Sequence record: ON529853.1
Strand: one strand, 5' to 3'
Length of the DNA stretch: 64,000 bases
In this document: positions 1 through 64,000 of the stretch, piece by piece
Layout: each line of letters opens with the position of its first letter
How positions within the stretch are numbered: position 1 is the first letter of the stretch
Notes under the pieces: generated by a model
The model's input: the letters and a program-made list of their open reading frames with translations, nothing else
Database searches by the model: none
What the model was told of the DNA's origin: nothing
Program-made: the position numbers and the translations under genes

Positions 1-3
1 TAA

Positions 4-1900
4 TCACATCGGCTTCAACTTGATCGCCAGCGGCACGCCGTTGATGTTGAATTTGACGACGTCGACGCGCCCCGCACGCACCAGCTTCTGGATCGTCGCC
101 GCCGAGAAGCTTTTTTCCTTGAAGGCGCCGTCGGCGTCTAGGGGCTGCCCCATCACGTTGTAGAGGCCGAGGCTGTCGCGTTCCATGGAGCGGGAATCGT
201 GGACCGCCATCATGAGTAGGGCGATTTCGGCGGCGGGGGCCACAGAGCCCTTACGCAGGCCGCCCAGGTAGCGGACGACCCGTTCCCGCTGCTGCGCCTG
301 CATCTGCTGTCGAAAGGCGATCTGGGACGCCGTGGGCATCAGACCCCGCCCTTCATCGCGGCGACATCCAGCACGATCAGGACGCCGGTGTGAACCCGCA
401 GGCGATCGGAGTTGATGCCGGAGAGGAAGACGGGGGCCTCGTCGGTGCCGGGGCGGATGACACAGTAAGGCTGCTGCCTCAAGCGCGTGGCGTCGGAGGC
501 GTGCTCGACGATGGTCCAGGCGACCGCTTCGGCGTCCCCGGCGTCGTGACCCAAGCGCGTCAGCCAGCGGGCGCAGTGGGCGTGGAATTGGCGCATCAGC
601 GGTTTGCTCCCAAAAGCCAGAGCGCCAGCGACGCCATATCGTCATCGTCGGGGATCGAGACCACCCCGGCGGCGAGGTCGGGGCGATAGGTCATGCTGTT
701 GATCTGCGGATCGACCAGGCCGGCGAGGGTCCAGGCGAACGGAATCCAGGCGTCGCCCGCCGCCGACTTGAAGGCCATGCGATGCTCAACGCCGGCATTG
801 ACGGTCTTGATCAGGTCCTTACCGTGGACGACATGGCGTCCTTCGCTCAACGGGTGTTTCAGGATGAAGCGCTCCACTTCCTGGAGCAGCATCGGGTCAG
901 CCACGTAAGGTCTCCTAGCCGCCGGCAGTCTTGATCGCTTCAGCGAGGGCGGCGGCCTCGAAGTTCGATAGGTCCGGGCCGAGGCGGTCCTGAATGGAGC
1001 GGAGTCCCTCCAGTGTGTCGGCTTGAAGTTGTTTACGGGCGGCGACTTCAAGAGCGTGGATGCGATCGCGCTCTTCGCGGTCCGTCTTGTCCTGGAGCGC
1101 CTTGGCGCGCGCCCGCTCGGCGCTGTCGATCCGCGCCTGTTTCGCCTCGGCGATGATCTGCACCACCGCTGCGGCGTTCGGCAGGCGCCCGGCCTTCAGG
1201 AATCGGGGGACGAAAGACGCGATCTGCTCGCGGCTTTTCCACCCCGGCCAGCCGCTGTCCTCGCTGTCGGCCCATTGACCGTGATCCTGGTCGGGCGCGA
1301 CGTCCCGGCGCCAGGGCGTCAAGGGCGTCAACTTGCCCATGAGGCCGCCGTAGCGTCCCCAGACCGGGAGGTTGTCGCAGTCGGGGTTCGGCGGCGGCGG
1401 CTCCCAGGCGTGGATGAAGCTGTCGCTGTAGGTGTGCGTGCAGCCGTTCGGCACCAGGGCGGTGAAGACCCAGGGCTTGCCGACGCCGATCGGGTAGAAG
1501 GCGAACCCCACCAGATCGTCGCCGACCGTGATCTCCCACTTGGAGCGCTGCTGCGGCGTCAGTTCCGTCCTAAAGCTGACCCCCAGGTCGGGATCGACCT
1601 GGGTGAACACGACCTCAAGGCCGTCGACCGAATAGGTCTCGACCTTGCGCCGGCGCGGCTTGGCGTCGGCGGTCAATCCAGGTCTTTTTCGTAATCGTAG
1701 GTCGAGGTCGAGTTGCCCTTGGGATCGACCGAGAAGCGCTGCGTGCGGTGTTTGCCCGTCGTGCGGTTGATCGTCTCGATCTCAACGACGGCGTTGTCGC
1801 CGTCCATGTTGTGGCCCAGGTTGGTCAGCACCCAACCGGAGCCGGACGCCCGATTCTTGATCGACTGGATGGCGGTATGTTGGAAGTCGTTCGCGGGCAT
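4..1900 (-). CDS. Five hypothetical phage proteins (4..339, 339..596, 596..904, 915..1676, 1673..1900)
   Basis: Consecutive minus-strand ORFs with 1-4 bp overlaps or short gaps. Starts re-picked at ATG 339 and GTG 904 (after GGAG). No family motif recognised. Confidence 0.7.
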
Positions 1901-1902
1901 GG

Positions 1903-1956
1903 TCAGAAACTCAGGCAGATGATCAGGAGACAGGTCAAAAGGGGCAGGGCGCGCAT
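1903..1956 (-). CDS. 17-aa hydrophobic peptide MRALPLLTCLLIICLSF (below ORF-track cutoff)
   Basis: Hand translation. GGAGGACCCC-ATG RBS. Stop 2 nt before the next ATG (1900). First ORF after a promoter. Confidence 0.55.
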   Translation of the reverse strand: MRALPLLTCLLIICLSF

Positions 1957-1984
1957 GGGGTCCTCCATAAAAGTCGTCGGAAGA

Positions 1985-2013
1985 CCCCTACCGCACTGAG
2001 TGCCGTTCGTCAA
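1985..2013 (-). promoter_or_regulatory. sigma70-type promoter TTGACG-N17-TAGGGG
   Basis: Read on minus strand. Followed by GACGAC and the GGAGGAC RBS. Confidence 0.6.
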
Positions 2014-2022
2014 CACACGACG

Positions 2023-2880
2023 TCAGGCGACGCGCAGGCGCTCCACGAAGGGGGCTTCGAGGGCCATCAGTTCGTCGCGGCGCGCCCGCAGACGCTTGAA
2101 CTTGTCGCGATAGCCGTCCTGCTTGTCGTATTCCTTGGCGAGGCAGGCATGATAGAGGCGGTCGGCGAAATCGAACGACAGCTTGTCCAGGACGACTTGC
2201 AGGCTGTCCTCGGGGATGTCGAGCAGGAAGCGCACCGCACGCACCACCAGGCGGTGGTTCGGTTCCTGGATCAGGTCCAGATACTCGGACGGGGTGGAGA
2301 TGCCCGACAGGTTCAGCGCGGCCTCGATGTCAGCGCGTTCGCCGTTATACTTGGCGTAGTAGCAGAAGATGTGCGGATTGATCAGGCCCTGGTCCTTCAG
2401 GAAGGCGTCGATCTTGCGCTCGTGGGTGCCGGTGATGGTCACGTCGTCGACGAACAGCAGGACCTTATCCTGGATGAAGTCGCGGTTGATGAACAGCTTG
2501 TCAGCTTCCAGCAAGGCCTGACGCTGCTCCTTGGGCAGGAAGGAGTAGTCGGCGATGTAGGACATGGTCCGGTGCATCGTCGTGAACTCGACCATGCGGT
2601 GACCCTCACGGGTCAGCAGGTCGTTAAGCCGGTTCATGAAGTGCTCGGCCAGGATCGAGGCGGCGATCGGCACGACGTTGAACGCCGAAGGCACGACCAC
2701 GCAGCGGTCGGTGATCAGCATCCGCCGATGTTTGGCGTAGAAGGCGTCCGCCATGGCGTGGCCGAACTGGCGCGCCACGAGATCGGAACCGAACTTCAGG
2801 CGCGAGTAGTCCAGCGGGTTGAAGGATGCGGTGTCGAGGCACGAAAACTCGTGGACGACGAACTGGCCTTTGGCGCTCAA
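2023..2880 (-). CDS. Type I phosphoribosyltransferase, ComF-like/Ter-associated type
   Basis: PRPP-binding motif VLLFVDDVTITGTHE. N-terminal YSRLKFG segment resembles the Ter-associated PRTase family as I recall it. Confidence 0.75.
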   Translation of the reverse strand: MSAKGQFVVHEFSCLDTASFNPLDYSRLKFGSDLVARQFGHAMADAFYAKHRRMLITDRCVVVPSAFNVVPIAASILAEHFMNRLNDLLTREGHRMVEFTTMHRTMSYIADYSFLPKEQRQALLEADKLFINRDFIQDKVLLFVDDVTITGTHERKIDAFLKDQGLINPHIFCYYAKYNGERADIEAALNLSGISTPSEYLDLIQEPNHRLVVRAVRFLLDIPEDSLQVVLDKLSFDFADRLYHACLAKEYDKQDGYRDKFKRLRARRDELMALEAPFVERLRVA

Positions 2881-3539
2881 GCGATCAATCCTTTCAGCAG
2901 GGGCGCAAGGCCCTCGGGGTTGGGGGTGTGGGCGAAGCGGATGCCGTGGGCCTCACAACCGCCGTCGCAGATTTCGTTGTCGCCGACGTGAACGATTTCC
3001 GTCGGATAGATGTCGATCGCCGAGGCCTTGGTCTTGACGATGCGCCAGAACTCAGGGTGCGGCTTGGACACCGCGTGGACGTCCGAGAAGACCTTGAAGG
3101 CGAAGGGCACGTCCAGCCGGGCCAGGGCGGCCTCATACAGCACGCGGCCCCGGATGAAGTTGGTGTTGGAGCCGATCGACACCTGCACGCCGGCCGCATG
3201 GACCGCTTGCAGGGCTTCAACCACGTCGGGACGGATCAGGGGCGGATGGGCGCGGAAGGCCTCCTCCAGGCGACGCTGCAAGGCCCAAGGGATGATGTCC
3301 CCGGTCGGGTCGATCGCCAGGGCGAACTTCTTGTAGGTCGCTTCGCTGGTCAACCCCTCGCCGCGTTCCTCGGCGGCGCGATCAGCGCCGTCCTTGTGCT
3401 CGCGATAGACCGCCTTGATCTGAGCCAGATCGAGCGGGAGGTCGCGGAACACCGCGTCGCGGGCGGTCGAATAGGCGGGGTTGGCGCTGATGATCGTGTT
3501 CCACACGTCCAGCGAGATGAGGCGGGGGTTGGCCGTCAT
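2877..3539 (-). CDS. HAD-superfamily hydrolase
   Basis: Motif I ISLDVWNT, motif II GSNT, motif III K in SKPHPEF, motif IV HVGDNEICDG. Start re-picked at MTANPRL. Coupled to the PRTase by a TTGA overlap. Confidence 0.8.
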   Translation of the reverse strand: MTANPRLISLDVWNTIISANPAYSTARDAVFRDLPLDLAQIKAVYREHKDGADRAAEERGEGLTSEATYKKFALAIDPTGDIIPWALQRRLEEAFRAHPPLIRPDVVEALQAVHAAGVQVSIGSNTNFIRGRVLYEAALARLDVPFAFKVFSDVHAVSKPHPEFWRIVKTKASAIDIYPTEIVHVGDNEICDGGCEAHGIRFAHTPNPEGLAPLLKGLIA

Positions 3540-6208
3540 GGGTGCAGGGTCCTTTCGTAGGCTTGTCCAATGCCGCGCATGGCGGCAGTGTCTTCCAGGG
3601 TGGCGACACGCTCGTTCAGGTGGGCGATCATCTCGTAGACGTCGGCCAGGGTGTGCGCGTGCATCGTGGTGGGTTCGTTGGGGCGCCGGCGGAGGTCTCC
3701 CGCCACCCGGCGGGCCTCTTGCGCCATCAGGCGCGGGTGGGCGTGCGGCGTCGGGCAGGGGCGCGGCGGCAGGTTGTGGCGATCGCGCCAACGCCCCAGC
3801 CAGCGCTTCAGCAGCGCCTTCAAGACGGGTTCTCCAGCGCGTAGATCAGATTTTCCAGGGCGCTCTTTCGCGTCTCGGCATAGCCCCGGATGGTCCGCCC
3901 CGGCGCGTCGGTCCGCCAGCGCGGGGAGTACCAGCGCTTGGAGACAATGCGCGATCCCTTCGGCTTGATGTCGAAGCAGACCATGTCCTGGTAGACCCGG
4001 CCGATGACTTCGCCGTCGGGCGAGGCGACCGCGTAAGATTTCAGCACACGCGGTTCGCGGTTCCACTTGCCCCAGACGGCGGTGCGTTCCCGCTCTGGCT
4101 GGCGGACCAGGGTCAGGGTCGTGAGATCAATCAACGTCGTCTCCTTCGGAGCGGGGTGCCATCGCGCGCCGGCATAGCGCCGCGACCGCGCGGCCGTCAT
4201 AGGTGGAACGGTAGCCGTAAACGCCGCGCTCGACGTCGCCGTGGACCAGACCGTGTTCGAGTAGTTCTTCGAAGATGCGCGCCTGACGCTTGTTCTGCGG
4301 CGCCAGGAGGATCGGCTTGTTCATCAGGATGGCGCTGAAGTAGTCCTGGGCGCAGATGTAGGCGGCTTCGTCGGACAGGGCGTTGGCGGTATCGACCAGT
4401 CGGTGCAGTCGAACGTCTTCAGGCGCCATCGGCCAACCCGTCGAAGGTGCAGTCGCTGCATTCGTTTTCAGGCAGCGTGCCGCCGCAGAGTTCGCACTGA
4501 TCAACCGTCGGCTCCGGCGCCTGGGCGGCCTTGATCTCCAGGGCGCGCTTGCGGCTCTTCTTCAGCAGGGTCTGCACCGCCGCCATGAACTCGGCCTCGG
4601 TCGTCGGCATGGGCACCGAGGCGCCCAGGCTGTTGGCCCAGCGGTCGAAATAGCCGTCGCAGATGTCCATGCGGTTGATGTGCGGCAGGACGCGGAAGAA
4701 GCGGCGGTCGTCGGCGCAGTCCTGGATATAGGCGGTGCGGCGCGACGAGGCGTAGAAATAGCGCATCCGACGCCAGTCCTTGGCGTAGCGGCGCGAGCAC
4801 AGGTAGATGCCGGCCTTCTGCGCCCAGTGCCGCGTGGACTTGGGGATCGGGCGGGTCGGGTCTTCTTCAGCGATAATGGTCATGCGGCCTCCGGCGGTTC
4901 GGGGAGAATGAGGTAGGTCACGCCTTCCGGGTTGAACTTGAACAAGTTCCTCATGTCCATGTGTATCTTGAGGGCATCCGCCCTGGCTTTTTCTTCATCG
5001 TCGTAGAGGCGGCCGTTCGTCACAAACCCTCCAAACTCGGTTTCCCAGTAGAAAATCTGATAACCGACACAGTTATCATCCAGCGCCGGGATTAGATCGT
5101 CAGGGTCCTCATCGTCCCACACGGGGACAACGAAGGCGAAATTGTGGAATGTGGGGATCATGTGCGGGCGCGTACCCCCTTGCGCCCACGGATGATGGAG
5201 GTCAGGACGGTGCGGGTCTTCTTCAGCGATCAGGGTCATCGGCCCAACTTCTCCGTCAATCGTTTCAGTTCCGCCTCGTCGATCGCGCGTTGTCGCACTT
5301 CGGCGGCTTCCGCGTCGGCGATCGCCTTGGCGGCGGCCCGCGCGGCGGCCTCGGCGCGATCCGCCATCAGGGTTTTCATGCGGTCGGTATAGGCCAGGAC
5401 GGTCGGCGAAAAGTCACGGATCGTGACGACCTCGCAGATGTCGCCGAAGTTGACCGAGACGTATTCGCCGTATTTGTTCTTGGCGTGCGACGTGTCGTGG
5501 TCGTCGTAATAGGCCGCCATATGCTCATAGAGCCCTTCAAGGGTCCCCGCCGACAGGGTCTCGTGATCATCAACGGTGACCATATAGTTGTCCTGGTCGC
5601 GCTCGTGGGTGATGTTCGAGGCCTGGACCTGGAAGCGCCGTCCGGTGTCGCCCTTCGCGGTGATCGATTCGACCCCATAGGACGAATAGAAGTCGGCGAT
5701 CGCCTGGGTCAGACTGATGCCCGGAACGGGCGGCTCGATGATGATGGTCATTTGACCCTCCCTTCGTCGATGTCGGCCTGGGAGACCCAGAACTGCGGGT
5801 AAGAGAACATGGCGCTGACGTCGCGTCCGAACAGGGCGCCCGGCGGCGGGCCGAGTTCGCGTAGGACCCGCTCGCCGTCAAAATCGATCACGTCATAGAG
5901 TTTGGCGAACGGCAGCGGGCCTTCACGTCCCGTCTGGAGCCCGAAGGTCGCAGGCGGCGTGATGATCTTGCCCAGTTCGCAGACGAGGTTGTCGCCAAAG
6001 GCGACGCGCAGGATACGGCCCTGGTTCATGCGGCGCCCTCCTCAATGAGTTCGACGGACTGGACGTAGTTGTGCCCCTCGATCTCCTTGATGATGTCTTC
6101 GGGCCGCGACCAGTAGGCGTCAGGGTCGGGGTTCAGCAGCACGCGCACCTTCAGTTCGATGATGGTGTCCGTGGGCTGGGGCTTGTAGCGGAACCGGTTG
6201 CCCATCAC
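3536..6208 (-). CDS. Run of small hypothetical proteins (incl. 3820..4200, 4419..4883, 4880..5239, 5236..5751, 5748..6029, 6026..6208)
   Basis: Overlapping start/stop coupling on the minus strand. No families recognised. 4419..4883 and 4880..5239 share an N-terminal tag. Confidence 0.65.
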
Positions 6209-6885
6209 GCGGCTCCAGCGACGACGATACGGTCGAAGCGGGTCACCTCGACCAGGCTCCAGGACGGATCAAGGGCTTGCAGTTCGGCGTGCTCTTGGCG
6301 GGCGACGTCGAGGTCGACGTAGTCTGACCGATTGCCCGACGCGTGCACGACCTCCCAGTAGACCTCCTTCTCGGCGTCCTTGGGATCATGGGCGGTGCCG
6401 CCGTAGGCCAGGCGGTCGTAGACCTCCTTGATCTGGTCCATGTCCTCCAGCTTGGTCTCCATGTAGGCCATGGGGATCATGGCGAACTGGCGCTGATCGA
6501 TCGGCGTCAGGGCGCTCCACAGATAACCCAGGACCGGGAAGGCGTCGGCGACATAGTCCATGATGGCGGTGATGCGCTGCTGCCCGTCCAGGAGCAGGCC
6601 GTCGTAGGGACTGTCGAGGCCGCCCACGCGGTTGACGATGTAGGCGCCCAGAGGCAGGCGCTGCCAGATCGATTCGATGAACCGCACCTTCTGCTCGGTC
6701 GTCCAGACCGGAGGGCGCTGGAAATCGGGCAGGATGAAGTTGCCCAGCTTGCGCTCGCCGGCGCGCAGCGGGCGATCCCACATGGCGTCGGGGCGGTAGA
6801 TGCTCACCAGGGTGCCCGAGGTGTTGCTGGCGCGGAACCACGGGCTTGGCATCTTGCAGCCTTCGGGGATGGCGGTCTTGGGCAT
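6205..6885 (-). CDS. DUF262 (ParB-like/GmrSD N-terminal) domain protein
   Basis: LPDFQRPPVWT, FIESIW..LPLG and LLDGQQR motifs. True start MPKTAIP after GGAGGACCCC. Confidence 0.8.
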   Translation of the reverse strand: MPKTAIPEGCKMPSPWFRASNTSGTLVSIYRPDAMWDRPLRAGERKLGNFILPDFQRPPVWTTEQKVRFIESIWQRLPLGAYIVNRVGGLDSPYDGLLLDGQQRITAIMDYVADAFPVLGYLWSALTPIDQRQFAMIPMAYMETKLEDMDQIKEVYDRLAYGGTAHDPKDAEKEVYWEVVHASGNRSDYVDLDVARQEHAELQALDPSWSLVEVTRFDRIVVAGAA

Positions 6886-6915
6886 GGGGTCCTCCAGGTC
6901 GTCGTTGATTGGGTG

Positions 6916-6942
6916 TGTAAAGGAATGATCTGCGGAGATCAA
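6916..6942 (-). promoter_or_regulatory. Class A phage promoter (TTGATC-N17-TACA, TTCCTT before -10)
   Basis: Minus strand TTGATCTCCGCAGATCATTCCTTTACA. Confidence 0.75.
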
Positions 6943-6944
6943 GC

Positions 6945-9900
6945 CTAGTTCAGCACCTTCTCCACAAAAACTGCGAAGGCTTCATGCGCAGACGCGAAGT
7001 CGCGCGAGGTGAGGTCGTCGGACAGGTCCAGCCCCAGGCGATCGCCTTCCCACAGGATGCGCCAGGTGCCCGGCGTGGCGGTGCGCACGCCCTTCTCGTC
7101 CTCGGTGAACGCGGCGCGCAGCCGGGCGACCCGGCCCGACTTGACCCGATCATAGACGCCGGCGGTGTAATCAATGTCGTAGGCGTCGGCGTCGCGCTTG
7201 CGAATCGAGAGGGAGTCCAGGCGGGTCATGCGCGGCGCGGCCGGGCGGCTGATCTCGCCGTAGGGATTGTCGGTCTCGATGACGCGCACGCCGAAGGATT
7301 CCCAGCGCAGGGTGTGCGGCGCGTGGCGATCCGACGAGGTCAGGGTGATGTGGACCGTCTTGTTCAGTTGCGATCGGTCCGTGTGAGGGTTCGCCATGAT
7401 GTTGATCAGGGCCTGGTCGTCGACCGTCGCCGCCGTGGCGCTGTCATAACGCAGCATGTCCATGGGGAACTCGGCGCTGTAGCGCAGTTCAACCGTAAAG
7501 GTGTGCATGGGGTCCTCCTCTTGCGTCGTCCAGGCGGCTGTAAAGGAACCCAATGCGTCTGTCAACGACGCGGTCATTATTTCCGGCGGCGGAACTCGCG
7601 CACCTGGACAGCCTTGGCCTCGAAATAGACGTCGGGTCCACCGGATTTCAACGGCTTTTCGACGAAGGTGCGGGTCTTGGTGTCCTGCATCAGGCGCAGG
7701 TGCCCGCTGCGGGTCAAGACGTCCAGGTGCCGCTCGGCGGCGCGGTCGCCTTCAAAGCGGTAGCGATCGTCGTAGTAGGTCTCTTCGCCGCCGCGTCGAG
7801 GTCGCGCCACGGGCTTGATGTGGTAGATCGCGGTGACGGCGAAGGTGTCGCCGACGGCAGGAGCGACCTTCTTCAGATAGGCGCGATTGGCGCGGGTCAG
7901 GAGGGTCATGCGCTGCGCCCCTTCATCATAGAGGAGACCCAGCGTTTAAACACCATGAGATCACGATCAAGGCGCGGTTTGCGCCAGGGCGGCAGGGCGA
8001 GCGGCACCACCGAGGTGGGGTAACGCACGCCGGTGTAGAGTTTGTCCACGACTTCCTGCATCAGGCGCTTCATCTCAACATCGGAGATGCGCGAAACTTC
8101 TGCCCATGGAATTTCGCCGTAGGGGGTCACCACCTTGACGTCGCTGTAGTCACCCGTCTTGCTGGAGGGCGTAATGCCGGCGTGTAGGTCTTCCAGGAAA
8201 GTGTTGCGCACGCAGGTGTGCGCCAGGCAGATGGCCTGAAATTGTTCTGGGTTCAGCGTCTCCGGGTCGAGCGGTCTCATGACACCTCCAGGGCTTTGAC
8301 TTTTGTGACGACGCCGGGCGCCAGGACCATCAGGGCCTTGGCGCCGCACGGCAGGATGCCGGCCGGGTCATAGACGAACCGGCCGACGTAGACGCCGGTC
8401 TCGGTCCACAGTTCGATCTCGTGGCCGTACTCGGGGTCGATTGAGGACCGCCCGCGCGAAAGCTTCAGCGGCGGATCGTTCTTCTCGTGCTTGCGATTCG
8501 AATCGATCGTCCCCCGATTGACGTGGATCGTTCGGTCCTGGGGCGAGATCGGCGCGATGGCGCTCATCTTGGACAAGCGGAACTCCTAATACTTGATTTT
8601 CGAGCCGTCGTTGAGGGTGAAGGTGCGCTCGACCTTCGTGCCCAGTTGGACGTCATTGCGGGGACGATAGGGATGCTCGTAGGCGGCGCCGCCCGATTCC
8701 AGCAAGGGCAGTTCCCGCGCCGCGCGTCGCCCGTAGACGGCGGCGCACTTATCGCCGCAGAAATCCGCGTCGATGTAGGACTCTCCGTCCCAGGTCTCGA
8801 ACCACTGGACATACCCCGCGCGTTTGCGATCGGTGTCGCCGTAGTCGTGGATCGCCACCACCCGGCGATTGGTCAGCCGCTGGCAGTCTTCCAGAGTGCG
8901 CGGATGGTTCGGCTCGATCGTGTGCTCGTAGCGATGGTGATCCGTGCTCAACCGCAGGGGTTTGGCGCACTGCCGGCAGGTCTGAACCTCCCCGGTCAGG
9001 TCCGCCTCCCAGTTGATGGTGACTTTGGCGTAGGCCGCCTTGTGCATGGCGCGCGCCTTCATGCGCGTCGGCGGCAGGGGCTTACCACCGCCGTCGAGCA
9101 GCACCGTCAGGTTCTTGCGCCAGGCATGCGTCAACGCCGCGCCGACGCCGACGCCATAGAGCGTGTCGACCTGGGCTTCAGCCGCTTCAAACTTGGCGAT
9201 CGTCGGGCGCTCATAGAACAGCTTCTTCAAGCCATGCCAGGAAGCGTGCTCGTCCCGGTTCCAGTAGTTGCAGCCCAGGCCGTTGAAGACCACCGCCGTG
9301 GGCGAGCGCATCATGATTCGCACGTCCGAACCCGGAAAGATCGAACCCGCCACCTGCGGGTGCGCCTTCTCGATGGGGACGAAGACAATCTCGGGCGTCA
9401 TGCGCAGCGCACCATGCCGTGCGGGGTCTGGCCCCATTCCAGCCAGGCGATGACCACCGCCTCCTGCATGAGGGCGGGGTCGCTGACCTCGACCGAACGC
9501 ACGCCGGCTTCGGTCATGAACAGCTTGGCGGTCGCCGCCCACGGGACCTGCGTCTGGGTGACAGGATTGAAGGCCCGCCCCTTGAAGGTCTGGATGCCGA
9601 CCAGCTTGCGGGTCTTGGCGTCGCGGCGCCGGGCGAGGAAGGCGCGCAGCATCAGGCGGGCCACAGCGAGACCGAGCCCGGATCGCGCCAGGACACTTCA
9701 TAGCCGTGCTGTTGCGCCCAGGCCTCGATCAGCGGGTGGACCCAGGGATCGAACGGGGCGAACTCGCCCTCGAACTGGCCCTGATAGTGGGCGAAACCGC
9801 GACCGTCTTCGGCCGAGACGATAATCTCGCGGACGTCATCCTGGGAGGCGAAGGCCGTCGGATGTAGGTCGCGGGTCTCCCATTCGGCCAGGCCGTCGGC

Positions 9901-10008
9901 CCCGATCACCTCGTTGCCGTCGGCGTTGCGTTTCAACTTGTAGAACGGGTCCACCACCGTCAGCTTTTTGAGCGATTCGACGGCGTCGTCGCGGGTCTTG
10001 AACGGCAT
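6945..10008 (-). CDS. Hypothetical proteins (6945..7508, 7577..7909, 7906..8280, 8277..8576, 8586..9401, 9398..9664, 9652..10008)
   Basis: Coupled ORFs. Starts re-picked downstream of the class A cassettes and RBSs. Confidence 0.65.
7539..7565 (-). promoter_or_regulatory. Class A phage promoter
   Basis: Minus strand TTGACAGACGCATTGGGTTCCTTTACA. Confidence 0.8.
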
Positions 10009-10038
10009 GGGCTTCCTCCTGTTCGTCGTCGACCTGGA

Positions 10039-10065
10039 TGTAAAGGAACTGTCTGCGGGTGTCAA
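10039..10065 (-). promoter_or_regulatory. Class A phage promoter
   Basis: Minus strand TTGACACCCGCAGACAGTTCCTTTACA. Confidence 0.8.
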
Positions 10066-10130
10066 CGGGGTTGTCACTCGTGCGCTTCGCGCCCTCGTGC
10101 CCGGCTCCGCCGGCCCCACCTCCGGTCAGG

Positions 10131-10679
10131 CTAGGCGGCGAAGCGGTCGATCATCCAGTGCAGGTCCTGCGGCTCGAAGGCGTCGAACTCCTCGATCAGG
10201 TCGGCGGTCACGGGAAAGGCGATCACTTCAGCCGAGGCGGGCGGGACGACGCTGCGGCGGCTGTCGGCCACGGCGCCCTTGCCGCGTCCGATACTCTGGC
10301 GTGGCTTCGCACCGCGTTTCGGCTTGTAGGTCGCCTTGCGGCGCAGGGCGTTGCTCTGCTTGGACGTCTCGGCGTCGTCGGCCCGCTTCAGCCCCAGGCG
10401 GTCGAGCCGGCCCAAGACGGCGCTGCGGCTGCGATTGCCCATGAGCAGGCTGATCTCCTGGGCGGTCTTGCCCTCCCGCCAGAGCCGGACCAGATCGTCA
10501 ACCTCGGCCTGGGGCCAGGCGTGGGTCGGCTTTTTCGGCTGCGCGGCCCTGCGGGCCTGGACCTTTGCGATCCGGCGCAGTTCCGCCCGCTCCTGCGGAT
10601 CAGCGGGAACCTCCATGTCGTCCCAGTCACCGGCGCCGCGCCAGTCTCGGCTCGGATCGCCTTCCAGAAGCGTCGTCAC
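10131..10679 (-). CDS. gcrA: GcrA-like transcriptional regulator (GcrA N-terminal HTH)
   Basis: AWPQAEVDDLVRLWREGKTAQEISLLMGNRSRSAVLGRLDRLGL matches the GcrA N-terminal pattern (W...L..LW..G.SA.QIA..LG..TR.AV.G...RLGL). GTG start overlaps the serS stop (GTGA). The C-terminus is shorter and divergent from host GcrA. Confidence 0.75.
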   Translation of the reverse strand: MTTLLEGDPSRDWRGAGDWDDMEVPADPQERAELRRIAKVQARRAAQPKKPTHAWPQAEVDDLVRLWREGKTAQEISLLMGNRSRSAVLGRLDRLGLKRADDAETSKQSNALRRKATYKPKRGAKPRQSIGRGKGAVADSRRSVVPPASAEVIAFPVTADLIEEFDAFEPQDLHWMIDRFAA

Positions 10680-11986
10680 CCCGCCAACCCGACTTCCGGC
10701 AGGCGCGGGCGCAGGTAGGGGACCAGGATGGCCGGCATGTCGACGCCGCCGTCGTCGGTCTGGTGGTTCTCGAACAGCGCCGCCAGGGTGCGGCCGACCG
10801 CCAGGCCGGAGCCGTTCAGGCTGTGCAGGTAGCCCAGCTTGCCGTCCGCCTGACGATAGCGACCCTTCATCCGCCGGGTCTGAAAGTCGCCGCACCAGGA
10901 GATCGAAGCGATCTCGACATAGCGTTGCTGGCTGGGCATCCAGACTTCCAGGTCGATGGTCTTGCGGGCGGCGAAGCCCATGTCGCCGGCGGCCAGCAGC
11001 ACCTTGCGATAGGGCAGGTCGAGGTATTGCAGGACCGTCTCGGCGCAGGCGACCTTGCGGGCGAACTCGGCCTCGGCCTGTTCAGGCTCGACCAGCGAGA
11101 CCAATTCCACCTTGTGGAACTGGTGTTGCCGGATCAGGCCGGTGGTGTCGCGCCCGGCGGCCCCGGCTTCGGCGCGGAAACAGGGCGTCAGGGCGGTGAA
11201 ACGCAGCGGCAGAGCCTCGCGCTCGGTGGTCTGCTCGCGCACCAGATTGGTCAGCGGCACCTCGCCCGTGGGGATCAGCAGGTTGCCGTCCGTCAACTGG
11301 AAGAGGTCGTCCTTGAACTTCGGCCATTGCCCGGTGGCGTACATGACGTTCGGCTTGACGATGAACGGCACCGACTTCTCGACATAGCCGTGCCGGTGCA
11401 CATGCAGGTCGAGCATGAACTGGCCCAGGGCGCGCTCGACGCTGGCGAAGGCGCCCGACAGGACGGCGTAGCGCGATCCGCTCAGCCAGCCGGCGACGGC
11501 GCTGTCATAGCTGTCCCCGGCCAGGGTGACATGGTCCTGGGGCTCGACGTAGGCGCGCCGCTGGCCCCATTCACTGAGAACGATGTTGTTCGCTTCTCCG
11601 CCCTCAGGGATGTCCTCGGCAGGCAGGTTCGGCAGTTGGTCCACCAGGCCCTCGCGGGCCTTGTAAAGGGCGTCCTCCTGCTTCGCCAACCGCTCCAGTC
11701 GCGGTTTGATCTCCACCATGCGCGCGCGCAGGGTCTCTTCCTCGGTCGGAGGCGCATCGTCTTCCCGCGCCGCCACCACGGGCCGATCGCCCCGGCGGAA
11801 TTCTCCGATCCGGGCCGAGATGGCGTTGCGTTCGGTCTGGAGCGCCTGGAGTTCGGTGCGGGTCGTCTGGAGGTCGCGGTGCGTCTCGCGGGCGTCGTCG
11901 ACGATGGCCTTCACCGCCCCGCCGCGTTTGGCGATCGCCGCGACGACCGCGTCCGGCTCATTGTCGATCAGGTGGAAATCAAGCAT
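10676..11986 (-). CDS. serS: Seryl-tRNA synthetase (bacterial type, full length)
   Basis: N-terminal coiled-coil arm, PTGEVPL, motif 2 CFRAEAGAAGRDTTGLIRQHQFHKVE, DLEVWMP, GDFQTRR, motif 3 LNGSGLAVGRT. Confidence 0.95.
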   Translation of the reverse strand: MLDFHLIDNEPDAVVAAIAKRGGAVKAIVDDARETHRDLQTTRTELQALQTERNAISARIGEFRRGDRPVVAAREDDAPPTEEETLRARMVEIKPRLERLAKQEDALYKAREGLVDQLPNLPAEDIPEGGEANNIVLSEWGQRRAYVEPQDHVTLAGDSYDSAVAGWLSGSRYAVLSGAFASVERALGQFMLDLHVHRHGYVEKSVPFIVKPNVMYATGQWPKFKDDLFQLTDGNLLIPTGEVPLTNLVREQTTEREALPLRFTALTPCFRAEAGAAGRDTTGLIRQHQFHKVELVSLVEPEQAEAEFARKVACAETVLQYLDLPYRKVLLAAGDMGFAARKTIDLEVWMPSQQRYVEIASISWCGDFQTRRMKGRYRQADGKLGYLHSLNGSGLAVGRTLAALFENHQTDDGGVDMPAILVPYLRPRLPEVGLAG

Positions 11987-12545
11987 CGTCGTCCTCGTCG
12001 TCGGGTGAGAAGGTCGGCTCGATCTTCACGATCTCGCCTTGGGCGTCCAGCAGATAGGCCTGCTGTCCGATGGCGGGCGCCGACTTGGCGAAGGCCTGGG
12101 CCTCTTCGAGGGTGTTGAACACGGCGCGCGTGAGGCGCCAGCCCCAGAAAATTTCATCCAGTGACGGCGGGCTCCGATCAGAGCACCGCAACCGGTAGGG
12201 CGTGTGAAGGTGCGCCTTCATCAAGCCCCATTGACCGGTCTCTAGGTCCTGCACCACGCGCCACGGCACGGGAGGCCCCTGCTCGCGCAGCGCCGCCTCC
12301 CGCTGATCCGAAGCGGCTTCGTATTCGTCCCAGCGGCGATCGTCGATCTTGCGCCGTGCCTGATCACGGCGGTGGCCTTCCGACCTGCGCAGGTCTTGCT
12401 CGGCAGCGGCTTCGCGACGCTCGGCCTCGACCTGGGAATCATGGGCGGCCCAGGCGTCGCGCTTGTGGTTGCGCCAGACGATCACGCCGAGCAGCACGAA
12501 GATGGCGGCGACGCCGGCGGCGATCACCAGCAGTTGATGCTGCAT
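11979..12545 (-). CDS. Membrane-anchored protein (N-terminal TM plus coiled coil)
   Basis: LLVIAAGVAAIFVLLGVIVW followed by a charged helix. Probable paralog of 13087..13689. Confidence 0.7.
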   Translation of the reverse strand: MQHQLLVIAAGVAAIFVLLGVIVWRNHKRDAWAAHDSQVEAERREAAAEQDLRRSEGHRRDQARRKIDDRRWDEYEAASDQREAALREQGPPVPWRVVQDLETGQWGLMKAHLHTPYRLRCSDRSPPSLDEIFWGWRLTRAVFNTLEEAQAFAKSAPAIGQQAYLLDAQGEIVKIEPTFSPDDEDDDA

Positions 12546-13090
12546 CAGGTCTTCCCCTTGATTCGCGCCACGGCGGCGTCATGACGGGCCTGCATGTCGG
12601 CGAGCGCTGCGGGCGTGGTGAGTTTACGGAAGACCCGCGCGTGGTGGCGTTCATCGGGCAGGGCCGAGACCAGGAAGCCCTTGATGTCGGCCGGCGTGCC
12701 CTCGTGGTCGAGCAGGACCTGGAAGCGCTCGGCCGCCAGGTGCTCGCCCATGTAGAAGACGGCGGCGCAGGTCTCCAGGCTGACCACGCCCTTATCCATG
12801 TCCTCCCAGTAGGTGCTCTCGGGAGGCGTCTCGGTGATCGGCCAGGCCCCGCGACCCTTCAGGACCGTCTCCAGCAGGGCGGCGTGGCGCAGTTCGTCGT
12901 CGCCGGTCTTCATGAAGATGTTCATGACGCCGATGTTACCGCCGCTCCATCGTTTGGCGGCCTGATAGTTGTCGTCGTAGCCGGCGTGTTCGGTCGCCCA
13001 CAGCTTCTGGAGCCAGCGGATCATGCGAGCGTCGTCGGCCAGCAGCTTGTCCCACCATTGACGGGTGAAGGCGTAATCTTCCGGGGTCAT
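12545..13090 (-). CDS. Ferritin-like (di-iron four-helix) protein
   Basis: Paired E...ExxH motifs: ATEH...DELRH and GEH...DERHH. Confidence 0.7.
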   Translation of the reverse strand: MTPEDYAFTRQWWDKLLADDARMIRWLQKLWATEHAGYDDNYQAAKRWSGGNIGVMNIFMKTGDDELRHAALLETVLKGRGAWPITETPPESTYWEDMDKGVVSLETCAAVFYMGEHLAAERFQVLLDHEGTPADIKGFLVSALPDERHHARVFRKLTTPAALADMQARHDAAVARIKGKT

Positions 13091-13689
13091 GCGATGACGC
13101 GCGTCGGCAGGAGGGCGATCGACGGGGCGCCGAGCGGGTGACCCGTGGCGTTGTAGCCCCAGGCGGTATCCCTTGGATGGAGGCAGACCCCCAGCCAGCG
13201 CTCCGCATCGGGCGCCGTCGGGAAGCTGTGGCGCGTTTCGATCCGCGTATAGTGGGACGTGTATTGAGGGGTCTCCGCCGGCGGCGCTTCCGTATAGAAG
13301 GAGTGGTGCTTGCCGTGCTGGTCATAGACGAATTCATACGGACGGAAGGCGCGCTCGCCGTGGACCTCCCGTTTGAAGACGTGGTAGTTGGGATAGTCCG
13401 CACCGGTCGCCATGCGAATGATGTAGGCGGGGTCGGTGGTTTCGTCCTCAAAGGCGTTGCGCGCCGCTTCCACGCGCTTGTCGTAGGCCTCCCACAGGGG
13501 CTCGACTTCCTCATGCCGCGCACGCAGGCGCTCAAACTTCAGGCGCGCGGCCTCGTCGCTGGCGGCCTCCGCCGCCTTCTTGGCCTGAGCCTCGATCCAG
13601 GCCCGGTGGAACTTGCCGCTATGGTAACCGGCGTAGAAGACGCCGAGGCTGACCAGGAAGCCCAGGAAAAGAGAAAGGTAGATGTTCAC
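13087..13689 (-). CDS. Membrane-anchored protein (N-terminal TM plus coiled coil)
   Basis: Likely GTG start (MNIYLSLFLGFLVSLGVFY) downstream of the 13716-13744 promoter. Confidence 0.65.
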   Translation of the reverse strand: MNIYLSLFLGFLVSLGVFYAGYHSGKFHRAWIEAQAKKAAEAASDEAARLKFERLRARHEEVEPLWEAYDKRVEAARNAFEDETTDPAYIIRMATGADYPNYHVFKREVHGERAFRPYEFVYDQHGKHHSFYTEAPPAETPQYTSHYTRIETRHSFPTAPDAERWLGVCLHPRDTAWGYNATGHPLGAPSIALLPTRVIA

Positions 13690-13715
13690 GGAAACCCCGA
13701 TGTCAGTTTTCGCGA

Positions 13716-13744
13716 CACTAGCTGCCGCGATCACTGGCTGTCAA
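13716..13744 (-). promoter_or_regulatory. sigma70-type promoter TTGACA-N17-CTAGTG with downstream CTGACA
   Basis: Read on minus strand. GCTAGTG resembles the Caulobacter RpoD -10 element. Confidence 0.6.
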
Positions 13745-15436
13745 CGCTCGGGGTCGGGAAAATCTTTCACCAGCAACGCGTCCAGAATGGGCTTGAGGTC
13801 CTCGACGTCGCGGGCCTCGGTGAGGCGCATGCGCAACTCCCGCCCGCGCAGGATGGCCCTCGCCTGGTTGTAGGAGACGCCCAGTTTGGCGCTCAGCGCC
13901 TTCACCTCGGGCAGGGCGACGCGGGAGCGGCCGAACGGCGTGACGTCTTCGGCCGGATACTCCGCCGCACCCCCGCCGTCGAACACCACCAGGCGCCGCC
14001 CCAGGGTCTCGGCGACAAAGACGCCCTTGCCCCAGTCGTCACGCTCGCGGATGTAGATGCGCACCTTGGACCCCGGCGTCAGACCGTCGTCGGTCTCGGA
14101 CTTGATCTCGTGCGGGTAGGGATCAGCGTCTTCCAGACGTTCGATCTGGTGCGCGGGCCAGTTGGCGATCCAGGGTCCAGCCTTATGCGCCACCAGAGGC
14201 GCGCACAGGAAGGCCGCTCCCTCGGGCGCGCCCGGATAAAGGGCCACGACCCAACCGCGCGCGTGCTCATAGCCGTCGCTGAAGACCACGCGCGCCGCCT
14301 CGCCGACAAGCGGTGCACGGCCCTGCGGGGACCACGCCCGGCGGCGGCTCGGTGCGTTGCGGGATTTCGAGCGGAACAGGTGCATAAGGTCCCCTAGTGC
14401 AGCGTGCGGTGCGGAAAGGCGTCGAGACGAATGATCGCCCCCGCCATCGCCGACGCGATCTCTTGCGAGCAGCAGATTTCCACCTCCTCGTTGAAATCGG
14501 CGAAAACAATGCTCTCGATGTCGTCGTTGTGGTCTCGCTCCACCGTGATGCAGTAGCCGTCTTGATCCAGGCCGGGGATGTCATCGGACATGAAGACGAC
14601 GGTCTCGCTGTCGGGTGCAGGGGCCAGGGGGCGGCGGAACAACAGCCCCACCGCTTCAGCGAACAGCAAGGCCACCTCGATCGGCGCCTGCAAGATGTCG
14701 CCCTCGGCGTGGTCGATGATCGCCACCGCGTCGATCCGGCCCGAGCCCTCACGCGCCGTCTTGATCTCGAAGCCTTCTTCGAAGCCCTCGGGGTCCTCAT
14801 TCGACGCGTAAATCGTGGACACAGCGTACTCGGTGAAAATCATCCGGTCTCCTTGGCTTGCGTTCGTTGACAGAACTAGCGCTTATGCTTGCGCGTGTCG
14901 GCGCGGTCAAGCGCCTTCTTCCATAGATCGAGCATGCTACGCTGAATGGAGGCCAGGCCGCGCAATTCCGGGGGCGTGAGCACGATCCCGTCCAGAATCC
15001 CCGTCTTGCGCATCGCCTTGAAACCAGGGGCGCGCTCGAACTCGGAGGCCGACTTCTCGATCTGGTCGATGGCGTTCAGACGTTCGGCGGCCGCCGCCAC
15101 GCCCTCACGCGCCGCGTCCTGGAAGGCGTAATACAGGCCCTCAGGCAGATCGATCCGACAATAGACCTCGCCGGCCTCGTCGCCGCCGGCCTCGTAGAAT
15201 TGCGGGGTGTACGCCGGGTCCCAGCGCTCCGCCTCCGTGGGGCGACGGATCACCTTGAGGCCCTGCGTGCCCAGCAGCGCGGCGATCGCATCCTCAATCT
15301 CCACAGGCGTCGGGGCCGCCTGCACCTGCTCGCCGTCGACATCCTGATCCAGGTGAGACGGGTAGGACAGCATCCACCCCCGATCCTTCAGATGGCGGCG
15401 GAGCGTATGGATATGCGGCGTCAGCGCTTCATCCAT
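13741..15436 (-). CDS. Three hypothetical proteins (13741..14385, 14394..14843, 14876..15436)
   Basis: ORF track, RBSs present. No family recognised. Confidence 0.65.
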
Positions 15437-15585
15437 CGCGCCGCCTCCCAGGCCACGAACATCAGCAGGCCGATGAAGGCGCCCTGCACCAGCGAGCGCG
15501 CCAGCCAGCCGATCGTATTGAGGCCCAGCATCAGGACGATGCCGAGCAGGATGCTGATGGTCAGGCCGATCAGGTGGGTCTTCAA
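15421..15585 (-). CDS. 54-aa two-TM membrane protein (below ORF-track cutoff)
   Basis: Hand translation MKTHLIGLTISILLGIVLMLGLNTIGWLARSLVQGAFIGLLMFVAWEAARWMKR. TTGA overlap with the XRE stop. Confidence 0.65.
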   Translation of the reverse strand: MKTHLIGLTISILLGIVLMLGLNTIGWLARSLVQGAFIGLLMFVAWEAARWMKR

Positions 15586-16028
15586 GACTTGGATTCCTTC
15601 AGTTCGGTGAGGGAGGTCACCAGGGCGGCGACGACCTTGCGGCGCCCCGGCGACAGGGCGGTGAAATCGGCCAGCAGCTTGACGCCGCCCTGGGCCAGCA
15701 GGGCCGAGTGATCATCCATGAGGGCCGGGTCCGTCGCCGGGAAATTCGACGACGGGTCCTTGTAGAAGTAGTTGGGCGAGACCTGGAGGGTCTCGGCCAG
15801 CAGGTGGATCGTTCCCGCCATCAGCCGGTTTTCGCCGGATTCGTATTTGGCGATCTGCTGCGGCGTCAGGTTCATCTTCAGGGCCAGAGCCTTCTGGGTC
15901 AGGCCGATCTCGGTGCGCCGCGTCAAAAGCCGCGTGGCGATGCGCCGGTCCACCTCAGCGGTGTTGTAGCGTTCGCCGTTCTTGCGTCCGGTCGAGACCT
16001 TCTTGGGCTTCTGGGGAATGTCGGTCAT
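15582..16028 (-). CDS. XRE-family HTH transcriptional regulator (alphaproteobacterial type)
   Basis: VDRRIATRL..RR..IGLTQKALA..MNLTPQQIAKYESGENR...LA..LQVSPNYFY pattern. Confidence 0.9.
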   Translation of the reverse strand: MTDIPQKPKKVSTGRKNGERYNTAEVDRRIATRLLTRRTEIGLTQKALALKMNLTPQQIAKYESGENRLMAGTIHLLAETLQVSPNYFYKDPSSNFPATDPALMDDHSALLAQGGVKLLADFTALSPGRRKVVAALVTSLTELKESKS

Positions 16029-16036
16029 AGGTACTC

Positions 16037-18163
16037 TTACGCAATCAGGGGTTCGTAGCCGCCGTTTTCACGCGTGCGGCGGAAGCAGTTCAGGTGTTCG
16101 GGCGGGCGGAGATTCGGGTGCAGCTTCGCCAGGGCCTTCCGGCCGGATTTGGACAGAGGCGCCTTGACCCTGAAGTCCATCTTCAGCCACGGATTGTGAA
16201 CCATCCAGGCGACCGGATCGATCCGGGTGAGCAGGTGATTGCCCTTGTGGTCCGCCTTGACGTCATGGTGCTGGAGCACGTCGGGCAGGTCCTGGACCGC
16301 GACCCCGCAGAGCCAGGCGATGTCCGCCGCCGTGTGCGGGGAGAAGATGGCGGCGTAGGTCGCCTTGGCCTCGTTGACCGCGCAGAGTTCGCCGCGCCCG
16401 TAGCCTTCATAGCTTCCGAGGCTGAAGCCGGCATGACGGCTCACAAGATCGCCGTAGTCCACCATCTTGGACGGGATGGTGAGGTCATAGGTCGTCAGGA
16501 AGCGCGAATAGGTCTGGCGCAAAGTCCCCTCGCCGACCCTGTGCTCGGCTCCGTGGGCGGTTGCGTAGGCCGAGAAGCCGTCGCCGGTCGGTCGCCCAAC
16601 CCAGACCTCGCCCAGGGCGGCGACTTCCAGCAGGCGCGCGCGATTGGCCGTGACCCTGGCCTTGAACCAGGCGAGGACCTCGTCCTTGCGCCGCTCGTAC
16701 TCGGCTTCCGCCAGCACCTGGACCTGCTTGGCGTAGGTGGCGCGGGCCAGGAATTTGCGGTCGGCGTCGAGTTGTTCGGCCGGGCCGAAGGCGGTCAGCC
16801 GCATGGGCTCGATCGTGGCGACCTTGCGGGCCGCCGCGATGTCATGATTGGAGAAGGGCTTGAGGGCGCTTTCCTTGTCTTTTTCCGCAACCTTGACCGA
16901 CTGACCGTCGGCGGGCGTGATCCTGTAGACGTCGCCGGCGTGACCCAGCAGGTTCAGCGGCGCGTCGCTCAGCGCCGGCGCATAGCGGCGCTCCAGCCAG
17001 GCGTTGTGATCGCCGCCCTTCTTGCCCAGCGCCTTCTCGTCATGGGCGGCGTCGGGGCCGATGTCGGTGACCGTCAAGGCCGGCAGGCCCAGGGTCTTGA
17101 CGTTGGTCACCGGCAGGTGGGCCGCCCGCGCCAGCAGGGCCATTTCGTTTTCTGGGCGGATCATCTCTCCGGTGTAGGAGAGTTGCGGCGCTTTGAAGCC
17201 CTGCTTCCAGAACTTCTGCACGATCAGGTCGAGCATCATCGTCAACCAGATGGTCTCATGGGCGCCGATCTCGCCGATCTTCTTGGTCTTGACGCCGTCT
17301 TCGTCGTAAACGGCGACGCCGGACTCCTCGCTCGCGGCGAAGATCAGGCGACCCTTCTCGTCCCAGTCGACGTTGAGCAGTTCGTAGGGATACCAGTTAC
17401 GCGAGATGCGCGCGTCCATGGCCTTGTCGGGCCGGCGCGCCATCTTCGACGCCAGCGGATGAGCGTGCTTGGGCACATCCGTCAGCACGAACAGGTTGGC
17501 GCCGTTGCGGATCGCGAAGGCGAAGAAGGTGTCGTAGATGAAGGGGTCTCGGATCATCGCCAGGCACACGCCCGACGGGGTCGCGGTCATGGCCCCGAGG
17601 AAGGAGTTGATGTTCCAGTATTGGCGGATCGATTCGACGTAGACCGGCTTGACCTGCGGGTCTTCGCCCTGGCCGTCCAGGAACTGGTCGACGTGCAGGT
17701 TCTGGAGCGAGCGCAGGGCGTCGCGGCGCAGGATGGCGATGACGTCGGGCTTGGCGAGCAGGGCCTTGACGTCGTCGCGTTCGGCGGCGCCGTACTGGGA
17801 CAGGCCCTCGCGCAGCCGCTCGATGAAGGCGTCGCGCGCCTCGACGATCTCGGCGCGGTCGATGATCGCCAGCAGCTTCTTGGCGGTGGCGACCTGCTCG
17901 GCGATCTTCTCGGGGTTCTCCAGCAGGTCCTGCATGTTGGTGGTGGCCGATTTCAGCCAGTCCATCACATAGACCTTGAACATCAAGGTGGCGGTGATCT
18001 CGGTCGGATCGAGTTTCAGCGCCTCGCGCAGCCCATGGTAGGCGTCGCGCACGTTCCATTCGCCGATCGTGCGGGCCTTGACCGTGCCGTCGGCGCCGAC
18101 CTTGACGCCGGTCAGGTCGCCCCACAGTTCAATGGCGGCCCAGAGCGGGCTTTCCTCGTGCAT
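16037..18163 (-). CDS. Large hypothetical protein (708 aa)
   Basis: Long ORF with phage-like codon use, GGAGGAC RBS and class A promoter. No motif recognised. Confidence 0.8.
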   Translation of the reverse strand: MHEESPLWAAIELWGDLTGVKVGADGTVKARTIGEWNVRDAYHGLREALKLDPTEITATLMFKVYVMDWLKSATTNMQDLLENPEKIAEQVATAKKLLAIIDRAEIVEARDAFIERLREGLSQYGAAERDDVKALLAKPDVIAILRRDALRSLQNLHVDQFLDGQGEDPQVKPVYVESIRQYWNINSFLGAMTATPSGVCLAMIRDPFIYDTFFAFAIRNGANLFVLTDVPKHAHPLASKMARRPDKAMDARISRNWYPYELLNVDWDEKGRLIFAASEESGVAVYDEDGVKTKKIGEIGAHETIWLTMMLDLIVQKFWKQGFKAPQLSYTGEMIRPENEMALLARAAHLPVTNVKTLGLPALTVTDIGPDAAHDEKALGKKGGDHNAWLERRYAPALSDAPLNLLGHAGDVYRITPADGQSVKVAEKDKESALKPFSNHDIAAARKVATIEPMRLTAFGPAEQLDADRKFLARATYAKQVQVLAEAEYERRKDEVLAWFKARVTANRARLLEVAALGEVWVGRPTGDGFSAYATAHGAEHRVGEGTLRQTYSRFLTTYDLTIPSKMVDYGDLVSRHAGFSLGSYEGYGRGELCAVNEAKATYAAIFSPHTAADIAWLCGVAVQDLPDVLQHHDVKADHKGNHLLTRIDPVAWMVHNPWLKMDFRVKAPLSKSGRKALAKLHPNLRPPEHLNCFRRTRENGGYEPLIA

Positions 18164-18193
18164 GTCAGTCCTCCTTCGTCGTCAACGGGAGGA

Positions 18194-18220
18194 TGTAAAG
18201 GAATGTTCCGAGCATGTCAA
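18194..18220 (-). promoter_or_regulatory. Class A phage promoter
   Basis: Minus strand TTGACATGCTCGGAACATTCCTTTACA. Confidence 0.8.
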
Positions 18221-19411
18221 GCCAACGCCGCACGACCCGCGTCAGTAATGACGGCAAAAGCGATCTTGGCGCCCTTGTGGGTCTTGTAGGGGCTGATCCT
18301 GGGCTCTTCCGTGATCAAGGCTTCACGGCGCAGGCGATTCGACACGCCGGGATTGATCTCCTGCATCGGCAGGGGAGCACGCGCCAGGCCGCGCAGAACG
18401 CCCAGGGCGTGGGCGGACAGCGGATGGGTCCGGGTCCCGTTGTTCGGCGGGATCGTCGTCTGATCCATGTGTTCCTCCGCTGCTGACATGACGGTTCTTA
18501 CGGCGCCGGGCGCCAGTCGTCAACGCTCAACGTCTGGGCGGAGGCCCATCAGGCGGCGGCGTGCGGCACGACGCCGAGCGCGCGCAGGGTCGCGATGTTG
18601 CCGGCGGCCTGGGCGATCACGCGGTCGCGCGCCGGGCCGTCCATGGCCGAGCCGAAGCCCTCGCTGACGGCGAAGGTCGTGCAGTCGGGATTGGAATCCT
18701 TGATCAGCCCGTAGAAGACGGCTTCGAACTCGCGATATTTGTCCGAGTTGTCCAGCTTCAGCCCAAGCGCCAGCAGTTCGCCGCGCAGGTGATCGAACGT
18801 CGCCGCGAAGAAGGCGTTCAGCGCCTTGGCGTCTTCATAGGCGCCCTCGGGGGCGTTCTCCGCGCAAGCCTCCAGCTTTTCAAGCTGGCTGTTCAGGTCG
18901 CGGGCGTTGATGCAGGTGCGGATGGTCATGGCGTGTCCTCCTCGAATGTCGTCAGCCGGGTTGTAAAGGAATGCTCTGCGTAATGCAAGCCCTAGTCAAC
19001 GCCGGACGATTCGATCTTCGCCCCGCGCTTGGGGGTCAGGCGCCAGTCCAGGAAGAACGCCCTGAAGCCGAGTTTGGACCGCATCAGTTGCAGGCCCAGC
19101 AGGTCGAACTGGATATACCCCCGGTCCTTGGTCAGCGCCTCCGACAGGCCGTAGTCTTCCACCGGTCCCGCCTGGTAGGCCCAGGCGAGGTTGAAGAGCC
19201 GGCTCACGCCCAGGGAGACAGCGTAGACGCGCTGGCTCTGATCCCAGTTGATGTCGAACCCGACCCCGAGAAGGCGGGCGCGTCGGGTCCAGCGGGTCGC
19301 CGGCCGGGACAGGCCGAGGAAGGGCGCCCAGTCATGGTGGTGGAAGGAGACCTTCAGCCAGGGACGGCTGATGCGGAAGGTTCCGGGAGCAGGGGCGGCG
19401 GGATGGGTCAT
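18217..19411 (-). CDS. Hypothetical proteins (18217..18489, 18549..18929, 18992..19411)
   Basis: ORF track. 18549..18929 and 18992..19411 have GGAGGAC RBSs. Confidence 0.65.
18962..18988 (-). promoter_or_regulatory. Class A phage promoter (degenerate -35)
   Basis: Minus strand TTGCATTACGCAGAGCATTCCTTTACA. Confidence 0.7.
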
Positions 19412-19439
19412 CAGGTCCTCCTTGGATGTCGTCCAGACC

Positions 19440-19468
19440 GCCTTAAATCATTCCTTTACAGATGTCAA
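19440..19468 (-). promoter_or_regulatory. Promoter TTGACA-N17-TAAGGC whose spacer carries the class A core in inverted orientation
   Basis: Minus strand TTGACA TCTGTAAAGGAATGATT TAAGGC, followed by GACGAC and AAGGAGGACC. Confidence 0.7.
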
Positions 19469-19587
19469 CGCCGACGAAAACAACGCCGGAACCAGCCCCA
19501 GTTGAACGTCACGGTTTTTCGGAAGGCTTCGTTGCGCATGATCCAGGGGCCGAAACGTCGGGCGTTCCAGGGGTCAGGCAGGTGCAT
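19465..19587 (-). CDS. 40-aa Trp/Arg-rich peptide (below ORF-track cutoff)
   Basis: Hand translation MHLPDPWNARRFGPWIMRNEAFRKTVTFNWGWFRRCFRRR. GAGG upstream. Fills an otherwise empty gap. Confidence 0.45.
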   Translation of the reverse strand: MHLPDPWNARRFGPWIMRNEAFRKTVTFNWGWFRRCFRRR

Positions 19588-19608
19588 GGCGGGCCTCGTA
19601 AACGACTA

Positions 19609-19639
19609 AGGCCGCCCACCTTAACCAAGCGGGCGGCCT
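19609..19639. terminator. GC-rich hairpin after 19653..20141
   Basis: AGGCCGCCC...GGGCGGCCT inverted repeat with no clear U-tract. Confidence 0.4.
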
Positions 19640-19652
19640 CGTCTAGCCTTGA

Positions 19653-20141
19653 TCACGTAAACTCGAACTGGTCGTGACAGGAACCCTGGCAATCCATCGG
19701 GGCCAGGTCCGCCAGAACGTCGTAGACGGCGCGCACCCTGGGATCGCCTTCGGGCTCCAGCTTGACCCCGTACTTGGCCGCGACGGTGTAGGTGTCGTCG
19801 CCGACATCAATCTCCACCGACAGCGCCAGCTTGGTGTAGCGGCCGACGTATTCGCCACGCGCCTTCTTGGCCTTGTCCCAGCGGTCCAGATCAGCGATGA
19901 CCCGGAACGCCTGGGCCTTCGCCAGGGCCATGCCCATTTGCGCCCAGTCCTCGTCGTCGAACAGGTCCGCTTCGGGCGGCACAAAGACCTTGAACATCGC
20001 CTTGTATTGGTCGAAGCGCTTGCGCGCGCCGGGGTGGCCGCACATCATGGCGGTCGCCGCCGCCAGGCCCATCGCCTGCATCAGCATGGGTGCGTCGGTG
20101 ACGTCGAACTCGATCGTTCGCGTGTTGCGGCTGTTGCTCAT
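19653..20141 (-). CDS. Hypothetical protein
   Basis: Start MSNSRNT after AGGAGGACC and the class A element. Confidence 0.7.
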   Translation of the reverse strand: MSNSRNTRTIEFDVTDAPMLMQAMGLAAATAMMCGHPGARKRFDQYKAMFKVFVPPEADLFDDEDWAQMGMALAKAQAFRVIADLDRWDKAKKARGEYVGRYTKLALSVEIDVGDDTYTVAAKYGVKLEPEGDPRVRAVYDVLADLAPMDCQGSCHDQFEFT

Positions 20142-20191
20142 CAGGTCCTCCTCAAGGTCGTCGGCCGGCATAGAGCATAGCTGACGCCCTT

Positions 20192-20218
20192 TGTAAAGGA
20201 ACGATTAGAAGCCGAGCA
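20192..20218 (-). promoter_or_regulatory. Class A element lacking a good -35
   Basis: Minus strand ...AATCGTTCCTTTACA. The -35 position reads TGCTCG. Confidence 0.5.
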
Positions 20219-20771
20219 GCGACAGGAAGCCCGCCTTGAAGATTTCGGGGCGCAGCTTCGGGTCGAGCCAGTGCGTGACGACCGTCTCATGGGTGGACCA
20301 GGCCAGGGTCGGACCCTCGGTCTGGGTGCGGATCGCCCACTCGTACATCTCGTCGGTGTCCTGGAGTTGGTCGAATTCGTGCTGGGTCAAGGCGATCATA
20401 TTGACCACGAACAGCAGTTGATGATGGTGGGAGGTCGAGGGCACGTCGCCGATGATGCGGCAGGAGGCCGAGTGGACCAGACCGGTGACGCCGGCCTCTT
20501 CGCGGAACTCGCGCACGCCGGCCTGCACGGAGGTCTCCCCCTTCTCCAGGTGCCCGCCCGGCAGCACATAGGCGCCCTTGTCCGGCAGGATGCCCCGGCG
20601 GGCGACGGCGAGGCCAAGTCCGCTCGAAACCATCACGGGTTGTAGGAAGACCACGACCGGACGCGGATTTTGCCAGTCGGTGATGTCGCAGGCGTGGCAG
20701 TGGGGATGGGGCTGGGCGCGCTCAACCGCGAGGAAGGCGGCGCCGCAGGAGGAGCAGTGGGGAGGGTTCAT
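20205..20771 (-). CDS. NUDIX hydrolase with N-terminal zinc ribbon
   Basis: CSSC...CHAC zinc ribbon, NPRPVV, NUDIX box LPGGHLEKGETSVQAGVREFREEAG. Confidence 0.88.
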   Translation of the reverse strand: MNPPHCSSCGAAFLAVERAQPHPHCHACDITDWQNPRPVVVFLQPVMVSSGLGLAVARRGILPDKGAYVLPGGHLEKGETSVQAGVREFREEAGVTGLVHSASCRIIGDVPSTSHHHQLLFVVNMIALTQHEFDQLQDTDEMYEWAIRTQTEGPTLAWSTHETVVTHWLDPKLRPEIFKAGFLSLLGF

Positions 20772-20785
20772 GAGAAGCCTTGAGT

Positions 20786-21103
20786 CTAGGGGAGCAGCTT
20801 GTAGTCGGCGCCGTAGTTGGTGCTACGGTTGCGCGCCGCACAGACGGCGCCGCGCACGGGGACGCCGGCGCGCTTGGCGGTGAAGAAGAAGCCTTCGCGC
20901 TGGGGCGTCCAGACGCTCTGTGCAGGACGCGGCGCGCCCTCCAGCGCGCAATCGAAACTGCGGGGCTCCAGCTTCACGTCCGTGAGCCCCGCCAGGCGCA
21001 GCGTCGCCGCCGCACGGTTGCCGGCGAAGCCGCTTTCGGGCGGCAGGGTGCAGGAGGCCGCCAGCATCAACAGGGTGGCGGCAAGGGTCAGTCGGAACAT
21101 CAA
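20786..21103 (-). CDS. Putative lipoprotein
   Basis: MMFRLTLAATLLMLAASC signal peptide with a lipobox-like Cys. Confidence 0.55.
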   Translation of the reverse strand: MMFRLTLAATLLMLAASCTLPPESGFAGNRAAATLRLAGLTDVKLEPRSFDCALEGAPRPAQSVWTPQREGFFFTAKRAGVPVRGAVCAARNRSTNYGADYKLLP

Positions 21104-21837
21104 TCGTCCTTGTTGTTTTTCAGCGAGGCGATGACCCGATGGGTGATCTTGCGGCGTTCGCCGGCCGTCTCGCTCAGGGCTTCCAGTTCGGCGATCGTGC
21201 GCCGCTCCGGAGTGGAGAGCCAGTCGTTCAGGTCGACCGGGATCGGGCTCATGTTGACGAAGGTCGGCGAGGCGCGCAGGCCCTGGATCAGGCCGTGAAC
21301 CAGGGGGCGGTTGTGGCTGACCACCACCACGCCGTGACAGGCGTCGTTCATGCCCCCGTCGGCCTGCGACGTGCGGGCCTTGACGCCGATCAGTTCGCCC
21401 AGGGCGCGGGCGTAGCCGTCCGACAGGCCCATCTCGGGCTCGTCCAGCATCAGCACGCCGGCGGCGCCGTCGCGCCCGGCGTTGTTGAACCCGCTGCGCA
21501 CCACCCGCGCCGAGGTGGCGCCGGTGGACTGCTCTTCCTCGTCGCCATAGATGAAGGCGCGGCGCATGCGCGCCATCTCGAAGGTCCCTCCGCCGGTCCG
21601 CTCACGGATCGACAGGGTGACGGCCGTGATCTTTTCCTGCTGAAGCGTCCCAGCCAGGATGCGGAACACCAGGCTCTTGCCCGAGGCGTTCTCGCCGGTG
21701 ATCACCACCACGCGCGGATCGCCCTCATGGAACTGGCCCTTGAAGGGGCAGTCGGGGTGCTCGAAGAAGGGCGACTGCTCGAACAGGTCGCGCGTCATGC
21801 GCGGCAGGAGAAAACGATCGCTCACGTCAGCCCTCAA
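21100..21837 (-). CDS. Stand-alone ABC-type P-loop ATPase
   Basis: Walker A GENASGKS, signature-like STG, Walker B MLDEPEMGLS, H-loop VVSHN. Confidence 0.8.
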   Translation of the reverse strand: MRADVSDRFLLPRMTRDLFEQSPFFEHPDCPFKGQFHEGDPRVVVITGENASGKSLVFRILAGTLQQEKITAVTLSIRERTGGGTFEMARMRRAFIYGDEEEQSTGATSARVVRSGFNNAGRDGAAGVLMLDEPEMGLSDGYARALGELIGVKARTSQADGGMNDACHGVVVVSHNRPLVHGLIQGLRASPTFVNMSPIPVDLNDWLSTPERRTIAELEALSETAGERRKITHRVIASLKNNKDD

Positions 21838-22078
21838 ACTGCGCCGTGCCGAGGTCGATCACGCCCTTGTCGGGGAATTCGTCGCGGGCGTAGATCGGTA
21901 GAAAGACCGGCGCGCCCTCCATGACGAAGAGCACCGACCCCTTGGACCCGGCATGGGCGGAGAACACCGTGCGGGCGTGCGCCATCGCCAGGCCGGCGTC
22001 GGGCGCACGCACCCGATAGGCCTTGGGGTTGGCGGCCTCGTAGGATTCGGTCACGATAACCGTAAACAGCTTCAGCAT
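21827..22078 (-). CDS. Hypothetical protein
   Basis: Start MLKLFTV after AAGGAGGACCCC. Confidence 0.65.
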   Translation of the reverse strand: MLKLFTVIVTESYEAANPKAYRVRAPDAGLAMAHARTVFSAHAGSKGSVLFVMEGAPVFLPIYARDEFPDKGVIDLGTAQFEG

Positions 22079-22105
22079 GGGGTCCTCCTTGTCGTCAGGG
22101 GATGC

Positions 22106-22132
22106 TGTAAAGGAATGATCTGCGGATGTCAA
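22106..22132 (-). promoter_or_regulatory. Class A phage promoter
   Basis: Minus strand TTGACATCCGCAGATCATTCCTTTACA. Confidence 0.82.
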
Positions 22133-22497
22133 TCGGCATTCGCGATCTCGCACAGCCAGTCGCCGTGACAGCGTAGAGGGGCGCAGGCGCACATCAGGTG
22201 GCGGCCCTTGAGTTGGCGCCGCACGAGGGCGAGGAAGGATTCGTCCTGGCTCTTCTCGGCGATGAACTTGTCAATGACCGTGTCCCGATCCCCGTCCCGG
22301 CCGATCAGGTAGCCATTGCCGTAAGGCGTGCCGCGCATGATCGAGGTCGTCCCCGGCGGCCAGTTATGGCGGTCGAAATCACGCGCGTTCAGGACCTCGG
22401 GCGGGCGTGGGTGCTTCGCCTTCAGGTGGGTGCGCAGATGCGACTTGCCCAGGAACCACTCGTCGCAGTCCGGGCACTTGTAGGAGGCGCCGCCCAT
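22129..22497 (-). CDS. C2H2 zinc finger fused to a DUF4326-like domain
   Basis: YKCPDCDEWFLGKSHLRTHLKAKH, then IMRGTPYGN...L.GRHLMCACAPLRCHGDWL. Confidence 0.75.
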   Translation of the reverse strand: MGGASYKCPDCDEWFLGKSHLRTHLKAKHPRPPEVLNARDFDRHNWPPGTTSIMRGTPYGNGYLIGRDGDRDTVIDKFIAEKSQDESFLALVRRQLKGRHLMCACAPLRCHGDWLCEIANAD

Positions 22498-23446
22498 CAG
22501 CGCTCGGCTTTCGGGTGCGTGTTGGTCAAGGCCCAGCCCTGCTGGAAGGTGGTCAGCCCTTCCAGTTCGGCCTCGGTGAGCGCCTTGGCCCGGCCGCCGT
22601 TGCCCCAGCCGAACCAGGTCTGGAACGGCGCAGCCGGCAGGGCATGAGCCGCCGCCATGCGGGCGACGGCGGCGCATTGCTCTGCGTCCGCGCCCCAGGT
22701 GGCGAGGTCGATCACGCCGTCGTCACGCACGCCGAGCAGTATGACGCCTTGCAGCGCGCGCTGCTCCGGCGCCAGGGCGCCGTGCCAGCCGCGCATGTAG
22801 TTCGCCAGGATGCTGGCGTCTTCCGCGTCTTCCGCGCGCGCTCGCCATCCGGTGAAGCCCTCCAGCAGCAGCAGCAGGCCGACCGCTTTCAGGGCATGGC
22901 GCGCGATCAGCGCGTCCATCCGCTCATGGTGCTGCTCGCGCACCTCCGCCGTGAAGAGGTCGCGCGCGTCGGCCGCTTTGAGCCGGCTGTCGGGGTCGTC
23001 CTTGATCGCCATCAGGTCTTGTCCAGGTTGTAACGCTCGCGATCTCCGGGCGTCAGAATGCGTTCCAGGTCCTGGAGCGGCTTGACCAGGGACTGGGGGC
23101 CGCCCTTGACGGCGTCTTCGAACCGCACCGTCGCTTCCAGGGTGTCCTTGTCGATGTAGGCGATTCGGCCCTTGCAGTCGGGGATGTTGCGATGATGGAA
23201 CTGCACGCGGTCGCCCACGCGCAGCGAACGCCACTTGACGGCAAGGACCAGATTGGTGCCGATCCGGAGCGGTTCCGGCGGCTTCTCGCTCTTCTCGCTA
23301 AACGAGCGGGTATCGAAGAAGGGGCCAAGCACCTGCAACGTCACGCCGTTGGCGTCGAAGTGATTGTTGCTGCGCACGATCCTCATAGGCACGAGGACGA
23401 CATCGTCTTCTCGCAGGTTGTGGGCGTCTTCCTTAGACAGGGACAT
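22497..23446 (-). CDS. Two hypothetical proteins (22497..23012, 23012..23446)
   Basis: TGATG-coupled ORFs. The second has KOW/SH3-like VGDRV segments. Confidence 0.65.
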
Positions 23447-23822
23447 CGGCGCTTCTTTCAGCGATCAGGCGGTAGAGCGACTGCGGGCTGGCGCGCTGGA
23501 GGCGGCGGCGGACGGCCCGGTCGGGGTGGGTGCAGGGCGGCCAGACGACCAGGAGGTCGCGGCGCAGGGCGAGATAGTCGGCGGTGGGCAGGCCGTTGGG
23601 GCGGCTGACGTTGCACGCGACGCACGCGCCTCGGGTGTTGTCCTCAGCGTAGGTGCCGCCGTCCGACTTCTGCGTCAGGTGCTCCAGCGTGATCATGTCG
23701 GGCGGCTGATAGCCGCCCTCCATGGCGATCAAGCGCATTGGCCCGACACAGTAGTGGCACAGACCGTCCTGGGCGTCGAACATGGCGCGCCGACGCTTTT
23801 GCCGGGCGGACGTCCGGCTCAC
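23433..23822 (-). CDS. HNH endonuclease
   Basis: QDGLCHYC...TLEHL..KSDGG....N..GACVACN. Confidence 0.85.
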   Translation of the reverse strand: MSRTSARQKRRRAMFDAQDGLCHYCVGPMRLIAMEGGYQPPDMITLEHLTQKSDGGTYAEDNTRGACVACNVSRPNGLPTADYLALRRDLLVVWPPCTHPDRAVRRRLQRASPQSLYRLIAERSADVPV

Positions 23823-23825
23823 AGG

Positions 23826-24578
23826 CTAGGCTTCCTGGTTGCTCAGGGCGACGACCCGATCCAGCCCGATGGCGACCTCGAACACCGTCAGGCTGTTCTT
23901 GGGGGTCGTGCCCAGGTAGGGGTCGAATGTCGGGAAGTCGGTGCGGCGCGAGGTCGACGCGATTTCCTTGAACTCGGTGTGCGTCGGGACGGGGGACCAG
24001 AGGCCTTCGATGTCGATGGTCTCGGTGGCGTAGGTCGGCAGTCGGTCCGACGGGACCTGACGGGTCGGCTGACCGATGATCTGGGCCAGTTCGATCTCCA
24101 GAGCGTCCCGCAGCGCCGTGGCGTAGTCGGCGTGGCTGTCGGCGCGGTAGATGCACTGGAATTCCAGTTGGTAGAAGGCGTTGAACCGCAGTTTGGCGGC
24201 CGTGGCGCCGTCGGCGGCCTCGGTGCGGAACGACAGGCCGGCCTGCCATACGCATAGCGGCGGCTTGGCGCTGGTCGCCTGGAGCAGGTGCTGGGCGTAG
24301 AGATAGGAGCCCGGCGTGGTCTCGGCGCGCAGCGCCCAGGTCTCGGCGTTCATCTCGCGCCGCAACGAAAAGACGTCGTCGGCCTCGTAGGCGTCCGAGA
24401 AGCCGGCAAGCGGCATGATGACCGGCGCCTCGACCCGTTCCAGGCGCCAGGACTGGTTGAGGTCCAGAAGAGTGCGCTCGACGCACCCCTTCAGTCGACC
24501 GACCGCCTGCTCGCGCTGCTGAATTTCCTTTTCGCTCCAGAATCGCAGACCTGCGATCGGATATAGCGCGCGACTCAT
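23826..24578 (-). CDS. Stand-alone class II aminoacyl-tRNA synthetase catalytic domain (Gly/Pro/Thr-like core, no anticodon-binding domain)
   Basis: Motif 1-like VEAPVIMP, LRAETT, motif 2 GLSFRTE...RFNAFYQLEFQ, motif 3 FEVAIGLDR. The protein ends immediately after motif 3 (250 aa). Confidence 0.8.
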   Translation of the reverse strand: MSRALYPIAGLRFWSEKEIQQREQAVGRLKGCVERTLLDLNQSWRLERVEAPVIMPLAGFSDAYEADDVFSLRREMNAETWALRAETTPGSYLYAQHLLQATSAKPPLCVWQAGLSFRTEAADGATAAKLRFNAFYQLEFQCIYRADSHADYATALRDALEIELAQIIGQPTRQVPSDRLPTYATETIDIEGLWSPVPTHTEFKEIASTSRRTDFPTFDPYLGTTPKNSLTVFEVAIGLDRVVALSNQEA

Positions 24579-24608
24579 GGCGGCTCCTATGATTGACGGT
24601 GACGGTGA

Positions 24609-24637
24609 CAGTAGCCGTCAGGATAGTTGACTGTCAA
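24609..24637 (-). promoter_or_regulatory. Class B promoter TTGACA-N17-CTACTG with ATCCTGACGG in the spacer
   Basis: Minus strand TTGACAGTCAACTATCCTGACGGCTACTG. Flanked by TGACGG/TGACAG repeats. Confidence 0.7.
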
Positions 24638-24646
24638 GGCGTTCCG

Positions 24647-25192
24647 CTAGGACCAGCGGGTGATCCGCACGAGTTCTCGCGCCTGGACCGGGTCTCGCCC
24701 CGCCTTGATCCAGTCCTTCAGGATGAAGTCGCCGCGCAGCATCGGCCACTCCCGCGAGAGCGCCGCCACGGCGCCGTCGTCGAAGGCCGCCTGATCCATG
24801 GGGACATAGCTGACCGGCAGATGGAGGGAGCGGGCCAGGTCGATTTCACCGCGCACGCCCTCTGATGTCGCCGCGCCCGGCATGTCGATGACGACGATGG
24901 CGTCGCAGCGCGCCAGCAGCCGGCGGGAATAGTGCTGCCAGAACTCCCAGTTGCCGGGGATTTTGTGCTTGCCCAGGATGGCGTGGTTCATGAGCGGCGA
25001 GACTGGGAAGGTGTCGCCGGCCGTCAGCATGTCGGCGACGGTCTTGTCGAAGGCGCTCATGCGTGCGGCGACGATCAGCGGGTCGGGGTCGCTGTAGGGC
25101 GCCGCGACATAGACCAGGGAGGCGCTGGGCGACGGCCGGGCGAAGAAAGGATCGGCGATCTCTTCGGACGTGGGGTGTTGAATGTCGGTCAT
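24647..25192 (-). CDS. Nucleoside 2-deoxyribosyltransferase-like (DUF1937-type) protein
   Basis: VYVAAPYS...LLARCDAIVVI..PG...SEGVRGEI..A pattern. Confidence 0.7.
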   Translation of the reverse strand: MTDIQHPTSEEIADPFFARPSPSASLVYVAAPYSDPDPLIVAARMSAFDKTVADMLTAGDTFPVSPLMNHAILGKHKIPGNWEFWQHYSRRLLARCDAIVVIDMPGAATSEGVRGEIDLARSLHLPVSYVPMDQAAFDDGAVAALSREWPMLRGDFILKDWIKAGRDPVQARELVRITRWS

Positions 25193-25743
25193 GCGTCTTC
25201 CTCGTTTTCGGGCCACACGATCTCGTCGCGCATGACCTGGTCGAACTCGTCCCAGGCGGCGGCGGGCGTGGCGTGCAGGGTGGGCGAGCAGTCCCCGCCG
25301 GCGTGGACGCGGTAGCCGCCGTCTTCCGCCAGCACGGCCCAGGACCGCATGTTCATCGCCGGCATCGGCCGGGAGCGGTCGACCAGGCCCGAGTGCACGA
25401 CGCCGTCGGGGTTGAGGACCGGATCGTAGTAGTCCCCGGCGATGATCGCACGGATACGATCTTCAGGTTTCAGCGGCTCGCCCCGATCCAGCCGACGCAA
25501 GACCGCCGTATCGTACTGCGGTTGCGAGAGCGGCGGCAGGGGAACTTCCGAGATGGCGCCGATCCGCTCTACCCGCGCCTTACCGACCGGCCGATCCAGG
25601 AGCGTCGACGCGCAAAAGTCGTCCGCCAGCACCTCGGCGCGATAGGCGGCGGCGTCGGCGCAGTCGATCTCCACGATGTATTCGGTGGTGACGCGGACCC
25701 TGGCCTTGAAAGACCGAGGTCTGTCGAGAATGTCGTCATACAT
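25189..25743 (-). CDS. Hypothetical protein with hairpin-occluded RBS
   Basis: ORF track. See the hairpin feature at 25745..25776. Confidence 0.7.
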   Translation of the reverse strand: MYDDILDRPRSFKARVRVTTEYIVEIDCADAAAYRAEVLADDFCASTLLDRPVGKARVERIGAISEVPLPPLSQPQYDTAVLRRLDRGEPLKPEDRIRAIIAGDYYDPVLNPDGVVHSGLVDRSRPMPAMNMRSWAVLAEDGGYRVHAGGDCSPTLHATPAAAWDEFDQVMRDEIVWPENEEDA

Positions 25744-25744
25744 G

Positions 25745-25776
25745 AAAAAGGCCGCCTCCCTTGCAGGAGGCGACCT
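25745..25776 (-). terminator. Terminator-like hairpin plus U5 whose 3' arm is the RBS of 25189..25743
   Basis: AGGUCGCCUCC/GGAGGCGGCCU 11-bp stem followed by UUUUCAUG. Confidence 0.65.
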
Positions 25777-25803
25777 CTATCAAGTAGCATTGACGTCTGT
25801 CAA
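25774..25803 (-). promoter_or_regulatory. Promoter TTGACA-N18-TAGAGG
   Basis: Same TTGACAGAC and TAGAGG boxes as the 37356-37384 promoter. The predicted start site falls inside the hairpin. Confidence 0.55.
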
Positions 25804-25822
25804 CGCTCTAACGCTACAACCC

Positions 25823-26062
25823 TCAGGCTTGAGACGCTGCGGCCGTTTCTGCGCCCTGCTGGATGGCGCCGAAGGTGACGCGGTCACCGTCCTGAACCAT
25901 GGCGATGCCCTCGACGTCGAGGGCCTGTTCTTGCTGCTCAGCGGTCGGTTCCGACTGCCCGAACTGCCCCAGCGCCAGCTTCGTGTCGTCCGGGAGGGCC
26001 TGGAGGCCCTGCTTGAGATCGCCCACCGTCTTGAAAGTCGTCATGCCTTGGTCTTGCGCCAT
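25823..26062 (-). CDS. Hypothetical protein
   Basis: ORF track. Confidence 0.55.
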   Translation of the reverse strand: MAQDQGMTTFKTVGDLKQGLQALPDDTKLALGQFGQSEPTAEQQEQALDVEGIAMVQDGDRVTFGAIQQGAETAAASQA

Positions 26063-26085
26063 GGTGTGGTCCTTACGTCTAGGGG

Positions 26086-27330
26086 TTAGGCCGAGACCTG
26101 CTCCTCGGAGAGGCTCAGCAACCTGTTTTGGACCTCGGCGGGCGAAAGAGGCAACTCGCTTTCGATGCTGCTCACGAAGGTGTGAGCGCAGGCTTCGGGG
26201 TAGAAGGTCTCATACATCGTCGTCACTTCCTCGACGCCGATGTGCCCCAACACGTAGCGACGGTCGATGCGGCCGGGCCGCATCAGGGCGGCGTCCAGGG
26301 TGTCGGCGTGGTTGGAGGTGATGAAGAGGATGCGGCCGTCGCGCGCACCGATGCCGTCGATGGCGTTCAGGATTCCCGACAGCGTGATTCCGCTCTTGGC
26401 CGCCTCGCCGCCGCTGTTCACCTGGATCGCCGCGTCATCACCGGCCGACTGGCTGGCGGACCGCTCCCCAGCGGCCTTGACGGCGTCGAAGTCCTCGACG
26501 ACCACGAAGTTCGATCCCGCCTGGTTGATCGCACGCTGTAGCTGGTTGTCGTTGTCCAAAGTCGCCGGGTTGATGATGAAAACGGGTTTGGAGAAATAGG
26601 AGGCCAGGGCGAAGATAAAGGTGGTCTTGCCGGTGCCGGGCGGACCCTCGAACGAAAATCCTCGGCGATAGGGAATGCCGCGCACGGCGTACCACATGCG
26701 CCGCGCCAGGAACCGCGTGATGTCGGCGATAACGGCGGCCTTGATTCCGGCGTCCAGATAGACGGTGTCCATCGACCGCTTGGGTCGGCGCTCAATCAGG
26801 CTGTAGTCGTGACCGGCCCACAGGTAGACCGGGATCGTGTTCTTGTCCTCTTCGACGGACTTGATGGATTCGAGCAGCAGGCGCAGCACGTCGTGATTGC
26901 GACCGGGCGTGGTGATGGTGATCGACTGCTTGCGGCGCTTGGCGGCGGAGTAGGCGTCGGCCTCGTCGCCCTTGTCTTCGATGTGGCGGTGCACGAACCA
27001 GAACCGCATGCCGTTGCGCAGCAGGTGGAACCCGGCGCCCGGCGACAGGTTGAAGTCTTCCTTGTCGTTCGCCCGGTCATACCAGGCCGCCACGCCGAAC
27101 CGGCGCGAATGTTTGGCGTCGGGGTGCTTGGACAGCCACAGGTCGACGAAACGGAAGACGGTGTCTTCGGAGTAGACCGTCAGCGTGGTGGTGAACTGGG
27201 CCTTGATGAAACCCAGAAGCTTCAGCGGCACCGACTTGGCCTGCATGAGGACCCAGCCGGTGATCGCCAGGGTCAATCCGCCGCCCACCAGCGGATTGCT
27301 GCTCAAAAACGTCGTGACAGACTCGAACAT
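26086..27330 (-). CDS. BCS1-like membrane-anchored AAA+ ATPase
   Basis: N-terminal TM and BCS1_N-like region, GIPYRRG..FEGPPGTGKT, Walker B VVEDFD, ITLSGILNAIDG, LDAALMRPGRID. Confidence 0.85.
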   Translation of the reverse strand: MFESVTTFLSSNPLVGGGLTLAITGWVLMQAKSVPLKLLGFIKAQFTTTLTVYSEDTVFRFVDLWLSKHPDAKHSRRFGVAAWYDRANDKEDFNLSPGAGFHLLRNGMRFWFVHRHIEDKGDEADAYSAAKRRKQSITITTPGRNHDVLRLLLESIKSVEEDKNTIPVYLWAGHDYSLIERRPKRSMDTVYLDAGIKAAVIADITRFLARRMWYAVRGIPYRRGFSFEGPPGTGKTTFIFALASYFSKPVFIINPATLDNDNQLQRAINQAGSNFVVVEDFDAVKAAGERSASQSAGDDAAIQVNSGGEAAKSGITLSGILNAIDGIGARDGRILFITSNHADTLDAALMRPGRIDRRYVLGHIGVEEVTTMYETFYPEACAHTFVSSIESELPLSPAEVQNRLLSLSEEQVSA

Positions 27331-27376
27331 GGGCACTCGGGAAAGATGGAGGATCGACCGCGAGTGTTAATGTGGC

Positions 27377-27391
27377 TGACACAGAGTGTCA
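27377..27391. promoter_or_regulatory. Palindrome TGACAC-N3-GTGTCA upstream of the BCS1-like gene
   Basis: Perfect inverted repeat in an AT-richer intergenic gap. Confidence 0.5.
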
Positions 27392-27395
27392 AGTT

Positions 27396-27875
27396 TTACG
27401 GCACTTCGTCCGCCTTGTTGATGCCCCAGCGCTCAATGCGCGAGTTCAGGCCTGACACGGTCAGGCCCAGGCTTTTCGCCGCCTCCTTCTTGTTCGGCGC
27501 GGCGTCCAGGGCCGCCACCGTCGCCGCATAGAGGCGTTCGTCGCGGTCGCTCCGGGTCAGGGTGTCGGCGATCCCGTAGCGGCGCAGCCGCGAGTTCAGG
27601 CCGGACACGGTCAGCTTCAGCGCGCGCGCCGCCTCGACGCGGGTCTTGGCACTCGCCATCGCCGCCTCGGTCTTCGCGATCATGGCCTGCTGATCTGGCG
27701 TGGGCTCGAAGGTCTGGGGCGGACCGGCATGCGACAGGTCCGGCGCCCGTTCGGCGATGATCTGACTGACCCGCATGCGCGAGATGCCGAAATGGCGCGC
27801 AGCGTCCGCCGGGATGAACCCCTGGCGGACATAGGCGACGACGGCGTCGCTGTCGACGGTGGAAGGACGGGCCAT
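27396..27875 (-). CDS. Triple-HTH DNA-binding protein (two Fis/HTH_8-like repeats)
   Basis: PADAARHFGISRMRVSQI, then two copies EAARALKLTVSGLNSRL / EAAKSLGLTVSGLNSRI that are also duplicated at DNA level. True start MARPST. Confidence 0.75.
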   Translation of the reverse strand: MARPSTVDSDAVVAYVRQGFIPADAARHFGISRMRVSQIIAERAPDLSHAGPPQTFEPTPDQQAMIAKTEAAMASAKTRVEAARALKLTVSGLNSRLRRYGIADTLTRSDRDERLYAATVAALDAAPNKKEAAKSLGLTVSGLNSRIERWGINKADEVP

Positions 27876-27876
27876 A

Positions 27877-29636
27877 TCAGGTCTCCTGGAGCAGACGGCG
27901 GGCGTAGGCGCGCGCGTCTTCGTTAGTCGCCGGCAAGCCGGCGTATTCTTCGGCCGTGATCGGCGCGATAGTGACGATGGAATCGGCGAGCCCCGCCATG
28001 GTCTTCGGGGTCCATTCACGGTAGAGCCCGTCGGGGCTGTTCGCGATGGGCTGGTAGCGCTCGCTCGGCCGGGCGTCGATCGAGGCGAAGCCGGCCTTGG
28101 TCACGCTGGTCACCTGGGCGCGGCGGACCAGCATGACCTTGCCGCGATTGCCGCCCCAGGCCCTGACCGAGGTCAGCTTGACGAAATCACCCTTCTTCAG
28201 CATGGGCACGTCCATCACAGAAGGCTCCCCGACTCGATCTCGTCATAGACGGCGCGGGTCAGCACGGTTTCAGGTTTGCCGTCCATCTTGGACTGGCTGT
28301 GTTTCTTGATCGTCGCCTTGATCCGGTAACGCTTGCCGGCCTGCGGGCGTTGCTCGCCGGTGGCGAAATGGACGCAGCGGCTGCCGTCGTCGCCCAGAAT
28401 CGCCACGACGGTCTTGGGTCCGAACTGGCTCGGGATCACCGTGCAGCGCTCGATCAGGCCGGTGAAGACGTAACGGCCGCCTTCGTCGCCCTTCAGATGC
28501 TTCGGCTCGGGACGGGCCTGGGCGACCGATGCGTCCTTCACGCGTTGCAGCGAACGCCCGACGAACATGGCGACGCCGGCCAGGATGATGTTGTAGCGCT
28601 TGTTGCGGGCGTATTCGCACGACAGGGCGATGCGCAGGTTCTCGCCGAAGTCGCCTGTGGCCTTCTCGACATAGTCGACGAGCGCCATCAGATCGAGCGG
28701 CTCCTTCAGCGGGTGGGCCTTGTGCCAGTCGCGCGCTTCCTTGAAGCGGCGATCGTAGCGTGGGTTCATGTCGATCGCGCCGCGCAGGGCGAGAACGTCG
28801 TCGCGCAGGGCGTCGCGGATGTCGCGCCCATAGCCGCCGTAGCGGACCGCCGCCTGATAGACGTCGCGGACCAGGCCTTCGACCCAGAAATGGGTGGCGT
28901 GGGCGCCGCCCCAGGCGTCGCTGTCGTCGCGGTCGCCCACGATGGACGAGCGCACGGCTTCGCGCGCCAGGATGTCGTTGGCCTCCAGGCCGAGGAAGTC
29001 GCGCGAGCATTGACGCCCGATCACCAGACGGCGGCCGTCGTCGGTCTCCACCAGGAAAGAGGCGCGGCGATCGCGTTTGTGTCCACAGTGGTCGCAGTCA
29101 CGCCAGCGCGGCAGATAGGGCTCCAGTTCAGCCGGGTCAGCGCCGTTGAGCGCGTGGCGATAGACCTGGACGTGGTCCTCGGCCATCTCGAAGGCGCCGA
29201 TCAGGCGCGCGTTCTCGCCGGCGACGGCGGGCGCCTCAATGGTGACCAGGACCTGGCGGATCATCAGGGGACGGCCCAGGCGGTCGCGCCGGAAGCGGTT
29301 TTCGGTAAAGACCTCTTCGGTCTTGATGATCTCGACGGTCTGGTGGAAGCGCTTCATGCGCTTGTCCAGCTTGGCGACGGCCTTGACCACGTCGGCTTCG
29401 GCGCCGTCGTCGCAGGTCAGGACAAACCGCTGGCGGCCGCCCGGCGCGCCTTCGACCAGGGAGACGCGGTGGTGTCGCTGGGGTTCCGGCGGGTTTTCGC
29501 GGCGTTCCGCCGCGATCCACGCCTCGACGTAGTCCGGATCGTCGAACGGGTCGGCGCCGGCGGATTCGAACGCGGCCGCGACGGTCTCGCCCTCGCGGTG
29601 ATCCAGTTCGGCTCTCCAGTCTTCGGCGTCGTACAT
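27877..29636 (-). CDS. Hypothetical proteins 27877..28218 and 28215..29636 (CDHC zinc site, C-terminal OB-like region)
   Basis: CDHCGHKRDRR...IGRQC motif. Start MYDAEDW after a class A promoter. Confidence 0.7.
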
Positions 29637-29663
29637 AGCGTCCTCCTCGTGTCTGGGGAGGCT

Positions 29664-29690
29664 TGTAAAGGAACTAAATGCGGAAGTCAA
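29664..29690 (-). promoter_or_regulatory. Class A phage promoter
   Basis: Minus strand TTGACTTCCGCATTTAGTTCCTTTACA. Confidence 0.78.
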
Positions 29691-29692
29691 CA

Positions 29693-30678
29693 CTAGCGGA
29701 GCACGCGATCCGCATAGAGGCATTTGGCGTTGAACAGAGCCGCCGGCGCACGAAGGGCCGAACCGCCGCGACTGTCGAAAACGAGCAGACCTGCGGACGG
29801 GTCTTCGCCGTCGGCGCTGTAAAAACCGTAGCCGCAGGCCACGAAGTCGACCCCGTCCACCGCCACCAGGAACAACCGTGCGAACTCGACTTGACGCCCT
29901 GTGGCCCGCGTCACCGCCCTCGACACCTGTTCGATCCGGGCTTCATTGGGCACGGTTGACAGCGGTCCCCAGGAGAGGCGCTGGCGCTCCGCGCCTTCAT
30001 TTCGATAGAGCGTGGTGATTCGAGGGTTGGTCATCGAGGCGCCCCAACCACCGACATCGGGAGGCAGGGCGAACCAGGACGTCTCCGGCCCGCGCCCGAC
30101 CTGGCGTAAGGTGATGCGCACCTTTTCGTCGAGGCGGCAGGCGCGAGCGAGGTCGTGATCCACGAAACCGCATCCCGCCTGTTGGTCTTGAATCCGACGG
30201 ATGACCGCAGCTTCTTCGCCGGGAAGCCATCCGCGCACCACGGGAGGAATGTCCTTCAGCCGCTCGATCATCAGATGGGCGGGTTCCAGCAGATAGGCGC
30301 GCACATCGGGATCGGCGCGGCAGGCCTCGGCCAGCGCCGCTTCGGCGTAGTCGCAGGTTTCAGGGTCGCCGGCGCGGGCGGTGTTCGGCGTCAGGCTGAA
30401 CAACACGCAGGCGGCGCCCCAGGCGGCGAAGACACGCATCTCTGTTCTCCTTACAGCCGAGTATGCTCGACGTCGCCGTTGGCGTGGAAGGTCCAGGCGT
30501 TCAGACCGCACCAGTCCGGATCGTCTTCTTCCCGCTTCTGGTGCTCCACGGTGATTTCGGGCGCACAGTTCACCGGCAGCTTGCGCTTGGCGTAAGCGAA
30601 GGCCAGCCCCTTGCGACGGAAGGGGTGATCGGTGTACCGCCCTTCCTCAGGGCAGACGGTGACGACGAAACGCTCCAT
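29693..30678 (-). CDS. Putative exported protein 29693..30439 and small hypothetical 30451..30678
   Basis: MRVFAAWGAACVLFSLTPNTARA-G signal-peptide-like N-terminus. Confidence 0.6.
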
Positions 30679-31238
30679 CAGGCCGGCACCAGCCCCCGGA
30701 AGGTCAGGGAGATGCGCGCGCCGACAGGCTCATCCTCCATCTTGGGAATGGCGTGGAGGTGCGATTGCTGCATGCCGGGACGCATGATCAGCAGCGACCC
30801 CGGCTCCAGCAGCATCCGCTCGGGATGGGCGCCCTTTTGATTGCGCTTGAAGGCGATGTCGCGCCCCGCGCCCAGGGTGATCACGGCGATCGGTCGGTTA
30901 TGGTCGATCAGCGCGTCGTCGTCGGCGTGCCATCCCAGGCTGTCGGACCCGTCGTGATAGAGGTTCAGGAAGCAGCCCTCCAGACGCACGCCGGCCTCGG
31001 CCTCGATCTGGTCGCGGCAGATGTCGATGAAGGGGTGGGAGGGCCGAGGCAGGTAGGTCCGCTCGCCGGCGCCGACGCCATAGGTGTAAGGGCGATCGAA
31101 GGTGTTGGTCCAGTATTCCGAACGCGGCGCCGTCTCCCGACGCTCCCATGCCAGGCCGTCGCGCAGCATGAGGAAGCCCGCTTCCTGCATGTCGGCGGCG
31201 ATGAAATCATCGAAATACACCACGGGGGCGTCGGACAT
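30678..31238 (-). CDS. alkB: AlkB-family 2OG-Fe(II) dioxygenase
   Basis: LNLYHDGSDSLGWHADD (HxD), LHAIPK (H), RISLTFR (R..R). Confidence 0.9.
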   Translation of the reverse strand: MSDAPVVYFDDFIAADMQEAGFLMLRDGLAWERRETAPRSEYWTNTFDRPYTYGVGAGERTYLPRPSHPFIDICRDQIEAEAGVRLEGCFLNLYHDGSDSLGWHADDDALIDHNRPIAVITLGAGRDIAFKRNQKGAHPERMLLEPGSLLIMRPGMQQSHLHAIPKMEDEPVGARISLTFRGLVPA

Positions 31239-31268
31239 GGGGACCTCCTTATGCAACTGAGGCGAGTG

Positions 31269-31297
31269 TCGTAGCGGAAGCGAGTGCTGTTTGTCAA
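31269..31297 (-). promoter_or_regulatory. Promoter TTGACA-N17-CTACGA, preceded by CGAGTG
   Basis: CGAGTGTTGACA context is shared with the promoters at 37379-37390 and 38163-38174. Confidence 0.65.
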
Positions 31298-31322
31298 CAC
31301 TCGCGCGCCAGAGGGAAACTAC

Positions 31323-33420
31323 TTAGTCGGGCGCGTCACTGTCTTTAACGACGTCAGACCGGGGAGGGTTCAACGCCAACAGGACGGTTTTACCGACGCT
31401 CAAGGGATCGACGCCGGCCGCCAGGGCGTCGTGCAGCCGTGAGCCCAGGGCGCGCTCGCCCAGACGTTGCATGGCGAAGTCGACATGGGCGTCGATCTCG
31501 CTCTTGGCGTTCTCGCTCATCTCGGTGATCGCTTCGTGGGCCTGCTCGGCCACATAGGGCATGTTGGCGGTGAAGTCGCGCTCGGCCTGGGCCAGTGTCG
31601 CCAGAACGTCGTTGAGATCGCCCTTGCGGACCGACCCGCCCGCCAGCAAGGCCTCCAGCGCCTTCCGGGCCTGGGTTAGCCCTTCGGCGGCCGAAGACGC
31701 CTTCTTGGAGATGGCCTCGCGGAAGGTTTCTTCGTCATGTTTGTGTCGCCCAGGATCGCGCGGCGTCAGATAGTCGCCGGTCTGGGGATCACGGTAGCGT
31801 CGCAGGGTGCAGGGCACGCCGCCCGTGTTGAACGACGACAGCAGGCGCGCCCACTGGACTTCGCTCATTTCAACGCGAGCGACCGAACGGTTCTCGTGGA
31901 CGCGATCTCCAGCGTCGCGTTTGACCAGTTGGGCCGTGCTGATTTCCAGGATGATGGCGTGCCCCTGGGGGTAGTCGACCATGAACAGGTCTGACTCGCC
32001 TGACACTCGCGCCACGGTCACCATGCCGAACGACGGATGCTCGACCTCATGGCCGTGCAGGTCCCGGTCGCGCACGTCGACCGCGATGATCCGGGCGGGG
32101 TCGTCGATTTCATCCCAACGCGACAGCAGGCTGCCGCTGTTGTTGCGGGCGACGAACACCACGCGCGGCTCGGAGAGCATGACCGCGTTGAGTTTGTCAT
32201 TCCCCGAGATGCCGCCGTAATGCTGGAAGTCGTGCGGCTTGATCCCCATCAGGGCGCAGGCCTCCTTCTGGGTCGGGGCCGCGACGTAGCAGTGCGCCTG
32301 GTTGTGGTGCGGCGACACCGCCTTCAGGCGCGGATCGGTCTTCATGTACCAGTAGACGTGCAGGCGTTCAGTCATGGGTCCTCCGGGGAGCGTCGTCAGG
32401 ATTTTCTGTAAAGGAATGATTTGCCGAGGTCAAGCGCCCAGCTTGACCCAGGCGGCGTCGCGACGTTCGTGGGTCTGGACCCAGCCGTCGTAACGGGGCT
32501 GGTGGTAGGCGATTTCGCCCGCCAGGGTTTCGATTTCGTGGCGAATGTTGCGCAGCTTGGCGGCTTTGAGGCGGTCGTAGGTCACCTCGGGATGCTGGGC
32601 GCGGCGGATCGCCTTAGTCGCCTCGAAGACAGCCTCGAAGGTCCCTCGGGTCACCATATGCCGGGCGGTCTGGGCCTTGGACCAGGCGTTGGGCCGCGTC
32701 GTCTCATCCGCGAAGGTCCAAGTCAGCGCATGGGTTTCGGCTTCGGTGTCGATCAGCGCCTTTTCGGCGACGACCTTGCTCGTCCGCAGCATCTTCAGCA
32801 TGGCGCCGAGACGTTCGCGCGAGACTTCCCACGGCAGCGACTTCGCCCCGTAGCAGGAGGCCGTCTGCCAGCCTGAGCCCGGCCGCTGATAGCCGTGGTG
32901 GGCGATCTCACCCGTCTCCGCCAGAATACCGCGCTGGCAGCATTGGCAGGTCATCGCCTTGGCGTCGCGTTCTTCACGGGCGATCGAGGTTTTCGAGGGG
33001 CGCGGCGCCCGCTTGCCGATCAGGGGTTTGAGGCCGTCGAGCGCCTGAGCCAGGGGCAGCATTTCCTCCAGCAAGGCGACCATGGCGTCGCGCATGGCGC
33101 TTTCGCCTTTGAAGGCCTTCGCCTTCTTCAGATAACCCGCCACCAGATGCGGATAGGGATGGCCCAGGCTCCAGGCCAGGTCCTGCTCCTTCTCGGAGAG
33201 GGACGACATCGCCCCGTTCCAGCGGAAACCGTCGCCGATCACCTTTTTCCAGGCGGCGTCGATGGCGTTGGAGACGTGGTATTTGACGTCGGCGAATTCC
33301 GCCTTGATCAGGACGCCTTCCGCCTGGAAGCCGGCGATCTTGCCCAGAGCGCCTTCGAGGTTTTGGGCGTAGCGGTCCGAGATATTAGCGAACATCGTGG
33401 GGAAATCGGTCGGCGTCATG
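31323..33420 (-). CDS. Hypothetical proteins 31323..32375 and 32430..33420 (latter with CQCC...HGY...C metal motif)
   Basis: ORF track. Each sits behind a class A promoter. Confidence 0.7.
32407..32433 (-). promoter_or_regulatory. Class A phage promoter
   Basis: Minus strand TTGACCTCGGCAAATCATTCCTTTACA. Confidence 0.78.
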
Positions 33421-33451
33421 CGGGGTCTCCGTCCTGAAAGGGTGAGGAGGC

Positions 33452-33478
33452 TGTAAAGGAACGATTTGAGGATGTCAA
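33452..33478 (-). promoter_or_regulatory. Class A phage promoter
   Basis: Minus strand TTGACATCCTCAAATCGTTCCTTTACA. Confidence 0.8.
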
Positions 33479-33505
33479 CACCGCGCAGCCTGAGTGCCGT
33501 AATTA

Positions 33506-33534
33506 TTGACACTGGACGTGGTTAACGCTATAAG
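33506..33534 (+). promoter_or_regulatory. Near-consensus sigma70 promoter TTGACA-N17-TATAAG with a GGTTAAC (CtrA half-site-like) in the spacer
   Basis: Directly upstream of the cadherin-repeat gene and back-to-back with a class A promoter. Confidence 0.75.
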
Positions 33535-33594
33535 GGATGCCTCAAAATGCCGCGTTTTTGTCGTGGCTGACAGCCCTCCCACCGGTACATAAAC

Positions 33595-36500
33595 ATGGCT
33601 CCTGTCCGCACGAAGCGCATCGCGCTCGTCTCTACGCGCATCCCCAACTACCCTCACCGCAAGAAGGACGGCGGCGGCTCTGGCGGCGGAATGTCCGGCC
33701 CCCAGGTCCATGACGTCGTCTTCGACGGCCCCGCCTCCATTACCGAGGGCGCCGCGCCCGGCACCGTGGTCGTCGGCGTGTCCACCCTGCCGCCGGAAGC
33801 GGAACTGACCCTGGTCAATGACGCCGGCGGGCGCTTCGCCCTCGATGGGAACGTCCTGGTCGCCGGCGCGACCCCGACTGATTATGAGGCCGCCACCCAG
33901 CACACCGTGGTCATCCGAGGCGCCCTGGGCGCCAGCACCCTGGACAAGCCCCTGGTGGTGTCGGTGGTGGACCTGGAGGAACTGATCGACTTCGATCTGA
34001 CCGGCCTGACGGTGCGCGAAGACGCCGCCCAGGGCGTGGTCGTCGGCGCCCTGTCCTCGAACCCGACCGGTGCGGCCTTCACCCTGACCGGCGACGCCGG
34101 CGGACGCTTCGCCTTGTCGGGCGCGAATATCGTGCGCGGCGCGACGGCGCTCGATTATGAAGCCGCCACCAGCCACGACATCACCATCAGCGCCGCCCTG
34201 GGCGGCGAGATCATCAACAAGACCTACACCATCCAGGTCACCGACCTCGACGAACTGACCAGCTTCACTCTGTCGGCCAGCACCATTGCGGAAAACTCGC
34301 CGGCCGGCACCGCTGTGGGCACGCTGTCGTCGGTCCCCGCCGGGGCCTCGTTCACCCTGGTTAACACCGCCGGAAACCGCTTCGCGTTGACGGGCGGGAC
34401 CCAGATTGTCGCGGGCGCGGTCGCCACCGACTATGAGGCCGCCACCAGCCACCAGGTCACGGTCCGCGCGACCCGCCTGGGCGAAACGATCGAGCAGCCC
34501 TTCACGATCACCGTCTCCAACGTCAATGAACTGACCAACATCACCCTGAGCGGGACGACGGTGGTGGAGAACACGGGGCCGGGCGTCACCGTCGGAACCC
34601 TGGCCTCGGTCCCCGCCGGCGCGTCTTTCGCGCTGACGAACACCGCCGGCAACCGCTTCGCCGTCTCGGGCGCCAACCTGGTGACGGGTGCGGTGAGCAC
34701 CAACTACGAAGCCGCAACCAGCCATAGCGTGACGGTCGAGGCGACGCGTGGCGCCGACGTCATCACCCGCACCTTCACCATCGACGTGACGGACGTCGTC
34801 GAGCCGCTGTCCATCGACCTCGCGCCCGCAACCATCGCCGAAAACTCGCCTCAGGGCACCCTGGTCGGCACTCTGACGTCGGAGCCCGCCGGCGCGACCT
34901 ATACGCTGTCGGACGCGGCGGGCAGTCGTTTCGCCCTGGCGGGCGACACCATCGTCGTCGGGACGGTCCTGACGGACTTCGAGACGGCCGCGAGCCATGC
35001 GATCACGGTGGATGCGGAACTGGACGGCGTGCAGACGTCGCGCACCTTCACCATCACCGTGGCGAATGTCGCCGAACTCACCGACATCACCCTGTCCAAC
35101 ACCACTGTGGCGGAAAACATCGCCAGCGGCGCCGTCGTGGGCGCCCTGACCTCGACGCCGGGCGGCGCGACCTGGACTCTCGTGGACGGCGCCAGCGGCC
35201 GCTTCTCCATCACGGGCAACAACGTCGTGCGCGGCGCGACCGCGCTCGACTATGAGGCGGCGACCTCGCACGCCATCACCGTACGTGGCACGCGCGGCGG
35301 GGAGACGCTGGAGAAGACCTTCACCATCACGGTCACCAATGTCGTTGAAATCAGCGACATCACGCTGTCGGCGAACACGACCCCGGAAAACTCCGTCGCC
35401 CCCGCCGTGGTGGGCGCGCTGTCGTCGACGCCGGCCGGCGCCAGCTTCGTGATGACGAACAACGCCGCCAACCGCTTCGCCCTGTCGGGGAACAACGTCG
35501 TGCGCGGCGCCACGGCGCTCGATTACGAGAACGCCACCTCGCACGACATCACCATCCGGGGGACCCGCCAAGGCGAGACCTTCGACAAGACGTTCACCAT
35601 CAACGTCACCAACGTCAACGAGATCACCGACATCACGCTGTCGCCGGCGACGGCGTCGGAAAGCATCGCCCAAGGCGCGGTCATCGGCGCCCTGGCGTCG
35701 GTCCCCGCCGGAGCGTCCTTCACCCTGACGGATACGGTCGGCGGCCGCTTCGCCATTTCGGGCTCCAACCTGGTGCGCGGAACGACGGCGCTCGACTATG
35801 AGGCCGCCACCTCGCACTCCGTCCAGGTCCAGGCGACCCTGGGTCCGGACACCTTCAACAAGACGCTGACGGTCACGGTGACCAATGTCGCCGAACTGAC
35901 GGCGATCAACCTGTCGGCGAGCACGATCGCCGAGAACTCCGTGGCGGGCACCGTCGTGGGCGGCCTGACGTCGACCCCGGCGGGCGCGACCTTCACGATG
36001 ACCGGCAACGCCGGCAATCGCTTCGCCCTGTCTGGCAACAACGTCGTCGCCGGATCGGTCTCGACCGATTACGAAGCCGCGACCAGTCACGAGGTGACGA
36101 TCCAGGGCGCGCGCGGCGGCGAAACCCTCAACCAGACCTTCACGATCAACGTGACCGACGTGGTGGAGACCGTGCCGCAGCCGGAAGTAAGCCGACCGGC
36201 CCAGACTGACATCATGATCACGCAGGAATACGCCTACTCGGGCTCGCCGGACGGCGACCTCGTCGGCGTCCTGCTGGCGATTCCGAAGACCAAGGCGGAA
36301 TATTCCGCCTATGTGTCGGGCGTGACCTATACCCTGCTCGACGACGCGGGCGGCCGCTTCAAGCTGGCGTCGGGGTCGTCCTATTCCCGCCAACTGCTGG
36401 CGGGTCCGACGGCGACCAACGACGCTGTCGCCGCTGAGCACACCATCACCGTGCGCGCTGAGTGGGGCGGCGGGGCCTATACGCGCGATCAGACCATCGT

Positions 36501-36801
36501 CATGACGGTCCGTCCCGCCGGTTCGATGCGCGGCGGCACCAATCAGGTGCTTGCGGCGGGCACCGCCAACCCCACGGCCACGGCGAACGGGTCGTCGGGT
36601 ACGGCGCCCTATACCCACGAGTGGACGATGGAAGCCTCCGAAAACTACGCGATCCAGGCCGGGGCCTCCACCGCCGTCGTCACGTTGGGCTATACCGGGA
36701 CGACCCCCGGCTTCGGTTGGGGCGTCACGCGGGCGGTCACCTACGACAGCGCCGGAAAGCACGCCTGGTCGCGCTTCCTGGTCATCTACTCGCCCAGCTA
36801 A
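33595..36801 (+). CDS. Cadherin-repeat protein (1068 aa; putative adhesin or virion appendage)
   Basis: Nine ~91-aa repeats carrying D(N)AGxRF and (T/L)DYEAATSHxITV...TxTIxVxxVxE, one degenerate tenth repeat, and a distinct C-terminal beta-rich domain. Confidence 0.88.
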   Translation: MAPVRTKRIALVSTRIPNYPHRKKDGGGSGGGMSGPQVHDVVFDGPASITEGAAPGTVVVGVSTLPPEAELTLVNDAGGRFALDGNVLVAGATPTDYEAATQHTVVIRGALGASTLDKPLVVSVVDLEELIDFDLTGLTVREDAAQGVVVGALSSNPTGAAFTLTGDAGGRFALSGANIVRGATALDYEAATSHDITISAALGGEIINKTYTIQVTDLDELTSFTLSASTIAENSPAGTAVGTLSSVPAGASFTLVNTAGNRFALTGGTQIVAGAVATDYEAATSHQVTVRATRLGETIEQPFTITVSNVNELTNITLSGTTVVENTGPGVTVGTLASVPAGASFALTNTAGNRFAVSGANLVTGAVSTNYEAATSHSVTVEATRGADVITRTFTIDVTDVVEPLSIDLAPATIAENSPQGTLVGTLTSEPAGATYTLSDAAGSRFALAGDTIVVGTVLTDFETAASHAITVDAELDGVQTSRTFTITVANVAELTDITLSNTTVAENIASGAVVGALTSTPGGATWTLVDGASGRFSITGNNVVRGATALDYEAATSHAITVRGTRGGETLEKTFTITVTNVVEISDITLSANTTPENSVAPAVVGALSSTPAGASFVMTNNAANRFALSGNNVVRGATALDYENATSHDITIRGTRQGETFDKTFTINVTNVNEITDITLSPATASESIAQGAVIGALASVPAGASFTLTDTVGGRFAISGSNLVRGTTALDYEAATSHSVQVQATLGPDTFNKTLTVTVTNVAELTAINLSASTIAENSVAGTVVGGLTSTPAGATFTMTGNAGNRFALSGNNVVAGSVSTDYEAATSHEVTIQGARGGETLNQTFTINVTDVVETVPQPEVSRPAQTDIMITQEYAYSGSPDGDLVGVLLAIPKTKAEYSAYVSGVTYTLLDDAGGRFKLASGSSYSRQLLAGPTATNDAVAAEHTITVRAEWGGGAYTRDQTIVMTVRPAGSMRGGTNQVLAAGTANPTATANGSSGTAPYTHEWTMEASENYAIQAGASTAVVTLGYTGTTPGFGWGVTRAVTYDSAGKHAWSRFLVIYSPS
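33700..36170 (+). repeat. Tandem ~273-bp coding repeats (cadherin-like domains)
   Basis: DYE-motif codons near 33877, 34153, 34429, 34702, 34975, 35248, 35521, 35794 and 36067. Confidence 0.85.
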
Positions 36802-36805
36802 CCAC

Positions 36806-36834
36806 AAAGGCCCGGAGCAATCCGGGCCTTTTTT
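36806..36834 (+). terminator. Intrinsic terminator, probably bidirectional
   Basis: AAAGGCCCGGA-GCAA-TCCGGGCCTTTTTT between convergent genes. Confidence 0.9.
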
Positions 36835-37325
36835 CTATCCGGCGTCGAACTCGGCCGCTTCGATCTTGTCGCGGATCGGGCGGATGGTCGCGGCGTGCTG
36901 CTTATACCAGGCGTCGATTTCAGCCTGGGTCAGAAGATCGCCGTCGGTCACGGCCAGTCGGCGGCGTTTGTCCATGGCGTCGATCATCAGCGCCAGCTTA
37001 CGCTCTTCGAACGTGAAGTCCGGCGGGATGATCATCCGAAATGATGGGCGGGCATGGGCGGGGCTTCGCGTCCCTCAGGATAGCGCTCGTAAAAGACCTC
37101 TTCGGTCTTGACGCCCGTCGAGCGATCATAGGCGTAGACGCGATTGACCAGGACTCGGTCCGAGGCGTCCAGGCCGTATTTCTTGCGTACGAAATCCGAC
37201 GCTTCCAGCCAGTTGCGGGCGAAGGTCGCGGTATGGCGCGGACCGACCGGGTGGTGATCCACCGGCTCCAGGACCTGATAGTCCACCTGGAACAGGGTGT
37301 CGTCGTCGTGGGGATGGGTGCGCAT
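36835..37325 (-). CDS. Two small hypothetical proteins (36835..37035, 37032..37325)
   Basis: Coupled ORFs with a GGAGGAC RBS. Confidence 0.65.
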
Positions 37326-37355
37326 GCGTCCTCCAGGCGATTGTCGTCAGCGTTC

Positions 37356-37384
37356 CCTCTAGGCGGGTCCATGCTGTCTGTCAA
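37356..37384 (-). promoter_or_regulatory. Leftward promoter TTGACA-N17-TAGAGG at the strand switch
   Basis: Followed by GACGAC and GGAGGAC. Confidence 0.7.
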
Positions 37385-37409
37385 CACTCGCGTGATTCTC
37401 TTTTGTCGC

Positions 37410-37453
37410 TTGCAACAACACTCCCCTACCTTTAGTGTCAGTATCTCTGACAC
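37410..37453 (+). promoter_or_regulatory. Rightward promoter TTGCAA-N17-TAGTGT overlapped by the palindrome GTGTCAG-N5-CTGACAC (37435-37453)
   Basis: Perfect 7-bp inverted repeat covering the -10 and +1 positions. Confidence 0.65.
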
Positions 37454-37466
37454 GCGGAGTAAATGA

Positions 37467-38139
37467 GTGAGTGAGAAGTCGAGGCTGACCGTGAGCGGCC
37501 GCTGGGCGCGACCCGAGCCCGTCATCCAGAATCTGCCCGGCTCTTTCGCCGACGCCTTGAGTTGGGCCTTCGAGCGCAACGACTTCTCCGAAGTCTGGCG
37601 CCGCTTGGCGACGGGCGACCTTGAGCCCCGGACTCCGCCCCATGACTGACGGGGAAACGCCACTGCAACACCGTCAACCGCGTCGCGGCGACAAGGTGGT
37701 GCCGGCCGCCCACGGCGGGGTCACGGTCGAAGGCGTCGTCGTCTCCTATACGAGCGGCCGCCTGACCTTGCAAAGCCCAAGGGATGGTCGACTGACCCTG
37801 CCCATGCTGCGCTTCACCTGGAAGCCCAAAGCGCGACACTGGGTCTGCTGGCCCTCCGACCTCTCGCGCCACATGCGCGCGGTGGTTCAGGCCGAAGACG
37901 CCCATGCGAGAGCGCGTTACGGCCTGGAGCCGCGCGTCGGCGACTTCTGCTTGATCTCGGGCCGCACCGGATGGATCAGCCGCTGCTACGCCAAGCCGGT
38001 CCAGGCCGACGCGGGGGTCGGGGCCATCTTCCACACCCTCGCGGGCTACGAGGTCACGACCGCCGCTGGGCCGGTGCGCATCGAGTGCGGACAGATCGCC
38101 TTCGACGCTGAAAAACGGCTCTGGATCGCCGACGCCTGA
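37467..38139 (+). CDS. Hypothetical proteins 37467..37649 and 37642..38139
   Basis: First genes of the plus-strand block. Confidence 0.6.
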
Positions 38140-38168
38140 AAAAACCACAGTCGCCTGGCTTTCGAGTG

Positions 38169-38197
38169 TTGACAGACAGCAAACACCCCTGCTACCA
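38169..38197 (+). promoter_or_regulatory. Promoter of the Ter operon, TTGACA-N17-CTACCA
   Basis: CGAGTGTTGACAGACAGC context. GACGAC and GGAGGACCCC downstream. Confidence 0.72.
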
Positions 38198-38236
38198 CCG
38201 CCATCGACGACACAGACCCCTACGGAGGACCCCTGA

Positions 38237-38515
38237 ATGACCAAGACCGCCGCCACCGTTACGCCGCTCGCCCTCGTGCCGACTGAGACCCCCGCCACGC
38301 TGACCCCCGCCGAACGCGCCCGCGCTTCCGCCGCTGTCGCCAAGGCTGACGCGCTCGCCGCGCTGGAAAGCCTCCAGACCAAGATCGAGGCCTGCATCAA
38401 CGAGGCCCGCGACCTGTCCACGGTGGATACGATCTCGGAGGCCATGCGCACCGAGATCAACAAGTTCGCCGGCAACAGCGCCGGGTCGCTCGACGCCATT
38501 TCGCGCGCCCGCTGA
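38237..38515 (+). CDS. Small helical protein, first gene of the Ter operon
   Basis: GGAGGACCCC RBS. Ala-rich and helical. Confidence 0.7.
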   Translation: MTKTAATVTPLALVPTETPATLTPAERARASAAVAKADALAALESLQTKIEACINEARDLSTVDTISEAMRTEINKFAGNSAGSLDAISRAR

Positions 38516-38552
38516 TCCTCTTACACGTCCAGGCTTGAAGGAGCCCCTCTCG

Positions 38553-39680
38553 ATGACTGCATCCAAAGGCTTCGACAAGCCTGTCGCCCAACCTGTGCCC
38601 CAGGCCGTCAGAGACGCCGCCGCTGCGTCGGGCTGGCAAACCGCCGACGCCGCTGCGCCTCGCGCCATGGGCCTCCATGTGGCGCAGGGCCAACCCCCCG
38701 CGACGCGTCCCGCCGGCGTCCCCTCGGGCCGCGCCCTGACCCCGTTCACCCTGCAAGAGGTGGTGGACTACGGCAAGCCTCAGGCGACCGGCGCCGCCAC
38801 GGTGGCGTCGAAGATCACCGGCTCGGCGCGGGCCGGCGACATCGACGAGGTCGGCAAGGCCCTGACGGCGCTGCTGACCGGCGCCCAGCAGTATGACCCG
38901 TCCAAGCTGGGCAAGGGCGGCTTCATGGGCTTCTTCAAGCGCAAGAAGCGCGAACTGGAATCCCACTACAAGTCGGTCGACGCCCAGGTGAACACCCTGG
39001 CGGCCGACGTCCAGAAACATATCGGGCATTTCCAGGGCCGAATTGGCGATCTGGAAGCCCTGAAGAAAGAGAACGCCACGCGCCACGCCGAACTCGGCGC
39101 GGCGATGGAGCGCGCCAACGAGCGTATCGCCTGGATGAAGGCCAATCCGCCCGAGGTCGACGCCTCGGACCCGATGTCGGCGGCCAATCTCCAGACCTGG
39201 AACAATGTCATCGCCTACGCCGAAAAGCGTGTGGACGACCTGCGCCGCGCCCAAGTCCTCTGCGAGATGCAGGCGCCCCAGATCGACATGATGCAGCAGA
39301 ACGCCGGCATGCTGGTGATGAAGTTCGGCGAGGTCCAGACCACGACCCTGCCGCAACTCCAGATGGGCTTCTCGCTCTACATCGCCAACATGGAGGCCCA
39401 GAAGGGCGCCGAGTTCTCCAAGGCGATCGACAACATGAACAACGACCTGATCACCCGGAACTCGGCCCAGTTGGGCACGACGACGGTGGCGGTGCGCCAG
39501 CAGATGGCGCGCTCGTCGGTCGACCTGACGACCCTTCAGACGGTCAAGGACAATCTGTTCAACACCATGGACGAGTGCAAGCGCATCCAGTCCGAACTCT
39601 CCACCCGCCTGCAAAACGAGCGCCCCGCTCTGGAGCAGGCCAGTCAGGACCTCGCCGCGCGACTCGCGTCCGGCGCCTGA
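38553..39680 (+). CDS. telA: TelA-family toxic anion resistance protein
   Basis: Long coiled coils, GFMGFF...YKSVDAQV, RVDDLRRAQVLCEMQAPQI.MMQ.N, TTTLP pattern. Ter context. Confidence 0.82.
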   Translation: MTASKGFDKPVAQPVPQAVRDAAAASGWQTADAAAPRAMGLHVAQGQPPATRPAGVPSGRALTPFTLQEVVDYGKPQATGAATVASKITGSARAGDIDEVGKALTALLTGAQQYDPSKLGKGGFMGFFKRKKRELESHYKSVDAQVNTLAADVQKHIGHFQGRIGDLEALKKENATRHAELGAAMERANERIAWMKANPPEVDASDPMSAANLQTWNNVIAYAEKRVDDLRRAQVLCEMQAPQIDMMQQNAGMLVMKFGEVQTTTLPQLQMGFSLYIANMEAQKGAEFSKAIDNMNNDLITRNSAQLGTTTVAVRQQMARSSVDLTTLQTVKDNLFNTMDECKRIQSELSTRLQNERPALEQASQDLAARLASGA

Positions 39681-39723
39681 GCCTTCGCCTCCCTTTCCCT
39701 CTACAGAACAAGGATAATCCCGC

Positions 39724-40488
39724 ATGGCCGTCATCGACCTGGAAAAGAAAGTCGAGAACGTCACGATCTCGCTGGCGAAAGCCGGCATCACCAAGGTGCC
39801 GCCGCTGCGTGTCGCCGCCGTCTATGACGACTCCTATTCGATGAAGCCGCTCTACGCGAACGGCGCCGTCCAGAAGGCCGCAGACCAGGTCCTGGCGGTC
39901 GGCATGAAGTTCGACGACGATGGTCAGGTGGACAGCTTCAAATTCCACAACGAAGCCTATTATGTCGGCACCCAGGACGAAAACCAGTTCGGCACCTTCG
40001 TCAAGGAAGCCATCCTGTCGCGCAACGACCTGTGGGGCGGCACCAGCTACGGCGCTGGTCTGAAGGCCGTCATGGACTTCTTCTTCGGCGCGGGCGTCCG
40101 CTCGACCGCCTTCGTCCCCGGCGCCAAGAAGAAGGGCCTGTTCGGCTTTGGCGGCCAGACCAGGGGCACCTATGAGACCAAGACCTTCAAGAGCGAAGGC
40201 ACGGACCCGGTCATGGTCATGTTCTTCACCGACGGCGAACAGACCGACGGCATGGCCGCCGCCCAGATCATCGCAGCGGCCGAGAAGGCCAACCAGCCGA
40301 TCTACTTCAACCTGATCGGCGTGGGCAACGCGACCAACTTCGCCTACCTGAAGAAGCTGGCCGACGACTACGACAACTGCGGGTTTGTCCACCTGAAGGG
40401 CTTCGACCTGACCGACAGCCAAATCTACGACGCCCTGCTGGGCACCGAAGAGGTCGTCGCCTTCCTGCGCAAGCACGGCGCCTCCTAA
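39724..40488 (+). CDS. Ter-associated vWA-domain protein
   Basis: MIDAS-type DDSYSM, GGTSY, FFTDGE. Confidence 0.85.
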   Translation: MAVIDLEKKVENVTISLAKAGITKVPPLRVAAVYDDSYSMKPLYANGAVQKAADQVLAVGMKFDDDGQVDSFKFHNEAYYVGTQDENQFGTFVKEAILSRNDLWGGTSYGAGLKAVMDFFFGAGVRSTAFVPGAKKKGLFGFGGQTRGTYETKTFKSEGTDPVMVMFFTDGEQTDGMAAAQIIAAAEKANQPIYFNLIGVGNATNFAYLKKLADDYDNCGFVHLKGFDLTDSQIYDALLGTEEVVAFLRKHGAS

Positions 40489-40504
40489 CCGCTCTCGATT
40501 TCCT

Positions 40505-40530
40505 GGCCCGGCGGCGGAGATCGCCGGGCC
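40505..40530 (+). other. Intercistronic GC hairpin (vWA/terC)
   Basis: GGCCCGGCG...CGCCGGGCC with no U-tract. Confidence 0.55.
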
Positions 40531-40560
40531 GCATCATCCACGACACAAGGACCACATCAT

Positions 40561-41556
40561 ATGGACATCGGGCTCGGCTACGTAGCCTTGGCGGTCATCG
40601 CCCTGGGGCTGCTCGCCTTTGATCTTTACAACCACCGCAAGCCCGAAGAGGTGTCGATCAAGAGCGCTGCTCTCTGGTCGGGCTTCTACGTCCTGGCGGC
40701 CCTGGGCTTCGCCCTCTACATCAACTTCCAGTATTCGACCGAGTGGGCGCAACTGTTCCTGACCGGCTACGCGCTGGAGAAGGTCCTGGCGGTGGACAAC
40801 CTGTTCGCCTTCATGATCATCTTCTCCTACTTCGGCATCGCGTCGAAGTTCCAGCACAACATCCTCTACTGGGGCATCCTGGGCGCCATCATCTTCCGGG
40901 GCGTGTTCGTGGTGCTGGGTACGTCCTTCACGGCCCTGTTCGGCCCCTGGGCGCTGCTGATCTTCGCAGCCATCATCGGCTACACCGCCATCAAGATGCT
41001 TCAGGGCGGCGGCGAGGACGGCGACGAGGCGGTCGACTACGCCGACAAGTGGTATATCAAGGGCGTCAAGCGCTTCCTGCCGGTCACCGAGAAGACCGAC
41101 GGCGGCAAGTTCTTCCTGAAGCTGCCGACCAACGCCGGCAAGACGGCCCTGTTCGCCACCCCGATGTTCCTCTGCCTGATCGCCATCGAAGTCACCGACG
41201 TCGTCTTCGCCTTCGACAGCGTCCCGGCCGTGATCGCGGTCACCAAGGAGCCGTTCCTGGTCTATTCGGCCATGATCTTCGCCATCCTCGGCCTGCGTTC
41301 GCTCTACTTCGTGCTGGAAGCGCTGCGTCGCGTCCTGTCGCGTCTGGAGACGGCGGTCATCTTCATCCTGCTCTTCATCGCCGGCAAGCTGACGGTGCAG
41401 GCGGGCTCCACCTTGGTGCATGACTTCACAGGCGCCATGCAGCCGATCCACATCGATCCGCTGCTCAGCCTCGCCATCGTCATGACCCTGCTGGTCGGCG
41501 GCGTGATCTGGTCGCTGGTCAGCCCCGTCAAGGAAGACGAAGCCGAAGCGGCCTAA
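40561..41556 (+). CDS. terC: TerC/Alx-family integral membrane protein
   Basis: LEKVLAVDNLFAF, YWGILGAIIFR, IEVTDVVFAFDSVPAV, ILGLRSLYF. Confidence 0.95.
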   Translation: MDIGLGYVALAVIALGLLAFDLYNHRKPEEVSIKSAALWSGFYVLAALGFALYINFQYSTEWAQLFLTGYALEKVLAVDNLFAFMIIFSYFGIASKFQHNILYWGILGAIIFRGVFVVLGTSFTALFGPWALLIFAAIIGYTAIKMLQGGGEDGDEAVDYADKWYIKGVKRFLPVTEKTDGGKFFLKLPTNAGKTALFATPMFLCLIAIEVTDVVFAFDSVPAVIAVTKEPFLVYSAMIFAILGLRSLYFVLEALRRVLSRLETAVIFILLFIAGKLTVQAGSTLVHDFTGAMQPIHIDPLLSLAIVMTLLVGGVIWSLVSPVKEDEAEAA

Positions 41557-41571
41557 GTCGACCTCCCCTAT

Positions 41572-41603
41572 AGGGTCGGCGGCGCGGGCGAACCGCCGAC
41601 CCT
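41572..41603 (+). other. Intercistronic GC hairpin (terC/terD)
   Basis: AGGGTCGGCGG...CCGCCGACCCT. Confidence 0.6.
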
Positions 41604-41631
41604 TATCCTCGCCCACCATAAAGGAAATCTC

Positions 41632-42279
41632 ATGAGCGTTATCGACCTCTCCAAAGGCGGCAACATCAACCTGGCGAAAGACGCCCCCGGCGTCACCCGC
41701 TTCGTCATTGGCCTGGGCTGGAACGCCAACCCGCAGAGCCCGCCGGACCTGGACGCCTCGGTCCTGCCCTGCACCAAGGTCGGCGGCAACCCGGTCCTGC
41801 CGGACGACAAGTCGTTCGTCTTCTACGGCAACCTGAAATCCTCGGACGGGGCCATCATCCACTCGGGTGACAACCTGACCGGCGACGGCGACGGCGACGA
41901 TGAGCGCATCGCCATCGATACCGCCAAGCTGAACCCGGCGATCGACGACATCCTGATCGTGGTGACGATCCACCAGGGCAAGGAACGCGGCCAGAACTTC
42001 GGCTTGGTCCGCAACGCCTACGCCCGCATCTACGACGCCGACAAGCTGGCGGCGGCCGAAGCGGCCAATCCGAACCTGTCGGACAAGGAACTGCACGACC
42101 TCGCCCTGGCGCAGTACGACCTTGAAGAAGACGCCGGCGGCTACACCGCCCTGGTCTTCGGCGAACTCTACTCGAAGGACGGCGACTGGCGCTTCAAGGC
42201 GCGCGGCGAAGGTCGTAACGAATCGCTGGGCGAACTGATCAGCAGCTACCTGCCGGCCGGCGTGTCGGTCTCGGGCTAA
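41632..42279 (+). CDS. terD: TerD-family protein
   Basis: LSKGGNINL, GLGW...DLDAS, VFYGNL, HSGDNLTGDGDGDDE, FGELY..DG.WRFKA.GEG. Confidence 0.95.
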   Translation: MSVIDLSKGGNINLAKDAPGVTRFVIGLGWNANPQSPPDLDASVLPCTKVGGNPVLPDDKSFVFYGNLKSSDGAIIHSGDNLTGDGDGDDERIAIDTAKLNPAIDDILIVVTIHQGKERGQNFGLVRNAYARIYDADKLAAAEAANPNLSDKELHDLALAQYDLEEDAGGYTALVFGELYSKDGDWRFKARGEGRNESLGELISSYLPAGVSVSG

Positions 42280-42293
42280 GCCTGACGACGAGG

Positions 42294-42320
42294 CCGGGGG
42301 ACGTTCGCGTCCCCCGGTTT
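42294..42320 (+). terminator. Hairpin with TTCG loop and a short T-run after terD
   Basis: CCGGGGGACG-TTCG-CGTCCCCCGG-TTT. Confidence 0.7.
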
Positions 42321-42331
42321 CGACTACCCTT

Positions 42332-43711
42332 ATGAGACGACCGGACCTTGCGTCCGAAGACCTGGAGGATGTTCCCGTGCCCAAGCCCGCCCCGCCCCCG
42401 ACTGATATGGAAGCGCTGGTGCGTCGGCCCAAGAAGGCACAATCGAACGTCCCCTCCCCGATCGACATGGAGGCGCTGGTGCGCCGCCCTCAGAAACCTA
42501 ATCCTCCTCCGGCCGCGCAACCGCCCGGCGACGTCGACATGGAAGCGCTGGTGCGTCGCCCGAAGAAGGCTCCCGCAGCGGTCGAGCCGGCCGAAGACCC
42601 CAGAATTCAAGTTTACATTCAAAACCGCGTCAACGGCTGGACGCCTGTCATGGCCGCCGGCGCCGCTGGATATAGCGGAAATCAGGTCCATGCCCTGGAG
42701 AGCGATCCTGACATCCAGGCGAGGATCGCCCAGCGCCTGGCGACGCTGCCGGGGTCGGTCCCCCAGAGCACGGGCAGCGGCTTCTACGGCAAGCCTGCCC
42801 CCGCGACCGACATGGAGGCCCTGGTGCGCCGGGCCAAGCCGAAGCCGACCTCGGGGTCCTTGACCGACTACACCCTTTACGCCATGGCGCGGAAGAACGG
42901 GGCGGACGACGGTTTCAAGGGGACGTTTGAAGACTATGTCGCCCAGCACGGCTCCGTGTCGAAGCCGGGGGCGGACATGAACGCCTTGGTGGCGCGCAAG
43001 AACACGCCGGCGCCCGCCCCCAACATGGAGGCCCTGGTCCGCCGCCCGCCGCCGCCCGCCGCGCCGGTGAACGCCAACGCCCGACGCAACCAGCAGGTCA
43101 ATGCGCTGATCGAGCGCGCGCGCCAGGTGGAGCCGAGCGTCGTTGAGGGCATGCGCTTCAACACCCGGCTTCACCGCTTCCTGGACCTGCGACCGACCGC
43201 CTGGACGACCTGGGGCGAAGACGAAGCCCGCGTCGTGGTGCAGTCCGCCTCGGGTCAGGCGGAGGCGTCTCGACAGCTTTCCCTCGCCAACGCCGTCAAG
43301 TGGGCCGCCGAATGCGAGCAGGCCTACGCCAAGCCGCCGGGGTTCATGGACCGCTTCTCCCAACAGACACGGCCTGAGTTCTATCGGGTCCGGCTGGAGC
43401 AGGCCCGCGACATGCTGATCAAGGTCCAGGACGACCTCCAGCAGGTGCAGGACCTGGTGCGCGAGAACCTGGACCGGCTGCGGATCGACGTGGTCGTGCT
43501 TCAGGTCGCCACCGAACAGGTCACCGACGCCTCGGACTCCATCATCGCCACGCGGCGTCTCCAGACCCTGGTCCAGGTGCAGGCGACCGCCGCCATGATC
43601 CTCCAGGGCTGCGAGAGTCTAGCCCAGACCGCCGCCGCCCAGGCGGCCACGGTATCGTCGTTGCTGACGGTGACGATCCCCAACTGGATCATCGCGCAGC
43701 AGGATCGTTGA
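42332..43711 (+). CDS. Pro-rich protein with six (D/N)M(E/N)ALV(R/A)R repeats and a helical C-terminal domain
   Basis: Repeats visible in both protein and DNA. Last gene of the Ter cluster. Confidence 0.8.
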   Translation: MRRPDLASEDLEDVPVPKPAPPPTDMEALVRRPKKAQSNVPSPIDMEALVRRPQKPNPPPAAQPPGDVDMEALVRRPKKAPAAVEPAEDPRIQVYIQNRVNGWTPVMAAGAAGYSGNQVHALESDPDIQARIAQRLATLPGSVPQSTGSGFYGKPAPATDMEALVRRAKPKPTSGSLTDYTLYAMARKNGADDGFKGTFEDYVAQHGSVSKPGADMNALVARKNTPAPAPNMEALVRRPPPPAAPVNANARRNQQVNALIERARQVEPSVVEGMRFNTRLHRFLDLRPTAWTTWGEDEARVVVQSASGQAEASRQLSLANAVKWAAECEQAYAKPPGFMDRFSQQTRPEFYRVRLEQARDMLIKVQDDLQQVQDLVRENLDRLRIDVVVLQVATEQVTDASDSIIATRRLQTLVQVQATAAMILQGCESLAQTAAAQAATVSSLLTVTIPNWIIAQQDR

Positions 43712-43730
43712 TCCCTCTGGCGCTTAATAG

Positions 43731-43760
43731 TTGACGACTGCTGTCAGAACTGGTTAGTAG
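43731..43760 (+). promoter_or_regulatory. rtcB promoter TTGACG-N17/18-(T)TAGTAG with CTGTCAG in the spacer
   Basis: Intergenic, upstream of the GAGGAG RBS. Confidence 0.6.
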
Positions 43761-43789
43761 TGCCAAGATAACTGGCAGAGGAGTCCGCC

Positions 43790-45028
43790 ATGCAAGAGAT
43801 TAAGGGTTGGCATGGCGGCAAGATCAAGGCCTTCACCCAGCACCCCGACGGCCGCGAGGTCGCGTTCGAACATGCGGCCCAGGTGCAGGCGTTCAACGCC
43901 GCCGCGCTGCCGTTCATCCATGAGCATGTCGCCATCATGCCGGACGTGCATGCCGGGTATGGCTCCACCGTCGGTTCGGTGATCCCGACCAAGGGCGCCA
44001 TCATCCCGGCGGCGGTCGGCGTCGACATCGGCTGCGGCATGATGGCGGTGCGCACCACCCTGACCGGCGACGACCTGCCCGACAGCCTGGAAAAGCTGCG
44101 CTCGCTGATCGAGCACGCCGTTCCGCACGGCGGACCGGGCAAGCACGGTTCCTGGCTGGAGCCGGGGCGCTACGGCATCCCCAACGCGATCATGAACGCC
44201 TGGGTCAAGACGGGCATGGAAGCGCGCTTCAAGGCCCTGTGCGACAAGCACCCGATCATCGAGAAGTCCTTCCACGTCGTCCAACTGGGCTCGCTCGGCG
44301 GCGGCAACCACTTCATCGAAGTGTGCCTGGACAAGGACAACCGCGTCTGGGTCATGCTCCACTCGGGCTCTCGCGGCGTCGGCAACGTGATCGGCCGCTA
44401 CTTCACCGAGAAGGCGAAGGAGGCGCTGAACAAGCGCGGCGGTTACATCCCGCAGGACAAGGACCTGGCCTGGTTCGAAGAGGGTGAACAACTCTTCGAC
44501 GACTATGTCGAGGCGGTCGGCTGGGGGCAGGACTTCGCGCGCCTGAACCGCGAGATGATGATGGTCAACGTCCTGCGCGTCATGCGCACGGTGTTGCCGC
44601 CCTTCAAGACGGACAAGGAGGCGGTCAACTGCCACCACAACTACGTCACGAAGGAGCATCACTTCGGGGCGGACGTCTTCGTGACCCGCAAGGGCGCGGT
44701 GTCGGCCAAGGACGGCGAACTGGGCATCATTCCCGGCTCCATGGGCGCGCGGTCCTACATCGTGCGCGGCAAGGGCAACCCGGATTCGTTCTGCTCGTGT
44801 TCGCACGGGGCGGGACGGACCATGAGCCGCACCAAGGCCAAGGCCGAGTTCACGGTCGAGGACATGGTCAAGGCCACCGAAGGCGTCGAGTGCCGCAAGG
44901 ACGCCGGCGTGATTGATGAAATTCCGATGGCTTACAAGGACATCGACACCGTCATCGACATCCAGGTCGCCTCCGGGCAGATCGAGGTCGTGGCGATCCT
45001 GAAACAAGTCTTGTGCGTGAAGGGCTAA
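43790..45028 (+). CDS. rtcB: RtcB RNA 3'-phosphate ligase
   Basis: MPDVHAG.G..VG, GVDIGCG, LGSLGGGNHFIE, LHSGSRG, CHHNY, HGAGR, DEIPMAYKDI. Confidence 0.97.
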   Translation: MQEIKGWHGGKIKAFTQHPDGREVAFEHAAQVQAFNAAALPFIHEHVAIMPDVHAGYGSTVGSVIPTKGAIIPAAVGVDIGCGMMAVRTTLTGDDLPDSLEKLRSLIEHAVPHGGPGKHGSWLEPGRYGIPNAIMNAWVKTGMEARFKALCDKHPIIEKSFHVVQLGSLGGGNHFIEVCLDKDNRVWVMLHSGSRGVGNVIGRYFTEKAKEALNKRGGYIPQDKDLAWFEEGEQLFDDYVEAVGWGQDFARLNREMMMVNVLRVMRTVLPPFKTDKEAVNCHHNYVTKEHHFGADVFVTRKGAVSAKDGELGIIPGSMGARSYIVRGKGNPDSFCSCSHGAGRTMSRTKAKAEFTVEDMVKATEGVECRKDAGVIDEIPMAYKDIDTVIDIQVASGQIEVVAILKQVLCVKG

Positions 45029-45029
45029 A

Positions 45030-45792
45030 ATGAACCATCGTCTCGCTGACCGTCTGTTCGCCTCCGCCGGCATCGGCGGCTGTCTCGGCGCCGTCGTCTT
45101 CTTCGTCGCCTGCTTCGCCGGCTGGCTGACCCATGTCGTCCACTGCATCAAGTCCGAGGAATGGCTGCTCCTGATCGGCGGCGCCATCATGGCGCCGGTC
45201 GGGGTCATCCACGGCTGGGGGTTGTGGTTCGGCTGGTTCTGATGTGCCCGGATAACGAGCACGACTACGCCTATACCGGCGTGCGGTTCAAGGACGACCC
45301 CTTCAACCGCCCCGGCGGCAGCGCCCACGACCGCTACTACGCCCACGTCTTTCACTGCCGCAAGTGCCTGGACATCAAGTCCGAGCAGATCGGTCGTGAC
45401 GGCACGGACTGGGACGGGGCGAAATACGACGCCACCCCGGCGACCGGGGATGAAGTTCAGGCTCCAAAGGGACGGTACTAACTGACATGACCTCCATCAT
45501 CGACGCGATCTACCCCGAGACCCTGCCGTGGGAACTCGATCACACCGTCACCGACGAGCACAACAACTCGGCGGTGGTCGACGAGCACCGCGTCGTGATC
45601 TGCTTCATGAGCGACGACGGCCTGACGGACGACGAGCGCGACGACATCATCGACGCGCGCGGCCGCATGATCGCGGCGGCGCCCGAGATGACGATGGCCT
45701 TGCTGGCGATCGTCGCTTCCGGCGTCGCCCTGCCGGTCGCCGTGACCGAGGCGGTCGAGAAGGCGTTGGACAAGGTTCGCGGCGATGACTGA
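45030..45792 (+). CDS. Small proteins 45030..45242 (membrane), 45242..45481 (Cys/His-containing), 45487..45792
   Basis: Coupled ORFs. 45242 start re-picked at MCPDNEH. Confidence 0.6.
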
Positions 45793-46180
45793 TTGCCATC
45801 CCGCCGAGATGACCCACGAGCGCCTCGCGGCGCGGCAGGTCAAGGCCTACGACTGGGCGGTCGCCACCTACGGCGCGGACCGCGTCACCCAGCGCCGCTA
45901 TCAGGCCTTCCGCCTGCTGGAGGAGGTCATGGAGTTGTGCCAGGCCCAGGGCCTGGGGTTGGAGGACTTCGAGCGCACCGCCAAATACGTGGCGGCGCGC
46001 AAGGTCGGCGACACCCGTGAGGAGATGGGCGACGTCCAGATTTGCCTCGACATCATGGCCGAGAACCTCGGGCTGTCCCTGGACGCCTGTCACACCACCG
46101 CGCTGAACCGCATCCAGGGCCTGGACCCGGTCAAGTGCAAGCTGAAGGACGACGGCAAGATCGCCGTCGGTTTGATCTGA
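45785..46180 (+). CDS. MazG-like all-alpha NTP pyrophosphohydrolase
   Basis: RLLEEVMEL...REEMGDV acidic metal-binding motifs. Confidence 0.72.
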   Translation: MTDCHPAEMTHERLAARQVKAYDWAVATYGADRVTQRRYQAFRLLEEVMELCQAQGLGLEDFERTAKYVAARKVGDTREEMGDVQICLDIMAENLGLSLDACHTTALNRIQGLDPVKCKLKDDGKIAVGLI

Positions 46181-46386
46181 TGAACGTCGTTGACGCCCGT
46201 GAACCCGAAGACTTCTCGGCCCTGATCGGGCTGACGATCCAGGAAGCCGAAGCCCTGACCGGTGGGCTGGTGCGCGCCACCATGCGCGACGGCCGCCCGC
46301 AGATCGGCACCTGCGACTATCGCCTGGACCGCATCAACGTCTCGGTGGTTGACGGACGGATCACCGCTGCGGGGGGTCGCGGCTGA
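46180..46386 (+). CDS. Potato I/I78-like protease inhibitor (68 aa; in the ORF track only as the tail of 46042..46386)
   Basis: LIGLT..EA......VR......Q.GTCDYRLDRINVSVVDGRIT...G matches the I13/I78 T.DYR.DR..V..D.G.I pattern. Confidence 0.7.
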   Translation: MNVVDAREPEDFSALIGLTIQEAEALTGGLVRATMRDGRPQIGTCDYRLDRINVSVVDGRITAAGGRG

Positions 46387-47218
46387 TGGCGTGGTTGTGG
46401 GTGATCACCATCGCCCTGGTGGTCTGTGCGATCGTGGCGTTGTTCATGGTCGTGGGGTCCGCCATGCGCGATCCCCGCGATCCTGGCGCGGGCGGCGGCT
46501 TTGACCTGTTTGACGGGGACGCCGGGGGCGGCGACTGATGACGGACTGGATCGCCAACCTGCCGAGCGCCCTGCATCCGCGCCACAAGACCGCCTACGCC
46601 GAACCGGCGACCCCGGCGACCCGCGCCTGGCTGTCGAACCTGCGGACCCGTGTTGAAGACGCCGAGAAGGCGGTTTTCGGGTTGGCGGACCGGTATGGCT
46701 TCAAGGGCTTCCTTGCGCCGGATCGCGGCGGCTGGCCGACGACCTTCGTCTTCGACGAGGCTCCGGAACATCCCGCCTTCAAGCGGCTGCGGCGCAAAGG
46801 GCGCCCGATGGCGACGATCGCCAAGTCGGTAGAGGGTCAGGTGTTCGAGACCCTGCTGAAGGCGGGTCCGGCGCACCCTTACGTCGATGAGGAACTGCGA
46901 CAGGCGCTGATCCTGCCGACGTCGGTGCATTATAACTCGGACCGGGTGAGCGGGATGGCGTCGATCGCCGGGCTGCTGGACTGCTCGATCAACTGGACGC
47001 CGAAACGGCAGTTCATCTTTTTCGTCAACCCGTTCCACACCTATGCGCGTCTGCGCGAGCAAAACCCAGACGCGGACATCACCTTCACCGGCGAAGACCG
47101 TCCCTATCCGACACCGACCGAGTGGCGCCCGGCGCCCGGTTGGGACCTGCTGACGTCGGCCAAGGTCGACGTGATCTTCGCCCAGGCGCGGGTTGAACAA
47201 GAAGAGGAGGCCGCCTGA
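46386..47218 (+). CDS. 50-aa membrane peptide 46386..46538 and hypothetical 46538..47218
   Basis: Hand translation MAWLWVITIALVVCAIVALFMVVG... TGATG coupling. Confidence 0.6.
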
Positions 47219-47219
47219 C

Positions 47220-47777
47220 ATGGCGAAAGACATCTGGTTCGCTTCGGACCACCACTTCGGGCACGAAAAGTGCTGCACCACCTTCCTGCGCGAGGACGGC
47301 ACGCCGCTGCGTCCGTTCTCGGGCGCCGAGGAGATGAACGCGGCGCTGATCGAGCGCCACAACGAGGTCGTCAAGCCGCAGGACAAGGTCTACTTCCTGG
47401 GCGACGTCGCCATCACCCAGAAGAACCTGCCCCTGGTGGGGCAGATGCACGGCTCCAAGCGCTTGATCCGGGGCAACCATGACATCTTCCCGACCAAGAA
47501 GTACCTGGAGTTCTTCAAGGAGGTCTACGGCGTCCGCGTCCTGACCGAGTTCGGGGGCATCGTCCTGACGCACGTCCCGATCCATGCCAGCCAGTTGCGC
47601 CGCTTCAAGGTCAACATCCACGGCCACCTGCACGACAAGGTGCTGGAGGAGCCCGGCTACATCAACGTCTCGGTCGAACAGATCGACTACCGCCCGATCC
47701 ACATCGACGAAATCCTGGCCCAGGCCAGCCGCTTCAACCCCGGATACGACTTCACTCAAGACGTCCACCCCGGATAA
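47220..47777 (+). CDS. Calcineurin-like metallophosphoesterase
   Basis: SDHHFGH, LGD, GNHD, THVP, IHGHLH. Confidence 0.9.
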   Translation: MAKDIWFASDHHFGHEKCCTTFLREDGTPLRPFSGAEEMNAALIERHNEVVKPQDKVYFLGDVAITQKNLPLVGQMHGSKRLIRGNHDIFPTKKYLEFFKEVYGVRVLTEFGGIVLTHVPIHASQLRRFKVNIHGHLHDKVLEEPGYINVSVEQIDYRPIHIDEILAQASRFNPGYDFTQDVHPG

Positions 47778-47784
47778 GGACCTC

Positions 47785-48335
47785 ATGCTCACCGCCCTTT
47801 ACATCCTCGTCGGCTACTTCTTCGCCGCCGGGTTCATCATCGCGCCGTTCGTGTTCCGCGAACAACTGGCCTCCACCCGCTGGGCCGCCTACAGCATCAT
47901 CAACGCCAACTTCTTCTGGACGATGCTGCCGGTGGCGGTGGCGGTCTGGGCGCTGTGGCTGCCGCTGCTGGCGTTCGCCATCTTCGCCGGCACCTGGGTC
48001 GGCATCTTCAGCCAGATCAAGACGCGCATCCGTATCCGGACGAACGCGGAAGTCGCGGCGGACCGGTCGGTTCTGGACGTCGACTTCATGGCCCCGACGC
48101 CGGGCGACCCGAACATCGGGCGGGACGGCCGCGCATGACGGACGAGGCCCCTGAGGTCGATCTGACCGAGATCGTCGGCATGACGCCGGCCCTGGCCGCG
48201 CTGAAGACCCGGATGACCATTCGCGAACTCTACCGCAACGGCGCCAAGCAGGTGATCGCCCACGATCACGACGCCAACCGGATCAACGTCACCACCGACG
48301 CCGGTTACATCACCCACGTTTCTGGAATCGGCTAA
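47785..48335 (+). CDS. Membrane protein 47785..48138 and small protein 48135..48335
   Basis: Hydrophobic segments. AAGGA RBS. Confidence 0.6.
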
Positions 48336-49174
48336 TGGCGGACCCTATCCCCTTCTGCGGCGACAACGCCCGCCTGAACCCGGCCAAAGGCGACGAAGGT
48401 CGGGTGCGCGTCATGCACGCCCACAAGACCGACGACGGCCGGGTGATCTCCTGCTGGAAGCTGACGCCGGAGGAGATCGTCAAGGTCGCCGAAACCGGAG
48501 AGGTCTGGCTGTCGCTGTCCTGCGGCGATAACATCCCGCCGTCCTTTGTCTCGGGCACGCCTCTGATGCAGGCCTTCGATCAGGACACCGGCCATGCGAT
48601 CAGCAGCTACCGCTCTGATGGCGAGCACGAGGTGCAGGACGCGCGGCGGTTCGCGCTTTTGCACCACGGCGACCAGAAGTACGGCAAGCGCCCCTACGCC
48701 TACCACCTGGACGGGGTGGCGGCCGTCCTTCGTCGGTGGGGCGCTGACTCCACCTACCTCAAGGCGGGCTACGGTCACGACCTTGAAGAGGATACGATGC
48801 AGGACCTGCCCCTGGTCGAGCGCCGCGCCACGGTGCGCGTGCGGTTAGGCGAGGAGGCCGAGGCCTACGTCTGGGCCTGCACCGGCACCCAGGCGACCCG
48901 CGAAGCCTGTCTGGAGGAGCAGATCGCCAAGATCACCGCTCGTCCCGGCGCCGCGCCGGTCAAGTGCGCGGACCGCCTGTTCAACATGGCGTCCTGCCTG
49001 GAAGAGGTCCAGGAGACGCCCACCGACCATCTGCTGAAGCTGTCGCGCACCTACGACGGCGAAGCGGATCGCTTCATCTCGGCGATGGAACCCCTGGTTC
49101 CCGCCCAGATCATTGAGGAACTGCGTGACGTCGCTGGTCGACTGCGCGCCTTCCTCGCCACTCAGGCTAACTAA
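48335..49174 (+). CDS. Two-domain protein: small N-terminal domain plus RelA/SpoT (Mesh1/SAH)-type HD hydrolase
   Basis: ARRFA..HHGDQKYG..PY..HL..V, GHDLEEDT, VKCADRLFN. Confidence 0.75.
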   Translation: MADPIPFCGDNARLNPAKGDEGRVRVMHAHKTDDGRVISCWKLTPEEIVKVAETGEVWLSLSCGDNIPPSFVSGTPLMQAFDQDTGHAISSYRSDGEHEVQDARRFALLHHGDQKYGKRPYAYHLDGVAAVLRRWGADSTYLKAGYGHDLEEDTMQDLPLVERRATVRVRLGEEAEAYVWACTGTQATREACLEEQIAKITARPGAAPVKCADRLFNMASCLEEVQETPTDHLLKLSRTYDGEADRFISAMEPLVPAQIIEELRDVAGRLRAFLATQAN

Positions 49175-49182
49175 GGACAGCC

Positions 49183-52100
49183 ATGACCAAATACACCCGC
49201 CAACCGACCGTCGTCGAGGCTTTCCAATATGACCGCCAGCCCAAGAAGGACTGGCCGCAATGGCTCCAGGATTACCAGGTCGCCACCCCCATGGGCTTCC
49301 AGGGCGTGGGCGCCGGCGCCGGCGTTCTGCTGGTGCCGAACAAGAACGGCCCGACCATCAACGTCACGCCCGGTGAATGGGTCGTGTTCGAGAACGGCGT
49401 CCTGCTGGTCTTCCGCAACGACCTGTTCGAGGCGGCCTTCCAGGAAGAAGGCTACGACGAATGGCTGGCCGAGAAGGTCGCCAAGTCCACGGCGCAGTTG
49501 GACGCCGGTGAGACCATCACCGGAGAAGAAGCCAACGCCCGCGCCGCCGCCCAACTGGCCGAGATGAGCGAGAAGGCCCCGGCGGCTGAAGCGCCCGTCG
49601 TCGCCGCCGATCCCGCCGCCGACGCCAAGGGCGGCAAGAAGAAACCGGCCGGCGACAAGCCGACCGAAGACGCTCCGACCGCCGAGTAAGGTCGGAACGT
49701 GACGGGACTGACGCTCCTGCGGGGATACCTGCACCGCAAGGCCTGGCCGCAGGGCGTCAGTTTCGAGGCGTTCGGCGCCCCCGCGCCGAGGCCTCCGTGG
49801 CGGGTGAGATGGGCGCGCCGCCTCTACAAGGCGTCGCTCGTCTCACCCTCTGCGTACCTCCATGATCTGGCATGGCCGCCCTATGACTGTGACGACTGCA
49901 TCGGCATGCGCGACCATGGTTGCTACTGCGCCGCCGTCGGCGCGGTGGCGCCCGGCGCCATGATCGATCCGTCCCGACACGGCTGGAGGCTGCTGCACGG
50001 CCTGATTTTCATCTGGACCTCGCCCTTCTGGGATGAGGTCGAACGCTCCTGGGAAGACACTGATGTCTGCATATCTCCAAGCCCCGGCCCACATTGCGGC
50101 GGAAGCCGCCGGCCTGACGCCCGCCGATTTTGAGGGTGTCGACGGGGTCCTGCTCGGCGCCTGGCTCATGGATCGAGACTCGGTGTCGCTGGGGCGCACG
50201 GTTCAGATCGGCTGGGGCTATATCTACGGAGATCGTAAGGGCCGGTTCGAGGACGGGTCCTACATCCACACCTCCTACTTCACTGCGGAGCCTGTCGACG
50301 GGGTCTATAAGACCCTGAACTCGACCTATCGCCTACGCCTGCGCCCGGAGACCGCTGATGACGCTGACGCCTGAAGACCTGGAGGCGCAACACCGCGCTA
50401 TCCTGGAGTCGATGACCCAAGACCAGATGCTGGTCATGGCGCGTGAGATGGTGGCGTCGCGCGCACGCCTGGAATCGGCCCGCGTGGGCCAGTTCGTGAC
50501 CCGAAAGGACAGTCTCGACGCGGTGTTCGCCGCCGAGGCCGCCGCCCGTGACCTGGGGGCTGAACCGAAAATCGACTTCTTCCTCCCGCTCGACAACGAC
50601 TTCCCCGAGGCGCGTCTGCCGTGACGATCAAATACAGCGCCAAGCTGCGCGAGGCGCTGAACGCGGCGATCGACGAGTTTACGGGCTCCGCGCCCCGAGC
50701 AACCGTCCCCGTCACGGATGCCACGCTCGCGATGCGCATGGCTTTACTAGGAGGCCCCATGACCAGCGCCGCCGTCCGACACGCCCTTCAGGCGGAGAAG
50801 GGTCACCACGTTATGATGGCGCAGCTATCGGGCGACCACCGGCATGTGCCGCTCGCGCTGCTGGAACAGGTCGGGCGCAGCCTGGTGGTCACGCTGATCG
50901 AGCGCGCCGCTCGGCCTTCGACGTCGTCGCCGTCCGCCGCGTCCGTCCAACTATTGTCCGACGCCGCCCTTCTGACGGCCCGGTTGGATCGCGTGTCGGA
51001 CGCCGCCTATGACTTCGGCGCGCACGAATGTTCGAGCCGTGAGGGGGAGGCCACTGTGGATCGCCTGACCCGGCGCTTCGACGAGGAATCCCGAGGGCGG
51101 CCGCTCTCCAGCGCCTCCGTGGTCAAGCGGCTTTTCGAGCGCTTTGACGAGAACGTCTACAGCCTGCAATCGCTCGTCCTGGCGACCGCGAAGACCCAGA
51201 AGACCTGGGATTTAAACGCCTGTCATGATTTCTATGGTCGGTATGAGCCTATCGTCGAGGCGGCGATGGACGCCGCGCTGATCCTGGAGGCCCATGCCGA
51301 GGACCGCATCTTCGGGCCGCAGGAAGGGGACGCTGATGTCGCGTGAAACCGAGACCCTGACGGCGGAAGACCTGGCCGACATCGCCGCCTTCGAGGCCCT
51401 GCCGCTGGACGCCCAGCTTCTGTTCGGCATCTGGTTCGGGATGGGCCGCAAGGACGACTTCACCCTGCGGCACGGGCTCAAGGAATGGCGACCCAGGCCG
51501 CGCACCCAGGCCGCGCTGGACGACCTGCTCGCCGCCGGGTTCATCGCGGTGGAGCAGGAGCCCAGCGGCGCCAAGGTCTATCGGATGCTGAAGGACTCCT
51601 ACGCCGCGCTCCTGTGGGCCATGGCCTACATCGAGAAGGACGAGGAACAGCGCGCCGCCGCCAAATGGCGACTGATGGAGCCCGTCGCATGATCACTCGT
51701 GGGCTTCGCCCCCTCGTGACTGGCTGCGCCAGCCTACCTCCGGTCGGCCCATGAGCGACCTGTGGGGTTGGCTGCTGCTCGGCTCGGCCGTCTGGGCTCT
51801 GGCGATGACGCTGTGGGCGCGGGGGCGTGCTCTACGCACCACGCCGAGACGGCGCGACGCCGGCCTTTCCCTGACGGTCCGCAACGGCTGCTTGAACACG
51901 GGGCGTCGCCCCGAGGAGACGACATGACTGACACGCCCCACAGAGACGACACGACCCACATGGACGACACGCCCGACATCCTGCCCGGCTACCAGGAGAT
52001 GCTCCAGGCCATGGCGAAGCCGGGCGGCACGCTGCGGTGCACGGCGGGCCGCGTTCCTCAAGGCGTGCTGGAGATGGAGGGATATGGGCTGATGGAGGTG

Positions 52101-52676
52101 ATCGATTTTTCGCCTGAAGCCGGCGACCCGACCTATGCGCTCACCAAGCGGGGGAAGGCCTATGTCCAACACCGCCTCGGCTGAACCGGCCCAAACGATC
52201 GAGACGCTCAAGACGCTGCTGCACGCCCAGCGCGCCATCAGCAACGAGGTCATGGCCTTCCTTCTGGAGCCGGTCGGGCGCGACCGCCTGATCCTGTGCG
52301 ACAAGGTCCACCGGGCCGACGCGGAACTGCGCGTGGCGCTGCACGGCGGCGGATACGTCCGCAATCCCTGGCCCGAGGGCGGCTTCACGGCCGAGATGAC
52401 ACGCGACCGGCGCGCCCTGATCGACAAGATGCGCAAACGCGCGGACGCGCTGCGCAGCCTGTTCCTGCGTGACGACGCCGAACTGATGGACCAGGCGGCG
52501 CGCGAGATGGAATACGACCTGCTGGCCTGGGCGGCGCCGCGATGAACGGTCCACCCGAGCCGCCGCCGATGCAGGTCGTGGAGCGCGGTCTGATCGCGTC
52601 CTGGGCGATCTGGCCTCTGATGATCCTGTTCGGCCTGGGCTTGGTCCTGATCCTGGTCGGCCTCGTCCTGGGTTAA
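49183..52676 (+). CDS. Run of hypothetical proteins (49183..49689, 49699..50133, 50063..50374, 50358..50624, 50621..51346, 51336..51692, 51751..51927, 51924..52184, 52162..52545, 52542..52676)
   Basis: Coupled plus-strand ORFs. 51751..51927 and 52542..52676 are hand-found small membrane proteins. Confidence 0.6.
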
Positions 52677-52864
52677 GGCGGCGACACGCGGTCCAGGCCG
52701 GCGTCGAGGTGGGCGAGCGCGCGCTGCACCCGGTTGGACAGGGCGCGCACCGGCGCGCGTTCTCCGGACGGGGTCTGCTGCCGCAGCGCGCCCAGATCAT
52801 GCAGCAGGGCGTCAAGGCGGTCTGCGATGGCGTCGGCTTCGCCGATAAGGTCTTCGAGGGTCAT
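52673..52864 (-). CDS. 63-aa helical protein, the only minus-strand gene in the plus block
   Basis: Has its own promoter at 52939-52967. Confidence 0.6.
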   Translation of the reverse strand: MTLEDLIGEADAIADRLDALLHDLGALRQQTPSGERAPVRALSNRVQRALAHLDAGLDRVSPP

Positions 52865-52938
52865 GGACAGGGTTCCTGGGTTGGAGCCTGTCCAGGCGCC
52901 GGGATGAAGACCCCTATCCAGGGGCCGAACGTGCCTCA

Positions 52939-52967
52939 GACCTAGCGTTGACCGCGCGCGGCGTCAA
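52939..52967 (-). promoter_or_regulatory. Promoter TTGACG-N17-TAGGTC
   Basis: GCTAGGTC -10 region. Back-to-back with a rightward TTGACA at 52985. Confidence 0.55.
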
Positions 52968-53042
52968 GCGCTGGCGTGAGATCGTTGACAGAACGAACTG
53001 ATTCGTCTACGCCGGTTCCTGACGAAGACGCAAGGAGGCCGC

Positions 53043-53345
53043 ATGTACGCCATCATCATGTCCGACGCCCGGACGATCGGCAAGAAGCCGGCGTTGAAGC
53101 TGGGCTGGGTGACCAAGTCCCTGCCGGACGGCGGCGTGCGCGCCAACGTCGCGCCGCTGACCTCGCTGCGCAATCCGAAGTGGTCCAAGACCACCCGCTA
53201 CGTCCGGGGCAATCAGATCGCCCAGATGTTCGGCCCGAACGTCAAGCCGACGACCGCTGAGATCAAGGCGATCCGGGACCGGTTGAAGCCCTACCAGCCC
53301 CGTGCGGAGGGCTTCGCCGACATGGGACATTACGGCGGCGTTTGA
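53043..53345 (+). CDS. Hypothetical basic protein
   Basis: AAGGAGG RBS. Confidence 0.65.
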   Translation: MYAIIMSDARTIGKKPALKLGWVTKSLPDGGVRANVAPLTSLRNPKWSKTTRYVRGNQIAQMFGPNVKPTTAEIKAIRDRLKPYQPRAEGFADMGHYGGV

Positions 53346-53346
53346 C

Positions 53347-53375
53347 TTGACGCCGTGAATCCTGACGGTTAATGA
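53347..53375 (+). promoter_or_regulatory. Class B promoter TTGACG-N17-TAATGA with ATCCTGACGG and a GANTC in the spacer
   Basis: TTGACG CCGTGAATCCTGACGGT TAATGA. Confidence 0.7.
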
Positions 53376-53427
53376 CGCAGATAACGGCAATCACGCCGTC
53401 TTCATCATGCGCCGTTAACCATGTCTG

Positions 53428-53443
53428 TTAACCGGTGGTTAAC
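53428..53443 (+). promoter_or_regulatory. Consensus CtrA binding site TTAA-N7-TTAAC
   Basis: TTAA-CCGGTGG-TTAAC with extra half-sites TTAACC (53415) and TTAA (53445), 32 bp before the flotillin ATG. Confidence 0.8.
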
Positions 53444-53475
53444 CTTAATGGTCCGGCGCCCACCAAGGATTCACT

Positions 53476-54864
53476 ATGCCTTTCGTTTTGATCGGAGGCG
53501 CCGTCTTTGGCGTCATTCTGGTGCTCGCCCTGCTGGTCGCGCTTATGCTGCGCCGCGTCGTTCCCACCAACATGGTCCACATCGTTCAGCGCGGTAAGAC
53601 GACCATCTCCTACGGCAAGGGCAAGGAAGCCGGCAACGTCTACTACGAGTGGCCCCAGTCGGTGCCGGCGCTCGGCGTGACCGTGACCCGCTTCCCCGAG
53701 AGCGTCTTCGACGTCAGCCTGGCGAACTACGAAGCCTACGACATCGGCCGCCTGCCGTTCGTGGTCGACATCGTCGCCTTCTACCGCGTCGAGAACTCCG
53801 AGACCGCCGCCCAGCGCGTCGCCTCGTTCGATGAACTTCAGCAGCAACTTAAGTCGGTCCTCCAGGGCGCGGTGCGCACCATCCTGTCGACCAACAAGCT
53901 GGAAGAGATCATGCAGGACCGGGCCAAGCTGGGCACCGAGTTCACCGCCGAGGTCAACCATCAGCTTCAGGAATGGGGCGTGACCACCGTCAAGTCCATC
54001 GAGTTCATGGACATCCGCGACAGCAGCGGCTCGAAGGTCATCGCCAACATGATGGCGAAGGAACAGTCGCGCATCGAGAAGGAAAGCCGCATCACCGTCG
54101 CGGAAAACCTGCGCGAAGCTGAACTGAAGGAAATCGACGCCGACCGCGTCGTCGAGGTCCAGAAGCAGGACGCCCAACAACAACTCGGCATCCGCACCGC
54201 CGAGAAGGAACGCGCCGTTGGCATCGCCGATGAGCAGACGCGTCAGGAAGTCCTGCTGGAAAGCAAGCTGACCGCCGAGCGCCAGATGGACGTCCAGAAG
54301 ATCAACGACGTGAAGACGGCCGAGATCGCCAAGGACGTCGCGATCGTCAAGGCCGAGCAGGACCGCGAAGTCCTGGTGGTCAAGTCGGAAGCCGAGAAGC
54401 GCCAGACCGTCATCGCGGCCGAGGCGCAGAAGGAGCGCACCGAAGTCGTCGCCCAGGGCGATCTCGCGGCGGCCCAGAACCAGGCCCAGGGCCTGCAAGC
54501 CATCGGCGAGGCCAAGGCCAAGGCGGAAGAAGCCATCCTGATGGCGCCGGTCACCGCCCAGATCACCCTCGCCAAGGAGATCGGCGAGAACCAGCCCTAC
54601 CAGCAGTATCTGATCACGGTCGAGCAGATCAAGGCGGGCCAGGCGGTCGGCACCGAGATGGCCCAGGCCCTGAAGAGCGCCGACCTCAAGGTCATCGCCA
54701 ACGCGGGCGACGTCCAGTCGGGCGTGGCGTCGCTGGGCGGCATCCTGTCCCCGGCGGGCGGCACCGCCATCGCCGGCGCCCTGTCGGCGCTGTCGCAACT
54801 GCCCGAGGGTAAGGCCCTGGTGGAGCGTCTCACCGGCGTCGACAAGGCGGCGAGCGCCGGTTGA
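53476..54864 (+). CDS. SPFH/band-7 flotillin-like membrane protein
   Basis: N-terminal TM, SPFH domain (LQGAVRTIL...LEEIMQDR...WGV....EFMDI) and long AE/EA-rich coiled coil. Confidence 0.9.
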   Translation: MPFVLIGGAVFGVILVLALLVALMLRRVVPTNMVHIVQRGKTTISYGKGKEAGNVYYEWPQSVPALGVTVTRFPESVFDVSLANYEAYDIGRLPFVVDIVAFYRVENSETAAQRVASFDELQQQLKSVLQGAVRTILSTNKLEEIMQDRAKLGTEFTAEVNHQLQEWGVTTVKSIEFMDIRDSSGSKVIANMMAKEQSRIEKESRITVAENLREAELKEIDADRVVEVQKQDAQQQLGIRTAEKERAVGIADEQTRQEVLLESKLTAERQMDVQKINDVKTAEIAKDVAIVKAEQDREVLVVKSEAEKRQTVIAAEAQKERTEVVAQGDLAAAQNQAQGLQAIGEAKAKAEEAILMAPVTAQITLAKEIGENQPYQQYLITVEQIKAGQAVGTEMAQALKSADLKVIANAGDVQSGVASLGGILSPAGGTAIAGALSALSQLPEGKALVERLTGVDKAASAG

Positions 54865-54886
54865 CGTCCGACGCCTGAGCGTGATG

Positions 54887-54917
54887 AAAACGGCCGGTCA
54901 AACGACCGGCCGTTTTT
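54887..54917 (+). terminator. Intrinsic terminator
   Basis: AAAACGGCCGGTC-AAAC-GACCGGCCGTTTTT. Confidence 0.9.
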
Positions 54918-54928
54918 GTCGGTGAGGG

Positions 54929-54958
54929 TTGACAGACAGCATTCCTGACAGGTAGTGA
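54929..54958 (+). promoter_or_regulatory. Class B promoter of the NAD operon (TTGACA...TTCCTGACAG-GTAGTG)
   Basis: Three TGACA direct repeats. Confidence 0.68.
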
Positions 54959-54966
54959 CAATCGCG

Positions 54967-55380
54967 ATGACATTCGTTGCTGACCCCCTGGAACCGGCGA
55001 TCTCCACCACACACGCTGGTGGAACGCTGCGCGAGACCCTGCCGACGGTCTTTCGGTTGACCTGGCTGGACCATGCGTATCACGACGCGCCCGAAGGTGC
55101 GGAGATCGCCTCCTATCACAGGGCGCGCGACTTCAAACACCTGGGCGGCGCGATCGCCTGGGCGCGGCGACGGATTTTCCATGGGGAGGCGTTCGGCGAC
55201 GTCATCGAACTGGTTCGTGTGGACCGACGCCGCATCAACGGCGTCTACGCCGAGGAGCCTTACGAGGCGCGCGACATCACCCTGGCGGGGTTCCTGCCCT
55301 GGGAACAGACAAGAAACTGGAGCGGAAGCCACACCGAGGTGGTCCTTTCGCATCCCCACAAGAGGTGTATCTGGGAATGA
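54967..55380 (+). CDS. Hypothetical protein leading the NAD operon
   Basis: ATGA-coupled to the NMNAT gene. Confidence 0.65.
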   Translation: MTFVADPLEPAISTTHAGGTLRETLPTVFRLTWLDHAYHDAPEGAEIASYHRARDFKHLGGAIAWARRRIFHGEAFGDVIELVRVDRRRINGVYAEEPYEARDITLAGFLPWEQTRNWSGSHTEVVLSHPHKRCIWE

Positions 55381-56489
55381 CCATTCGAGGCCTGAAGAAG
55401 AAACCCGACGTGATGGTCTTCATCGGTCGTTTCCAGCCGCTCCATAACGGGCACCTGGACGTGATCGCGCAGGCCCTCGCGGCCGCCGAACGGCTGATCA
55501 TCCTGGTGGGCTCGGCCAACCTGGCGCGCGACACCCGCAACCCCTTCACCTACGAAGAACGCGCCGCCCTGATTCGCACCGCGATCGAGCAGAAGTTCGG
55601 CGCCGAGACGGCCGCCCGCGTGGTGGTCTGCCCCGTGCCTGACAGCCCCTACGATCTCCAGGAATGGATCGAGACCGTCCAGATGACGGTCAAGTTGAAC
55701 ACCGTGCCGTTCGTGCGCCCGACGATCAACCTGACTGGACACGACCGCGACGAGACCTCCTTCTATCTGAAGCTGTTCCCGCAGTGGCCCTACGCCGGGG
55801 CTGAAGGCGCCACCGACCTCAACGCCTCGGCCCTGCGCGCCGACTACTTCAACGGCGGCGTCGACCTCTTCAACAACGCCTGGCGCGACAGCGGCCCGGT
55901 CTGGCCGACGGTGGCGCCCCCGGCGACCCTCGCCTTCCTCCAGGCCTTCCGCGATCGCCCCGTATACGCGCGCCTGATGCGCGAACTCAAGGCCGAACGC
56001 GCCTACAAGGCCAAGTACGGCCCCGGCCCTCACGTCACCCTCGACGCGGTGGTGATCCAGTCGGGCCACGTCCTGGTCGGGCGGCGCAAGGGCGAATACG
56101 GTCACGGCATGCTGGCCCTGCCGGGCGGCTTCCTGGAGGTCAAGCGCAACGAAACCCTGCTGGAAGGCGCCGAGCGCGAGTGCTTCGAGGAGACCGGGCT
56201 GTTCAACCACTTCGGCCCCGACAACCTGATCACTGATGAACGCCGGCGCATGCTGCACACCCACCTGCGCGGGACAGACGTCTTCGGGGACCCGAACCGC
56301 TCGCGGCGCGGCCGCCTGATCACCCACGCCCACCTGTTCAAGCTGCCGGACGACTACACCCTGCCGCCGGTCGAGCCCTGGGACGATCTGGAAGACGTGC
56401 ACTGGATGCCGATCTCGGACGTCCGCGCCGACGAGTTCTTCGAGGATCACGCCTTCATCATCGAAAAGATGATCCGGCAGTTCCTGTAA
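55377..56489 (+). CDS. nadM: Bifunctional NMN adenylyltransferase / NUDIX hydrolase (NadM-NUDIX, NatV-like)
   Basis: GRFQPLHNGH (HxGH), GSAN..RDTRNPF, NUDIX box ALPGGFL...ETL...A.RE.FEETG. Confidence 0.93.
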   Translation: MTIRGLKKKPDVMVFIGRFQPLHNGHLDVIAQALAAAERLIILVGSANLARDTRNPFTYEERAALIRTAIEQKFGAETAARVVVCPVPDSPYDLQEWIETVQMTVKLNTVPFVRPTINLTGHDRDETSFYLKLFPQWPYAGAEGATDLNASALRADYFNGGVDLFNNAWRDSGPVWPTVAPPATLAFLQAFRDRPVYARLMRELKAERAYKAKYGPGPHVTLDAVVIQSGHVLVGRRKGEYGHGMLALPGGFLEVKRNETLLEGAERECFEETGLFNHFGPDNLITDERRRMLHTHLRGTDVFGDPNRSRRGRLITHAHLFKLPDDYTLPPVEPWDDLEDVHWMPISDVRADEFFEDHAFIIEKMIRQFL

Positions 56490-56522
56490 ACCCAACCACA
56501 CTCACACGAGGGGGAAATCTCC

Positions 56523-57950
56523 ATGGTCATTCGCGACACTGACGATCTGCCGAACCATCTGGCGCCGCTGCCTTACAACCTGATCGCCGACACCGACAGC
56601 TACAAGCTGGGGCACTGGACGCTGTATCGGAAGGGCACGACCACCGTCTACAGCTACATCGAGCCGCGCGGCGGCCGCTATCCGGTGGTGATGTTCGCCG
56701 GGCTCCAGAAGCTGCTCTACGAGAAGCTGGGCCAGCCCATCACCCGCGACCAGATCGAGGAGATGGCGAAGTTCGTGCCCGCGCACGGCTTCGAGTTCAA
56801 CCGCGACGGCTGGGAGATCATCCTGAACGAGTACGGCGGCCGTCTGCCGCTGCTGATCAAGGCCGTGCCCGAGGGTCTGGTCCTGCCGGTGAAGAACGCC
56901 CTGTTCACCATCGAGAACCTGGACCCGCGTCTGCCCTGGCTGACCTCCTACCTGGAGACGATGATCCTGCGCGACCTGTGGACCTCGTGCACCATCGCCA
57001 CGCGCATCTTCCTGATGACGCAACGCATCAAGGCGCACTGGGAGCAGAACTCGGACAACCCGATGAGCCCCTTCGCCCTGCTCGACTTCTCGTCGCGCGG
57101 CACCATGGGCTACGACCACTCGGTCATGGGCGGCATCGCCTACCTGTTCCACTACATGGGCTCGGACAACGTGCCGGCCGTGCGTGAAGCCAACTACTAC
57201 TACTTCGAGGAGATGTCGGCCCACTCGGTGCTGGCCGCCGAGCACTCGATCTCCTGCTCCTTCGGGCGCGACAACGACGACGACTACATCCGCAACTCGC
57301 TGGAAGTCGCCAAGCCGAACTCGCCGCTGTCGCTGGTCGGCGACACCTGGAACATCTTCAAGTTCGCCGAGAAGGTCGTCGCCAACCACAAGGACCTGAT
57401 CATCAACAAGGGGATCAAGTTCATCGCCCGCCCGGATTCCGGTGAGATCGCCGACGTCCTGCCGCCGGTGTTCACCACCCTGGCGCAGGGCTTCGGCACG
57501 GACCGCAACTCCAAGGGCAAGGACGTCATCCGCTACGGCGCCGCCGTTCTGCAAGGCGACGGCATGAACGAGCACACCCACATGGTGCCGTTCCAGGTCG
57601 CCGACGCCCTGGGCCTGGCCCCGGACAGCGTGGTCACGGCGGCCGGCGGCGGCCTGATGACGGCCGACCTCGACCGCGACACCATGAAGTGGGCGATGAA
57701 GGCCTCCGAGATGGTGATCGACGGCGAGCGCGTCGACATCTTCAAGGACCCGATCACCGATCCGGGCAAGTCGTCCAAGCGCGGCCGCTTCGCCCTGGTG
57801 CGCGATGAAGACGGCGCCTTCGCCACCATCAACCGCGTCAACGACGCCGAGGACCGCGCTGACCTGCTGGAACCGCGCTTCCACAAGGGCGACGTGATCA
57901 ACGCCACCACCCTGGCCCAGGTGCGCGAACGCGTCTCGGCCCAACTGTAA
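56523..57950 (+). CDS. nadV: Nicotinamide phosphoribosyltransferase
   Basis: DTDSYKLGH, DFSSRG, AAEHS, RPDSG, QGDG, KDPITDPGK.SK.GR. Confidence 0.92.
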   Translation: MVIRDTDDLPNHLAPLPYNLIADTDSYKLGHWTLYRKGTTTVYSYIEPRGGRYPVVMFAGLQKLLYEKLGQPITRDQIEEMAKFVPAHGFEFNRDGWEIILNEYGGRLPLLIKAVPEGLVLPVKNALFTIENLDPRLPWLTSYLETMILRDLWTSCTIATRIFLMTQRIKAHWEQNSDNPMSPFALLDFSSRGTMGYDHSVMGGIAYLFHYMGSDNVPAVREANYYYFEEMSAHSVLAAEHSISCSFGRDNDDDYIRNSLEVAKPNSPLSLVGDTWNIFKFAEKVVANHKDLIINKGIKFIARPDSGEIADVLPPVFTTLAQGFGTDRNSKGKDVIRYGAAVLQGDGMNEHTHMVPFQVADALGLAPDSVVTAAGGGLMTADLDRDTMKWAMKASEMVIDGERVDIFKDPITDPGKSSKRGRFALVRDEDGAFATINRVNDAEDRADLLEPRFHKGDVINATTLAQVRERVSAQL

Positions 57951-57961
57951 GGACCCTCCCC

Positions 57962-60003
57962 TTGACCAATATGATTCTCGAAGGCTCGGCCTCCACCCAC
58001 CAGACCCCGCTGGCGCCCAACCGCGCCGTCTGGGTCGTGGACGCCGAAGCCAAGACCGCGACCGCCGAACTTCTCGGCGGGCGGGCGGTGATCACCCGCC
58101 GCGCCAAGGATAACACCCTGCGCGGCGTCTTCACCCTGCCGTTGGAGATGGGCGGCCTGGAGCAGTCCTTCTCCCTGGCGGACTGCGCCTCCGTCTACCT
58201 GGCGCAACAGCGCGCCGAGACGCTGATCCGTGAGACGATGAACAAGACCCACCCGGTCATGTACGCCGACCTCGCCAAGGCCGAGATCGAAAAGGCCAAC
58301 GCCGAAGCCGGTCCGGACCCGTTCTGATGGCGAACCTGGACGCCGAGGTCGCACGCCTGCCGCCTCGGCTCCAGGCGGCGCACGCCCAGGGTTACATGGT
58401 GACCGATGACCTGGAAGGATTCCCGATCGACAACGCGATGCGCTTCCGGGTCCAGGTCTTCTCCCCGCGTTACGGCTGGGTCAACGCCTGGAGCACGAAG
58501 GGCGAGTTGCACGCCGATACGCCCGACCGCCTGATCAGCATCTGCAACACCCTGGCCGCCCACGGCGACCGGGTCCGAATCATCGAACTTGTTCCCTCCC
58601 TTTACAGGATTTTCGAGCCCGAATGACTCGTTTCACCGCCCAGATCGACGCCGAGTTCGACGTCGAGATTGATGAGAGCAAGGTCACGCCCGAGGTGCTG
58701 GAGGAGTTCAGCACCTACATCACCTATGTCGGCAGCGTCGAGGACCTGGTCGAGTACCTGGCGAACCTCTATGCGCGCGGCGTCATCGACGGCTCCGACC
58801 GGATGATCGAAGGTCTGGGGCGCCCGGAAGAGTTCGGCCTGAAGTTCGTAGGCTCGCACGGGGCCACGGACTTCGGCATGAACAACGTCAACGTCTTCAT
58901 CGCCCGCGCCTGACATGGTCTCGATCCGAGAACGCTACGCCCGCATCACCAAACGCGGCAAGGCCGACATCGCCGCCTGGAAGGCATCGCTGGAAAAGGC
59001 GGTCGCCCTGGGCGTGGCCGGCGCGGCGGAAGAACTGCGCCTGTTGAATCACTACGAAGCCCGCGCCCGACGCGACTATCGCGTGGCGCCCAAGCGCAAG
59101 GCCGCCTGATGTTCCAGCCCATCTACACCGACGAATCCCAGATCGCGCACTACCCCGAGGACGTGCAGACGCTCATTCGCGGGCTCCAGACCAAGCTGGA
59201 CGAGCGCTGGCGCTTCGTCATGGAGCAGTATTCGCACAGCGAGACGCTCGACAGCGGGGTGGTGGTCCACCTGTCCAAAGACGGCGCCTATATGCAGGAG
59301 CAGGTCGGCTACTTCTTCAGCCTGTCCTACGCCGCCTGGCTCTGCCTGCCGCGCCTGGCCCTTCAGGAGATGCCGCTGGACTGGCAGGCGCGCTTCGTCG
59401 CCCTGATGGAAGAGGGCTATGCGCGTGGTCTGACGGGACCCGACAACGTCTCGGTGGTGCGCAAGAAGGGCGGCAAGTTCGTCAACAACGATCACTGGAA
59501 CAACTACCGACGCGGAACCGTGCGCCACGCCAAGGCGCGCGACGCCGAACTCGGTATTGAGGATTGGACCGACGATGTCTGACCGCGACGCCGAAACAGC
59601 CGCCATCGCCATGCTGTGGCGTCAAGGCTACGGCTATTACACCGATCCGATGGAGGGCGGGCAGGACGCCTACGACCTCTCGATGCAGATGCTTGACCTG
59701 GCGGAGGCGGCGGTCAACGCCCTGCGCCGCACCGGAAGACTGGCTTTGAACCAAGACAATCCCTCCAACCAGGCCCTGTCGGACGAACGCAGCGACAACG
59801 CGCCCCCGGCCATCCGCGCCCTGTTCCGGGAATACGAGCAGGGTTGGGTTTTCAGCGCCCTGTCGGCGGCGGGGATCAACGGCAATCCCGCCCTCTACAC
59901 CGAGCAGCAGTTGACGCAGGGCGTGGCGCTCGCCACGGCGCTTCTGGAGGCCCAACGCCGACGCGACACCGAGGCGCTTTTTCAGCCCCGTCCTGGCGGT
60001 TGA
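57962..60003 (+). CDS. Run of hypothetical proteins (57962..58327, 58327..58626, 58623..58913, 58915..59109, 59109..59582, 59575..60003)
   Basis: Coupled ORFs. Confidence 0.65.
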
Positions 60004-60006
60004 GCG

Positions 60007-60040
60007 TTGACGGCCAAGATTGCCGGTAGTAAGTGTCAGG
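60007..60040 (+). promoter_or_regulatory. Promoter TTGACG-N17-TAAGTG with TGTCAGG overlapping +1
   Basis: Intergenic, upstream of DUF1643. Confidence 0.55.
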
Positions 60041-60041
60041 C

Positions 60042-60566
60042 ATGACGGCAATCACCTCACACGCGATCCTCTCCGAGGAAAATCCGCCCCTCTACCGCTA
60101 CTGGCTGGAGCGGGTCTGGGACGACGCCCTTCCGGTCATGGTCTGGGTGATGCTGAACCCGTCGACGGCCGACCACACTGTCAACGACCCCACCATCCTG
60201 GCCTGCATGGACTTCGCGCGCCGGAACGGCTGTGGGTCGATCGCGGTGGTCAACCTCTACGGGTTCCGCTCGCCGCATCCCAAGGTGATGAAGGCCGCGA
60301 AGGACCCGGTCGGCGACCTGACCTACGACCATCTGCAAAAGGCGATGCGGATGGTGAAGGATCGGCCGGGTTCGCTGGCGATCTGCGGCTGGGGCAACGG
60401 CGACTTCAACTACATGGCGCTGGGGCTGCGCCGGCACGCCCAGGACGCCGGCGTGACGCTGCATTGCTTCGGCGTCACCAAGGATGGTTCGCCCAAGCAC
60501 CCTCTGGCGCGTGGGCTCCACCGGATTCCCCGCGACACCCCGCCCCAGCCCTACACGATCGTCTGA
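60042..60566 (+). CDS. DUF1643-family protein
   Basis: YRYWLERVW, VMLNPSTAD...DPT, VVNLYG.RSPHP, CFG.TK.G.PKHPL. Confidence 0.85.
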   Translation: MTAITSHAILSEENPPLYRYWLERVWDDALPVMVWVMLNPSTADHTVNDPTILACMDFARRNGCGSIAVVNLYGFRSPHPKVMKAAKDPVGDLTYDHLQKAMRMVKDRPGSLAICGWGNGDFNYMALGLRRHAQDAGVTLHCFGVTKDGSPKHPLARGLHRIPRDTPPQPYTIV

Positions 60567-61892
60567 TGGCCCGGAAACCGCGCAAGGCCGCGCCGCCGCT
60601 CCAGAACCTGTGCCTGGAGATTCCGCTTACGAGGGCTCCAGCCCCCTACCTCATCGGCGTCGATCCGGCGGCCAAGGACCCCCAGTCCTGGGGCATGGCG
60701 ATCAGTCCGGCGACCGCGCCTCCGACCCCGCCGCTGGCCGTCGCCGCGACGCAGCAGGCGATCGACTGGAAGTCGGTGACCGCCGGGCTCGACTGGGCGA
60801 AAACGGCGGACACCATGGCGAAATACAAGGATGCGATCGCGTCCATTACTCAGGCTCAAATGAACTCGCTCTTTCAGACGAACATACTCGGCGCCCCCTA
60901 CGGCGGCCGCCACGAGGGTCGGTTTGAGCCGACGCGGGCGGAAGACCTGGGCTGCGTCGCCGCCATGGTTCAGGCCGTGCGGGACCACTACCAGGGCGAG
61001 GGCTTGAGCCTGGACTACTGCGTGAAAACCTGGCGCGACGAGGACCCCCGCTACCTCAATGCGTGGCTTTTCGGACCGCGTGGCGAGTTCACCGGCTTCG
61101 CCCGCGTCGATGCGCTCAAGGACGAGATGACGCAGCACGCGCGCCAGGGCCGTCGCGGCGACGTCGTCGTGGTGAAACCGCGAGGCCTTCCGATCTCCGT
61201 GTCTTTCCGGATCACGCTGCTGGTGGGCATCCAGGACGCCATGTGGCGCAAGAGCGTCCATGGGATCGGCGAACCTCAGGCCTACTACCAGTTCGCCACC
61301 TACGAAGACTACGCCGCCTGGGAATCCCTGGCGACCTACGACAGGACCAGTCTCGATGACCTCTAAACCCGACCGCGCCCTGGTGCTGGAGTTCTCTTCG
61401 GCCCTGCACGCCCTCAAGCCGGATGAAGAGGCGTTCACGCTCTGGCTCAACACCATGGCGGGCGGCGACTACGCCTTCGGCTACGGCCTGCTGCGGACCT
61501 ATGAGGACGAATATGATCCGTTCGGCGTGCTAGTGGCCCTCAATGGGGGAGACTGGCGCTGGGACGCGCAGGACGAATCCTGGGCCTACGCCGACTCCGC
61601 CACCACCCTCAACCCGCTGACTTTGGCGAAATGGCTAGGGATGGAACGGGACTGGGATTGGCTGAACATCTTCCTGGACGCCCTCACGCGCCTGAGCGAC
61701 CAGAACGCCTCTTTCCCGCCGATCGTCGCCGTACTGCGCGAAGCCTTGGACACGGCGCGGATCAGTCGCGACCGCTTCAACGACGGCGTGCATCTGGCGC
61801 ATACCAGCAGGATGTCCGGTCCCAACTCAGGCATGATTGACGAACGTCGCACGTACCGGGACTACGTCCGCAACCCCTTCTACGCCCGATGA
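60566..61892 (+). CDS. Hypothetical proteins 60566..61366 and 61356..61892
   Basis: Coupled ORFs. Confidence 0.65.
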
Positions 61893-62305
61893 GCGAGATC
61901 GCCAACATCATCGTCTGCGGCGGCCGCGTCGGTCGCAACCTGACCCAGCAACGGGTCTGGCGGGTCATGGACGCCTTGGCGCCCAACTGGCCGCGCCCGT
62001 TCCGCATCGTCCAGGGCGCGGCGCGCCTCGCTGACGAGTGGAGCGGCCAGTGGGCGCTGGCGCGCCACCACCCGATGCAGCCGGTGCCGATCGACCCGCG
62101 CTTCGACGGCGACGACCTGGACGCGCCCTACCAGCGCAACCAGCGCATGGCGGATCACTTCCCGCCCTATGCCTGCGTCGGGTTTCCCGGCGGCAACGGC
62201 ACCCTCAACATGATGACCATCTGCCACGAACTCGGCGTGCCCGTCGCCGATGTCGACCTCAATCACGACGGGACGTTTGAAATCCATTGGTGGCCTCAGA
62301 AATGA
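61889..62305 (+). CDS. SLOG-superfamily (YspA/DUF2493-like) protein
   Basis: IIVCGGR...IVQGAA..AD....WA...RNQ.M....VGFPGG.GT..M. Confidence 0.8.
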   Translation: MSEIANIIVCGGRVGRNLTQQRVWRVMDALAPNWPRPFRIVQGAARLADEWSGQWALARHHPMQPVPIDPRFDGDDLDAPYQRNQRMADHFPPYACVGFPGGNGTLNMMTICHELGVPVADVDLNHDGTFEIHWWPQK

Positions 62306-63567
62306 CCGACTTCGCCTTCGTCTACGCCAAACCGCGCCAGCATCTACTGACCGAGGACGGCGCGCTGGAACGCCACCGCCCGATCTACAAGGTCGACGCC
62401 CTGGGCAAGATGCGCGTCTGGTTCATGGAGCGCCAGGACGAGAAGCACCGCGTCGTCTCCGGCTTCGACGGCGGCTCGCTGGTGGCGAACGCCTGGACCG
62501 TGTGCAAGTCCAAAGGCAAGGGCAAGGCCCAGACCACGCCGCTGCAACAGTGCGCCAAGGAGGTCGAGGCCCTCTACAAGAAGGCGCTGGAGCGCGACTA
62601 TTACGAGACCCATGCAGAGGCCAAGGGTCCGCCGCGCAACTACCTGCCCATGCTGGCCGAAAGCTGGAAGGACACCACCTGGGACAAGTGGGTCGCCCGA
62701 CTGAAGAAGGCGGGCTCCACGCCGCTGCCGGGCACGACCGGGGTCTACTTCCAGCCCAAGCTGGACGGCTACTGCTGCATTTCCTACGACCGCAAGATGC
62801 AGTCGCGCGAAGGCCTGCCGATCCTGACGGCGCCGCATGTCGTCGCCGCGCTGGAATCCTTCTACGCGATGTTCCCCGGACGGCCGCTTCACGGCGAACT
62901 CTACAACCACGACCTCAAGGAAGAGTTCGAGGCGCTCGGTTCGCTTCTGAAGAAGCAAAAGGACATCACCCAGGACCACATCGACGAAGTCGTCGCCAAG
63001 GTCCAGTTCCACGTCTACGATTATCCGGGCGCCGGCGAACACCTGCCGTTCGGCGAGCGGATCGCCGCGCTGAAACGCGATCTGATCGCGGCCGGCGTTG
63101 ATCTCGACAGCGGCGTCATCCAGATCGTGGAGACGACTGAGGTCCAGGACGAGGCGCACCTGGAGACGCTGTGCGGCCTTGCCCTGGAAGCCGGATACGA
63201 AGGCGGCATCGGCCGCCTGCACCTGATCTACGAGAAGGCCAAGCGCTCCTGGAGCGTCATCAAGATCAAGATTTTCGATGACGCCGAGTTCGAGGTGGTG
63301 ATGGTGCTGGAGGGCGAAGGCAACTACGCCGGTTACGCCAAGGCGGTGGTCTGTTGGCTGCCCGGCGCGGACCAGGAGGAGGGGCCGACCAAGGACAACA
63401 CCTTCAAGGCCGGGATCAAGGGTCAGAAAAACCAGCGTCTCAAGGACCTGCTGACCGAGGAGAACCGGATCGTGACGATCCGCTACTTCGGCTACACCTA
63501 CGGCGGCACGGGCAAACCGCGCTTCGCCGTCGCCACCAAATGGCACGGCCTGGAACGGGTGCTGTGA
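62302..63567 (+). CDS. lig: ATP-dependent DNA ligase
   Basis: Motif I QPKLDG, III HGELY, IIIa FHVYD, IV YEGGIGR, V KIK. C-terminal OB domain with PRF. Confidence 0.9.
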   Translation: MTDFAFVYAKPRQHLLTEDGALERHRPIYKVDALGKMRVWFMERQDEKHRVVSGFDGGSLVANAWTVCKSKGKGKAQTTPLQQCAKEVEALYKKALERDYYETHAEAKGPPRNYLPMLAESWKDTTWDKWVARLKKAGSTPLPGTTGVYFQPKLDGYCCISYDRKMQSREGLPILTAPHVVAALESFYAMFPGRPLHGELYNHDLKEEFEALGSLLKKQKDITQDHIDEVVAKVQFHVYDYPGAGEHLPFGERIAALKRDLIAAGVDLDSGVIQIVETTEVQDEAHLETLCGLALEAGYEGGIGRLHLIYEKAKRSWSVIKIKIFDDAEFEVVMVLEGEGNYAGYAKAVVCWLPGADQEEGPTKDNTFKAGIKGQKNQRLKDLLTEENRIVTIRYFGYTYGGTGKPRFAVATKWHGLERVL

Positions 63568-64000
63568 TGGAGACCCTCAATCGCGGCCTTGAACTGATCG
63601 GCACCGGCGCCGCCGGACTGTTGGTGCTGGCGTGCCTCATCTTCGGCGCCTGCTGGTGCGGGATGAAGGTCGGCGACGTCCTGGAGCCGCTCGCCACCAG
63701 CGCGCGCGCGCGCCAGAACGCCTGGACCGCCACGAAGGCCCTGGCCCAGGTCCTGTTCTGGATCGCCGTGATCCTGGGCGCGCTGGCGGCCCTGGGCTGC
63801 CTGGTGGAACTCCTGCTCGGCGCGCCCCTGGCGGACGCCGTCAACACTCTGGCGAGGGCCTGACATGAAACCTGACCCCACCTTCATCGACGTCGGCATT
63901 CTCTACCTGTTCGGCCTGGGGGCCACGGCGGCTCTGATCATCATGGGCGTCAACCTGGTGCGGCGCTTCTCGACGACCGGGTTCGCAGGCGTCTGGCGTA
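63567..64000 (+). CDS. Membrane proteins 63567..63863 and 63865..>64000 (truncated by window edge)
   Basis: Hydrophobic helices. Confidence 0.6.

Follow-up and report, generated by a model that had tools for sequence, protein, structure and literature searches.

Putative class B promoter cassettes in the leftward accessory-gene array of the giant Brevundimonas phage Bambus

The window analysed here, a stretch of 64,000 nucleotides, corresponds to record positions 124,001-188,000 of vB_BpoS-Bambus (348 kb), a giant or jumbo phage of Brevundimonas, and includes the final 33.5 kb of a leftward gene array. A preliminary description of this DNA reported about 11 copies of a conserved element, and 11 exact matches to TTCCTTTACA were found, compared with 0.00 expected from 100 dinucleotide-preserving shuffles. 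Ten of them lie on the minus strand at exactly the positions reported (6916, 7539, 10039, 18194, 18962, 20192, 22106, 29664, 32407 and 33452), and the inverted copy is located at 19451 on the plus strand. All copies are in annotated gaps of 50-175 bp, 5' of minus-strand genes. The right arm is indeed empty: allowing one mismatch yielded a single extra site, at 58597 on the plus strand, which has no -35 element and lies inside the end of a gene. The minus-strand elements, referred to as class B, are as follows.

33417-33478, minus strand: class B cassette with -35 TTGACA (33473-33478), motif 33452-33461 and ATG 33417-33419; it heads the whole leftward array, whose first gene is 32430-33419.
32373-32433, minus strand: class B cassette with -35 TTGACC, motif 32407-32416, GACGAC, GGAGGAC and the ATG of gene 31323-32375; an orthologous site is present in phage Gurke.
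29634-29690, minus strand: class B cassette with -35 TTGACT, motif 29664-29673, the leader variant GACAC and the ATG of gene 28215-29636.
22076-22132, minus strand: class B cassette with -35 TTGACA, motif 22106-22115, GACGAC, GGAGGAC and the ATG of gene 21827-22078.
20139-20201, minus strand: atypical class B copy with motif 20192-20201 and no -35, heading gene 19653-20141.
18927-18988, minus strand: class B cassette with -35 TTGCAT, motif 18962-18971, GACGAC and the ATG of gene 18549-18929.
18161-18220, minus strand: class B cassette with -35 TTGACA and motif 18194-18203, heading a 708-aa gene (16037-18163) and an XRE (TgrL-like) gene (15582-16028).
10006-10065, minus strand: class B cassette with -35 at 10060-10065, motif 10039-10048 and the ATG of gene 9652-10008; a three-hairpin repeat element (10069-10133) precedes it.
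7506-7565, minus strand: class B cassette with motif 7539-7548 and the ATG of gene 6945-7508.
6883-6942, minus strand: class B cassette with -35 TTGATC, motif 6916-6925 and the ATG of gene 6205-6885 (GmrSD_N-like).

The geometry originally described is borne out. TTGNNN stands exactly 17 bp before TACA in nine of the ten minus-strand copies (TTGAC in seven, TTGAT in one, TTGCA in one and none at 20192), GACGAC follows the motif in eight, and a GGAGG-type Shine-Dalgarno sequence with ATG is found in all ten. In the atypical copy at 20192, the motif is 3 nt 3' of the stop of a NUDIX gene and the distance to GACGAC is long (31 nt); the gene behind it has no counterpart in Gurke. Where the -35 is good and correctly spaced, host RNA polymerase may need no helper. 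There are no terminators between units of the array, and in four gaps of the window the -35 box contains the upstream stop codon; the stop is the TGA of TTGACC in the cassette at 32373-32433, and TTGACA overlaps it in those at 22076-22132 and 18161-18220. Together, these two features suggest that the cassettes are internal promoters that boost a long read-through transcript.

A weight-matrix scan of the whole 348-kb genome recovered 33 full class B sites, so the copy number had been understated. All are on the minus strand, between record positions 44,355 and 157,450, a span of 113 kb occupied by a row of small genes; the window contains just the last third of this family of sites. Sites and genes are co-oriented in 33/33 cases, and almost all have TTGAC exactly 17 bp before TACA, giving the consensus TTGACA-nnCGCA-N5-TT(C/T)CTTTACA. 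The sequence TTCCTTTAC occurs 32 times genome-wide against 0.38 expected (z about 50), an extreme over-representation in window and genome alike. Information content is about 2-2.5 bits across this block, near maximal given the base composition, and 1-2 bits for TTGACA and CGCA. The sites are placed in gaps immediately 5' of start codons, with a median of 29 nt between the end of TACA and the start codon. By E. coli rules the -10 (TACAnn) is weak, and a promoter scan of 16-34 kb using those rules found no promoter. The only RNA-library runs that contain this DNA gave sparse low-depth contigs, uninformative on 5' ends.

Interspersed with class B is a second promoter type, class A, of the form GTGTTGACA-N16/17-GCTAnnA, which matches the Caulobacter RpoD consensus. 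The window contains the following class A promoters, together with the promoter that harbors the inverted motif.

38169-38239, plus strand: class A promoter with GACGAC leader, heading gene 38237-38515.
37323-37384, minus strand: class A promoter, located in the right-hand part of the window, that has a GACGAC leader; it heads gene 37032-37325.
31236-31297, minus strand: class A cassette, TGGCG-N5-GTGTTGACA-N17-GCTACGA, with leader, Shine-Dalgarno sequence and the ATG of gene 30678-31238.
25741-25803, minus strand: class A promoter followed by a hairpin and T-run (25745-25775) that contains the Shine-Dalgarno sequence of gene 25189-25743.
24576-24637, minus strand: class A cassette, TTGACA-N16-GCTACT, heading gene 23826-24578.
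19409-19468, minus strand: leftward promoter, TTGACA (19463-19468)-N17-TAAGGC, with GACGAC, GGAGGAC and the ATG of gene 18992-19411.
18466-18523, minus strand: class A cassette, TTGACG-N17-TAAGAA, heading gene 18217-18468.
1898-2013, minus strand: class A promoter, GTGTTGACG-N17-TAGGGG, with GACGAC and GGAGGAC, heading an unannotated 17-codon ORF (1903-1956) and gene 1673-1900.

The plus-strand promoter at 38169-38239 indicates that the use of class A, but not of class B, extends to both arms. The two classes have a common leader, GACGAC about 7 nt past the -10 followed by GGAGGAC and ATG, but their flanking signatures are not mixed: TGGCG-N5-GTG and gaC accompany class A, and CGCA accompanies class B. 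Class B is like the Caulobacter RpoD (sigma-73) promoters (PMC8144410) and the class A of phiCbK-like phages in its -35 TTGAC, its 16-18 bp gap and a -10 with TA at its beginning and A as its fourth base, and its GACGAC leader and Shine-Dalgarno sequence are identical to those of class A. It differs in having TT(C/T)CTT where the others have the upstream, GC-containing portion of the -10, in the CGCA of its spacer, in the lack of the upstream TGGCG-N5-GTG, and in being limited to one strand, one 113-kb array and one phage lineage. The inverted motif (19451-19460, plus strand) lies within the spacer of the leftward promoter at 19409-19468, as a 15-nt block conserved in Kabachok and Gurke, which fits a putative protein-binding site.

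In Gurke, orthologous gaps show block-by-block conservation of class B elements. Among six Bambus/Gurke promoter pairs, TTGAC is kept in 6/6, CGCA in 4-5/6 and TT.CTTTACA in 6/6, with flanking positions agreeing in merely 0-3/6. The same architecture is present in the Caulobacter phages Colossus and CcrPW, as TTTCTTTACA, and in two metagenome contigs of 67% GC that encode distant homologues of Bambus genes. Class B was provisionally absent from the 50 kb scanned in each of phiCbK, Bajun and CcrBL9. As Bajun is itself a Brevundimonas phage, and Colossus and CcrPW have the elements, class B follows phage lineage and not host genus. The strict 27-bp form was found in none of the Caulobacterales genomes among 185,579 species representatives. 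Judged from these comparisons, with samples of 50 kb in phiCbK, Bajun and CcrBL9, the invariant TTCCTTTACA block provisionally appears to mark a promoter class found only in the Bambus lineage and unlike the standard promoter of the host.

Each element would be a compact expression cassette for one gene or short operon, about 33 of which are spread over a single array (record 44-157.5 kb) in which roughly 230 small accessory genes run mostly leftward. The cassette would comprise a promoter of RpoD (sigma-70 family) type, with -35 TTGACA, a 17-bp spacer and a -10 starting with the TACA of the motif, then a pyrimidine-rich discriminator of about 7 nt, GACGAC(AAC) as a conserved start-of-transcript box, and a strong Shine-Dalgarno sequence, GGAGGAC, before the ATG. 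What sets it apart from the co-resident class A is the invariant TT(C/T)CTT at -18 to -13 together with the spacer CGCA. The invariant block exceeds what the host RpoD consensus, TTGaCgS / GCtANAWC, requires (PMC8144410), as had been argued, and may be an extra recognition determinant for a trans-acting protein, most likely phage-encoded, that either gates class B, with the block as an operator that overlaps the -10, or assists its use by RNA polymerase. On balance we lean toward this reading, in which class B consists of RpoD-type promoter cassettes of an early accessory-gene array, with a lineage-specific determinant that a trans-acting factor probably reads; we infer that factor, along with early timing and a transcription start at GACGAC. 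The proposal of a phage-specific promoter class is partly supported, fitting the geometry, co-orientation, cross-genus block conservation and lineage distribution, but its choice of readers is not: none of the candidate factors checked co-varies with the motif, and homologues of the GcrA-like and XRE proteins occur in phiCbK and Bajun, where no class B was found in the 50 kb scanned of each.

It is possible, though we think it rather doubtful, that these are plain promoters of host RNA polymerase with no dedicated factor, TT(C/T)CTTTACA being a strong -10/proximal-spacer variant for Caulobacterales RpoD that originated a single time in the Colossus/Bambus lineage and has been retained since any alteration makes the promoter weaker. 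The near-perfect -35 with 17-bp spacing, the fit of TA.A to the defined core of GCtANAWC (PMC8144410), the leader and ribosome-binding site identical to those of class A, the free swapping of TTCC and TTTC between Gurke and Bambus at orthologous gaps, and the fruitless search for a factor among the candidates all suit such promoters. However, the 9-10 consecutive invariant positions exceed the host consensus and include -18 to -13, where RpoD makes few contacts; the GC preferred by the host at -14/-13 is replaced; the two classes keep separate flanking signatures; and the inverted copy in the spacer of another promoter is kept across genera.

Much less probable is that the repeats serve mainly as recombination substrates shuffling accessory-gene cassettes, like the PeSL (promoter-early stem-loop) elements of T4-type phages, which likewise are early-type promoter units present in many copies, interspersed among the small accessory genes of a plastic region (PMC2839356, PMC4122927). 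Numerous similar copies do lie within the accessory-gene region, promoter gaps flank on both sides three blocks that Bambus has and Gurke lacks (genes at 18217-18468, 19465-20141 and 32430-33419), and the -35 is missing from the copy at 20192, as though that copy had been cut short at a junction. The preliminary description had proposed both recombination points and PeSL-like elements, and neither proposal found support in comparison with relatives: against Kabachok, which is 87-93% identical to Bambus across aligned blocks, 0/6 indel breakpoints fall at class B elements (one adjoins a class A gap, the others are at plain gene junctions), and, of the indel blocks relative to Gurke, 3/13 have promoter gaps on both sides against about 1 expected (p about 0.09, a rough binomial estimate). 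In addition, no stem-loop or terminator half adjoins the promoters, the 50 nt upstream having a mean folding energy of -14.2 against -15.0 (sd 4.9) in controls, the -10 is non-consensus, and identity between copies is limited to short functional blocks that offer little substrate for homologous recombination. Least probable of all is that the block works as RNA within read-through transcripts, serving either for boxA-like antitermination or as an anti-Shine-Dalgarno masking the next ribosome-binding site. Every element is also transcribed from upstream, as there are no terminators between units, UUCC is able to pair with GGAG, and the 10-mer resembles rrn/lambda boxA CTCTTTAACA at 7/10 positions; yet motif-to-Shine-Dalgarno pairing is predicted in just 11/32 copies, a fixed 17-bp distance to TTGACA would be needless for an RNA signal, the inverted copy would be nonfunctional on the leftward transcript, and no Rfam match was obtained.

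Other known systems also resemble class B in part. The SAS/ESAS of Cluster K mycobacteriophages are asymmetric repeats that share a single orientation, are confined to the non-structural half of the genome and precede start codons, usually ATG; SAS is a 13-mer 3-7 bp upstream of the start codon, includes the Shine-Dalgarno sequence and is thought to be translational (PMC3203893). The likeness to start-associated sequences suggested earlier was not sustained, as the invariant block of class B is about 29 nt, not 3-7 nt, before the start codon, the geometry is that of a promoter and the sequences are unrelated. The stoperators of Cluster A mycobacteriophages (L5 repressor sites) are about 30 asymmetric sites in one orientation to transcription in short intergenic spaces, most of them outside promoters, and belong to temperate phages. 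Class B is similar in its roughly 30 oriented intergenic sites and may be read by a phage DNA-binding protein, as stoperators (mentioned in PMC3203893) are by repressor. However, nearly every class B site keeps a constant spacing to a -35 box, and the analysis gives no hint that Bambus is temperate. In T4, the MotA box stands at about -30, where it takes over the place of the -35. T4 middle promoters combine this box, TGCTT, with a -10 (PMC4122927), and class B similarly has a phage-specific box on a sigma-70 promoter (TCCTTTA compared with TGCTTTA in T4), but it keeps a good -35 and has its box at -18 to -9. The depositors annotate a MotA-like gene elsewhere in the Bambus genome; this 'middle transcription regulatory protein' belongs to the core shared by all relatives and has no detectable sequence similarity to MotA.

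Recognition of the block by a trans-acting protein would mean separate regulation of class A and class B in early infection. The phiCbK operon that includes tgrL, a gene of the early class by RNA-seq (PMC10688885), is headed by a class A promoter, and the tgrL homologue of the window stands behind the class B promoter at 18194.

The class B promoter pattern, defined by an invariant TT(C/T)CTTTACA block with a TTGACA -35 hexamer and CGCA in the spacer, is real, far beyond chance, conserved, and larger than first reported. In the window, the 10-mer motif TTCCTTTACA occurs 11 times at exactly the positions listed in the preliminary description, against none expected from shuffled controls. The right arm had been reported to lack the motif, and a one-mismatch search adds a single unrelated site there. 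All 10 minus-strand copies fall in annotated gaps ahead of minus-strand genes, and nine have TTGNNN 17 bp before TACA, the exception being the copy at 20192, which has no -35 hexamer and a long leader. The aligned minus-strand copies share a layout of TTGACA, 11 nt, TTCCTTTACA, 8-12 nt, GACGAC, 3-8 nt, GGAGGAC, 3-5 nt and ATG. The cassettes were thought to divide a left arm into modules; they are indeed found there, but the window matches record positions 124,001-188,000 of the 348,100-bp Brevundimonas phage vB_BpoS-Bambus (ON529853.1, Dolichocephalovirinae) at 100% identity by megablast, and this is therefore not the arm of a 64-kb phage: it is the final 33.5 kb of a far longer leftward gene block.

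When the whole Bambus record was analysed, TTCCTTTAC was observed 32 times versus 0.38 expected. A weight matrix built from the copies gave 33 full sites (three of them TTTC or TTCT variants), all on the minus strand from record 44,355 to 157,450 (window 33,450), within an array of about 230 small, mostly unnamed and mostly leftward genes, at about one site per seven genes. Outside this array, the genome scan returned weak or odd matches only. The -35 is TTGAC or a one-letter variant in 31/33 array sites, the spacing from hexamer to TACA is exactly 17 bp in nearly all, and a median of 29 nt separates the end of the invariant block from the start codon. Information content is near maximal across TTCCTTTAC (about 2-2.5 bits for this base composition), 1-2 bits in each of TTGACA and the spacer CGCA, and near zero elsewhere in the alignment. 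An exact TTCCTTTACA also lies on the plus strand at record 338,684, inside a hairpin loop; the hairpin (338,665-338,720) is GC-rich and runs into TTTTTT, and the genes of this region read from the minus strand.

Where a gap lacks the motif, it has a second promoter type, class A, made of GTGTTGACA, 16-17 nt and then GCTAnnA or a near variant, often with TGGCG-N5 upstream. This arrangement fits the published Caulobacter RpoD consensus, TTGaCgS / GCtANAWC (PMC8144410). Class A is found on both strands from record ~101 to 197 kb, including right-arm window sites at 37384 (-), 38169 (+), 43731 (+) and 52985 (+); class B is confined to the leftward array and is the sole promoter type seen in record 44-100 kb. 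In both classes alike, GACGAC stands about 7 nt after the -10 hexamer and is followed by the same Shine-Dalgarno sequence. Transcription most likely begins at GACGAC, judging from how far a start usually lies from its -10 and from the run of pyrimidines that immediately precedes GACGAC.

Some class A sites have further features. At window 31270-31297 and at many sites in phiCbK locus L129, TGGCG is conserved about 5 nt upstream of GTGTTGACA, with gaC just after, and this composite signature may be the site of another factor. One class A promoter leads directly into a GC-rich hairpin with a TTTTT run behind it (window 25745-25775, minus strand); this element contains the Shine-Dalgarno sequence of gene 25189-25743 and may act as an attenuator or translational switch. 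Between another class A promoter with its RBS and gene 1673-1900 lies an unannotated 17-codon hydrophobic ORF (window 1903-1956, minus strand; MRALPLLTCLLIICLSF), and Gurke has a similar 16-codon ORF at the matching position.

Scans of related phages covered 50 kb of each, and the metagenome contigs were about 2 kb each.

Class B and class A promoters in relatives of Bambus
Gurke (Brevundimonas phage), 50 kb, partial, ~78% DNA identity: class B, 13 TT(C/T)CTTTAC sites including orthologous gaps; class A present
CcrColossus (Caulobacter phage), 50 kb: class B as TTGACg-N11-TTTCTTTACA with a GACGA(C/T) leader; class A present
CcrPW (Caulobacter phage), 50 kb: class B in the CcrColossus form; class A present
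Two metagenome contigs, 67% GC, with distant homologues of Bambus genes, ~2 kb each: full class B cassette
phiCbK (Caulobacter phage), 138-188 kb: class B none; class A ~13
Bajun (Brevundimonas phage), 1-50 kb: class B none; class A ~17
CcrBL9 (Caulobacter phage), 250-300 kb: class B none; class A none conspicuous

By these scans, class A is common to Brevundimonas and Caulobacter phages (phiCbK, Bajun, Colossus, CcrPW and the Bambus group). Class B follows phage lineage (Colossusvirus with the Bambus and Gurke groups), not host genus, its absence from phiCbK, Bajun and CcrBL9 being provisional on the 50 kb scanned in each. In six orthologous Bambus/Gurke pairs, the flanks are randomised and TTGAC, CGCA and TT.CTTTACA are kept. 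The strict 27-bp form was not found in the Caulobacterales genomes of a species-representative collection, the scan of which gave four chance matches in unrelated taxa. In IMG/VR, TTGACA-N11-TTCCTTTAC gave one match per locus among the 80 listed of 118 stretches, consistent with chance. Class B is best seen as an RpoD-type promoter variant specific to this lineage, fused to the general leader and RBS of the subfamily.

Judged by their sequence, class B elements are very probably functional promoters. They have both the -35 TTGAC(a/g) and the 16-18 bp to a -10 starting with TA that characterize Caulobacter RpoD/sigma-70-type promoters, so that promoters read by host polymerase only could be hypothesized; this is the main rival reading, and we regard it as rather unlikely. 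Set against GCtANAWC, the class B -10 has TA.A, the preceding GC and following WC are missing, and an E. coli-type scan returned 0. It is not an extended -10 promoter (TGn), with C/T and T where TG would stand at -15/-14. On balance, it is somewhat more likely than not that the invariant block forms an additional determinant for a dedicated factor. That the 10-mer exceeds a -10 box is hinted at best by its one inverted copy (window 19451-19460), which lies between the TTGACA (19463-19468) and the TAAGGC -10 of a leftward promoter; the leader and RBS of this promoter belong to gene 18992-19411. Bambus, Kabachok and Gurke have the same 15-nt inverted block in surroundings that differ, and such an orientation-independent conserved block in a promoter spacer looks like a protein-binding site. 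Stoperator-type repressor sites are numerous, asymmetric and uniformly oriented with respect to transcription, a pattern shared by the 33 co-oriented class B sites with their one inverted copy. A more tentative and doubtful proposal is that TT(C/T)CTTTACA is the target of a phage protein that binds at the -10 and the adjoining part of the spacer in RpoD promoters of otherwise normal type, as a new kind of sigma cofactor or a -10-overlapping switch. If true, this would give the Colossus/Bambus lineage of jumbo siphoviruses a separately timed accessory regulon of about 230 genes, beside host-type class A promoters and a CtrA-box region. To the right of the inverted copy, a 40-codon ORF annotated as hypothetical (window 19465-19587, minus strand) has its stop codon within the TTGACA of the next promoter. 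Its protein is conserved in Gurke, where it is unannotated, and a small RNA arising from the inverted copy was therefore rejected.

Several proteins could be considered as readers of the block. Two candidates of the preliminary description were confirmed as real, namely the XRE protein and the GcrA-like protein (window 10131-10679; Pfam GcrA over just the N-terminal part), but homologues are also present in phages in which class B was not found; neither gene co-varies with the motif across the phages compared, and the motif contains no GANTC site. The XRE protein (window 15582-16028, minus strand), whose gene comes second after the class B promoter at 18194, is a homologue of phiCbK TgrL with 29% identity. 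TgrL is an early regulator that represses host hfiA and gafYZ, and the published description of the TgrL-type motif gives it a single strong half-site. RNA-seq places phiCbK tgrL in the early class (PMC10688885), and the gene was located at L129 16860-17237, third behind a class A promoter; it is D865_gp202 in RefSeq NC_019405, versus gp216 in the numbering of the paper. The genes that class B serves are most likely early or delayed-early, to judge by where they lie and what they encode.

A protein named by the depositors as a middle transcription regulatory protein, encoded outside the window, is core to the whole subfamily and is also found in phages without a detected class B copy. T4 middle promoters depend on MotA, and a box near -30 replaces the -35, with the -10 located 11-13 bp downstream, whereas class B retains its -35; no TAnnnT lies at the distance MotA requires, and a transcript beginning there would start within the Shine-Dalgarno sequence. 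The annotated protein has no Pfam match and no PDB sequence match to MotA. The MotA idea was rejected on both grounds, geometry and sequence. The IHF site consensus is WATCAANNNNTTR; its letters fit class B in part, but its positions are conserved in the opposite pattern to that of an IHF site, and this candidate was also set aside. The consensus sequences of CtrA, LexA, sigma-32, sigma-54 and ECF factors do not fit. CtrA-regulated phage promoters carry a TTAA-N7-TTAA box (PMC9437464), and none occurs in class B elements.

The gaps with cassettes are 50-68 bp long, and in four gaps of the window TTGACA supplies, with its TGA, the stop codon of the upstream gene. Terminator-like hairpins between units occur only at chance level. 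Altogether, short gaps, stops within the -35 and lack of terminators give the cassettes the look of internal boosters on read-through transcription. Over window 17500-23400, three RNA-library runs and one DNA run gave a few low-depth contigs, without transcript ends. Pairing of the motif with the Shine-Dalgarno sequence in read-through RNA is inconsistent, seen in just 11/32 copies, so that masking of the latter was rejected, and no known RNA family matched.

A role as recombination points, by likeness to PeSL or mycobacteriophage start-associated sequences, did not hold up. PeSL are composite units of terminator stem-loop and promoter tied to indels, and class B has neither feature: random windows fold just as well as the 50-nt stretch before the -35, which contains no T-runs, and stop codons abut or overlap the -35. 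Cluster K start-associated sequences are conserved 13-mers (GGGATAGGAGCCC) with a Shine-Dalgarno, 3-7 bp before the start; the class B block is unrelated in sequence and lies a median of 29 nt away. None of the six left-arm indel breakpoints versus Kabachok falls at class B; one adjoins a class A gap, and ordinary gene junctions account for the others. Gene order in Gurke is collinear with Bambus, and 3/13 Bambus-specific blocks have promoter gaps on both flanks, where about one is expected. This excess is suggestive at most, and genes arriving with their own promoter explain it equally well.

Transcription control in phiCbK-like jumbo phages is little known beyond CtrA boxes and TgrL, and the motif was not found described in either the genome paper or the phiCbK genomics paper, nor by searching full texts for its string. 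The Bambus genome has three spatially separate sets of cis-elements, namely a CtrA-box region, class A in both arms and class B in one giant array, which provide a concrete map for time-course transcriptomics. The motif itself offers a 10-bp bait to find its regulator, and the cassettes, with promoter, leader and RBS in about 60 bp, are compact expression signals for Brevundimonas/Caulobacter genetics.

Two further elements were noticed. At window 53413-53448, a CtrA-type box cluster consists of GTTAACCAT and then TTAA-N7-TTAA overlapping TTAACCTTAA, some 30 nt before the flotillin gene begins (53476); outside this cluster, 74 TTAA-N7-TTAA and 56 TTAACCTTAA sites are confined to record 335 kb to 26 kb, across the record start. 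A three-hairpin repeat element of about 60 nt, without an Rfam match, occurs in nine copies, at window 10069-10133 (-) and 51688-51752 (-) and at record 34809, 35156, 35477, 42960, 52161, 76933 and 87699. It shows compensatory double changes at five base pairs and a perfect GGAGGTG in the first hairpin; two of the nine copies immediately precede class B promoters, and Gurke has an orthologue.

Follow-up and report, generated by a model that had tools for sequence, protein, structure and literature searches.

In canonical alpha2 GlyRS, insertions 1 and 3 grip the acceptor stem, and a GlyRS that has lost its C-terminal domain can still activate glycine but is not known to charge tRNA. Human alpha2 GlyRS can use ATP directly to synthesise Ap4A, and LysU, a stress-induced LysRS paralogue, is a major source of this nucleotide. 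Class II cores of other descent are known as well. EpmA derives from LysRS, AsnA from AspRS and HisZ from HisRS, while the amino acid:[carrier protein] ligases Bll0957 and Atu2573 derive from methanogen-type SerRS and have a zinc site. Bll0957 activates glycine, and the known ligases of this type adjoin their carrier-protein gene. The PylRS of Methanomethylophilus alvus (275 aa) works without an anticodon reader. GlyQ is, to our knowledge, always accompanied by GlyS.

The amino group of glycine is held in alpha2 GlyRS by three absolutely conserved Glu residues (human E245, E296 and E522), and these Glu residues are clamped by the absolutely conserved R410 (PMC4938167). Position 524 is Ser or Ala in true alpha2 GlyRS and excludes alanine, and Y386 touches the carbonyl (PMC4938167). 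GlyQ is a small catalytic-only polypeptide of a different subclass, which activates glycine, alone does not read tRNA and recognises glycine by five residues including a Trp, not by three Glu (PMC4938167). A CysRS* without anticodon domain has been described in a paper that also mentions LysU (PMC9437257).

The window analysed here is a 64,000 nt stretch of the genome of Brevundimonas phage vB_BpoS-Bambus (ON529853.1, 348,100 bp, Dolichocephalovirinae, host B. pondensis LVF1); window positions correspond to positions of the record minus 124,000. It contains BAMBUS_02870, an ORF of 250 aa with an ATG start that is identical to UTC29369.1 and annotated as 'aminoacyl-tRNA synthetase'. The reading frame is real. 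At least 644 homologues are found at E ≤ 1e-3, with identities of 90-34% and nearly all of them 230-260 aa in length; the contigs that carry them reach 570 kb. In virome cDNA libraries only low-depth contigs cover the gene, possibly owing to DNA carry-over. The isolation paper of the phage reports 24 tRNAs; the word 'synthetase' occurs 0 times therein and BAMBUS_02870 is not discussed. In total, 473 of the 550 phage genes are hypothetical. The features of the locus are as follows, with the basis of each assignment in brackets.

23826..24578, minus strand: coding sequence of BAMBUS_02870, a predicted 250-aa stand-alone GlyRS-type class IIa catalytic core (ORF, record annotation, homologues, AlphaFold).
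24608..24637, minus strand: promoter-like site, TTGACA at 24637-24632 followed by GCTACTGT at 24615-24608 (sequence; motif count).
24584..24588, minus strand: Shine-Dalgarno sequence AGGAG, 5 nt before the ATG (24578) (sequence).
24411..24449, minus strand: motif 1 strand region, residues 44-56 (W44...P52...P56), after a long helix (16-40) (conserved columns, secondary structure of the model).
24315..24332, minus strand: L83-R84-A-E86-T87-T88 block, counterpart of the GlyRS 'RPETAQ' (HMM alignments, conservation).
24156..24233, minus strand: motif 2, residues 116-141, with S116, R118, E120, flexible loop 121-130, R131, F135, Q137, E139 and Q141 (alignments, conservation).
23937..24050, minus strand: residues 177-214, S-D-R179-L-P181-x-Y183, T187, D189, E205, S208, S210, R212 and D214 (alignment to M. 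tuberculosis and N. equitans GlyRS).
23844..23885, minus strand: motif 3 region, residues 232-245, with E234, A236, G238, D240 and R241 (conservation, alignments).

TTGACA, GCTACTGT and AGGAG all sit in the 68-bp gap downstream of the stop codon of the preceding gene. The arrangement TTGAC-N15-18-GCTA occurs 7 times in the window compared to 0.49 expected occurrences and is thus 14-fold over-represented. Because of this position and this over-representation we consider an own host-type promoter credible, so that the promoter assigned in the initial annotation is plausible. A scan for promoters of E. coli consensus is blank upstream of BAMBUS_02870. The site may resemble the Caulobacter-type housekeeping promoter.

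The structure of the protein was predicted with AlphaFold2 from a 45-sequence alignment (pLDDT 92, pTM 0.90). The model is uncertain only in the motif-2 loop at residues 124-127, where pLDDT falls below 50. In VIA-align it matches N. equitans GlyRS best (Z 22.2, rmsd 2.8 Å over 236 aligned aa), followed by human GlyRS (Z 20.4), SerRS (Z 19.4) and the glycine-activating ligase Bll0957 (Z 19.4). ThrRS, ProRS, HisRS and HisZ score between 19.2 and 16.5, AsnA 15.1 and EpmA/GenX 14.1; the Pol-gamma accessory subunit is among the matches with Z 17-18. Foldseek ranks the GlyRS of M. tuberculosis and T. thermophilus highest and also matches the PylRS of M. alvus (6jp2). Sequence profiles agree in rank, as the family profile hits GlyRS chains with 5e-15, ahead of SerRS with 1e-6, and the best NCBIfam match of BAMBUS_02870 is GlyRS with 1.4e-9. 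All curated models stay sub-threshold: NF003211 yields 37.4 bits at a cut-off of 312, TIGR00389 21.4 at 243 and Pfam PF00587 (tRNA-synt_2b) 16.9 at 29.3, and tRNA-synt_His is likewise below its cut-off. PHROGs and PADLOC return zero matches for the protein. Judged by sequence profiles and model comparison, BAMBUS_02870 is an alpha2-type (archaeal/eukaryal/actinobacterial) GlyRS reduced to its catalytic core, with alpha2 GlyRS as predicted closest kin.

The class II signature was read from the 45-sequence alignment. Motif 1 consists of helix 16-40 and the P52/P56 strand, motif 2 of S116-F-R118-x-E120 ... R131 ... F135-x-Q137-x-E139, and motif 3 of G238-L-D240-R241, after which the last helix (239-247) follows. 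In HMM alignments to T. thermophilus GlyRS, E86 falls on residue 188, R118 on 220 and E139 on 239. E86 is thereby the counterpart of the first Glu of the glycine pocket (T. thermophilus E188, human E245). The second is E139 and the third E234, and A236 takes the alanine-excluding Ser/Ala position; in the alignment to N. equitans GlyRS, F-E234-V-A236-x-G-L-D-R lies on 'LELSFGVDR'. R212 corresponds to human R410, the clamp of the pocket Glu, and Y183 to the Tyr of the amino-acid loop. Across 64 phage and 77 bacterial sequences, E86/E139/E234, R212, Y183, A236, R118/E120/R131/F135 and G238/R241 are conserved to 98-100%. The motif-2 loop, on the other hand, is shorter in the Phosso-like/bacterial subfamily and not conserved between subfamilies. 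All blocks of what we call the mini-GlyRS family are present in BAMBUS_02870, namely LR(A/P)ETT, SFRxE, FxQxEFQ, SDRLPxY, ExxSxSxRxD and E(V/I)AxGxDR, and like almost all members it is a single-domain protein in the range of 215-260 aa. Since the glycine-pocket and ATP residues of alpha2 GlyRS are conserved to this degree, the predicted formation of a glycine-specific adenylate (glycyl-AMP) is well supported, and the amino acid used by BAMBUS_02870 is, judged by these residues, almost certainly glycine.

The protein ends at residue 250, only 9 residues past the motif-3 Arg, and therefore has no C-terminal domain. The 249 residues of the model extend over positions 11-386 of the N. equitans GlyRS chain, which implies that the GlyRS insertions are deleted as well. 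A separate anticodon-binding subunit, for which the initial annotation had suggested a genome search, was looked for with PF03129 (HGTP_anticodon): the domain is absent across the whole 348-kb phage genome, whereas 14 of 14 control genomes scored. The sole other class IIa core encoded by the phage is a full-length SerRS. Hence the initial description of a 250-aa class II core that carries motifs 1-3, stops just behind motif 3 and has no anticodon-recognition domain holds, in the protein itself as well as in the remaining genome. So does its view of a truncated class II paralogue whose adenylate-forming site is intact, given the conserved motifs and ATP/glycine residues, and which is no ordinary GlyRS, given the missing anticodon-recognition domain and a score of 37 bits in the GlyRS equivalog model, where 312 are required. 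The conserved alpha2-GlyRS pocket further narrows the amino acid, almost certainly to glycine.

The extent of the family was evaluated by a profile search against 1.84 billion representatives, which yields 109 clusters (50% identity) at E ≤ 1e-30. Full-length members of this set have 210-260 aa and none is fused to another domain. A few sequences of the family reach 285-352 aa owing to extra residues placed after the 'DDVF' block and ahead of 'LRPETT'. This insert sits at the position of GlyRS insertion 1, is helical, comprises 20-100 aa and is missing in Bambus. Searching with one long member retrieves 1,869 clusters (90% identity) whose lengths run continuously from ~245 to 354 aa. We also folded a long variant (P0198), in which the insert forms a four-helix module (pLDDT 67-87). 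Compared to GlyRS the number of aligned residues rises from 236 to 260 only, at an rmsd of 6.8, and the model comparison gives no clear match of the insert to a known tRNA-binding element. The family is acidic with a median pI of 5.5 (Bambus 5.0).

The mini-GlyRS family is mostly viral, with 86-97% viral sequences in the nearest ESM Atlas clusters. Complete phage genomes with the gene comprise five Bambus-like Brevundimonas phages, the Caulobacter Bertelyvirus group, two huge-phage assemblies of ~635 kb, Sinorhizobium phage Phosso and Xanthomonas phage XbC2. In the literature no paper on the family was found, and database names are generic only. The family is large, so far uncharacterised, and shared by huge phages and some soil bacteria.

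In phages the genomic context is frequently related to translation. A tRNA gene lies within 10 kb in 38 of 79 IMG/VR loci. When the loci are reduced to 25 lineages (60% identity clusters), 14 of them show a tRNA gene no further than 10 kb away and 13 no further than 2 kb, and the density amounts to 1.9 tRNAs per 10 kb around the gene compared to ~0.7 across the Bambus genome. Within these 25 lineages tRNA-Gly is not enriched; around the gene, tRNA-Arg, Thr, Ser and Lys are at least as common. A tRNA-Gly(CCC) is located 19 bp upstream of the gene in the loci L026/L032. The Phosso-like clade has CysRS, an RNA ligase, a peptidyl-tRNA hydrolase and an amber-suppressor tRNA as neighbours. This tRNA(CUA), which besides one Phosso-like clade accompanies the gene in two further lineages, was considered as a dedicated substrate. 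As a general partner it was rejected owing to acceptor stems that vary and do not resemble those of tRNA-Gly, a discriminator G or A instead of U73, and its absence in Bambus.

The 64-kb Bambus window itself has no tRNA genes. Outside of it, Bambus encodes tRNA-Gly(UCC) and tRNA-Gly(GCC), which have the acceptor stem GCGACU, U73 and an encoded CCA in common and both carry the canonical bacterial acceptor set G1:C72, C2:G71, G3:C70 and U73. The phage further encodes PTH2 besides its full SerRS. A Gly-tRNA user of the FemAB type was not found in the phage genome. All-against-all ORF clustering of the regions ±10 kb around the gene reveals no neighbour shared across 80 phage loci at the sequence level; the commonest one occurs at 14 of the 80 loci, all from one lineage. 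A Pfam scan of the ten window neighbours of BAMBUS_02870 detects no carrier-protein (PP-binding) gene.

With one genome scanned for each prokaryote species, 107 bacterial loci were identified, nearly all on alphaproteobacterial chromosomes. The carriers are many Rhizobium species, Phenylobacterium, Devosia, Shinella, Mesorhizobium, Labrys and Caulobacter. NCBI names the bacterial members 'aminoacyl--tRNA ligase-related protein', and one 90% cluster alone has 381 members. A quick maximum-likelihood tree groups them into a single clade (SH-aLRT 98) that lies within the phage sequences, with short branches and an order that does not follow taxonomy. This topology suggests capture from phages followed by spread. 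Beside the bacterial genes lie unrelated housekeeping genes, namely an S11 DD-carboxypeptidase (PBP5-type), an Mla transporter, MltB together with DUF459, gltBD, MobB, acyl-CoA dehydrogenase/thiolase, a monofunctional transglycosylase, an aldolase and TetR, none of them an operon partner. Across 80 bacterial loci the search for a partner gene shows only lineage-specific synteny.

The bacterial genes, but not the phage gene, are preceded by a conserved leader. It contains a uORF of 28-43 codons in ~70 of 79 loci, which ends with ...G-R-G-(L/M/F)-x-V-x-x-stop, the stop codon being located ~97 nt upstream of the gene. Two conserved Gly codons flank a rare CGA. The Gly codon before Arg varies synonymously (GGC, GGA, GGG, GGT), while CGA-GGT is invariant in nucleotides. 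The last codons of the uORF pair with a downstream segment immediately 5' of an invariant GACGTAAAGC. Over 13 genera or lineages, 93.8% of the cells of this helix are paired compared to 81.5% in shuffled alignments, a value reached by 0 of 500 shuffles; controls in which the helix is slid give 37-50%, and six pairs show compensatory changes. A search of the leader against Rfam returns no family. Based on uORF and helix, we read the leader as a putative translational attenuation element responding to ribosome stalling. That it might sense Gly-tRNA is only a hypothesis.

What glycine is joined to can be weighed against these data. We propose that BAMBUS_02870 would bind ATP via its motif 2/3 residues and glycine in the pocket of E86, E139 and E234, with R212 as clamp and A236 barring larger side chains, resulting in glycyl-AMP. 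Glycine would then be passed to the 3' end of tRNA-Gly, possibly of the phage UCC and GCC isoacceptors as well as those of the host, whereby only the acceptor end (G1:C72, C2:G71, G3:C70, U73) would be read and the anticodon would thus be ignored. With a host-type promoter driving its expression, the enzyme may act as an auxiliary GlyRS that keeps Gly-tRNA available during infection, beside 24-26 phage tRNAs, SerRS and PTH2, the GlyRS of the host itself being of the unrelated alpha2beta2 type. We infer tRNA-Gly to be the single most likely acceptor, and favour anticodon-blind charging by the core alone over a non-tRNA acceptor, with a probability of roughly 0.4. This reading is backed by the GlyRS ancestry with its untouched site, the recurrent location in tRNA islands, the lack of an alternative acceptor gene and the stalling-type leader in bacteria, a control expected of a gene that answers ribosome stalling. 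Compact anticodon-blind synthetases serve as precedents (PMC9437257). On the other side, every element by which GlyRS holds its tRNA is lost (the anticodon-binding domain and insertions 1 and 3), the motif-2 loop as the usual reader of the acceptor end is variable, and the pI is acidic. Moreover, tRNA-Gly is not favoured near the gene, with no tRNA at all in the Bambus window, and the gene is kept in free-living alphaproteobacteria which possess GlyQS anyway, making a non-canonical role quite possible.

Several of these points would fit a glycine ligase acting on a protein side chain like EpmA/PoxA, on a phosphopantetheine thiol like the carrier-protein ligases, on a small amine like AsnA or on a nucleic-acid base, as every tRNA-reading add-on is missing, the family is acidic and the bacterial clade keeps a stand-alone gene besides GlyQS in variable contexts including several cell-wall genes. 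The glycine-activating Bll0957 is furthermore found in the second tier of structural matches (Z 19.4). The initial annotation had placed such a non-tRNA acceptor ahead of tRNA charging, a preference our data do not bear out: the phage neighbourhoods recur as tRNA/translation islands, the phage has two tRNA-Gly, and no candidate acceptor or partner gene is conserved next to the gene in 80 phage and 80 bacterial loci. In addition, the SerRS-type carrier-protein ligases and the LysRS-type EpmA (Z 14.1) are more distant from the protein than GlyRS is, and a FemAB-type Gly-tRNA user is absent from the phage. We regard a non-tRNA acceptor as possible, though somewhat less likely than tRNA charging. 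Improbable is a split GlyRS, in which BAMBUS_02870 would be the catalytic subunit and depend on a separate tRNA-binding partner from phage or host, comparable to GlyQ with GlyS or PylSc with PylSn. Split synthetases typically consist of such a bare core, and a novel RNA-binding partner could hide among the 473 hypothetical genes, but HGTP_anticodon is found nowhere in the phage genome although all controls scored, no neighbour is conserved across lineages, and in bacteria the gene stands singly, in contexts unrelated to one another.

An equally improbable role would be the synthesis of Ap4A-type dinucleoside polyphosphates or another nucleotide signal, altering stress signalling of the host or RNA capping. 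The intact ATP site, the stand-alone gene and the stress-type leader control of the bacterial copies would suit it; however, the strictly conserved glycine pocket would be needless for a glycine-independent condensation of nucleotides, and no Nudix/ApaH-type partner is linked. Class II cores have also been recruited as regulators, and both HisZ and the Pol-gamma accessory subunit match the model with Z 17-18, so a paralogue that binds glycine, ATP or a partner without ligation is conceivable. All catalytic residues of motifs 2 and 3 are conserved in the family, unlike in HisZ or POLG2, which renders such a non-catalytic or regulatory function highly improbable.

Coming back to the charging of tRNA-Gly, its widest form can be put forward only tentatively. 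The family might then represent the smallest natural aminoacyl-tRNA synthetase, ~240 residues that read the acceptor end only, used by giant phages as a portable GlyRS and domesticated by some alphaproteobacteria as a back-up induced by stalling at the Gly-Arg-Gly leader. Should the core suffice to charge tRNA, it would be a natural, evolved counterpart of engineered 'urzymes' and the most compact synthetase known, with bearing on the operational (acceptor-stem) code, on translation upkeep by giant phages and on small orthogonal synthetases. If something else is glycylated, a new branch of amino-acid ligases would have arisen from GlyRS. The family is large and conserved, with thousands of members in huge phages and agriculturally important rhizobia, and the conserved leader in bacteria offers a handle on the signal answered by the gene copies there.

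In comparison to known systems, BAMBUS_02870 shares with EpmA/PoxA, AsnA and HisZ the nature of a truncated class II core, which in those proteins works outside tRNA charging. They are more distant (EpmA Z 14.1, AsnA Z 15.1, HisZ Z 16.5-17.8) and none has the GlyRS pocket. The alphaproteobacterial ligases Bll0957 and Atu2573 are likewise minimal class II cores (~300 aa) without tRNA-binding domain, and like the mini-GlyRS family they occur in Rhizobiales. In contrast to them, the pocket of BAMBUS_02870 is of the GlyRS three-Glu type, no carrier gene is nearby, and its kin is GlyRS over SerRS (5e-15 vs 1e-6; Z 22.2 vs 19.4). With GlyQ it has in common a small, catalytic-only polypeptide, but the mini-GlyRS family has no conserved partner gene among the loci compared. 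The PylRS of M. alvus and CysRS* resemble the proposed enzyme as compact synthetases that ignore the anticodon yet charge tRNA; they belong to other synthetase families and have dedicated co-encoded tRNAs, whereas no tRNA is consistently linked to the mini-GlyRS genes. From alpha2 GlyRS, BAMBUS_02870 differs by an identity of only ~20%, about half the size and the loss of the C-terminal domain and insertions 1-3, but it has in common with this enzyme the catalytic fold, the 'IYGG..W'-like start, the RPETxx block, motifs 1-3, the three-Glu pocket, the Arg clamp and the Tyr of the amino-acid loop.

Ahead of the bacterial homologues of the mini-GlyRS gene (loci L088-L166, each surrounding one homologue) the leader contains a short conserved ORF of 28-43 codons. 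It is located ~260 nt 5' of the gene (locus position ~9995, e.g. L120:9735-9995) and its peptide ends in ...G-R-G-L-R-V-x-x-stop, while at the nucleotide level CGAGGT is invariant within the ORF. Moreover, the 3' end of this uORF pairs with the segment preceding the invariant GACGTAAAGC, forming an 11-bp covarying helix. No family matching this bacterial leader was found in Rfam. Taken together, leader ORF and helix represent a candidate for a new translational attenuator.

In the phage itself, the pattern TTGAC-N15-18-GCTA, which resembles a promoter, occurs seven times in the 64-kb window at 0.49 expected occurrences. Besides the one ahead of the mini-GlyRS gene, the copies are:
13719-13744 (-)
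25790-25816 (+)
31272-31297 (-)
33506-33530 (+)
38169-38194 (+)
52943-52967 (-)

The neighbourhood of the mini-GlyRS gene (BAMBUS_02870) comprises:
22129-22497 (-), C2H2 zinc finger combined with DUF4326 in one gene
23433-23822 (-), HNH endonuclease, which in Bambus-like phages follows the mini-GlyRS gene after a gap of 3 bp
24647-25216 (-), DUF1937/DUF7768/DUF4406-type protein, the upstream neighbour
26086-27336 (-), phage-encoded BCS1-like AAA+ ATPase with BCS1_N and AAA domains, annotated as 'mitochondrial chaperone' in one relative

Caulobacter phage CcrBL9 lacks the HNH gene at the corresponding position, which is why the gene may encode a homing endonuclease of the free-standing kind. 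In two jumbo phages that are not related to each other, genes of NAD salvage precede the mini-GlyRS homologue at a distance of 1-5 kb, namely NadM/NAMPT in CcrBL9 (L005:2192-4710) and NadR/PnuC in XbC2 (L007:599-2444). The homologue in Rhizobium has a convergent neighbour (L118:12433-19416, -) that encodes a 2,327-aa protein composed of repeats resembling apolipoprotein A1/A4/E.

Three tRNA-like elements of ON529853.1 were detected by the Rfam tRNA model with 32-39 bits and not called by ARAGORN (L002, the Bambus stretch with tRNA genes):
284467-284544 (L002:68-145)
284586-284664 (L002:187-265)
291224-291311 (L002:6825-6912)

Conversely, one tRNA-Ala called by ARAGORN was missed by Rfam. As the calls differ, the tRNA set of Bambus amounts to 24-27.

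Amber-suppressor tRNA(CUA) genes are found near the mini-GlyRS gene in a Phosso-like clade and two further lineages, according to the tree by three gains rather than one. They were found at the following loci:
L006:5585-5660
L042, L043, L050, L052-L054, L056 and L058, 60-1900 bp upstream of the mini-GlyRS gene
L027 and L084

Most of these tRNAs have G73 as discriminator, and the acceptor stems differ among them, hence a glycine identity is not indicated.

One mini-GlyRS subfamily carries a variable helical insert of 20-100 aa (proteins P0198, P0202, P0218, P0227 and P0243 as well as many matches of a search seeded by one such long protein), whereby protein lengths spread continuously from 245 to 354 aa. 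The position of the insert corresponds exactly to the insertion 1 site of GlyRS.

Follow-up and report, generated by a model that had tools for sequence, protein, structure and literature searches.

The DNA analysed here is a window of 64,000 nt from record ON529853.1, which matches Brevundimonas phage vB_BpoS-Bambus with 100% identity (phage genome, 348 kb); all coordinates are positions in this window. Six co-oriented genes, coding for g1, TelA, a vWA protein, TerC, TerD, and g6, are present on the + strand (Table 1), as the initial annotation had described, and three of the six had already received a name in GenBank. What was proposed at that stage about the identities of the genes and their Ter-type nature is likewise upheld by the domain matches (PF05816, PF10138, PF03741, and PF02342). 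Overall, the Bambus cluster is a Ter membrane-stress gene cluster of an already described kind.

Table 1. Features of the Bambus Ter module and of the unlinked HAD and PRTase_3 genes.
Feature	Position	Strand	Description
Promoter-like box	38166..38198	+	GTGTTGACAGAC-N-GCTACCAC; host sigma-70/73 type, predicted
g1	38237-38515	+	92-aa small helical protein, lineage-restricted accessory; GGAGGA ribosome-binding site
TelA	38553-39680	+	375 aa, full-length toxic-anion-resistance family; PF05816 E 1.3e-48; phrog_5890
vWA protein	39724-40488	+	TerF-C-terminal type; PF10138 (vWA-TerF-like) E 6.9e-28; PF00092 E 2e-5
TerC	40561-41556	+	Alx/TerC-subfamily integral membrane protein; PF03741 E 1.4e-42; TIGR03718 E 1.2e-95
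TerD	41632-42279	+	Single domain; PF02342 E 6.6e-56; Ca-binding motif GDNLTGDGDGDDE intact
Terminator-/attenuator-like hairpin	42289..42322	+	Between terD and g6; 15-bp stem followed by T-tract
g6	42377-43711	+	444 aa; GTG start at 42377, GGAGGA 8 nt upstream
g6 N-terminal tail	42377..43093	+	Low-complexity, Pro/Ala-rich, disordered
g6 C-terminal domain	43094..43711	+	205 aa; truncated TelA-like (KlaA-like) helical bundle
PRTase_3	2023..2880	-	ComF-like phosphoribosyltransferase; PF15610 E 1.7e-46; 'Hypothetical' in GenBank
HAD-family hydrolase	2877..3539 (GenBank CDS)	-	PF00702 E 6.3e-12 on long ORF 2877-3791

Ter proteins, small first gene, and expression signals

TelA covers positions 14-331 of the 332 of the PF05816 model, and an AGGAG ribosome-binding site precedes its ATG. 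The vWA gene, which is 'Hypothetical' in GenBank, encodes an intact MIDAS (DDSYS...GGT...TDG) where the DxSxS, T, and D residues are all found. TerC scores 320 bits against the Alx/TerC model TIGR03718 (cut-off, 246) and carries both acidic motifs, LEKVLAVDN and EVTDVVFAFDSVPA; neither a Mn riboswitch nor any other Rfam match was detected 5′ of its gene. As for TerD, a single paralog is present in the Bambus genome, and the Ca-binding motif of the family, GDN(R/L)TG(E/A)GDGDDE, was reportedly defined in the structure paper of the K. pneumoniae protein. The names of these families suggest resistance to tellurite or xenobiotics, which the phage would confer on its host in pseudolysogeny, and Iyer et al. 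(PMC7824862) raise this as an additional possibility. We give this idea very little credence, considering that the locus holds nothing oxyanion-specific, that tellurite is ecologically rare, and that, according to PMC10070969, the phages were isolated from sewage and form plaques.

Comparison with phage Kabachok indicates purifying selection on all six genes, with dN/dS values ranging from 0.06 (TerD) to 0.14 (TelA) across the four Ter genes and reaching 0.46 for g1. None of the six proteins matched a PADLOC defence model. The first gene product is a fast-evolving helical protein that finds no match in Pfam, PHROG, or NCBIfam. Its positional orthologs share 36% identity in Kikimora and 30% in Colossus, CcrSC has none, and the gene is confined to the Bambus, Kikimora, and Colossus lineages. 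A relationship of g1 with the C-terminus of TelA was also considered and rejected, the comparison giving no relationship.

The initial annotation had placed all six genes behind one promoter. A conserved box is indeed found at 38169, and the corresponding 12-mer is invariant both in Kabachok and in the otherwise diverged intergenic region of Kikimora. The pattern TTGAC-N15-19-GCTANNNC gave 4 matches against 0.24 expected; in the window the box has 13 matches against 3.6 expected, among them an exact copy on the - strand at 37376. On the other hand, the hairpin located between terD and g6 is strong (-30.9 kcal/mol, z -4.16, with none of 200 shuffles as good) and is followed by a T-tract, so that a single uniform transcript is not certain. 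This hairpin is identical in Kabachok. In Kikimora, the corresponding site holds a stem of another sequence that folds into the same structure, plus a TTTT, a pattern that points to conservation of the structure. Public runs labelled as RNA were flagged as probably DNA.

The sixth gene, its C-terminal domain, and its tail

The last gene is unannotated and had been taken to encode a novel protein; profile and structure comparisons argue instead for a TelA/KlaA-like fold. The homologs of g6 begin at a point equivalent to its GTG codon. Searched for PF05816, g6 and 18 relatives gave no match at E ≤ 10 and did not reach the family gathering score. Using hhalign, the g6 profile (106 sequences) aligned with the phage TelA profile (34 sequences) over 175 columns with a probability of 90% (E 1.7e-6), g6 corresponding to TelA positions 60-274 of 375; an earlier comparison with shallower profiles had returned a probability of only 1.2%. 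The alignment with KlaA also reached 90% (E 1.6e-6), a targeted search of KlaA with the g6 HMM gave E 1.6e-5, and the g6 profile scores KlaA better than either KlaB or phage TelA. The AF2 model of the C-terminal domain has a pLDDT of 94 and a pTM of 0.85, and 16 of its best 18 structural matches in AFDB-SwissProt are TelA-like proteins (Staphylococcus, YaaN, Listeria) or KlaA, with probabilities of 0.97-1.0 and TMq values up to 0.63 for TelA-like proteins and 0.36 for KlaA. The same domain superposes on an Atlas TelA cluster with a TM of 0.76 over 195 aa; no solved TelA structures were found for comparison, and the fold match is one of model against model.

These data identify the C-terminal domain of g6, whose dN/dS is 0.04, as a TelA paralog that has diverged and is shortened in the manner of KlaA of plasmid RK2. 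It spans no more than the N-terminal two-thirds of the TelA domain, and the same module encodes a full-length TelA. Of the two flanking genes regarded by the initial annotation as non-standard for Ter, g1 keeps this status, being fast-evolving and restricted to three lineages, whereas g6, being of TelA/KlaA type, does not.

The tail of g6 contains five exact or near-exact copies of the peptide DMEALVRR (DNA positions 42404, 42464, 42536, 42809, and 43022) plus a degenerate one. Four copies are identical, the fifth reads NMEALVRR, and the underlying DNA differs synonymously; the repeats are dispersed peptide motifs, and their description as tandem DNA repeats was rejected. DMEALVRR was not found outside g6 anywhere in the 348-kb genome. 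The dN/dS of the tail is 0.35, and both its length and the number of motifs differ among g6 relatives. In related phages, a motif EP(K/R)GLxF occurs in the g6 tail and also at the TelA N-terminus. The broader pattern (P/K)(K/R)GLx(F/L) is found at both places in 5 of 11 lineages, less clearly in a sixth (L005), and at neither place in the other 5, a concordance that is only a lead, as the regular expression was written after viewing the data and the lineages are related. In CcrSC, which has the full module, the tail motif is nevertheless not recognisable. Overall, judging from their sequences, the tails of the g6 family look like shared binding motifs.

Both the hairpin and the tail bear on a possible role in the late events of the phage's own cycle, whereby a complex under the membrane would adjust when lysis occurs or organise a membrane site for replication or assembly, and would not act on competitors. 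Every part of the module is membrane-proximal, and predicted hairpin-graded expression combined with a multivalent tail would suggest a structure made in fixed proportions. Furthermore, the TelA-like fold resembles the long helical membrane-active bundles of ClyA and PspA, although these matches (Z about 10) lie within the range that the tool states to be unspecific for helical bundles. We regard such a role as quite unlikely, since the host-type promoter box resembles others scattered in non-structural regions and the smaller phiCbK-type relatives, which gave no match with TerD or g6, appear to do without the module.

Distribution of the module and Ter-associated genes elsewhere in the genome

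Bambus carries the Ter module of the large Dolichocephalovirinae phages. Its five-protein core consists of a full-length TelA, a TerF-type vWA protein with a metal-ion-dependent adhesion site, a cation-transporting membrane protein of the TerC/Alx type, Ca-binding TerD, and a C-terminally truncated KlaA-type TelA paralog; g1 is an extra small helical protein added in some lineages. The gene order is common to all 22 records of large Caulobacter and Brevundimonas phages examined and is found also in three metagenomic contigs (L005, L011, and L019). The g6 family counts 102 representatives at 50% identity. Twelve neighbourhoods were sampled, and in the 11 that were readable the gene directly upstream of the g6-family member is TerD in 9 and TelA in 2 (L009 and L013); in the latter, no TerC, TerD, or vWA gene was found within 16 kb (L009) or 8.9 kb (L013). 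The family is small and appears to be phage-only, and g6 is the part of the module most tightly bound to Ter genes across phages. Other host-maintenance genes accompany the module in these phages, namely NadM-Nudix and NAMPT (NAD salvage), RtcB, and an SPFH/Band 7 membrane scaffold.

Among the options offered by the initial annotation, the weakest is counter-defence, in which a Ter defence system of the host would be mimicked and jammed by the phage proteins. A tie between bacterial Ter systems and phage inhibition is cited in PMC7824862, and phage-borne copies of host defence components can serve as decoys. However, a pattern scan of 185,579 cellular species yielded neither a phage-type TelA nor a g6-family gene, indicating that the phage proteins are not close copies of host ones, and among the control genomes Caulobacter vibrioides, the host of sister phages with the same module, has no TerD match. 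In addition, the catalytic and binding motifs are all intact, while a decoy would be expected to be degenerate. Jamming of the host is accordingly, in our opinion, highly improbable.

TerD, TerC, TelA, and a vWA protein with MIDAS, all features of the Ter membrane-associated hub (Anantharaman, Iyer & Aravind 2012), are present in Bambus, and so are the nucleoside-metabolite enzymes of this hub (PRTase and HAD phosphatase), though 35 kb off. The latter two genes, which are unannotated, lie in the same window without adjoining the Ter genes. In contig L007, the order is HAD, PRTase_3, TerD, and g6-family gene, and 157 phage records contain both PRTase_3 and HAD, many with TerD too. The pair is therefore predicted to provide Ter-associated metabolite enzymes from an unlinked position, which would make the system less abbreviated than published. 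A search of the complete 348-kb genome for TerB (PF05099) gave no match at E ≤ 1; since not every Ter cluster contains TerB, its absence marks the Bambus system as an abbreviated variant.

Known systems and possible roles of the module

[quoted passage not shown] The gene order of Bambus is identical to that of CcrColossus gp223-gp218 and CcrSC gp251c-gp246c. The metal-dependent membrane complex for exclusion or envelope stabilisation put forward in the initial annotation is a hypothesis already in print for these phages. On the other hand, the available sections of the paper mention neither the small first gene and the sixth gene nor a HAD/PRTase pair in these phages, and the sixth gene of Bambus is, by contrast, a KlaA-like TelA paralog with motif tails. 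What is new here is the identity of g6, its repeated tail, the terD-g6 hairpin, and the two Ter-associated genes elsewhere.

The kilA/FiwB operon of RK2/RP4 (IncP-alpha), KlaA - KlaB (TelA) - KlaC (TelB), likewise pairs a full-length TelA with a shorter paralog. KlaA is homologous to KlaB, and the two act with KlaC in the fertility inhibition FiwB, by which the transfer of a rival plasmid is inhibited; this pair is a precedent for the short-plus-long arrangement (PMC5696584). KlaA covers TelA-model positions 40-247 of 332, compared with TelA 60-274 of 375 for g6. However, the phage order is reversed, with the paralogs split by vWA, TerC, and TerD, all three absent from the kilA operon; KlaA lacks the long repeat tail, and its sequence identity with g6 is only about 20% (phage TelA and KlaB, about 25%).

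Among phages, Rhizobium phage RHph_TM2_3B has the order TelA-vWA-TerC-TerD and encodes a 210-aa membrane protein after terD, where Bambus has g6, while in Acinetobacter phage ME3 the vWA, TerC, and TerD genes adjoin PRTases and HAD. No g6-family gene was found in the Ter clusters of these two phages or of Klebsiella phiKp34/FBKp34. The terZABCDEF clusters of IncHI2 plasmids and E. coli O157 islands, known for phage inhibition and colicin resistance, resemble the module in the TerC and TerD families and in a vWA like the TerF C-terminus; unlike them, the phage lacks TerB, has one TerD paralog only, and adds TelA and its paralog. The TerD, TerC, and TelA families are also combined in Bacillus subtilis yceCDEFGH, a stress-induced operon of the sigma-W regulon with TerC (YceF), TelA (YceH), and three TerD copies, but no TerF-type vWA protein and, to our knowledge, no KlaA-like short paralog.

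In Firmicutes, tolerance of cell-envelope stress is connected with TelA homologs (Listeria TelA and nisin, B. subtilis sigma-W yceC-H), which favours the view that the module benefits the phage itself through homeostasis of cations and envelope and has no exclusion function. TerC would export or deliver Mn2+ or another divalent cation, while TerD, the vWA protein, and the TelA proteins would buffer Ca2+ and stabilise the inner membrane; the cell would be kept energised through a long latent period in which a 348-kb genome and very large prolate virions are made. The high score of TerC in the Alx/TerC metal-homeostasis subfamily, the intact Ca-binding (TerD) and MIDAS (vWA) motifs, and the host-maintenance genes travelling with the module are consistent with such a role. 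Conversely, L009 and L013 keep TelA and a g6-family gene with neither transporter nor Ca-binding protein nearby, and the phenotype of plasmid KlaAB concerns DNA transfer, not metal (PMC5696584). Homeostasis is, in our judgement, a serious though somewhat unlikely explanation.

The explanation that we favour, tentatively, is a cation-dependent assembly beneath the inner membrane that blocks incoming DNA. The module would be transcribed by the host RNA polymerase during infection, TerC would reside in the inner membrane, and TerD, the vWA protein, and the two TelA-type helical proteins would assemble under it in a divalent-cation-dependent manner. The tail of the KlaA-like protein, long, flexible, and with 5-6 motif copies, would act as a multivalent tether clustering a partner, for which the vWA protein or TerD is the most plausible candidate, and the terD-g6 hairpin would reduce the level of the KlaA-like protein relative to the others. 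The unlinked HAD and PRTase_3 pair may supply the nucleoside-like ligand proposed for Ter systems. In the infected cell, the envelope would be altered and foreign DNA, whether from superinfecting phages or conjugating plasmids, would enter poorly, an effect that we liken to those of the phage-inhibiting bacterial ter operons and of RK2 KlaA-KlaB-KlaC. Exclusion phenotypes, those of bacterial ter operons and FiwB, come from distant relatives only, and homeostasis would suit these virulent phages, whose infections are long, just as well. The hidden TelA paralog with its repeated tail would offer a concrete handle on the mechanism of the Ter system.

Composition and transcription signals of the Ter module

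The interval 38169-43711 matches Brevundimonas phage vB_BpoS-Bambus (ON529853.1, 348,100 bp) with 100% identity; subtracting 124,000 from the record coordinates gives those of the window. Bambus is a member of the Dolichocephalovirinae from sewage, with B. pondensis LVF1 as host. Over the same interval, identity is 99.9% in phage Marchewka and 91-93% in Kabachok, Domovoi and Papperlapapp, while Kikimora and Gurke are 81% identical in the central genes. The window has a G+C content of 65% and many spurious ORFs. The six co-oriented plus-strand genes proposed in the initial annotation, i.e., the small first gene (g1), telA, vWA, terC, terD and gene 6 (g6), are borne out by four strong Pfam matches (Table) and by dN/dS constraint in all six. 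Compared with Kabachok, this ratio is 0.46 for g1, 0.14 for telA, 0.13 for vWA, 0.09 for terC and 0.06 for terD, and within g6 it is 0.35 for the N-terminal tail and 0.04 for the C-terminal domain; judged by this measure, all six frames are genuine coding sequences under constraint. TelA starts with the ATG at 38553 and g6 with the GTG at 42377; AGGAG and GGAGGA, respectively, precede these codons, and the homologs of g6 share its start point. GenBank names the TelA-like, TerC and TerD products, and the other three (vWA, g1 and g6) are hypothetical there. In addition, TerC belongs to the NCBI TerC/Alx subfamily TIGR03718 as a full-length member (E 1.2e-95). TerD contains GDNLTGDGDGDDE, with its functional residues intact, the vWA protein keeps the MIDAS residues DxSxS, T and D, and TerC keeps both acidic membrane motifs; these motifs are defined as established for the families, and not by a tool. 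The PADLOC defence-system models gave no match among the six proteins.

The candidate promoter before the module consists of the box GTGTTGACAGAC followed about 16 nt on by GCTACCAC. A looser Caulobacter-type promoter pattern has 4 matches in the window (0.24 expected), and the 12-mer box itself, with ≤2 mismatches, has 13 (3.6 expected). The copies are mostly intergenic, e.g., at 38166 (+), 37376 (-), 25795 (-), 31289 (-) and 54926 (+); that at 37376 is exact and faces away from the module's orientation. In Kikimora the 12-mer forms an invariant block, the rest of the intergenic region having diverged. The box probably represents a group of phage promoters used by the host RNA polymerase. The boundaries first assigned to the module appear reasonable, since it is flanked by a TTGACG box of similar kind at 43731, upstream of rtcB, and by the terminator that follows the preceding cadherin-domain gene.

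Three hairpins lie within the module. The one between terD and g6 is unchanged in Kabachok; in Kikimora its stem sequence differs, with the same structure plus TTTT. No promoter-like box was found after this hairpin, and we infer that g6 is transcribed by read-through past it, at a lower level. The two spacer hairpins could serve in RNA processing or stability. An Mn riboswitch is usual upstream of alx/terC; the Rfam search of the region returned no family, this riboswitch included. This sequence occurs in public runs that are labelled as RNA; these runs carry a flag as probable DNA, and their contigs are short.

Features of the Ter module and of other genes in the window
Feature	Position	Strand	Description
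PRTase_3 gene	2023-2880	-	PF15610, E 1.7e-46; hypothetical in GenBank
HAD hydrolase	2877-3539	-	just upstream of PRTase_3; hypothetical in GenBank
Cadherin-domain protein	33595-36801	+	1068 aa
Terminator	36806-36831		strong; after the cadherin-domain gene
TelA		+	PF05816, E 1.3e-48 (Pfam)
vWA		+	PF10138, vWA-TerF-like, E 6.9e-28 (Pfam)
Hairpin, vWA/terC spacer	40505-40530	+	perfect 9-bp stem, G+C-rich, no T-tract
TerC		+	PF03741, E 1.4e-42 (Pfam)
Hairpin, terC/terD spacer	41572-41603	+	perfect 11-bp stem, G+C-rich, no T-tract
TerD		+	PF02342, E 6.6e-56 (Pfam)
Hairpin, terD-g6	42289-42322	+	15-bp G+C-rich stem, then TTT; -30.9 kcal/mol, z -4.2
RtcB RNA ligase	43790-45028	+	directly after the Ter module
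Calcineurin-like phosphoesterase	47220-47777	+	
HD_4/DUF6817 protein	48335-49174	+	
SPFH/Band 7 protein	53476-54864	+	462 aa; PF01145, E 5.8e-19; membrane-scaffold type
NadM-type NMN adenylyltransferase/Nudix fusion	55365-56489	+	NAD+ salvage, with NAMPT
NAMPT	56523-57950	+	NAD+ salvage, with NadM/Nudix

The same gene order is annotated in the related jumbo phages CcrColossus (gp223-gp218), CcrSC (gp251c-gp246c) and Kikimora, TerD occurs in 146 phage records from many groups, and similar Ter clusters have been described in Klebsiella phage phiKp34, Acinetobacter ME3 and Rhizobium phages. Smaller phiCbK-type phages gave no matches, and neither the Bambus source paper nor the phiCbK paper mentions Ter genes. 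Passages of Iyer et al. (PMC7824862) propose that the Ter systems of jumbo phages act against superinfecting phages or in xenobiotic resistance. Given the annotated order in relatives and these published clusters and proposals, the operon and its interpretation are, at their core, not new in this phage group. What is new is the reclassification of g6, the family-wide linkage of its relatives to Ter genes, the tail motifs common to g6 and TelA, and an unlinked pair of HAD and PRTase genes.

Relation of the flanking genes to TelA and KlaA

The 444-residue g6 product has no match in Pfam, NCBIfam, PADLOC or the PDB sequences. With its C-terminal 205 residues, it belongs to a small family that counts 102 representatives at 50% identity in a set of 1.84 billion proteins; among isolated phages, this family is confined to 22 records of large Caulobacter and Brevundimonas phages. 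Four independent lines of evidence identify this domain as a divergent, truncated TelA. Firstly, comparison of deep profiles aligns it to residues 60-274 of the 375 of TelA (probability 90%, E 1.7e-6, 175 columns); a first attempt with shallow profiles had given a probability of 1.2%. Secondly, the family profile matches RK2-type KlaA (probability 90%, E 1.6e-6), in an alignment that takes in the PGF/PTWF and the C-terminal (V/T)(I/V)PxW motifs. KlaA is a short TelA paralog spanning positions 40-247 of the 332 of the TelA model, and under the g6 HMM it outscores both KlaB and phage TelA. Thirdly, the language-model features of the ESM Atlas place the domain with TelA clusters (0.91; 83 of 100 matches), and the Atlas structure superposes on a TelA cluster with a TM of 0.76 over 195 residues. 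Finally, the AlphaFold2 model of the domain is all-helical (pLDDT 94.2, pTM 0.85), and nearly all its best matches in AFDB-SwissProt are TelA-like proteins and KlaA. On these profile and model comparisons, g6 is a KlaA-like TelA paralog, divergent and truncated; it scores below Pfam's own TelA threshold and hence is no member of that family.

A search for relatives of known structure found none by sequence, nor by Foldseek against the PDB at E < 1e-3. We do not claim resemblances to ClyA, PspA and CorA, as VIA-align gave generic helical bundles only (Z ≤ 12.3, a range flagged as unspecific). The predicted complex of TelA with the g6 C-terminal domain scored 0.01, a 'no answer' that counts neither way. 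The pairing of a short TelA paralog with a full TelA, as found in the phage, is also that of the RK2 kilA operon, in which the recognised homologs KlaA and KlaB, jointly with KlaC, bring about FiwB, the inhibition of IncW plasmid fertility (PMC5696584).

The initial annotation had placed both flanking genes outside the standard Ter set. This no longer applies to g6 and holds for g1, a helical protein of 92 aa with no family match. Kikimora and Colossus have positional orthologs of g1 (36% and 30% identity, respectively); CcrSC and the metagenomic contigs examined have none. Relatives of g1 were sought by word-based search, by tblastn and by an HMM scan of related contigs, which returned close or positional homologs only, and the ESM Atlas gave nothing above 0.58. 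The idea that g1 is the missing C-terminal third of a split TelA was discarded (hhalign probability 0.4%). We regard g1 as most aptly called a lineage-specific accessory.

Genomic context of the g6 family

The genomic context was looked up for 12 representatives of the g6 family, including very distant ones (E about 1e-4). TerD lies immediately upstream in 9 of them, namely the isolates and contigs L005, L006, L007/L008, L010, L011/L012, L019 and L020. TelA takes this place in two others (contigs L009 and L013), where the stretches read (16 kb and 8.9 kb, respectively) lack TerC, TerD and vWA genes, and the remaining contig, L018, ends too early to show its upstream gene. Pattern scans found no g6-family gene and no phage-type TelA in 185,579 prokaryote species (one genome each), and neither of them in IMG/VR, an absence that is weak evidence because such scans need near-exact peptide patterns and are insensitive.

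In the metagenomic relative L019, TelA and vWA (809-1962) are called as fragments of 103, 100, 96 and 40 aa beside intact TerC, TerD and g6-family genes, which could reflect frameshifts, decay or assembly error. In Rhizobium phage RHph_TM2_3B, a hydrophobic membrane protein of 210 aa (8642-9274) replaces the g6-family gene after TelA-vWA-TerC-TerD, and could be a functional substitute for it, perhaps TelB/KlaC-like.

Far from the module, Bambus encodes a HAD hydrolase and a PRTase_3 protein (Table), and in L007 the same two genes, in the order HAD, PRTase_3, directly precede TerD and a g6-family gene. In all, 157 phage records have this pair, many of them also TerD; among these records are all seven Brevundimonas jumbo phages, Colossus and PW, as well as phAPEC8-like coliphages, FBKp34 and Rhizobium phages. 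In passages of a study from Aravind's group, such HAD and PRTase types are assigned to the synthesis of a nucleoside-like Ter ligand (PMC7824862). Because of this pair, the Bambus system is, by gene content, less abbreviated than published, though its two parts are unlinked. A whole-genome scan revealed no TerB.

Other genes were noted in the vicinity. Kikimora, Colossus and L018 likewise have RtcB after the g6-family gene; with the phosphoesterase and the HD_4/DUF6817 protein, RtcB likely forms an RNA-repair set. The NadM/Nudix and NAMPT genes, found after Ter/TelA genes also in L005, L009, L013 and CcrSC, may counter NAD-depleting host defences. An SPFH/Band 7 protein is encoded between these two groups.

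Tail motifs and possible mode of action

Residues 1-239 of g6 form a Pro/Ala-rich, faster evolving tail that carries five DMEALVRR motifs (one of them NMEALVRR) and a degenerate sixth. Since the DNA of the copies differs synonymously and their spacing is irregular, we read them as the outcome of selection for the peptide and not of recent duplication. The motif is found nowhere else in the 348-kb genome, and a search for tandem DNA repeats in g6 gave only a CCG-rich run. Close relatives have 3-5 copies. A wastewater contig from run X2, in which 42561 is joined to 42808 by 36 other letters, is a natural relative with a shorter tail and fits this variation in repeat number.

More distant g6 relatives carry another motif, (E)P(K/R)GLx(F/L), in 1-5 copies. 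Of the 34 phage TelA proteins examined, about 20 also have this second motif, at residues 3-9. In the 11 lineages compared, TelA and the g6 tail are concordant, both with or both without this motif; it is clear in 5 of the 11 and less clear in L005, and the two lineages with TelA and g6 only are without it. This suggests that a common partner tethers both TelA-type proteins, which we treat as a lead and not as a result, given that the lineages are related and the pattern was defined after inspection.

From the 1980s-90s onwards, the Ter, TelA and KlaA systems became known through resistance to tellurite and colicins and through the inhibition of phages and of plasmid fertility. For the phage module, the parts list, the intact motifs, the strict co-conservation and the regulatory signals are established from sequence. 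By analogy with bacterial ter operons, RK2 KlaABC and the published proposal, TerD, the vWA protein and the two TelA-type proteins would form a cation-dependent assembly under the inner-membrane TerC, in which the multivalent g6 tail would cluster a partner, and which would hinder the entry of foreign DNA. The interpretation in the initial annotation is supported in part, and had largely been published already. As a competing explanation, homeostasis of cations and the envelope over the course of a long infection has to be taken seriously. Jamming of a host Ter system is unlikely, because the C. vibrioides control genomes, which represent Caulobacter only, contain no TerD.

A fuller scheme, in which the tail motifs tether both TelA-type proteins into a ligand-switched, Ca/Mn-dependent lattice that blocks superinfecting DNA, strikes us as improbable when taken as a whole. 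DMEALVRR in Bambus-type phages and EP(K/R)GLxF in most relatives would be interchangeable tethers in flexible N-terminal tails, with one common receptor for both tails, either the MIDAS face of the vWA protein or TerD. The resulting multivalent lattice under the membrane would physically stop superinfecting phages from translocating their DNA, as the phage equivalent of the fertility inhibition that KlaABC imposes on plasmids, and a nucleoside-like ligand made by the unlinked HAD and PRTase_3 pair would switch the lattice on. Were the scheme correct, it would be the first model of mechanism for any Ter system, testable with a five-protein minimal phage set.

The annotation of the vWA, g6, HAD and PRTase genes is corrected in 22 phage genomes. 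These phages offer compact, strongly conserved versions of the system, a five-gene hub that, in the stretches read, is represented in some relatives by the TelA and KlaA-like pair only. The second TelA-type subunit and the matching tail motifs raise specific questions of binding and stoichiometry.

Follow-up and report, generated by a model that had tools for sequence, protein, structure and literature searches.

The window analysed here is a 64,000-nucleotide stretch of the Brevundimonas phage vB_BpoS-Bambus (ON529853.1, bases 124,001-188,000), and positions below are those of the window unless a sequence record is named. It holds a gene that is annotated as flotillin in five phage records and whose product is a member of the SPFH/Band 7 family, with 69.2 bits for PF01145 against a gathering cut-off of 23.6 (Table 1). 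Since an intrinsic-terminator-like hairpin lies 3' of this gene, it constitutes a single-gene unit. On its 5' side is located a 100-aa open reading frame without a Pfam match, and no terminator was found between this open reading frame and the flotillin promoter.

The promoter assigned to the flotillin-like gene is of the sigma-70 type. It follows a TTGACR-N16-18-TAnnnn pattern whose members recur across the window, and its activity is predicted. A previous reading of this DNA, made from the sequence alone, had placed a promoter with a TTAA-overlapping -10 upstream of a cluster of CtrA sites, and this assignment holds: the element reads TTGACG-N17-TAATGA, and a TTAA (53369-53372), the fifth of the locus, overlaps the -10. 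The spacer contains GAATC (53357-53361). Based on the hexamers only, transcription is predicted to start near 53382, which would place the array described below at about +33 to +67. In one RNA-virome run, the region is represented by no more than scattered contigs, 2-3 deep, which are most likely carried-over DNA and from which no start is readable, while three further RNA runs added nothing on its transcription. A minus-strand promoter-like match (TTAACA-N16-CATGAT) was set aside, as its sole product would be antisense RNA running into the upstream open reading frame. Elsewhere in the window, a recurrent sigma-70-type subclass, TTGACA-N11-ttcctt-TACAnC, precedes many minus-strand genes (for example at 33478, 22132, 18220, 10065 and 7565), and a second promoter subclass reads TTGACAgacagc...TAGTGA.

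Table 1. Features of the flotillin locus (window positions).
Feature	Position	Strand	Detail or basis
Upstream ORF, 100 aa	53043-53345	+	Own sigma-70-type promoter at 52985
Sigma-70-type promoter (predicted)	53347-53375	+	-35 TTGACG 53347-53352, 17-nt spacer, -10 TAATGA 53370-53375
GTGAATCCT, left arm of perfect 9-bp inverted repeat	53355-53363	+	GANTC and anti-Shine-Dalgarno TCCT
Imperfect palindrome, 51 nt, enclosing the whole array	53409-53459	+	RNA three-tier hairpin, -24.8 kcal/mol
GTTAACC, three copies	53414-53420, 53427-53433, 53438-53444	+	Start-to-start spacing 13 and 11
CtrA half-site word GTTAACCAT	53414-53422	+	Sequence match
Perfect TTAA-N7-TTAAC box, TTAA-CCGGTGG-TTAAC	53428-53443	+	About +47 to +62 of the predicted start
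11-mer GTTAACCTTAA, signature of the phage's dense TTAA arrays	53438-53448	+	Word count
Fourth TTAA	53445-53448	+	Sequence match
AGGATTCAC, right arm of perfect 9-bp inverted repeat	53466-53474	+	Overlaps Shine-Dalgarno
Flotillin-like SPFH/Band 7 gene, 462 aa, N-terminal hydrophobic segment	53476-54864	+	Pfam PF01145, E = 5.8e-19
Intrinsic-terminator-like hairpin and T run, 3' of the flotillin gene	54895-54920	+	Sequence

The 130-bp gap preceding the flotillin-like gene contains a 35-bp array (53414-53448) separated from the ATG by 27 nt. A CtrA-box cluster had been called at this place, and its content was confirmed, with four TTAA within 34 bp (53415-53448) and a perfect box at 53428-53443. 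Counted from the start codon, the four TTAA, the full box and one copy of GTTAACCAT lie 28-62 nt upstream. The box is non-random. TTAA-N7-TTAA occurs once in the 64-kb window and in none of 100 dinucleotide-preserving shuffles, and the site matches the CtrA consensus, with two TTAA at an exact 7-nt spacing, the 3' C and GTTAAC flanks, in an intergenic position at a promoter. Isolated TTAAC are found in the window at chance level (16, for 18 expected).

The full-genome scan for CtrA boxes that had been put forward along with the cluster revealed a genome-wide system of which the flotillin box is one element. Bambus carries 74 perfect boxes and the other four phages 68-72 each, compared to 0-1 for a reversed control pattern. 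In Bambus, 73 of the 74 boxes are gathered in one 38-kb block outside the window, which wraps the record origin (ON529853.1 335,363-348,100 and 1-25,874, equivalent to ON529851.1 50,058-88,356), and the flotillin site is the only outlier. It is the sole perfect box in the approximately 308 kb outside the block. As TTAA occurs there at about 0.3 per kb, roughly 0.03 chance boxes are expected in these 308 kb by our own arithmetic; this density, like the genome-wide matrix scan below, was obtained on the Marchewka record carrying the Bambus window sequence.

As annotated for the corresponding part of Marchewka, the block consists of small hypothetical genes that run in one direction and adjoin the terminase genes. 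Its promoter architecture was read from the Marchewka copy, while box and word counts were made on Bambus itself. Once oriented on the gene strand, 50 of the 70 Marchewka sites lie 41-75 nt before an annotated start codon, and the consensus of the corresponding promoters reads TTAACcTcTTGTTAAc (also written ggcgTTAACcTcTTGTTAAc), followed after about 10 nt by cTAgg.t. In this consensus, the box occupies the -35 region, upstream of a Caulobacter-type -10. The other sites belong to dense arrays of GTTAACCTTAA or its complement located 44-68 nt upstream of the primary box, and further arrays are 32-bp tandem repeats in a non-coding stretch at the block end. The 32-bp repeat, present in 4.2 copies and composed of GTTAACCAT and GTTAAGGTTAAC words, extends over about 86,746-86,880 of ON529851.1 (about 24,250-24,365 in Bambus), in the non-coding DNA that separates the block from the terminase genes, and 16-, 48- and 49/100-bp tandem arrays are found just past it. 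This tandem-repeat region may be a regulatory hub, an origin or a genome-end region. Neither CtrA nor GcrA nor flotillin is mentioned in the published description of the Brevundimonas giant phages, and the box-rich block is not reported there (PMC10070969).

The flotillin array is written in the vocabulary of the block. Of the 52 copies of the 11-mer GTTAACCTTAA in Bambus, 50 fall in the block, one just outside it at record position 32,147 and one at the flotillin gene, and of the 17 copies of GTTAACCAT, 12 are in the block; both words are missing from the control. Extended 13-14-mers of the flotillin array also recur in the block. A long duplication from the block into the array was sought, and only words of 12-14 nt proved to be in common. 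From this shared wording, the array clearly appears to belong to the same system as the block. Outside the block, GTTAACCAT is present in five copies, that of the flotillin array included, against about 0.6 expected genome-wide by base composition, and the isolated GTTAACCAT or GTTAACCTTAA words at 34,684, 207,138, 233,059, 236,759 and 32,147 of ON529853.1 may be further single CtrA half-sites. When a weight matrix was built from the 50 primary block boxes, the flotillin box was by far the best-scoring site in the window, at 16.9 bits versus a training minimum of 19.7 and a median of 32.9 in the block. Genome-wide, one further site outside the block exceeded 10 bits with this matrix: TGAAC-N6-GTTAAG, with one mismatch, at 276,411-276,432 of ON529851.1, about 64 nt before MARCHEWKA_05180.

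With 2 kb of sequence surrounding the array as the query, matches were obtained to five Brevundimonas pondensis giant siphophages (Dolichocephalovirinae), with 100% identity for Marchewka and Bambus and 93% for Kabachok, Domovoi and Papperlapapp. Away from this query, Marchewka and the Bambus window differ at many positions, while 14001-64000 of the window are identical to 138,001-188,000 of ON529853.1, which assigns the window to Bambus and not to its sister Marchewka. Kabachok, Domovoi and Papperlapapp retain the three GTTAACC and every TTAA unchanged; with a divergence of only about 5% between the sister phages in the intergenic DNA, this conservation does not by itself carry significance. 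The only more distant flotillin relative from a possibly related phage, with 73% protein identity to that of Bambus, is encoded on an uncultured viral 74-kb fragment (IMG/VR UViG_3300042892_005180), in the whole of which, including upstream of flotillin, no TTAA-N7-TTAA was found. The array is thus not intrinsic to phage flotillin genes. The remaining phage flotillin homologues belong to phages of hosts outside Alphaproteobacteria, where CtrA is not expected.

We tentatively propose that the leader array is an operator for host CtrA~P, most likely repressing the flotillin-like gene while CtrA~P is high. The binding of host CtrA to the array is probable, and a negative polarity, once binding is granted, is somewhat favored. 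According to this proposal, the promoter would drive the flotillin-like gene from a start near 53382, and the array would form, within the transcribed leader, a binding platform for the host response regulator. As the array has no -10 of its own, bound CtrA~P would most likely hinder transcription. Flotillin would then be made mainly at low CtrA~P, after the swarmer-to-stalked transition or once infection lowers CtrA, in a phase opposite to that of the approximately 50 block promoters, whose box at -35 should activate. A repressive polarity of this kind has been reported for a comparable array, that of phage vB_BsubS-Delta. No phage-encoded OmpR-type (Trans_reg_C, winged-helix) response regulator was found in Bambus, so the regulator would be that of the host. 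Of 121 genomes sampled from the class to which a MAG titled Alphaproteobacteria belongs, an unpublished one included, 84 gave a CtrA-like match, a tally on which no claim made here depends. CtrA repression sites normally overlap the -10 or the start, and a box located 47-62 nt downstream of the start would be in an unusual position. That the box scores below every block promoter (16.9 versus at least 19.7 bits) also counts against a leader operator, and the palindromic extension of the array hints at an RNA-level or other dyad-symmetric function. An essential CtrA is reported for B. subvibrioides (PMC9437464).

Regarding polarity, the flotillin gene had been proposed to be gated by CtrA through either a roadblock or activation. 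The first option is in line with the repression-type anatomy of the locus, the box being downstream of the promoter, while for the second the elements of the activated class are missing. Indeed, the flotillin box has neither the TTG before the 3' half-site, nor the T at +5, nor the CTAnnnT -10; the -10-equivalent positions read CGGCGC; the box ends 33 nt before the ATG, outside the 41-75 nt of the activated class; and a full-promoter weight matrix gave no hit at this box. Together with the sigma-70-type promoter upstream, the missing TTG, T at +5 and CTAnnnT favor repression, and, as far as its sequence features can tell, the array is not a block-type promoter. If it nevertheless belonged to a promoter activated by CtrA, RNA polymerase would be recruited to a weak -10 such as TTAATG (53445-53450) by CtrA~P occupying 53428-53443 or the 53415/53428 pair, and flotillin would be switched on with the block genes. 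Such an arrangement would agree with the activating position of all other perfect boxes near genes, in this phage and in phiCbK, and in the upstream promoter the -10 region is likewise formed by TTAATG. It is unlikely given the missing elements, a start which by block geometry would land inside the Shine-Dalgarno sequence, and a TTAA-to-TTAATG spacing that is 2-3 nt out of register.

The functional unit could also be the RNA, with the 51-nt hairpin and the 9-bp pairing with the Shine-Dalgarno sequence controlling mRNA stability or translation. For example, read-through transcripts would be silenced and transcripts starting at 53382 translatable, the TTAA words being incidental building blocks. 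The leader hairpin is more stable than expected from dinucleotide shuffles (z = -4.1), also when the TTAA words are kept fixed (z = -2.9, p about 0.003), and the predicted fold of the whole intergenic RNA, in which the Shine-Dalgarno is paired, has an energy of -49.8 kcal/mol (z = -3.8). The inverted repeat is perfect. Its right arm AGGATTCAC overlaps both the Shine-Dalgarno AAGGA (53465-53469) and a second GANTC (53468-53472), and its left arm GTGAATCCT lies in the promoter spacer, upstream of the predicted start, so that a transcript starting at 53382 would not include it. In a read-through transcript from the upstream gene, from which no terminator separates the flotillin promoter, the ribosome-binding site is predicted to be closed according to the folding model. 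Against a control exerted by the RNA, no covariation was found in the leader stem among the sister phages, and the only stem substitution, T53449C in Papperlapapp, breaks a pair yet keeps the TTAA. The block uses the same words in direct and inverted orientation with a constant TTAA phasing, which favors DNA recognition; no Rfam 15 covariance model matched 53200-53600 at E up to 1; and the chance expectation for a 9-bp inverted repeat in 141 nt is about 0.04 by our own estimate. We consider it improbable that the RNA is the functional unit, and retain the RNA structure as an alternative to the operator or as a layer on top of it.

Alternatively, the TTAA words might be read by a factor other than CtrA, such as a dimeric DNA-binding protein of the phage, or host SciP at GTTAACCAT. 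This word has been proposed as a SciP-associated motif. The spacer bases of the block consensus (C, T and TTG) are strongly conserved beyond the canonical CtrA consensus, and the palindromic arrangement of the 11-mer pairs suggests a binding protein of dyad symmetry. No phage protein emerged as a candidate, and the identical design of phiCbK is bound by purified CtrA~P and is ctrA-dependent, while SciP, DnaA and GcrA sites gave no positional signal (PMC9437464), which makes a reader other than CtrA quite improbable. Lastly, the array could be a functionless relic of the block, copied or recombined to this place and leaving flotillin unaffected, which would fit its lineage-specific presence (it is missing from the IMG/VR relative) and the frequent gain and loss of CtrA boxes (PMC9437464), but is very improbable for an array that shares only words, and no long duplicated segment, with the block, is intact in five of five phages and sits precisely between the promoter and the ribosome-binding site of a single-gene unit.

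The wider circuit drawn by the sequence-only reading, in which the flotillin locus was connected with a GcrA-like gene, an XRE and a half-site in the cadherin promoter, is not borne out. The cadherin promoter contains a single GTTAAC in its spacer, and the frequencies of GTTAAC and TTAAC outside the array are those expected by chance; no evidence was found linking the GcrA-like open reading frame or an XRE to the flotillin locus. The former (10131-10895, minus strand) carries a GcrA DNA-binding domain (PF07750, 41.9 bits), and an open reading frame with this domain is known for phiCbK-like phages. GANTC is strongly under-represented in the window (83 sites versus about 204 expected from base composition). 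A link of GANTC and GcrA to promoters was considered and rejected: besides its depletion, GANTC is found in just two promoter spacers, those of the adjacent promoters at 52985 and 53347, and is hence not a general promoter feature. A seryl-tRNA synthetase-like gene is also present (10676-11986, minus strand). Its best genomic relatives are from Halomonas and Holosporales, at 43-48% identity, with no Brevundimonas match, so this gene is not host-like.

If the array is indeed a repressing CtrA~P operator, approximately 50 promoters would be on in the presence of CtrA~P, while a single leader operator would hold a gene for an SPFH membrane scaffold off until CtrA~P disappears, and membrane remodelling would coincide with the swarmer-to-stalked transition and with the start of replication. 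At the flotillin site, the array precedes a gene whose domain (SPFH/flotillin) is recognisable, and its architecture predicts a polarity opposite to that of the other boxes of the phage, which allows a simple test of CtrA-on and CtrA-off programmes side by side in one phage. In its fullest form, in which one phage combines both CtrA polarities and this timing of membrane remodelling with RNA silencing of read-through so that only the gated promoter yields protein, the scheme is doubtful.

It has been shown that alphaproteobacterial phages dependent on pili or flagella read the host cell cycle via CtrA boxes (Mascolo et al., 2022; PMC9437464). In phiCbK-like phages and some other pilus- or flagellum-dependent phages, these boxes are clustered in terminal-repeat or gap regions, and none of the genes found behind them has a known function (PMC9437464). 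CtrA~P shifts the promoter DNA of CbK_gp005 and gp018, and both promoters are nearly silent in a ctrA(ts) strain (PMC9437464). phiCbK belongs, like Bambus, to the subfamily Dolichocephalovirinae and has the same TTAAC...GTTAAC half-sites. Its gp005, gp018 and gp020 promoters have the design of the approximately 50 block promoters of Bambus, the gp020 box being identical. With 74 boxes versus only 3 unique perfect boxes in phiCbK, the Brevundimonas giant phages are the most extreme case among the phages compared here. In contrast to those of gp005 and gp018, the flotillin box is off the -35 and is devoid of the TTG, T+5 and CTAnnnT elements; unlike in phiCbK, a sigma-70-type promoter is located upstream of it, the block is far away, and the gene that it precedes has a recognisable domain.

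A closer parallel for the arrangement is DELTA_120 of vB_BsubS-Delta, where CtrA binds to an array of full and half-sites within 81 bp of the start codon, with repression of the gene as the outcome (PMC9437464). Both phages infect Brevundimonas, and in both a dense mixture of several half-sites and at least one full site is found within about 80 bp upstream of a start codon. vB_BsubS-Delta is however unrelated and its array far larger (30 TTAA in a 1.3-kb gap), whereas the flotillin array has only four TTAA and one full box, and the position of its promoter relative to the array is inferred here. In Caulobacter, where CtrA is able to activate and to repress, several CtrA sites with 6-bp, 7-bp and longer spacings tune the single promoter of pilA (PMC11264516). 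The flotillin array would likewise offer several sites at varied spacings to one promoter; the extra sites of pilA are upstream of an activating -35 site, whereas those of flotillin lie in the leader, where no activating site is present. The flotillin site is thus an extension of a published phage strategy and not a new principle, and with its array the published class of phage genes read by CtrA would gain a new member that differs in architecture.
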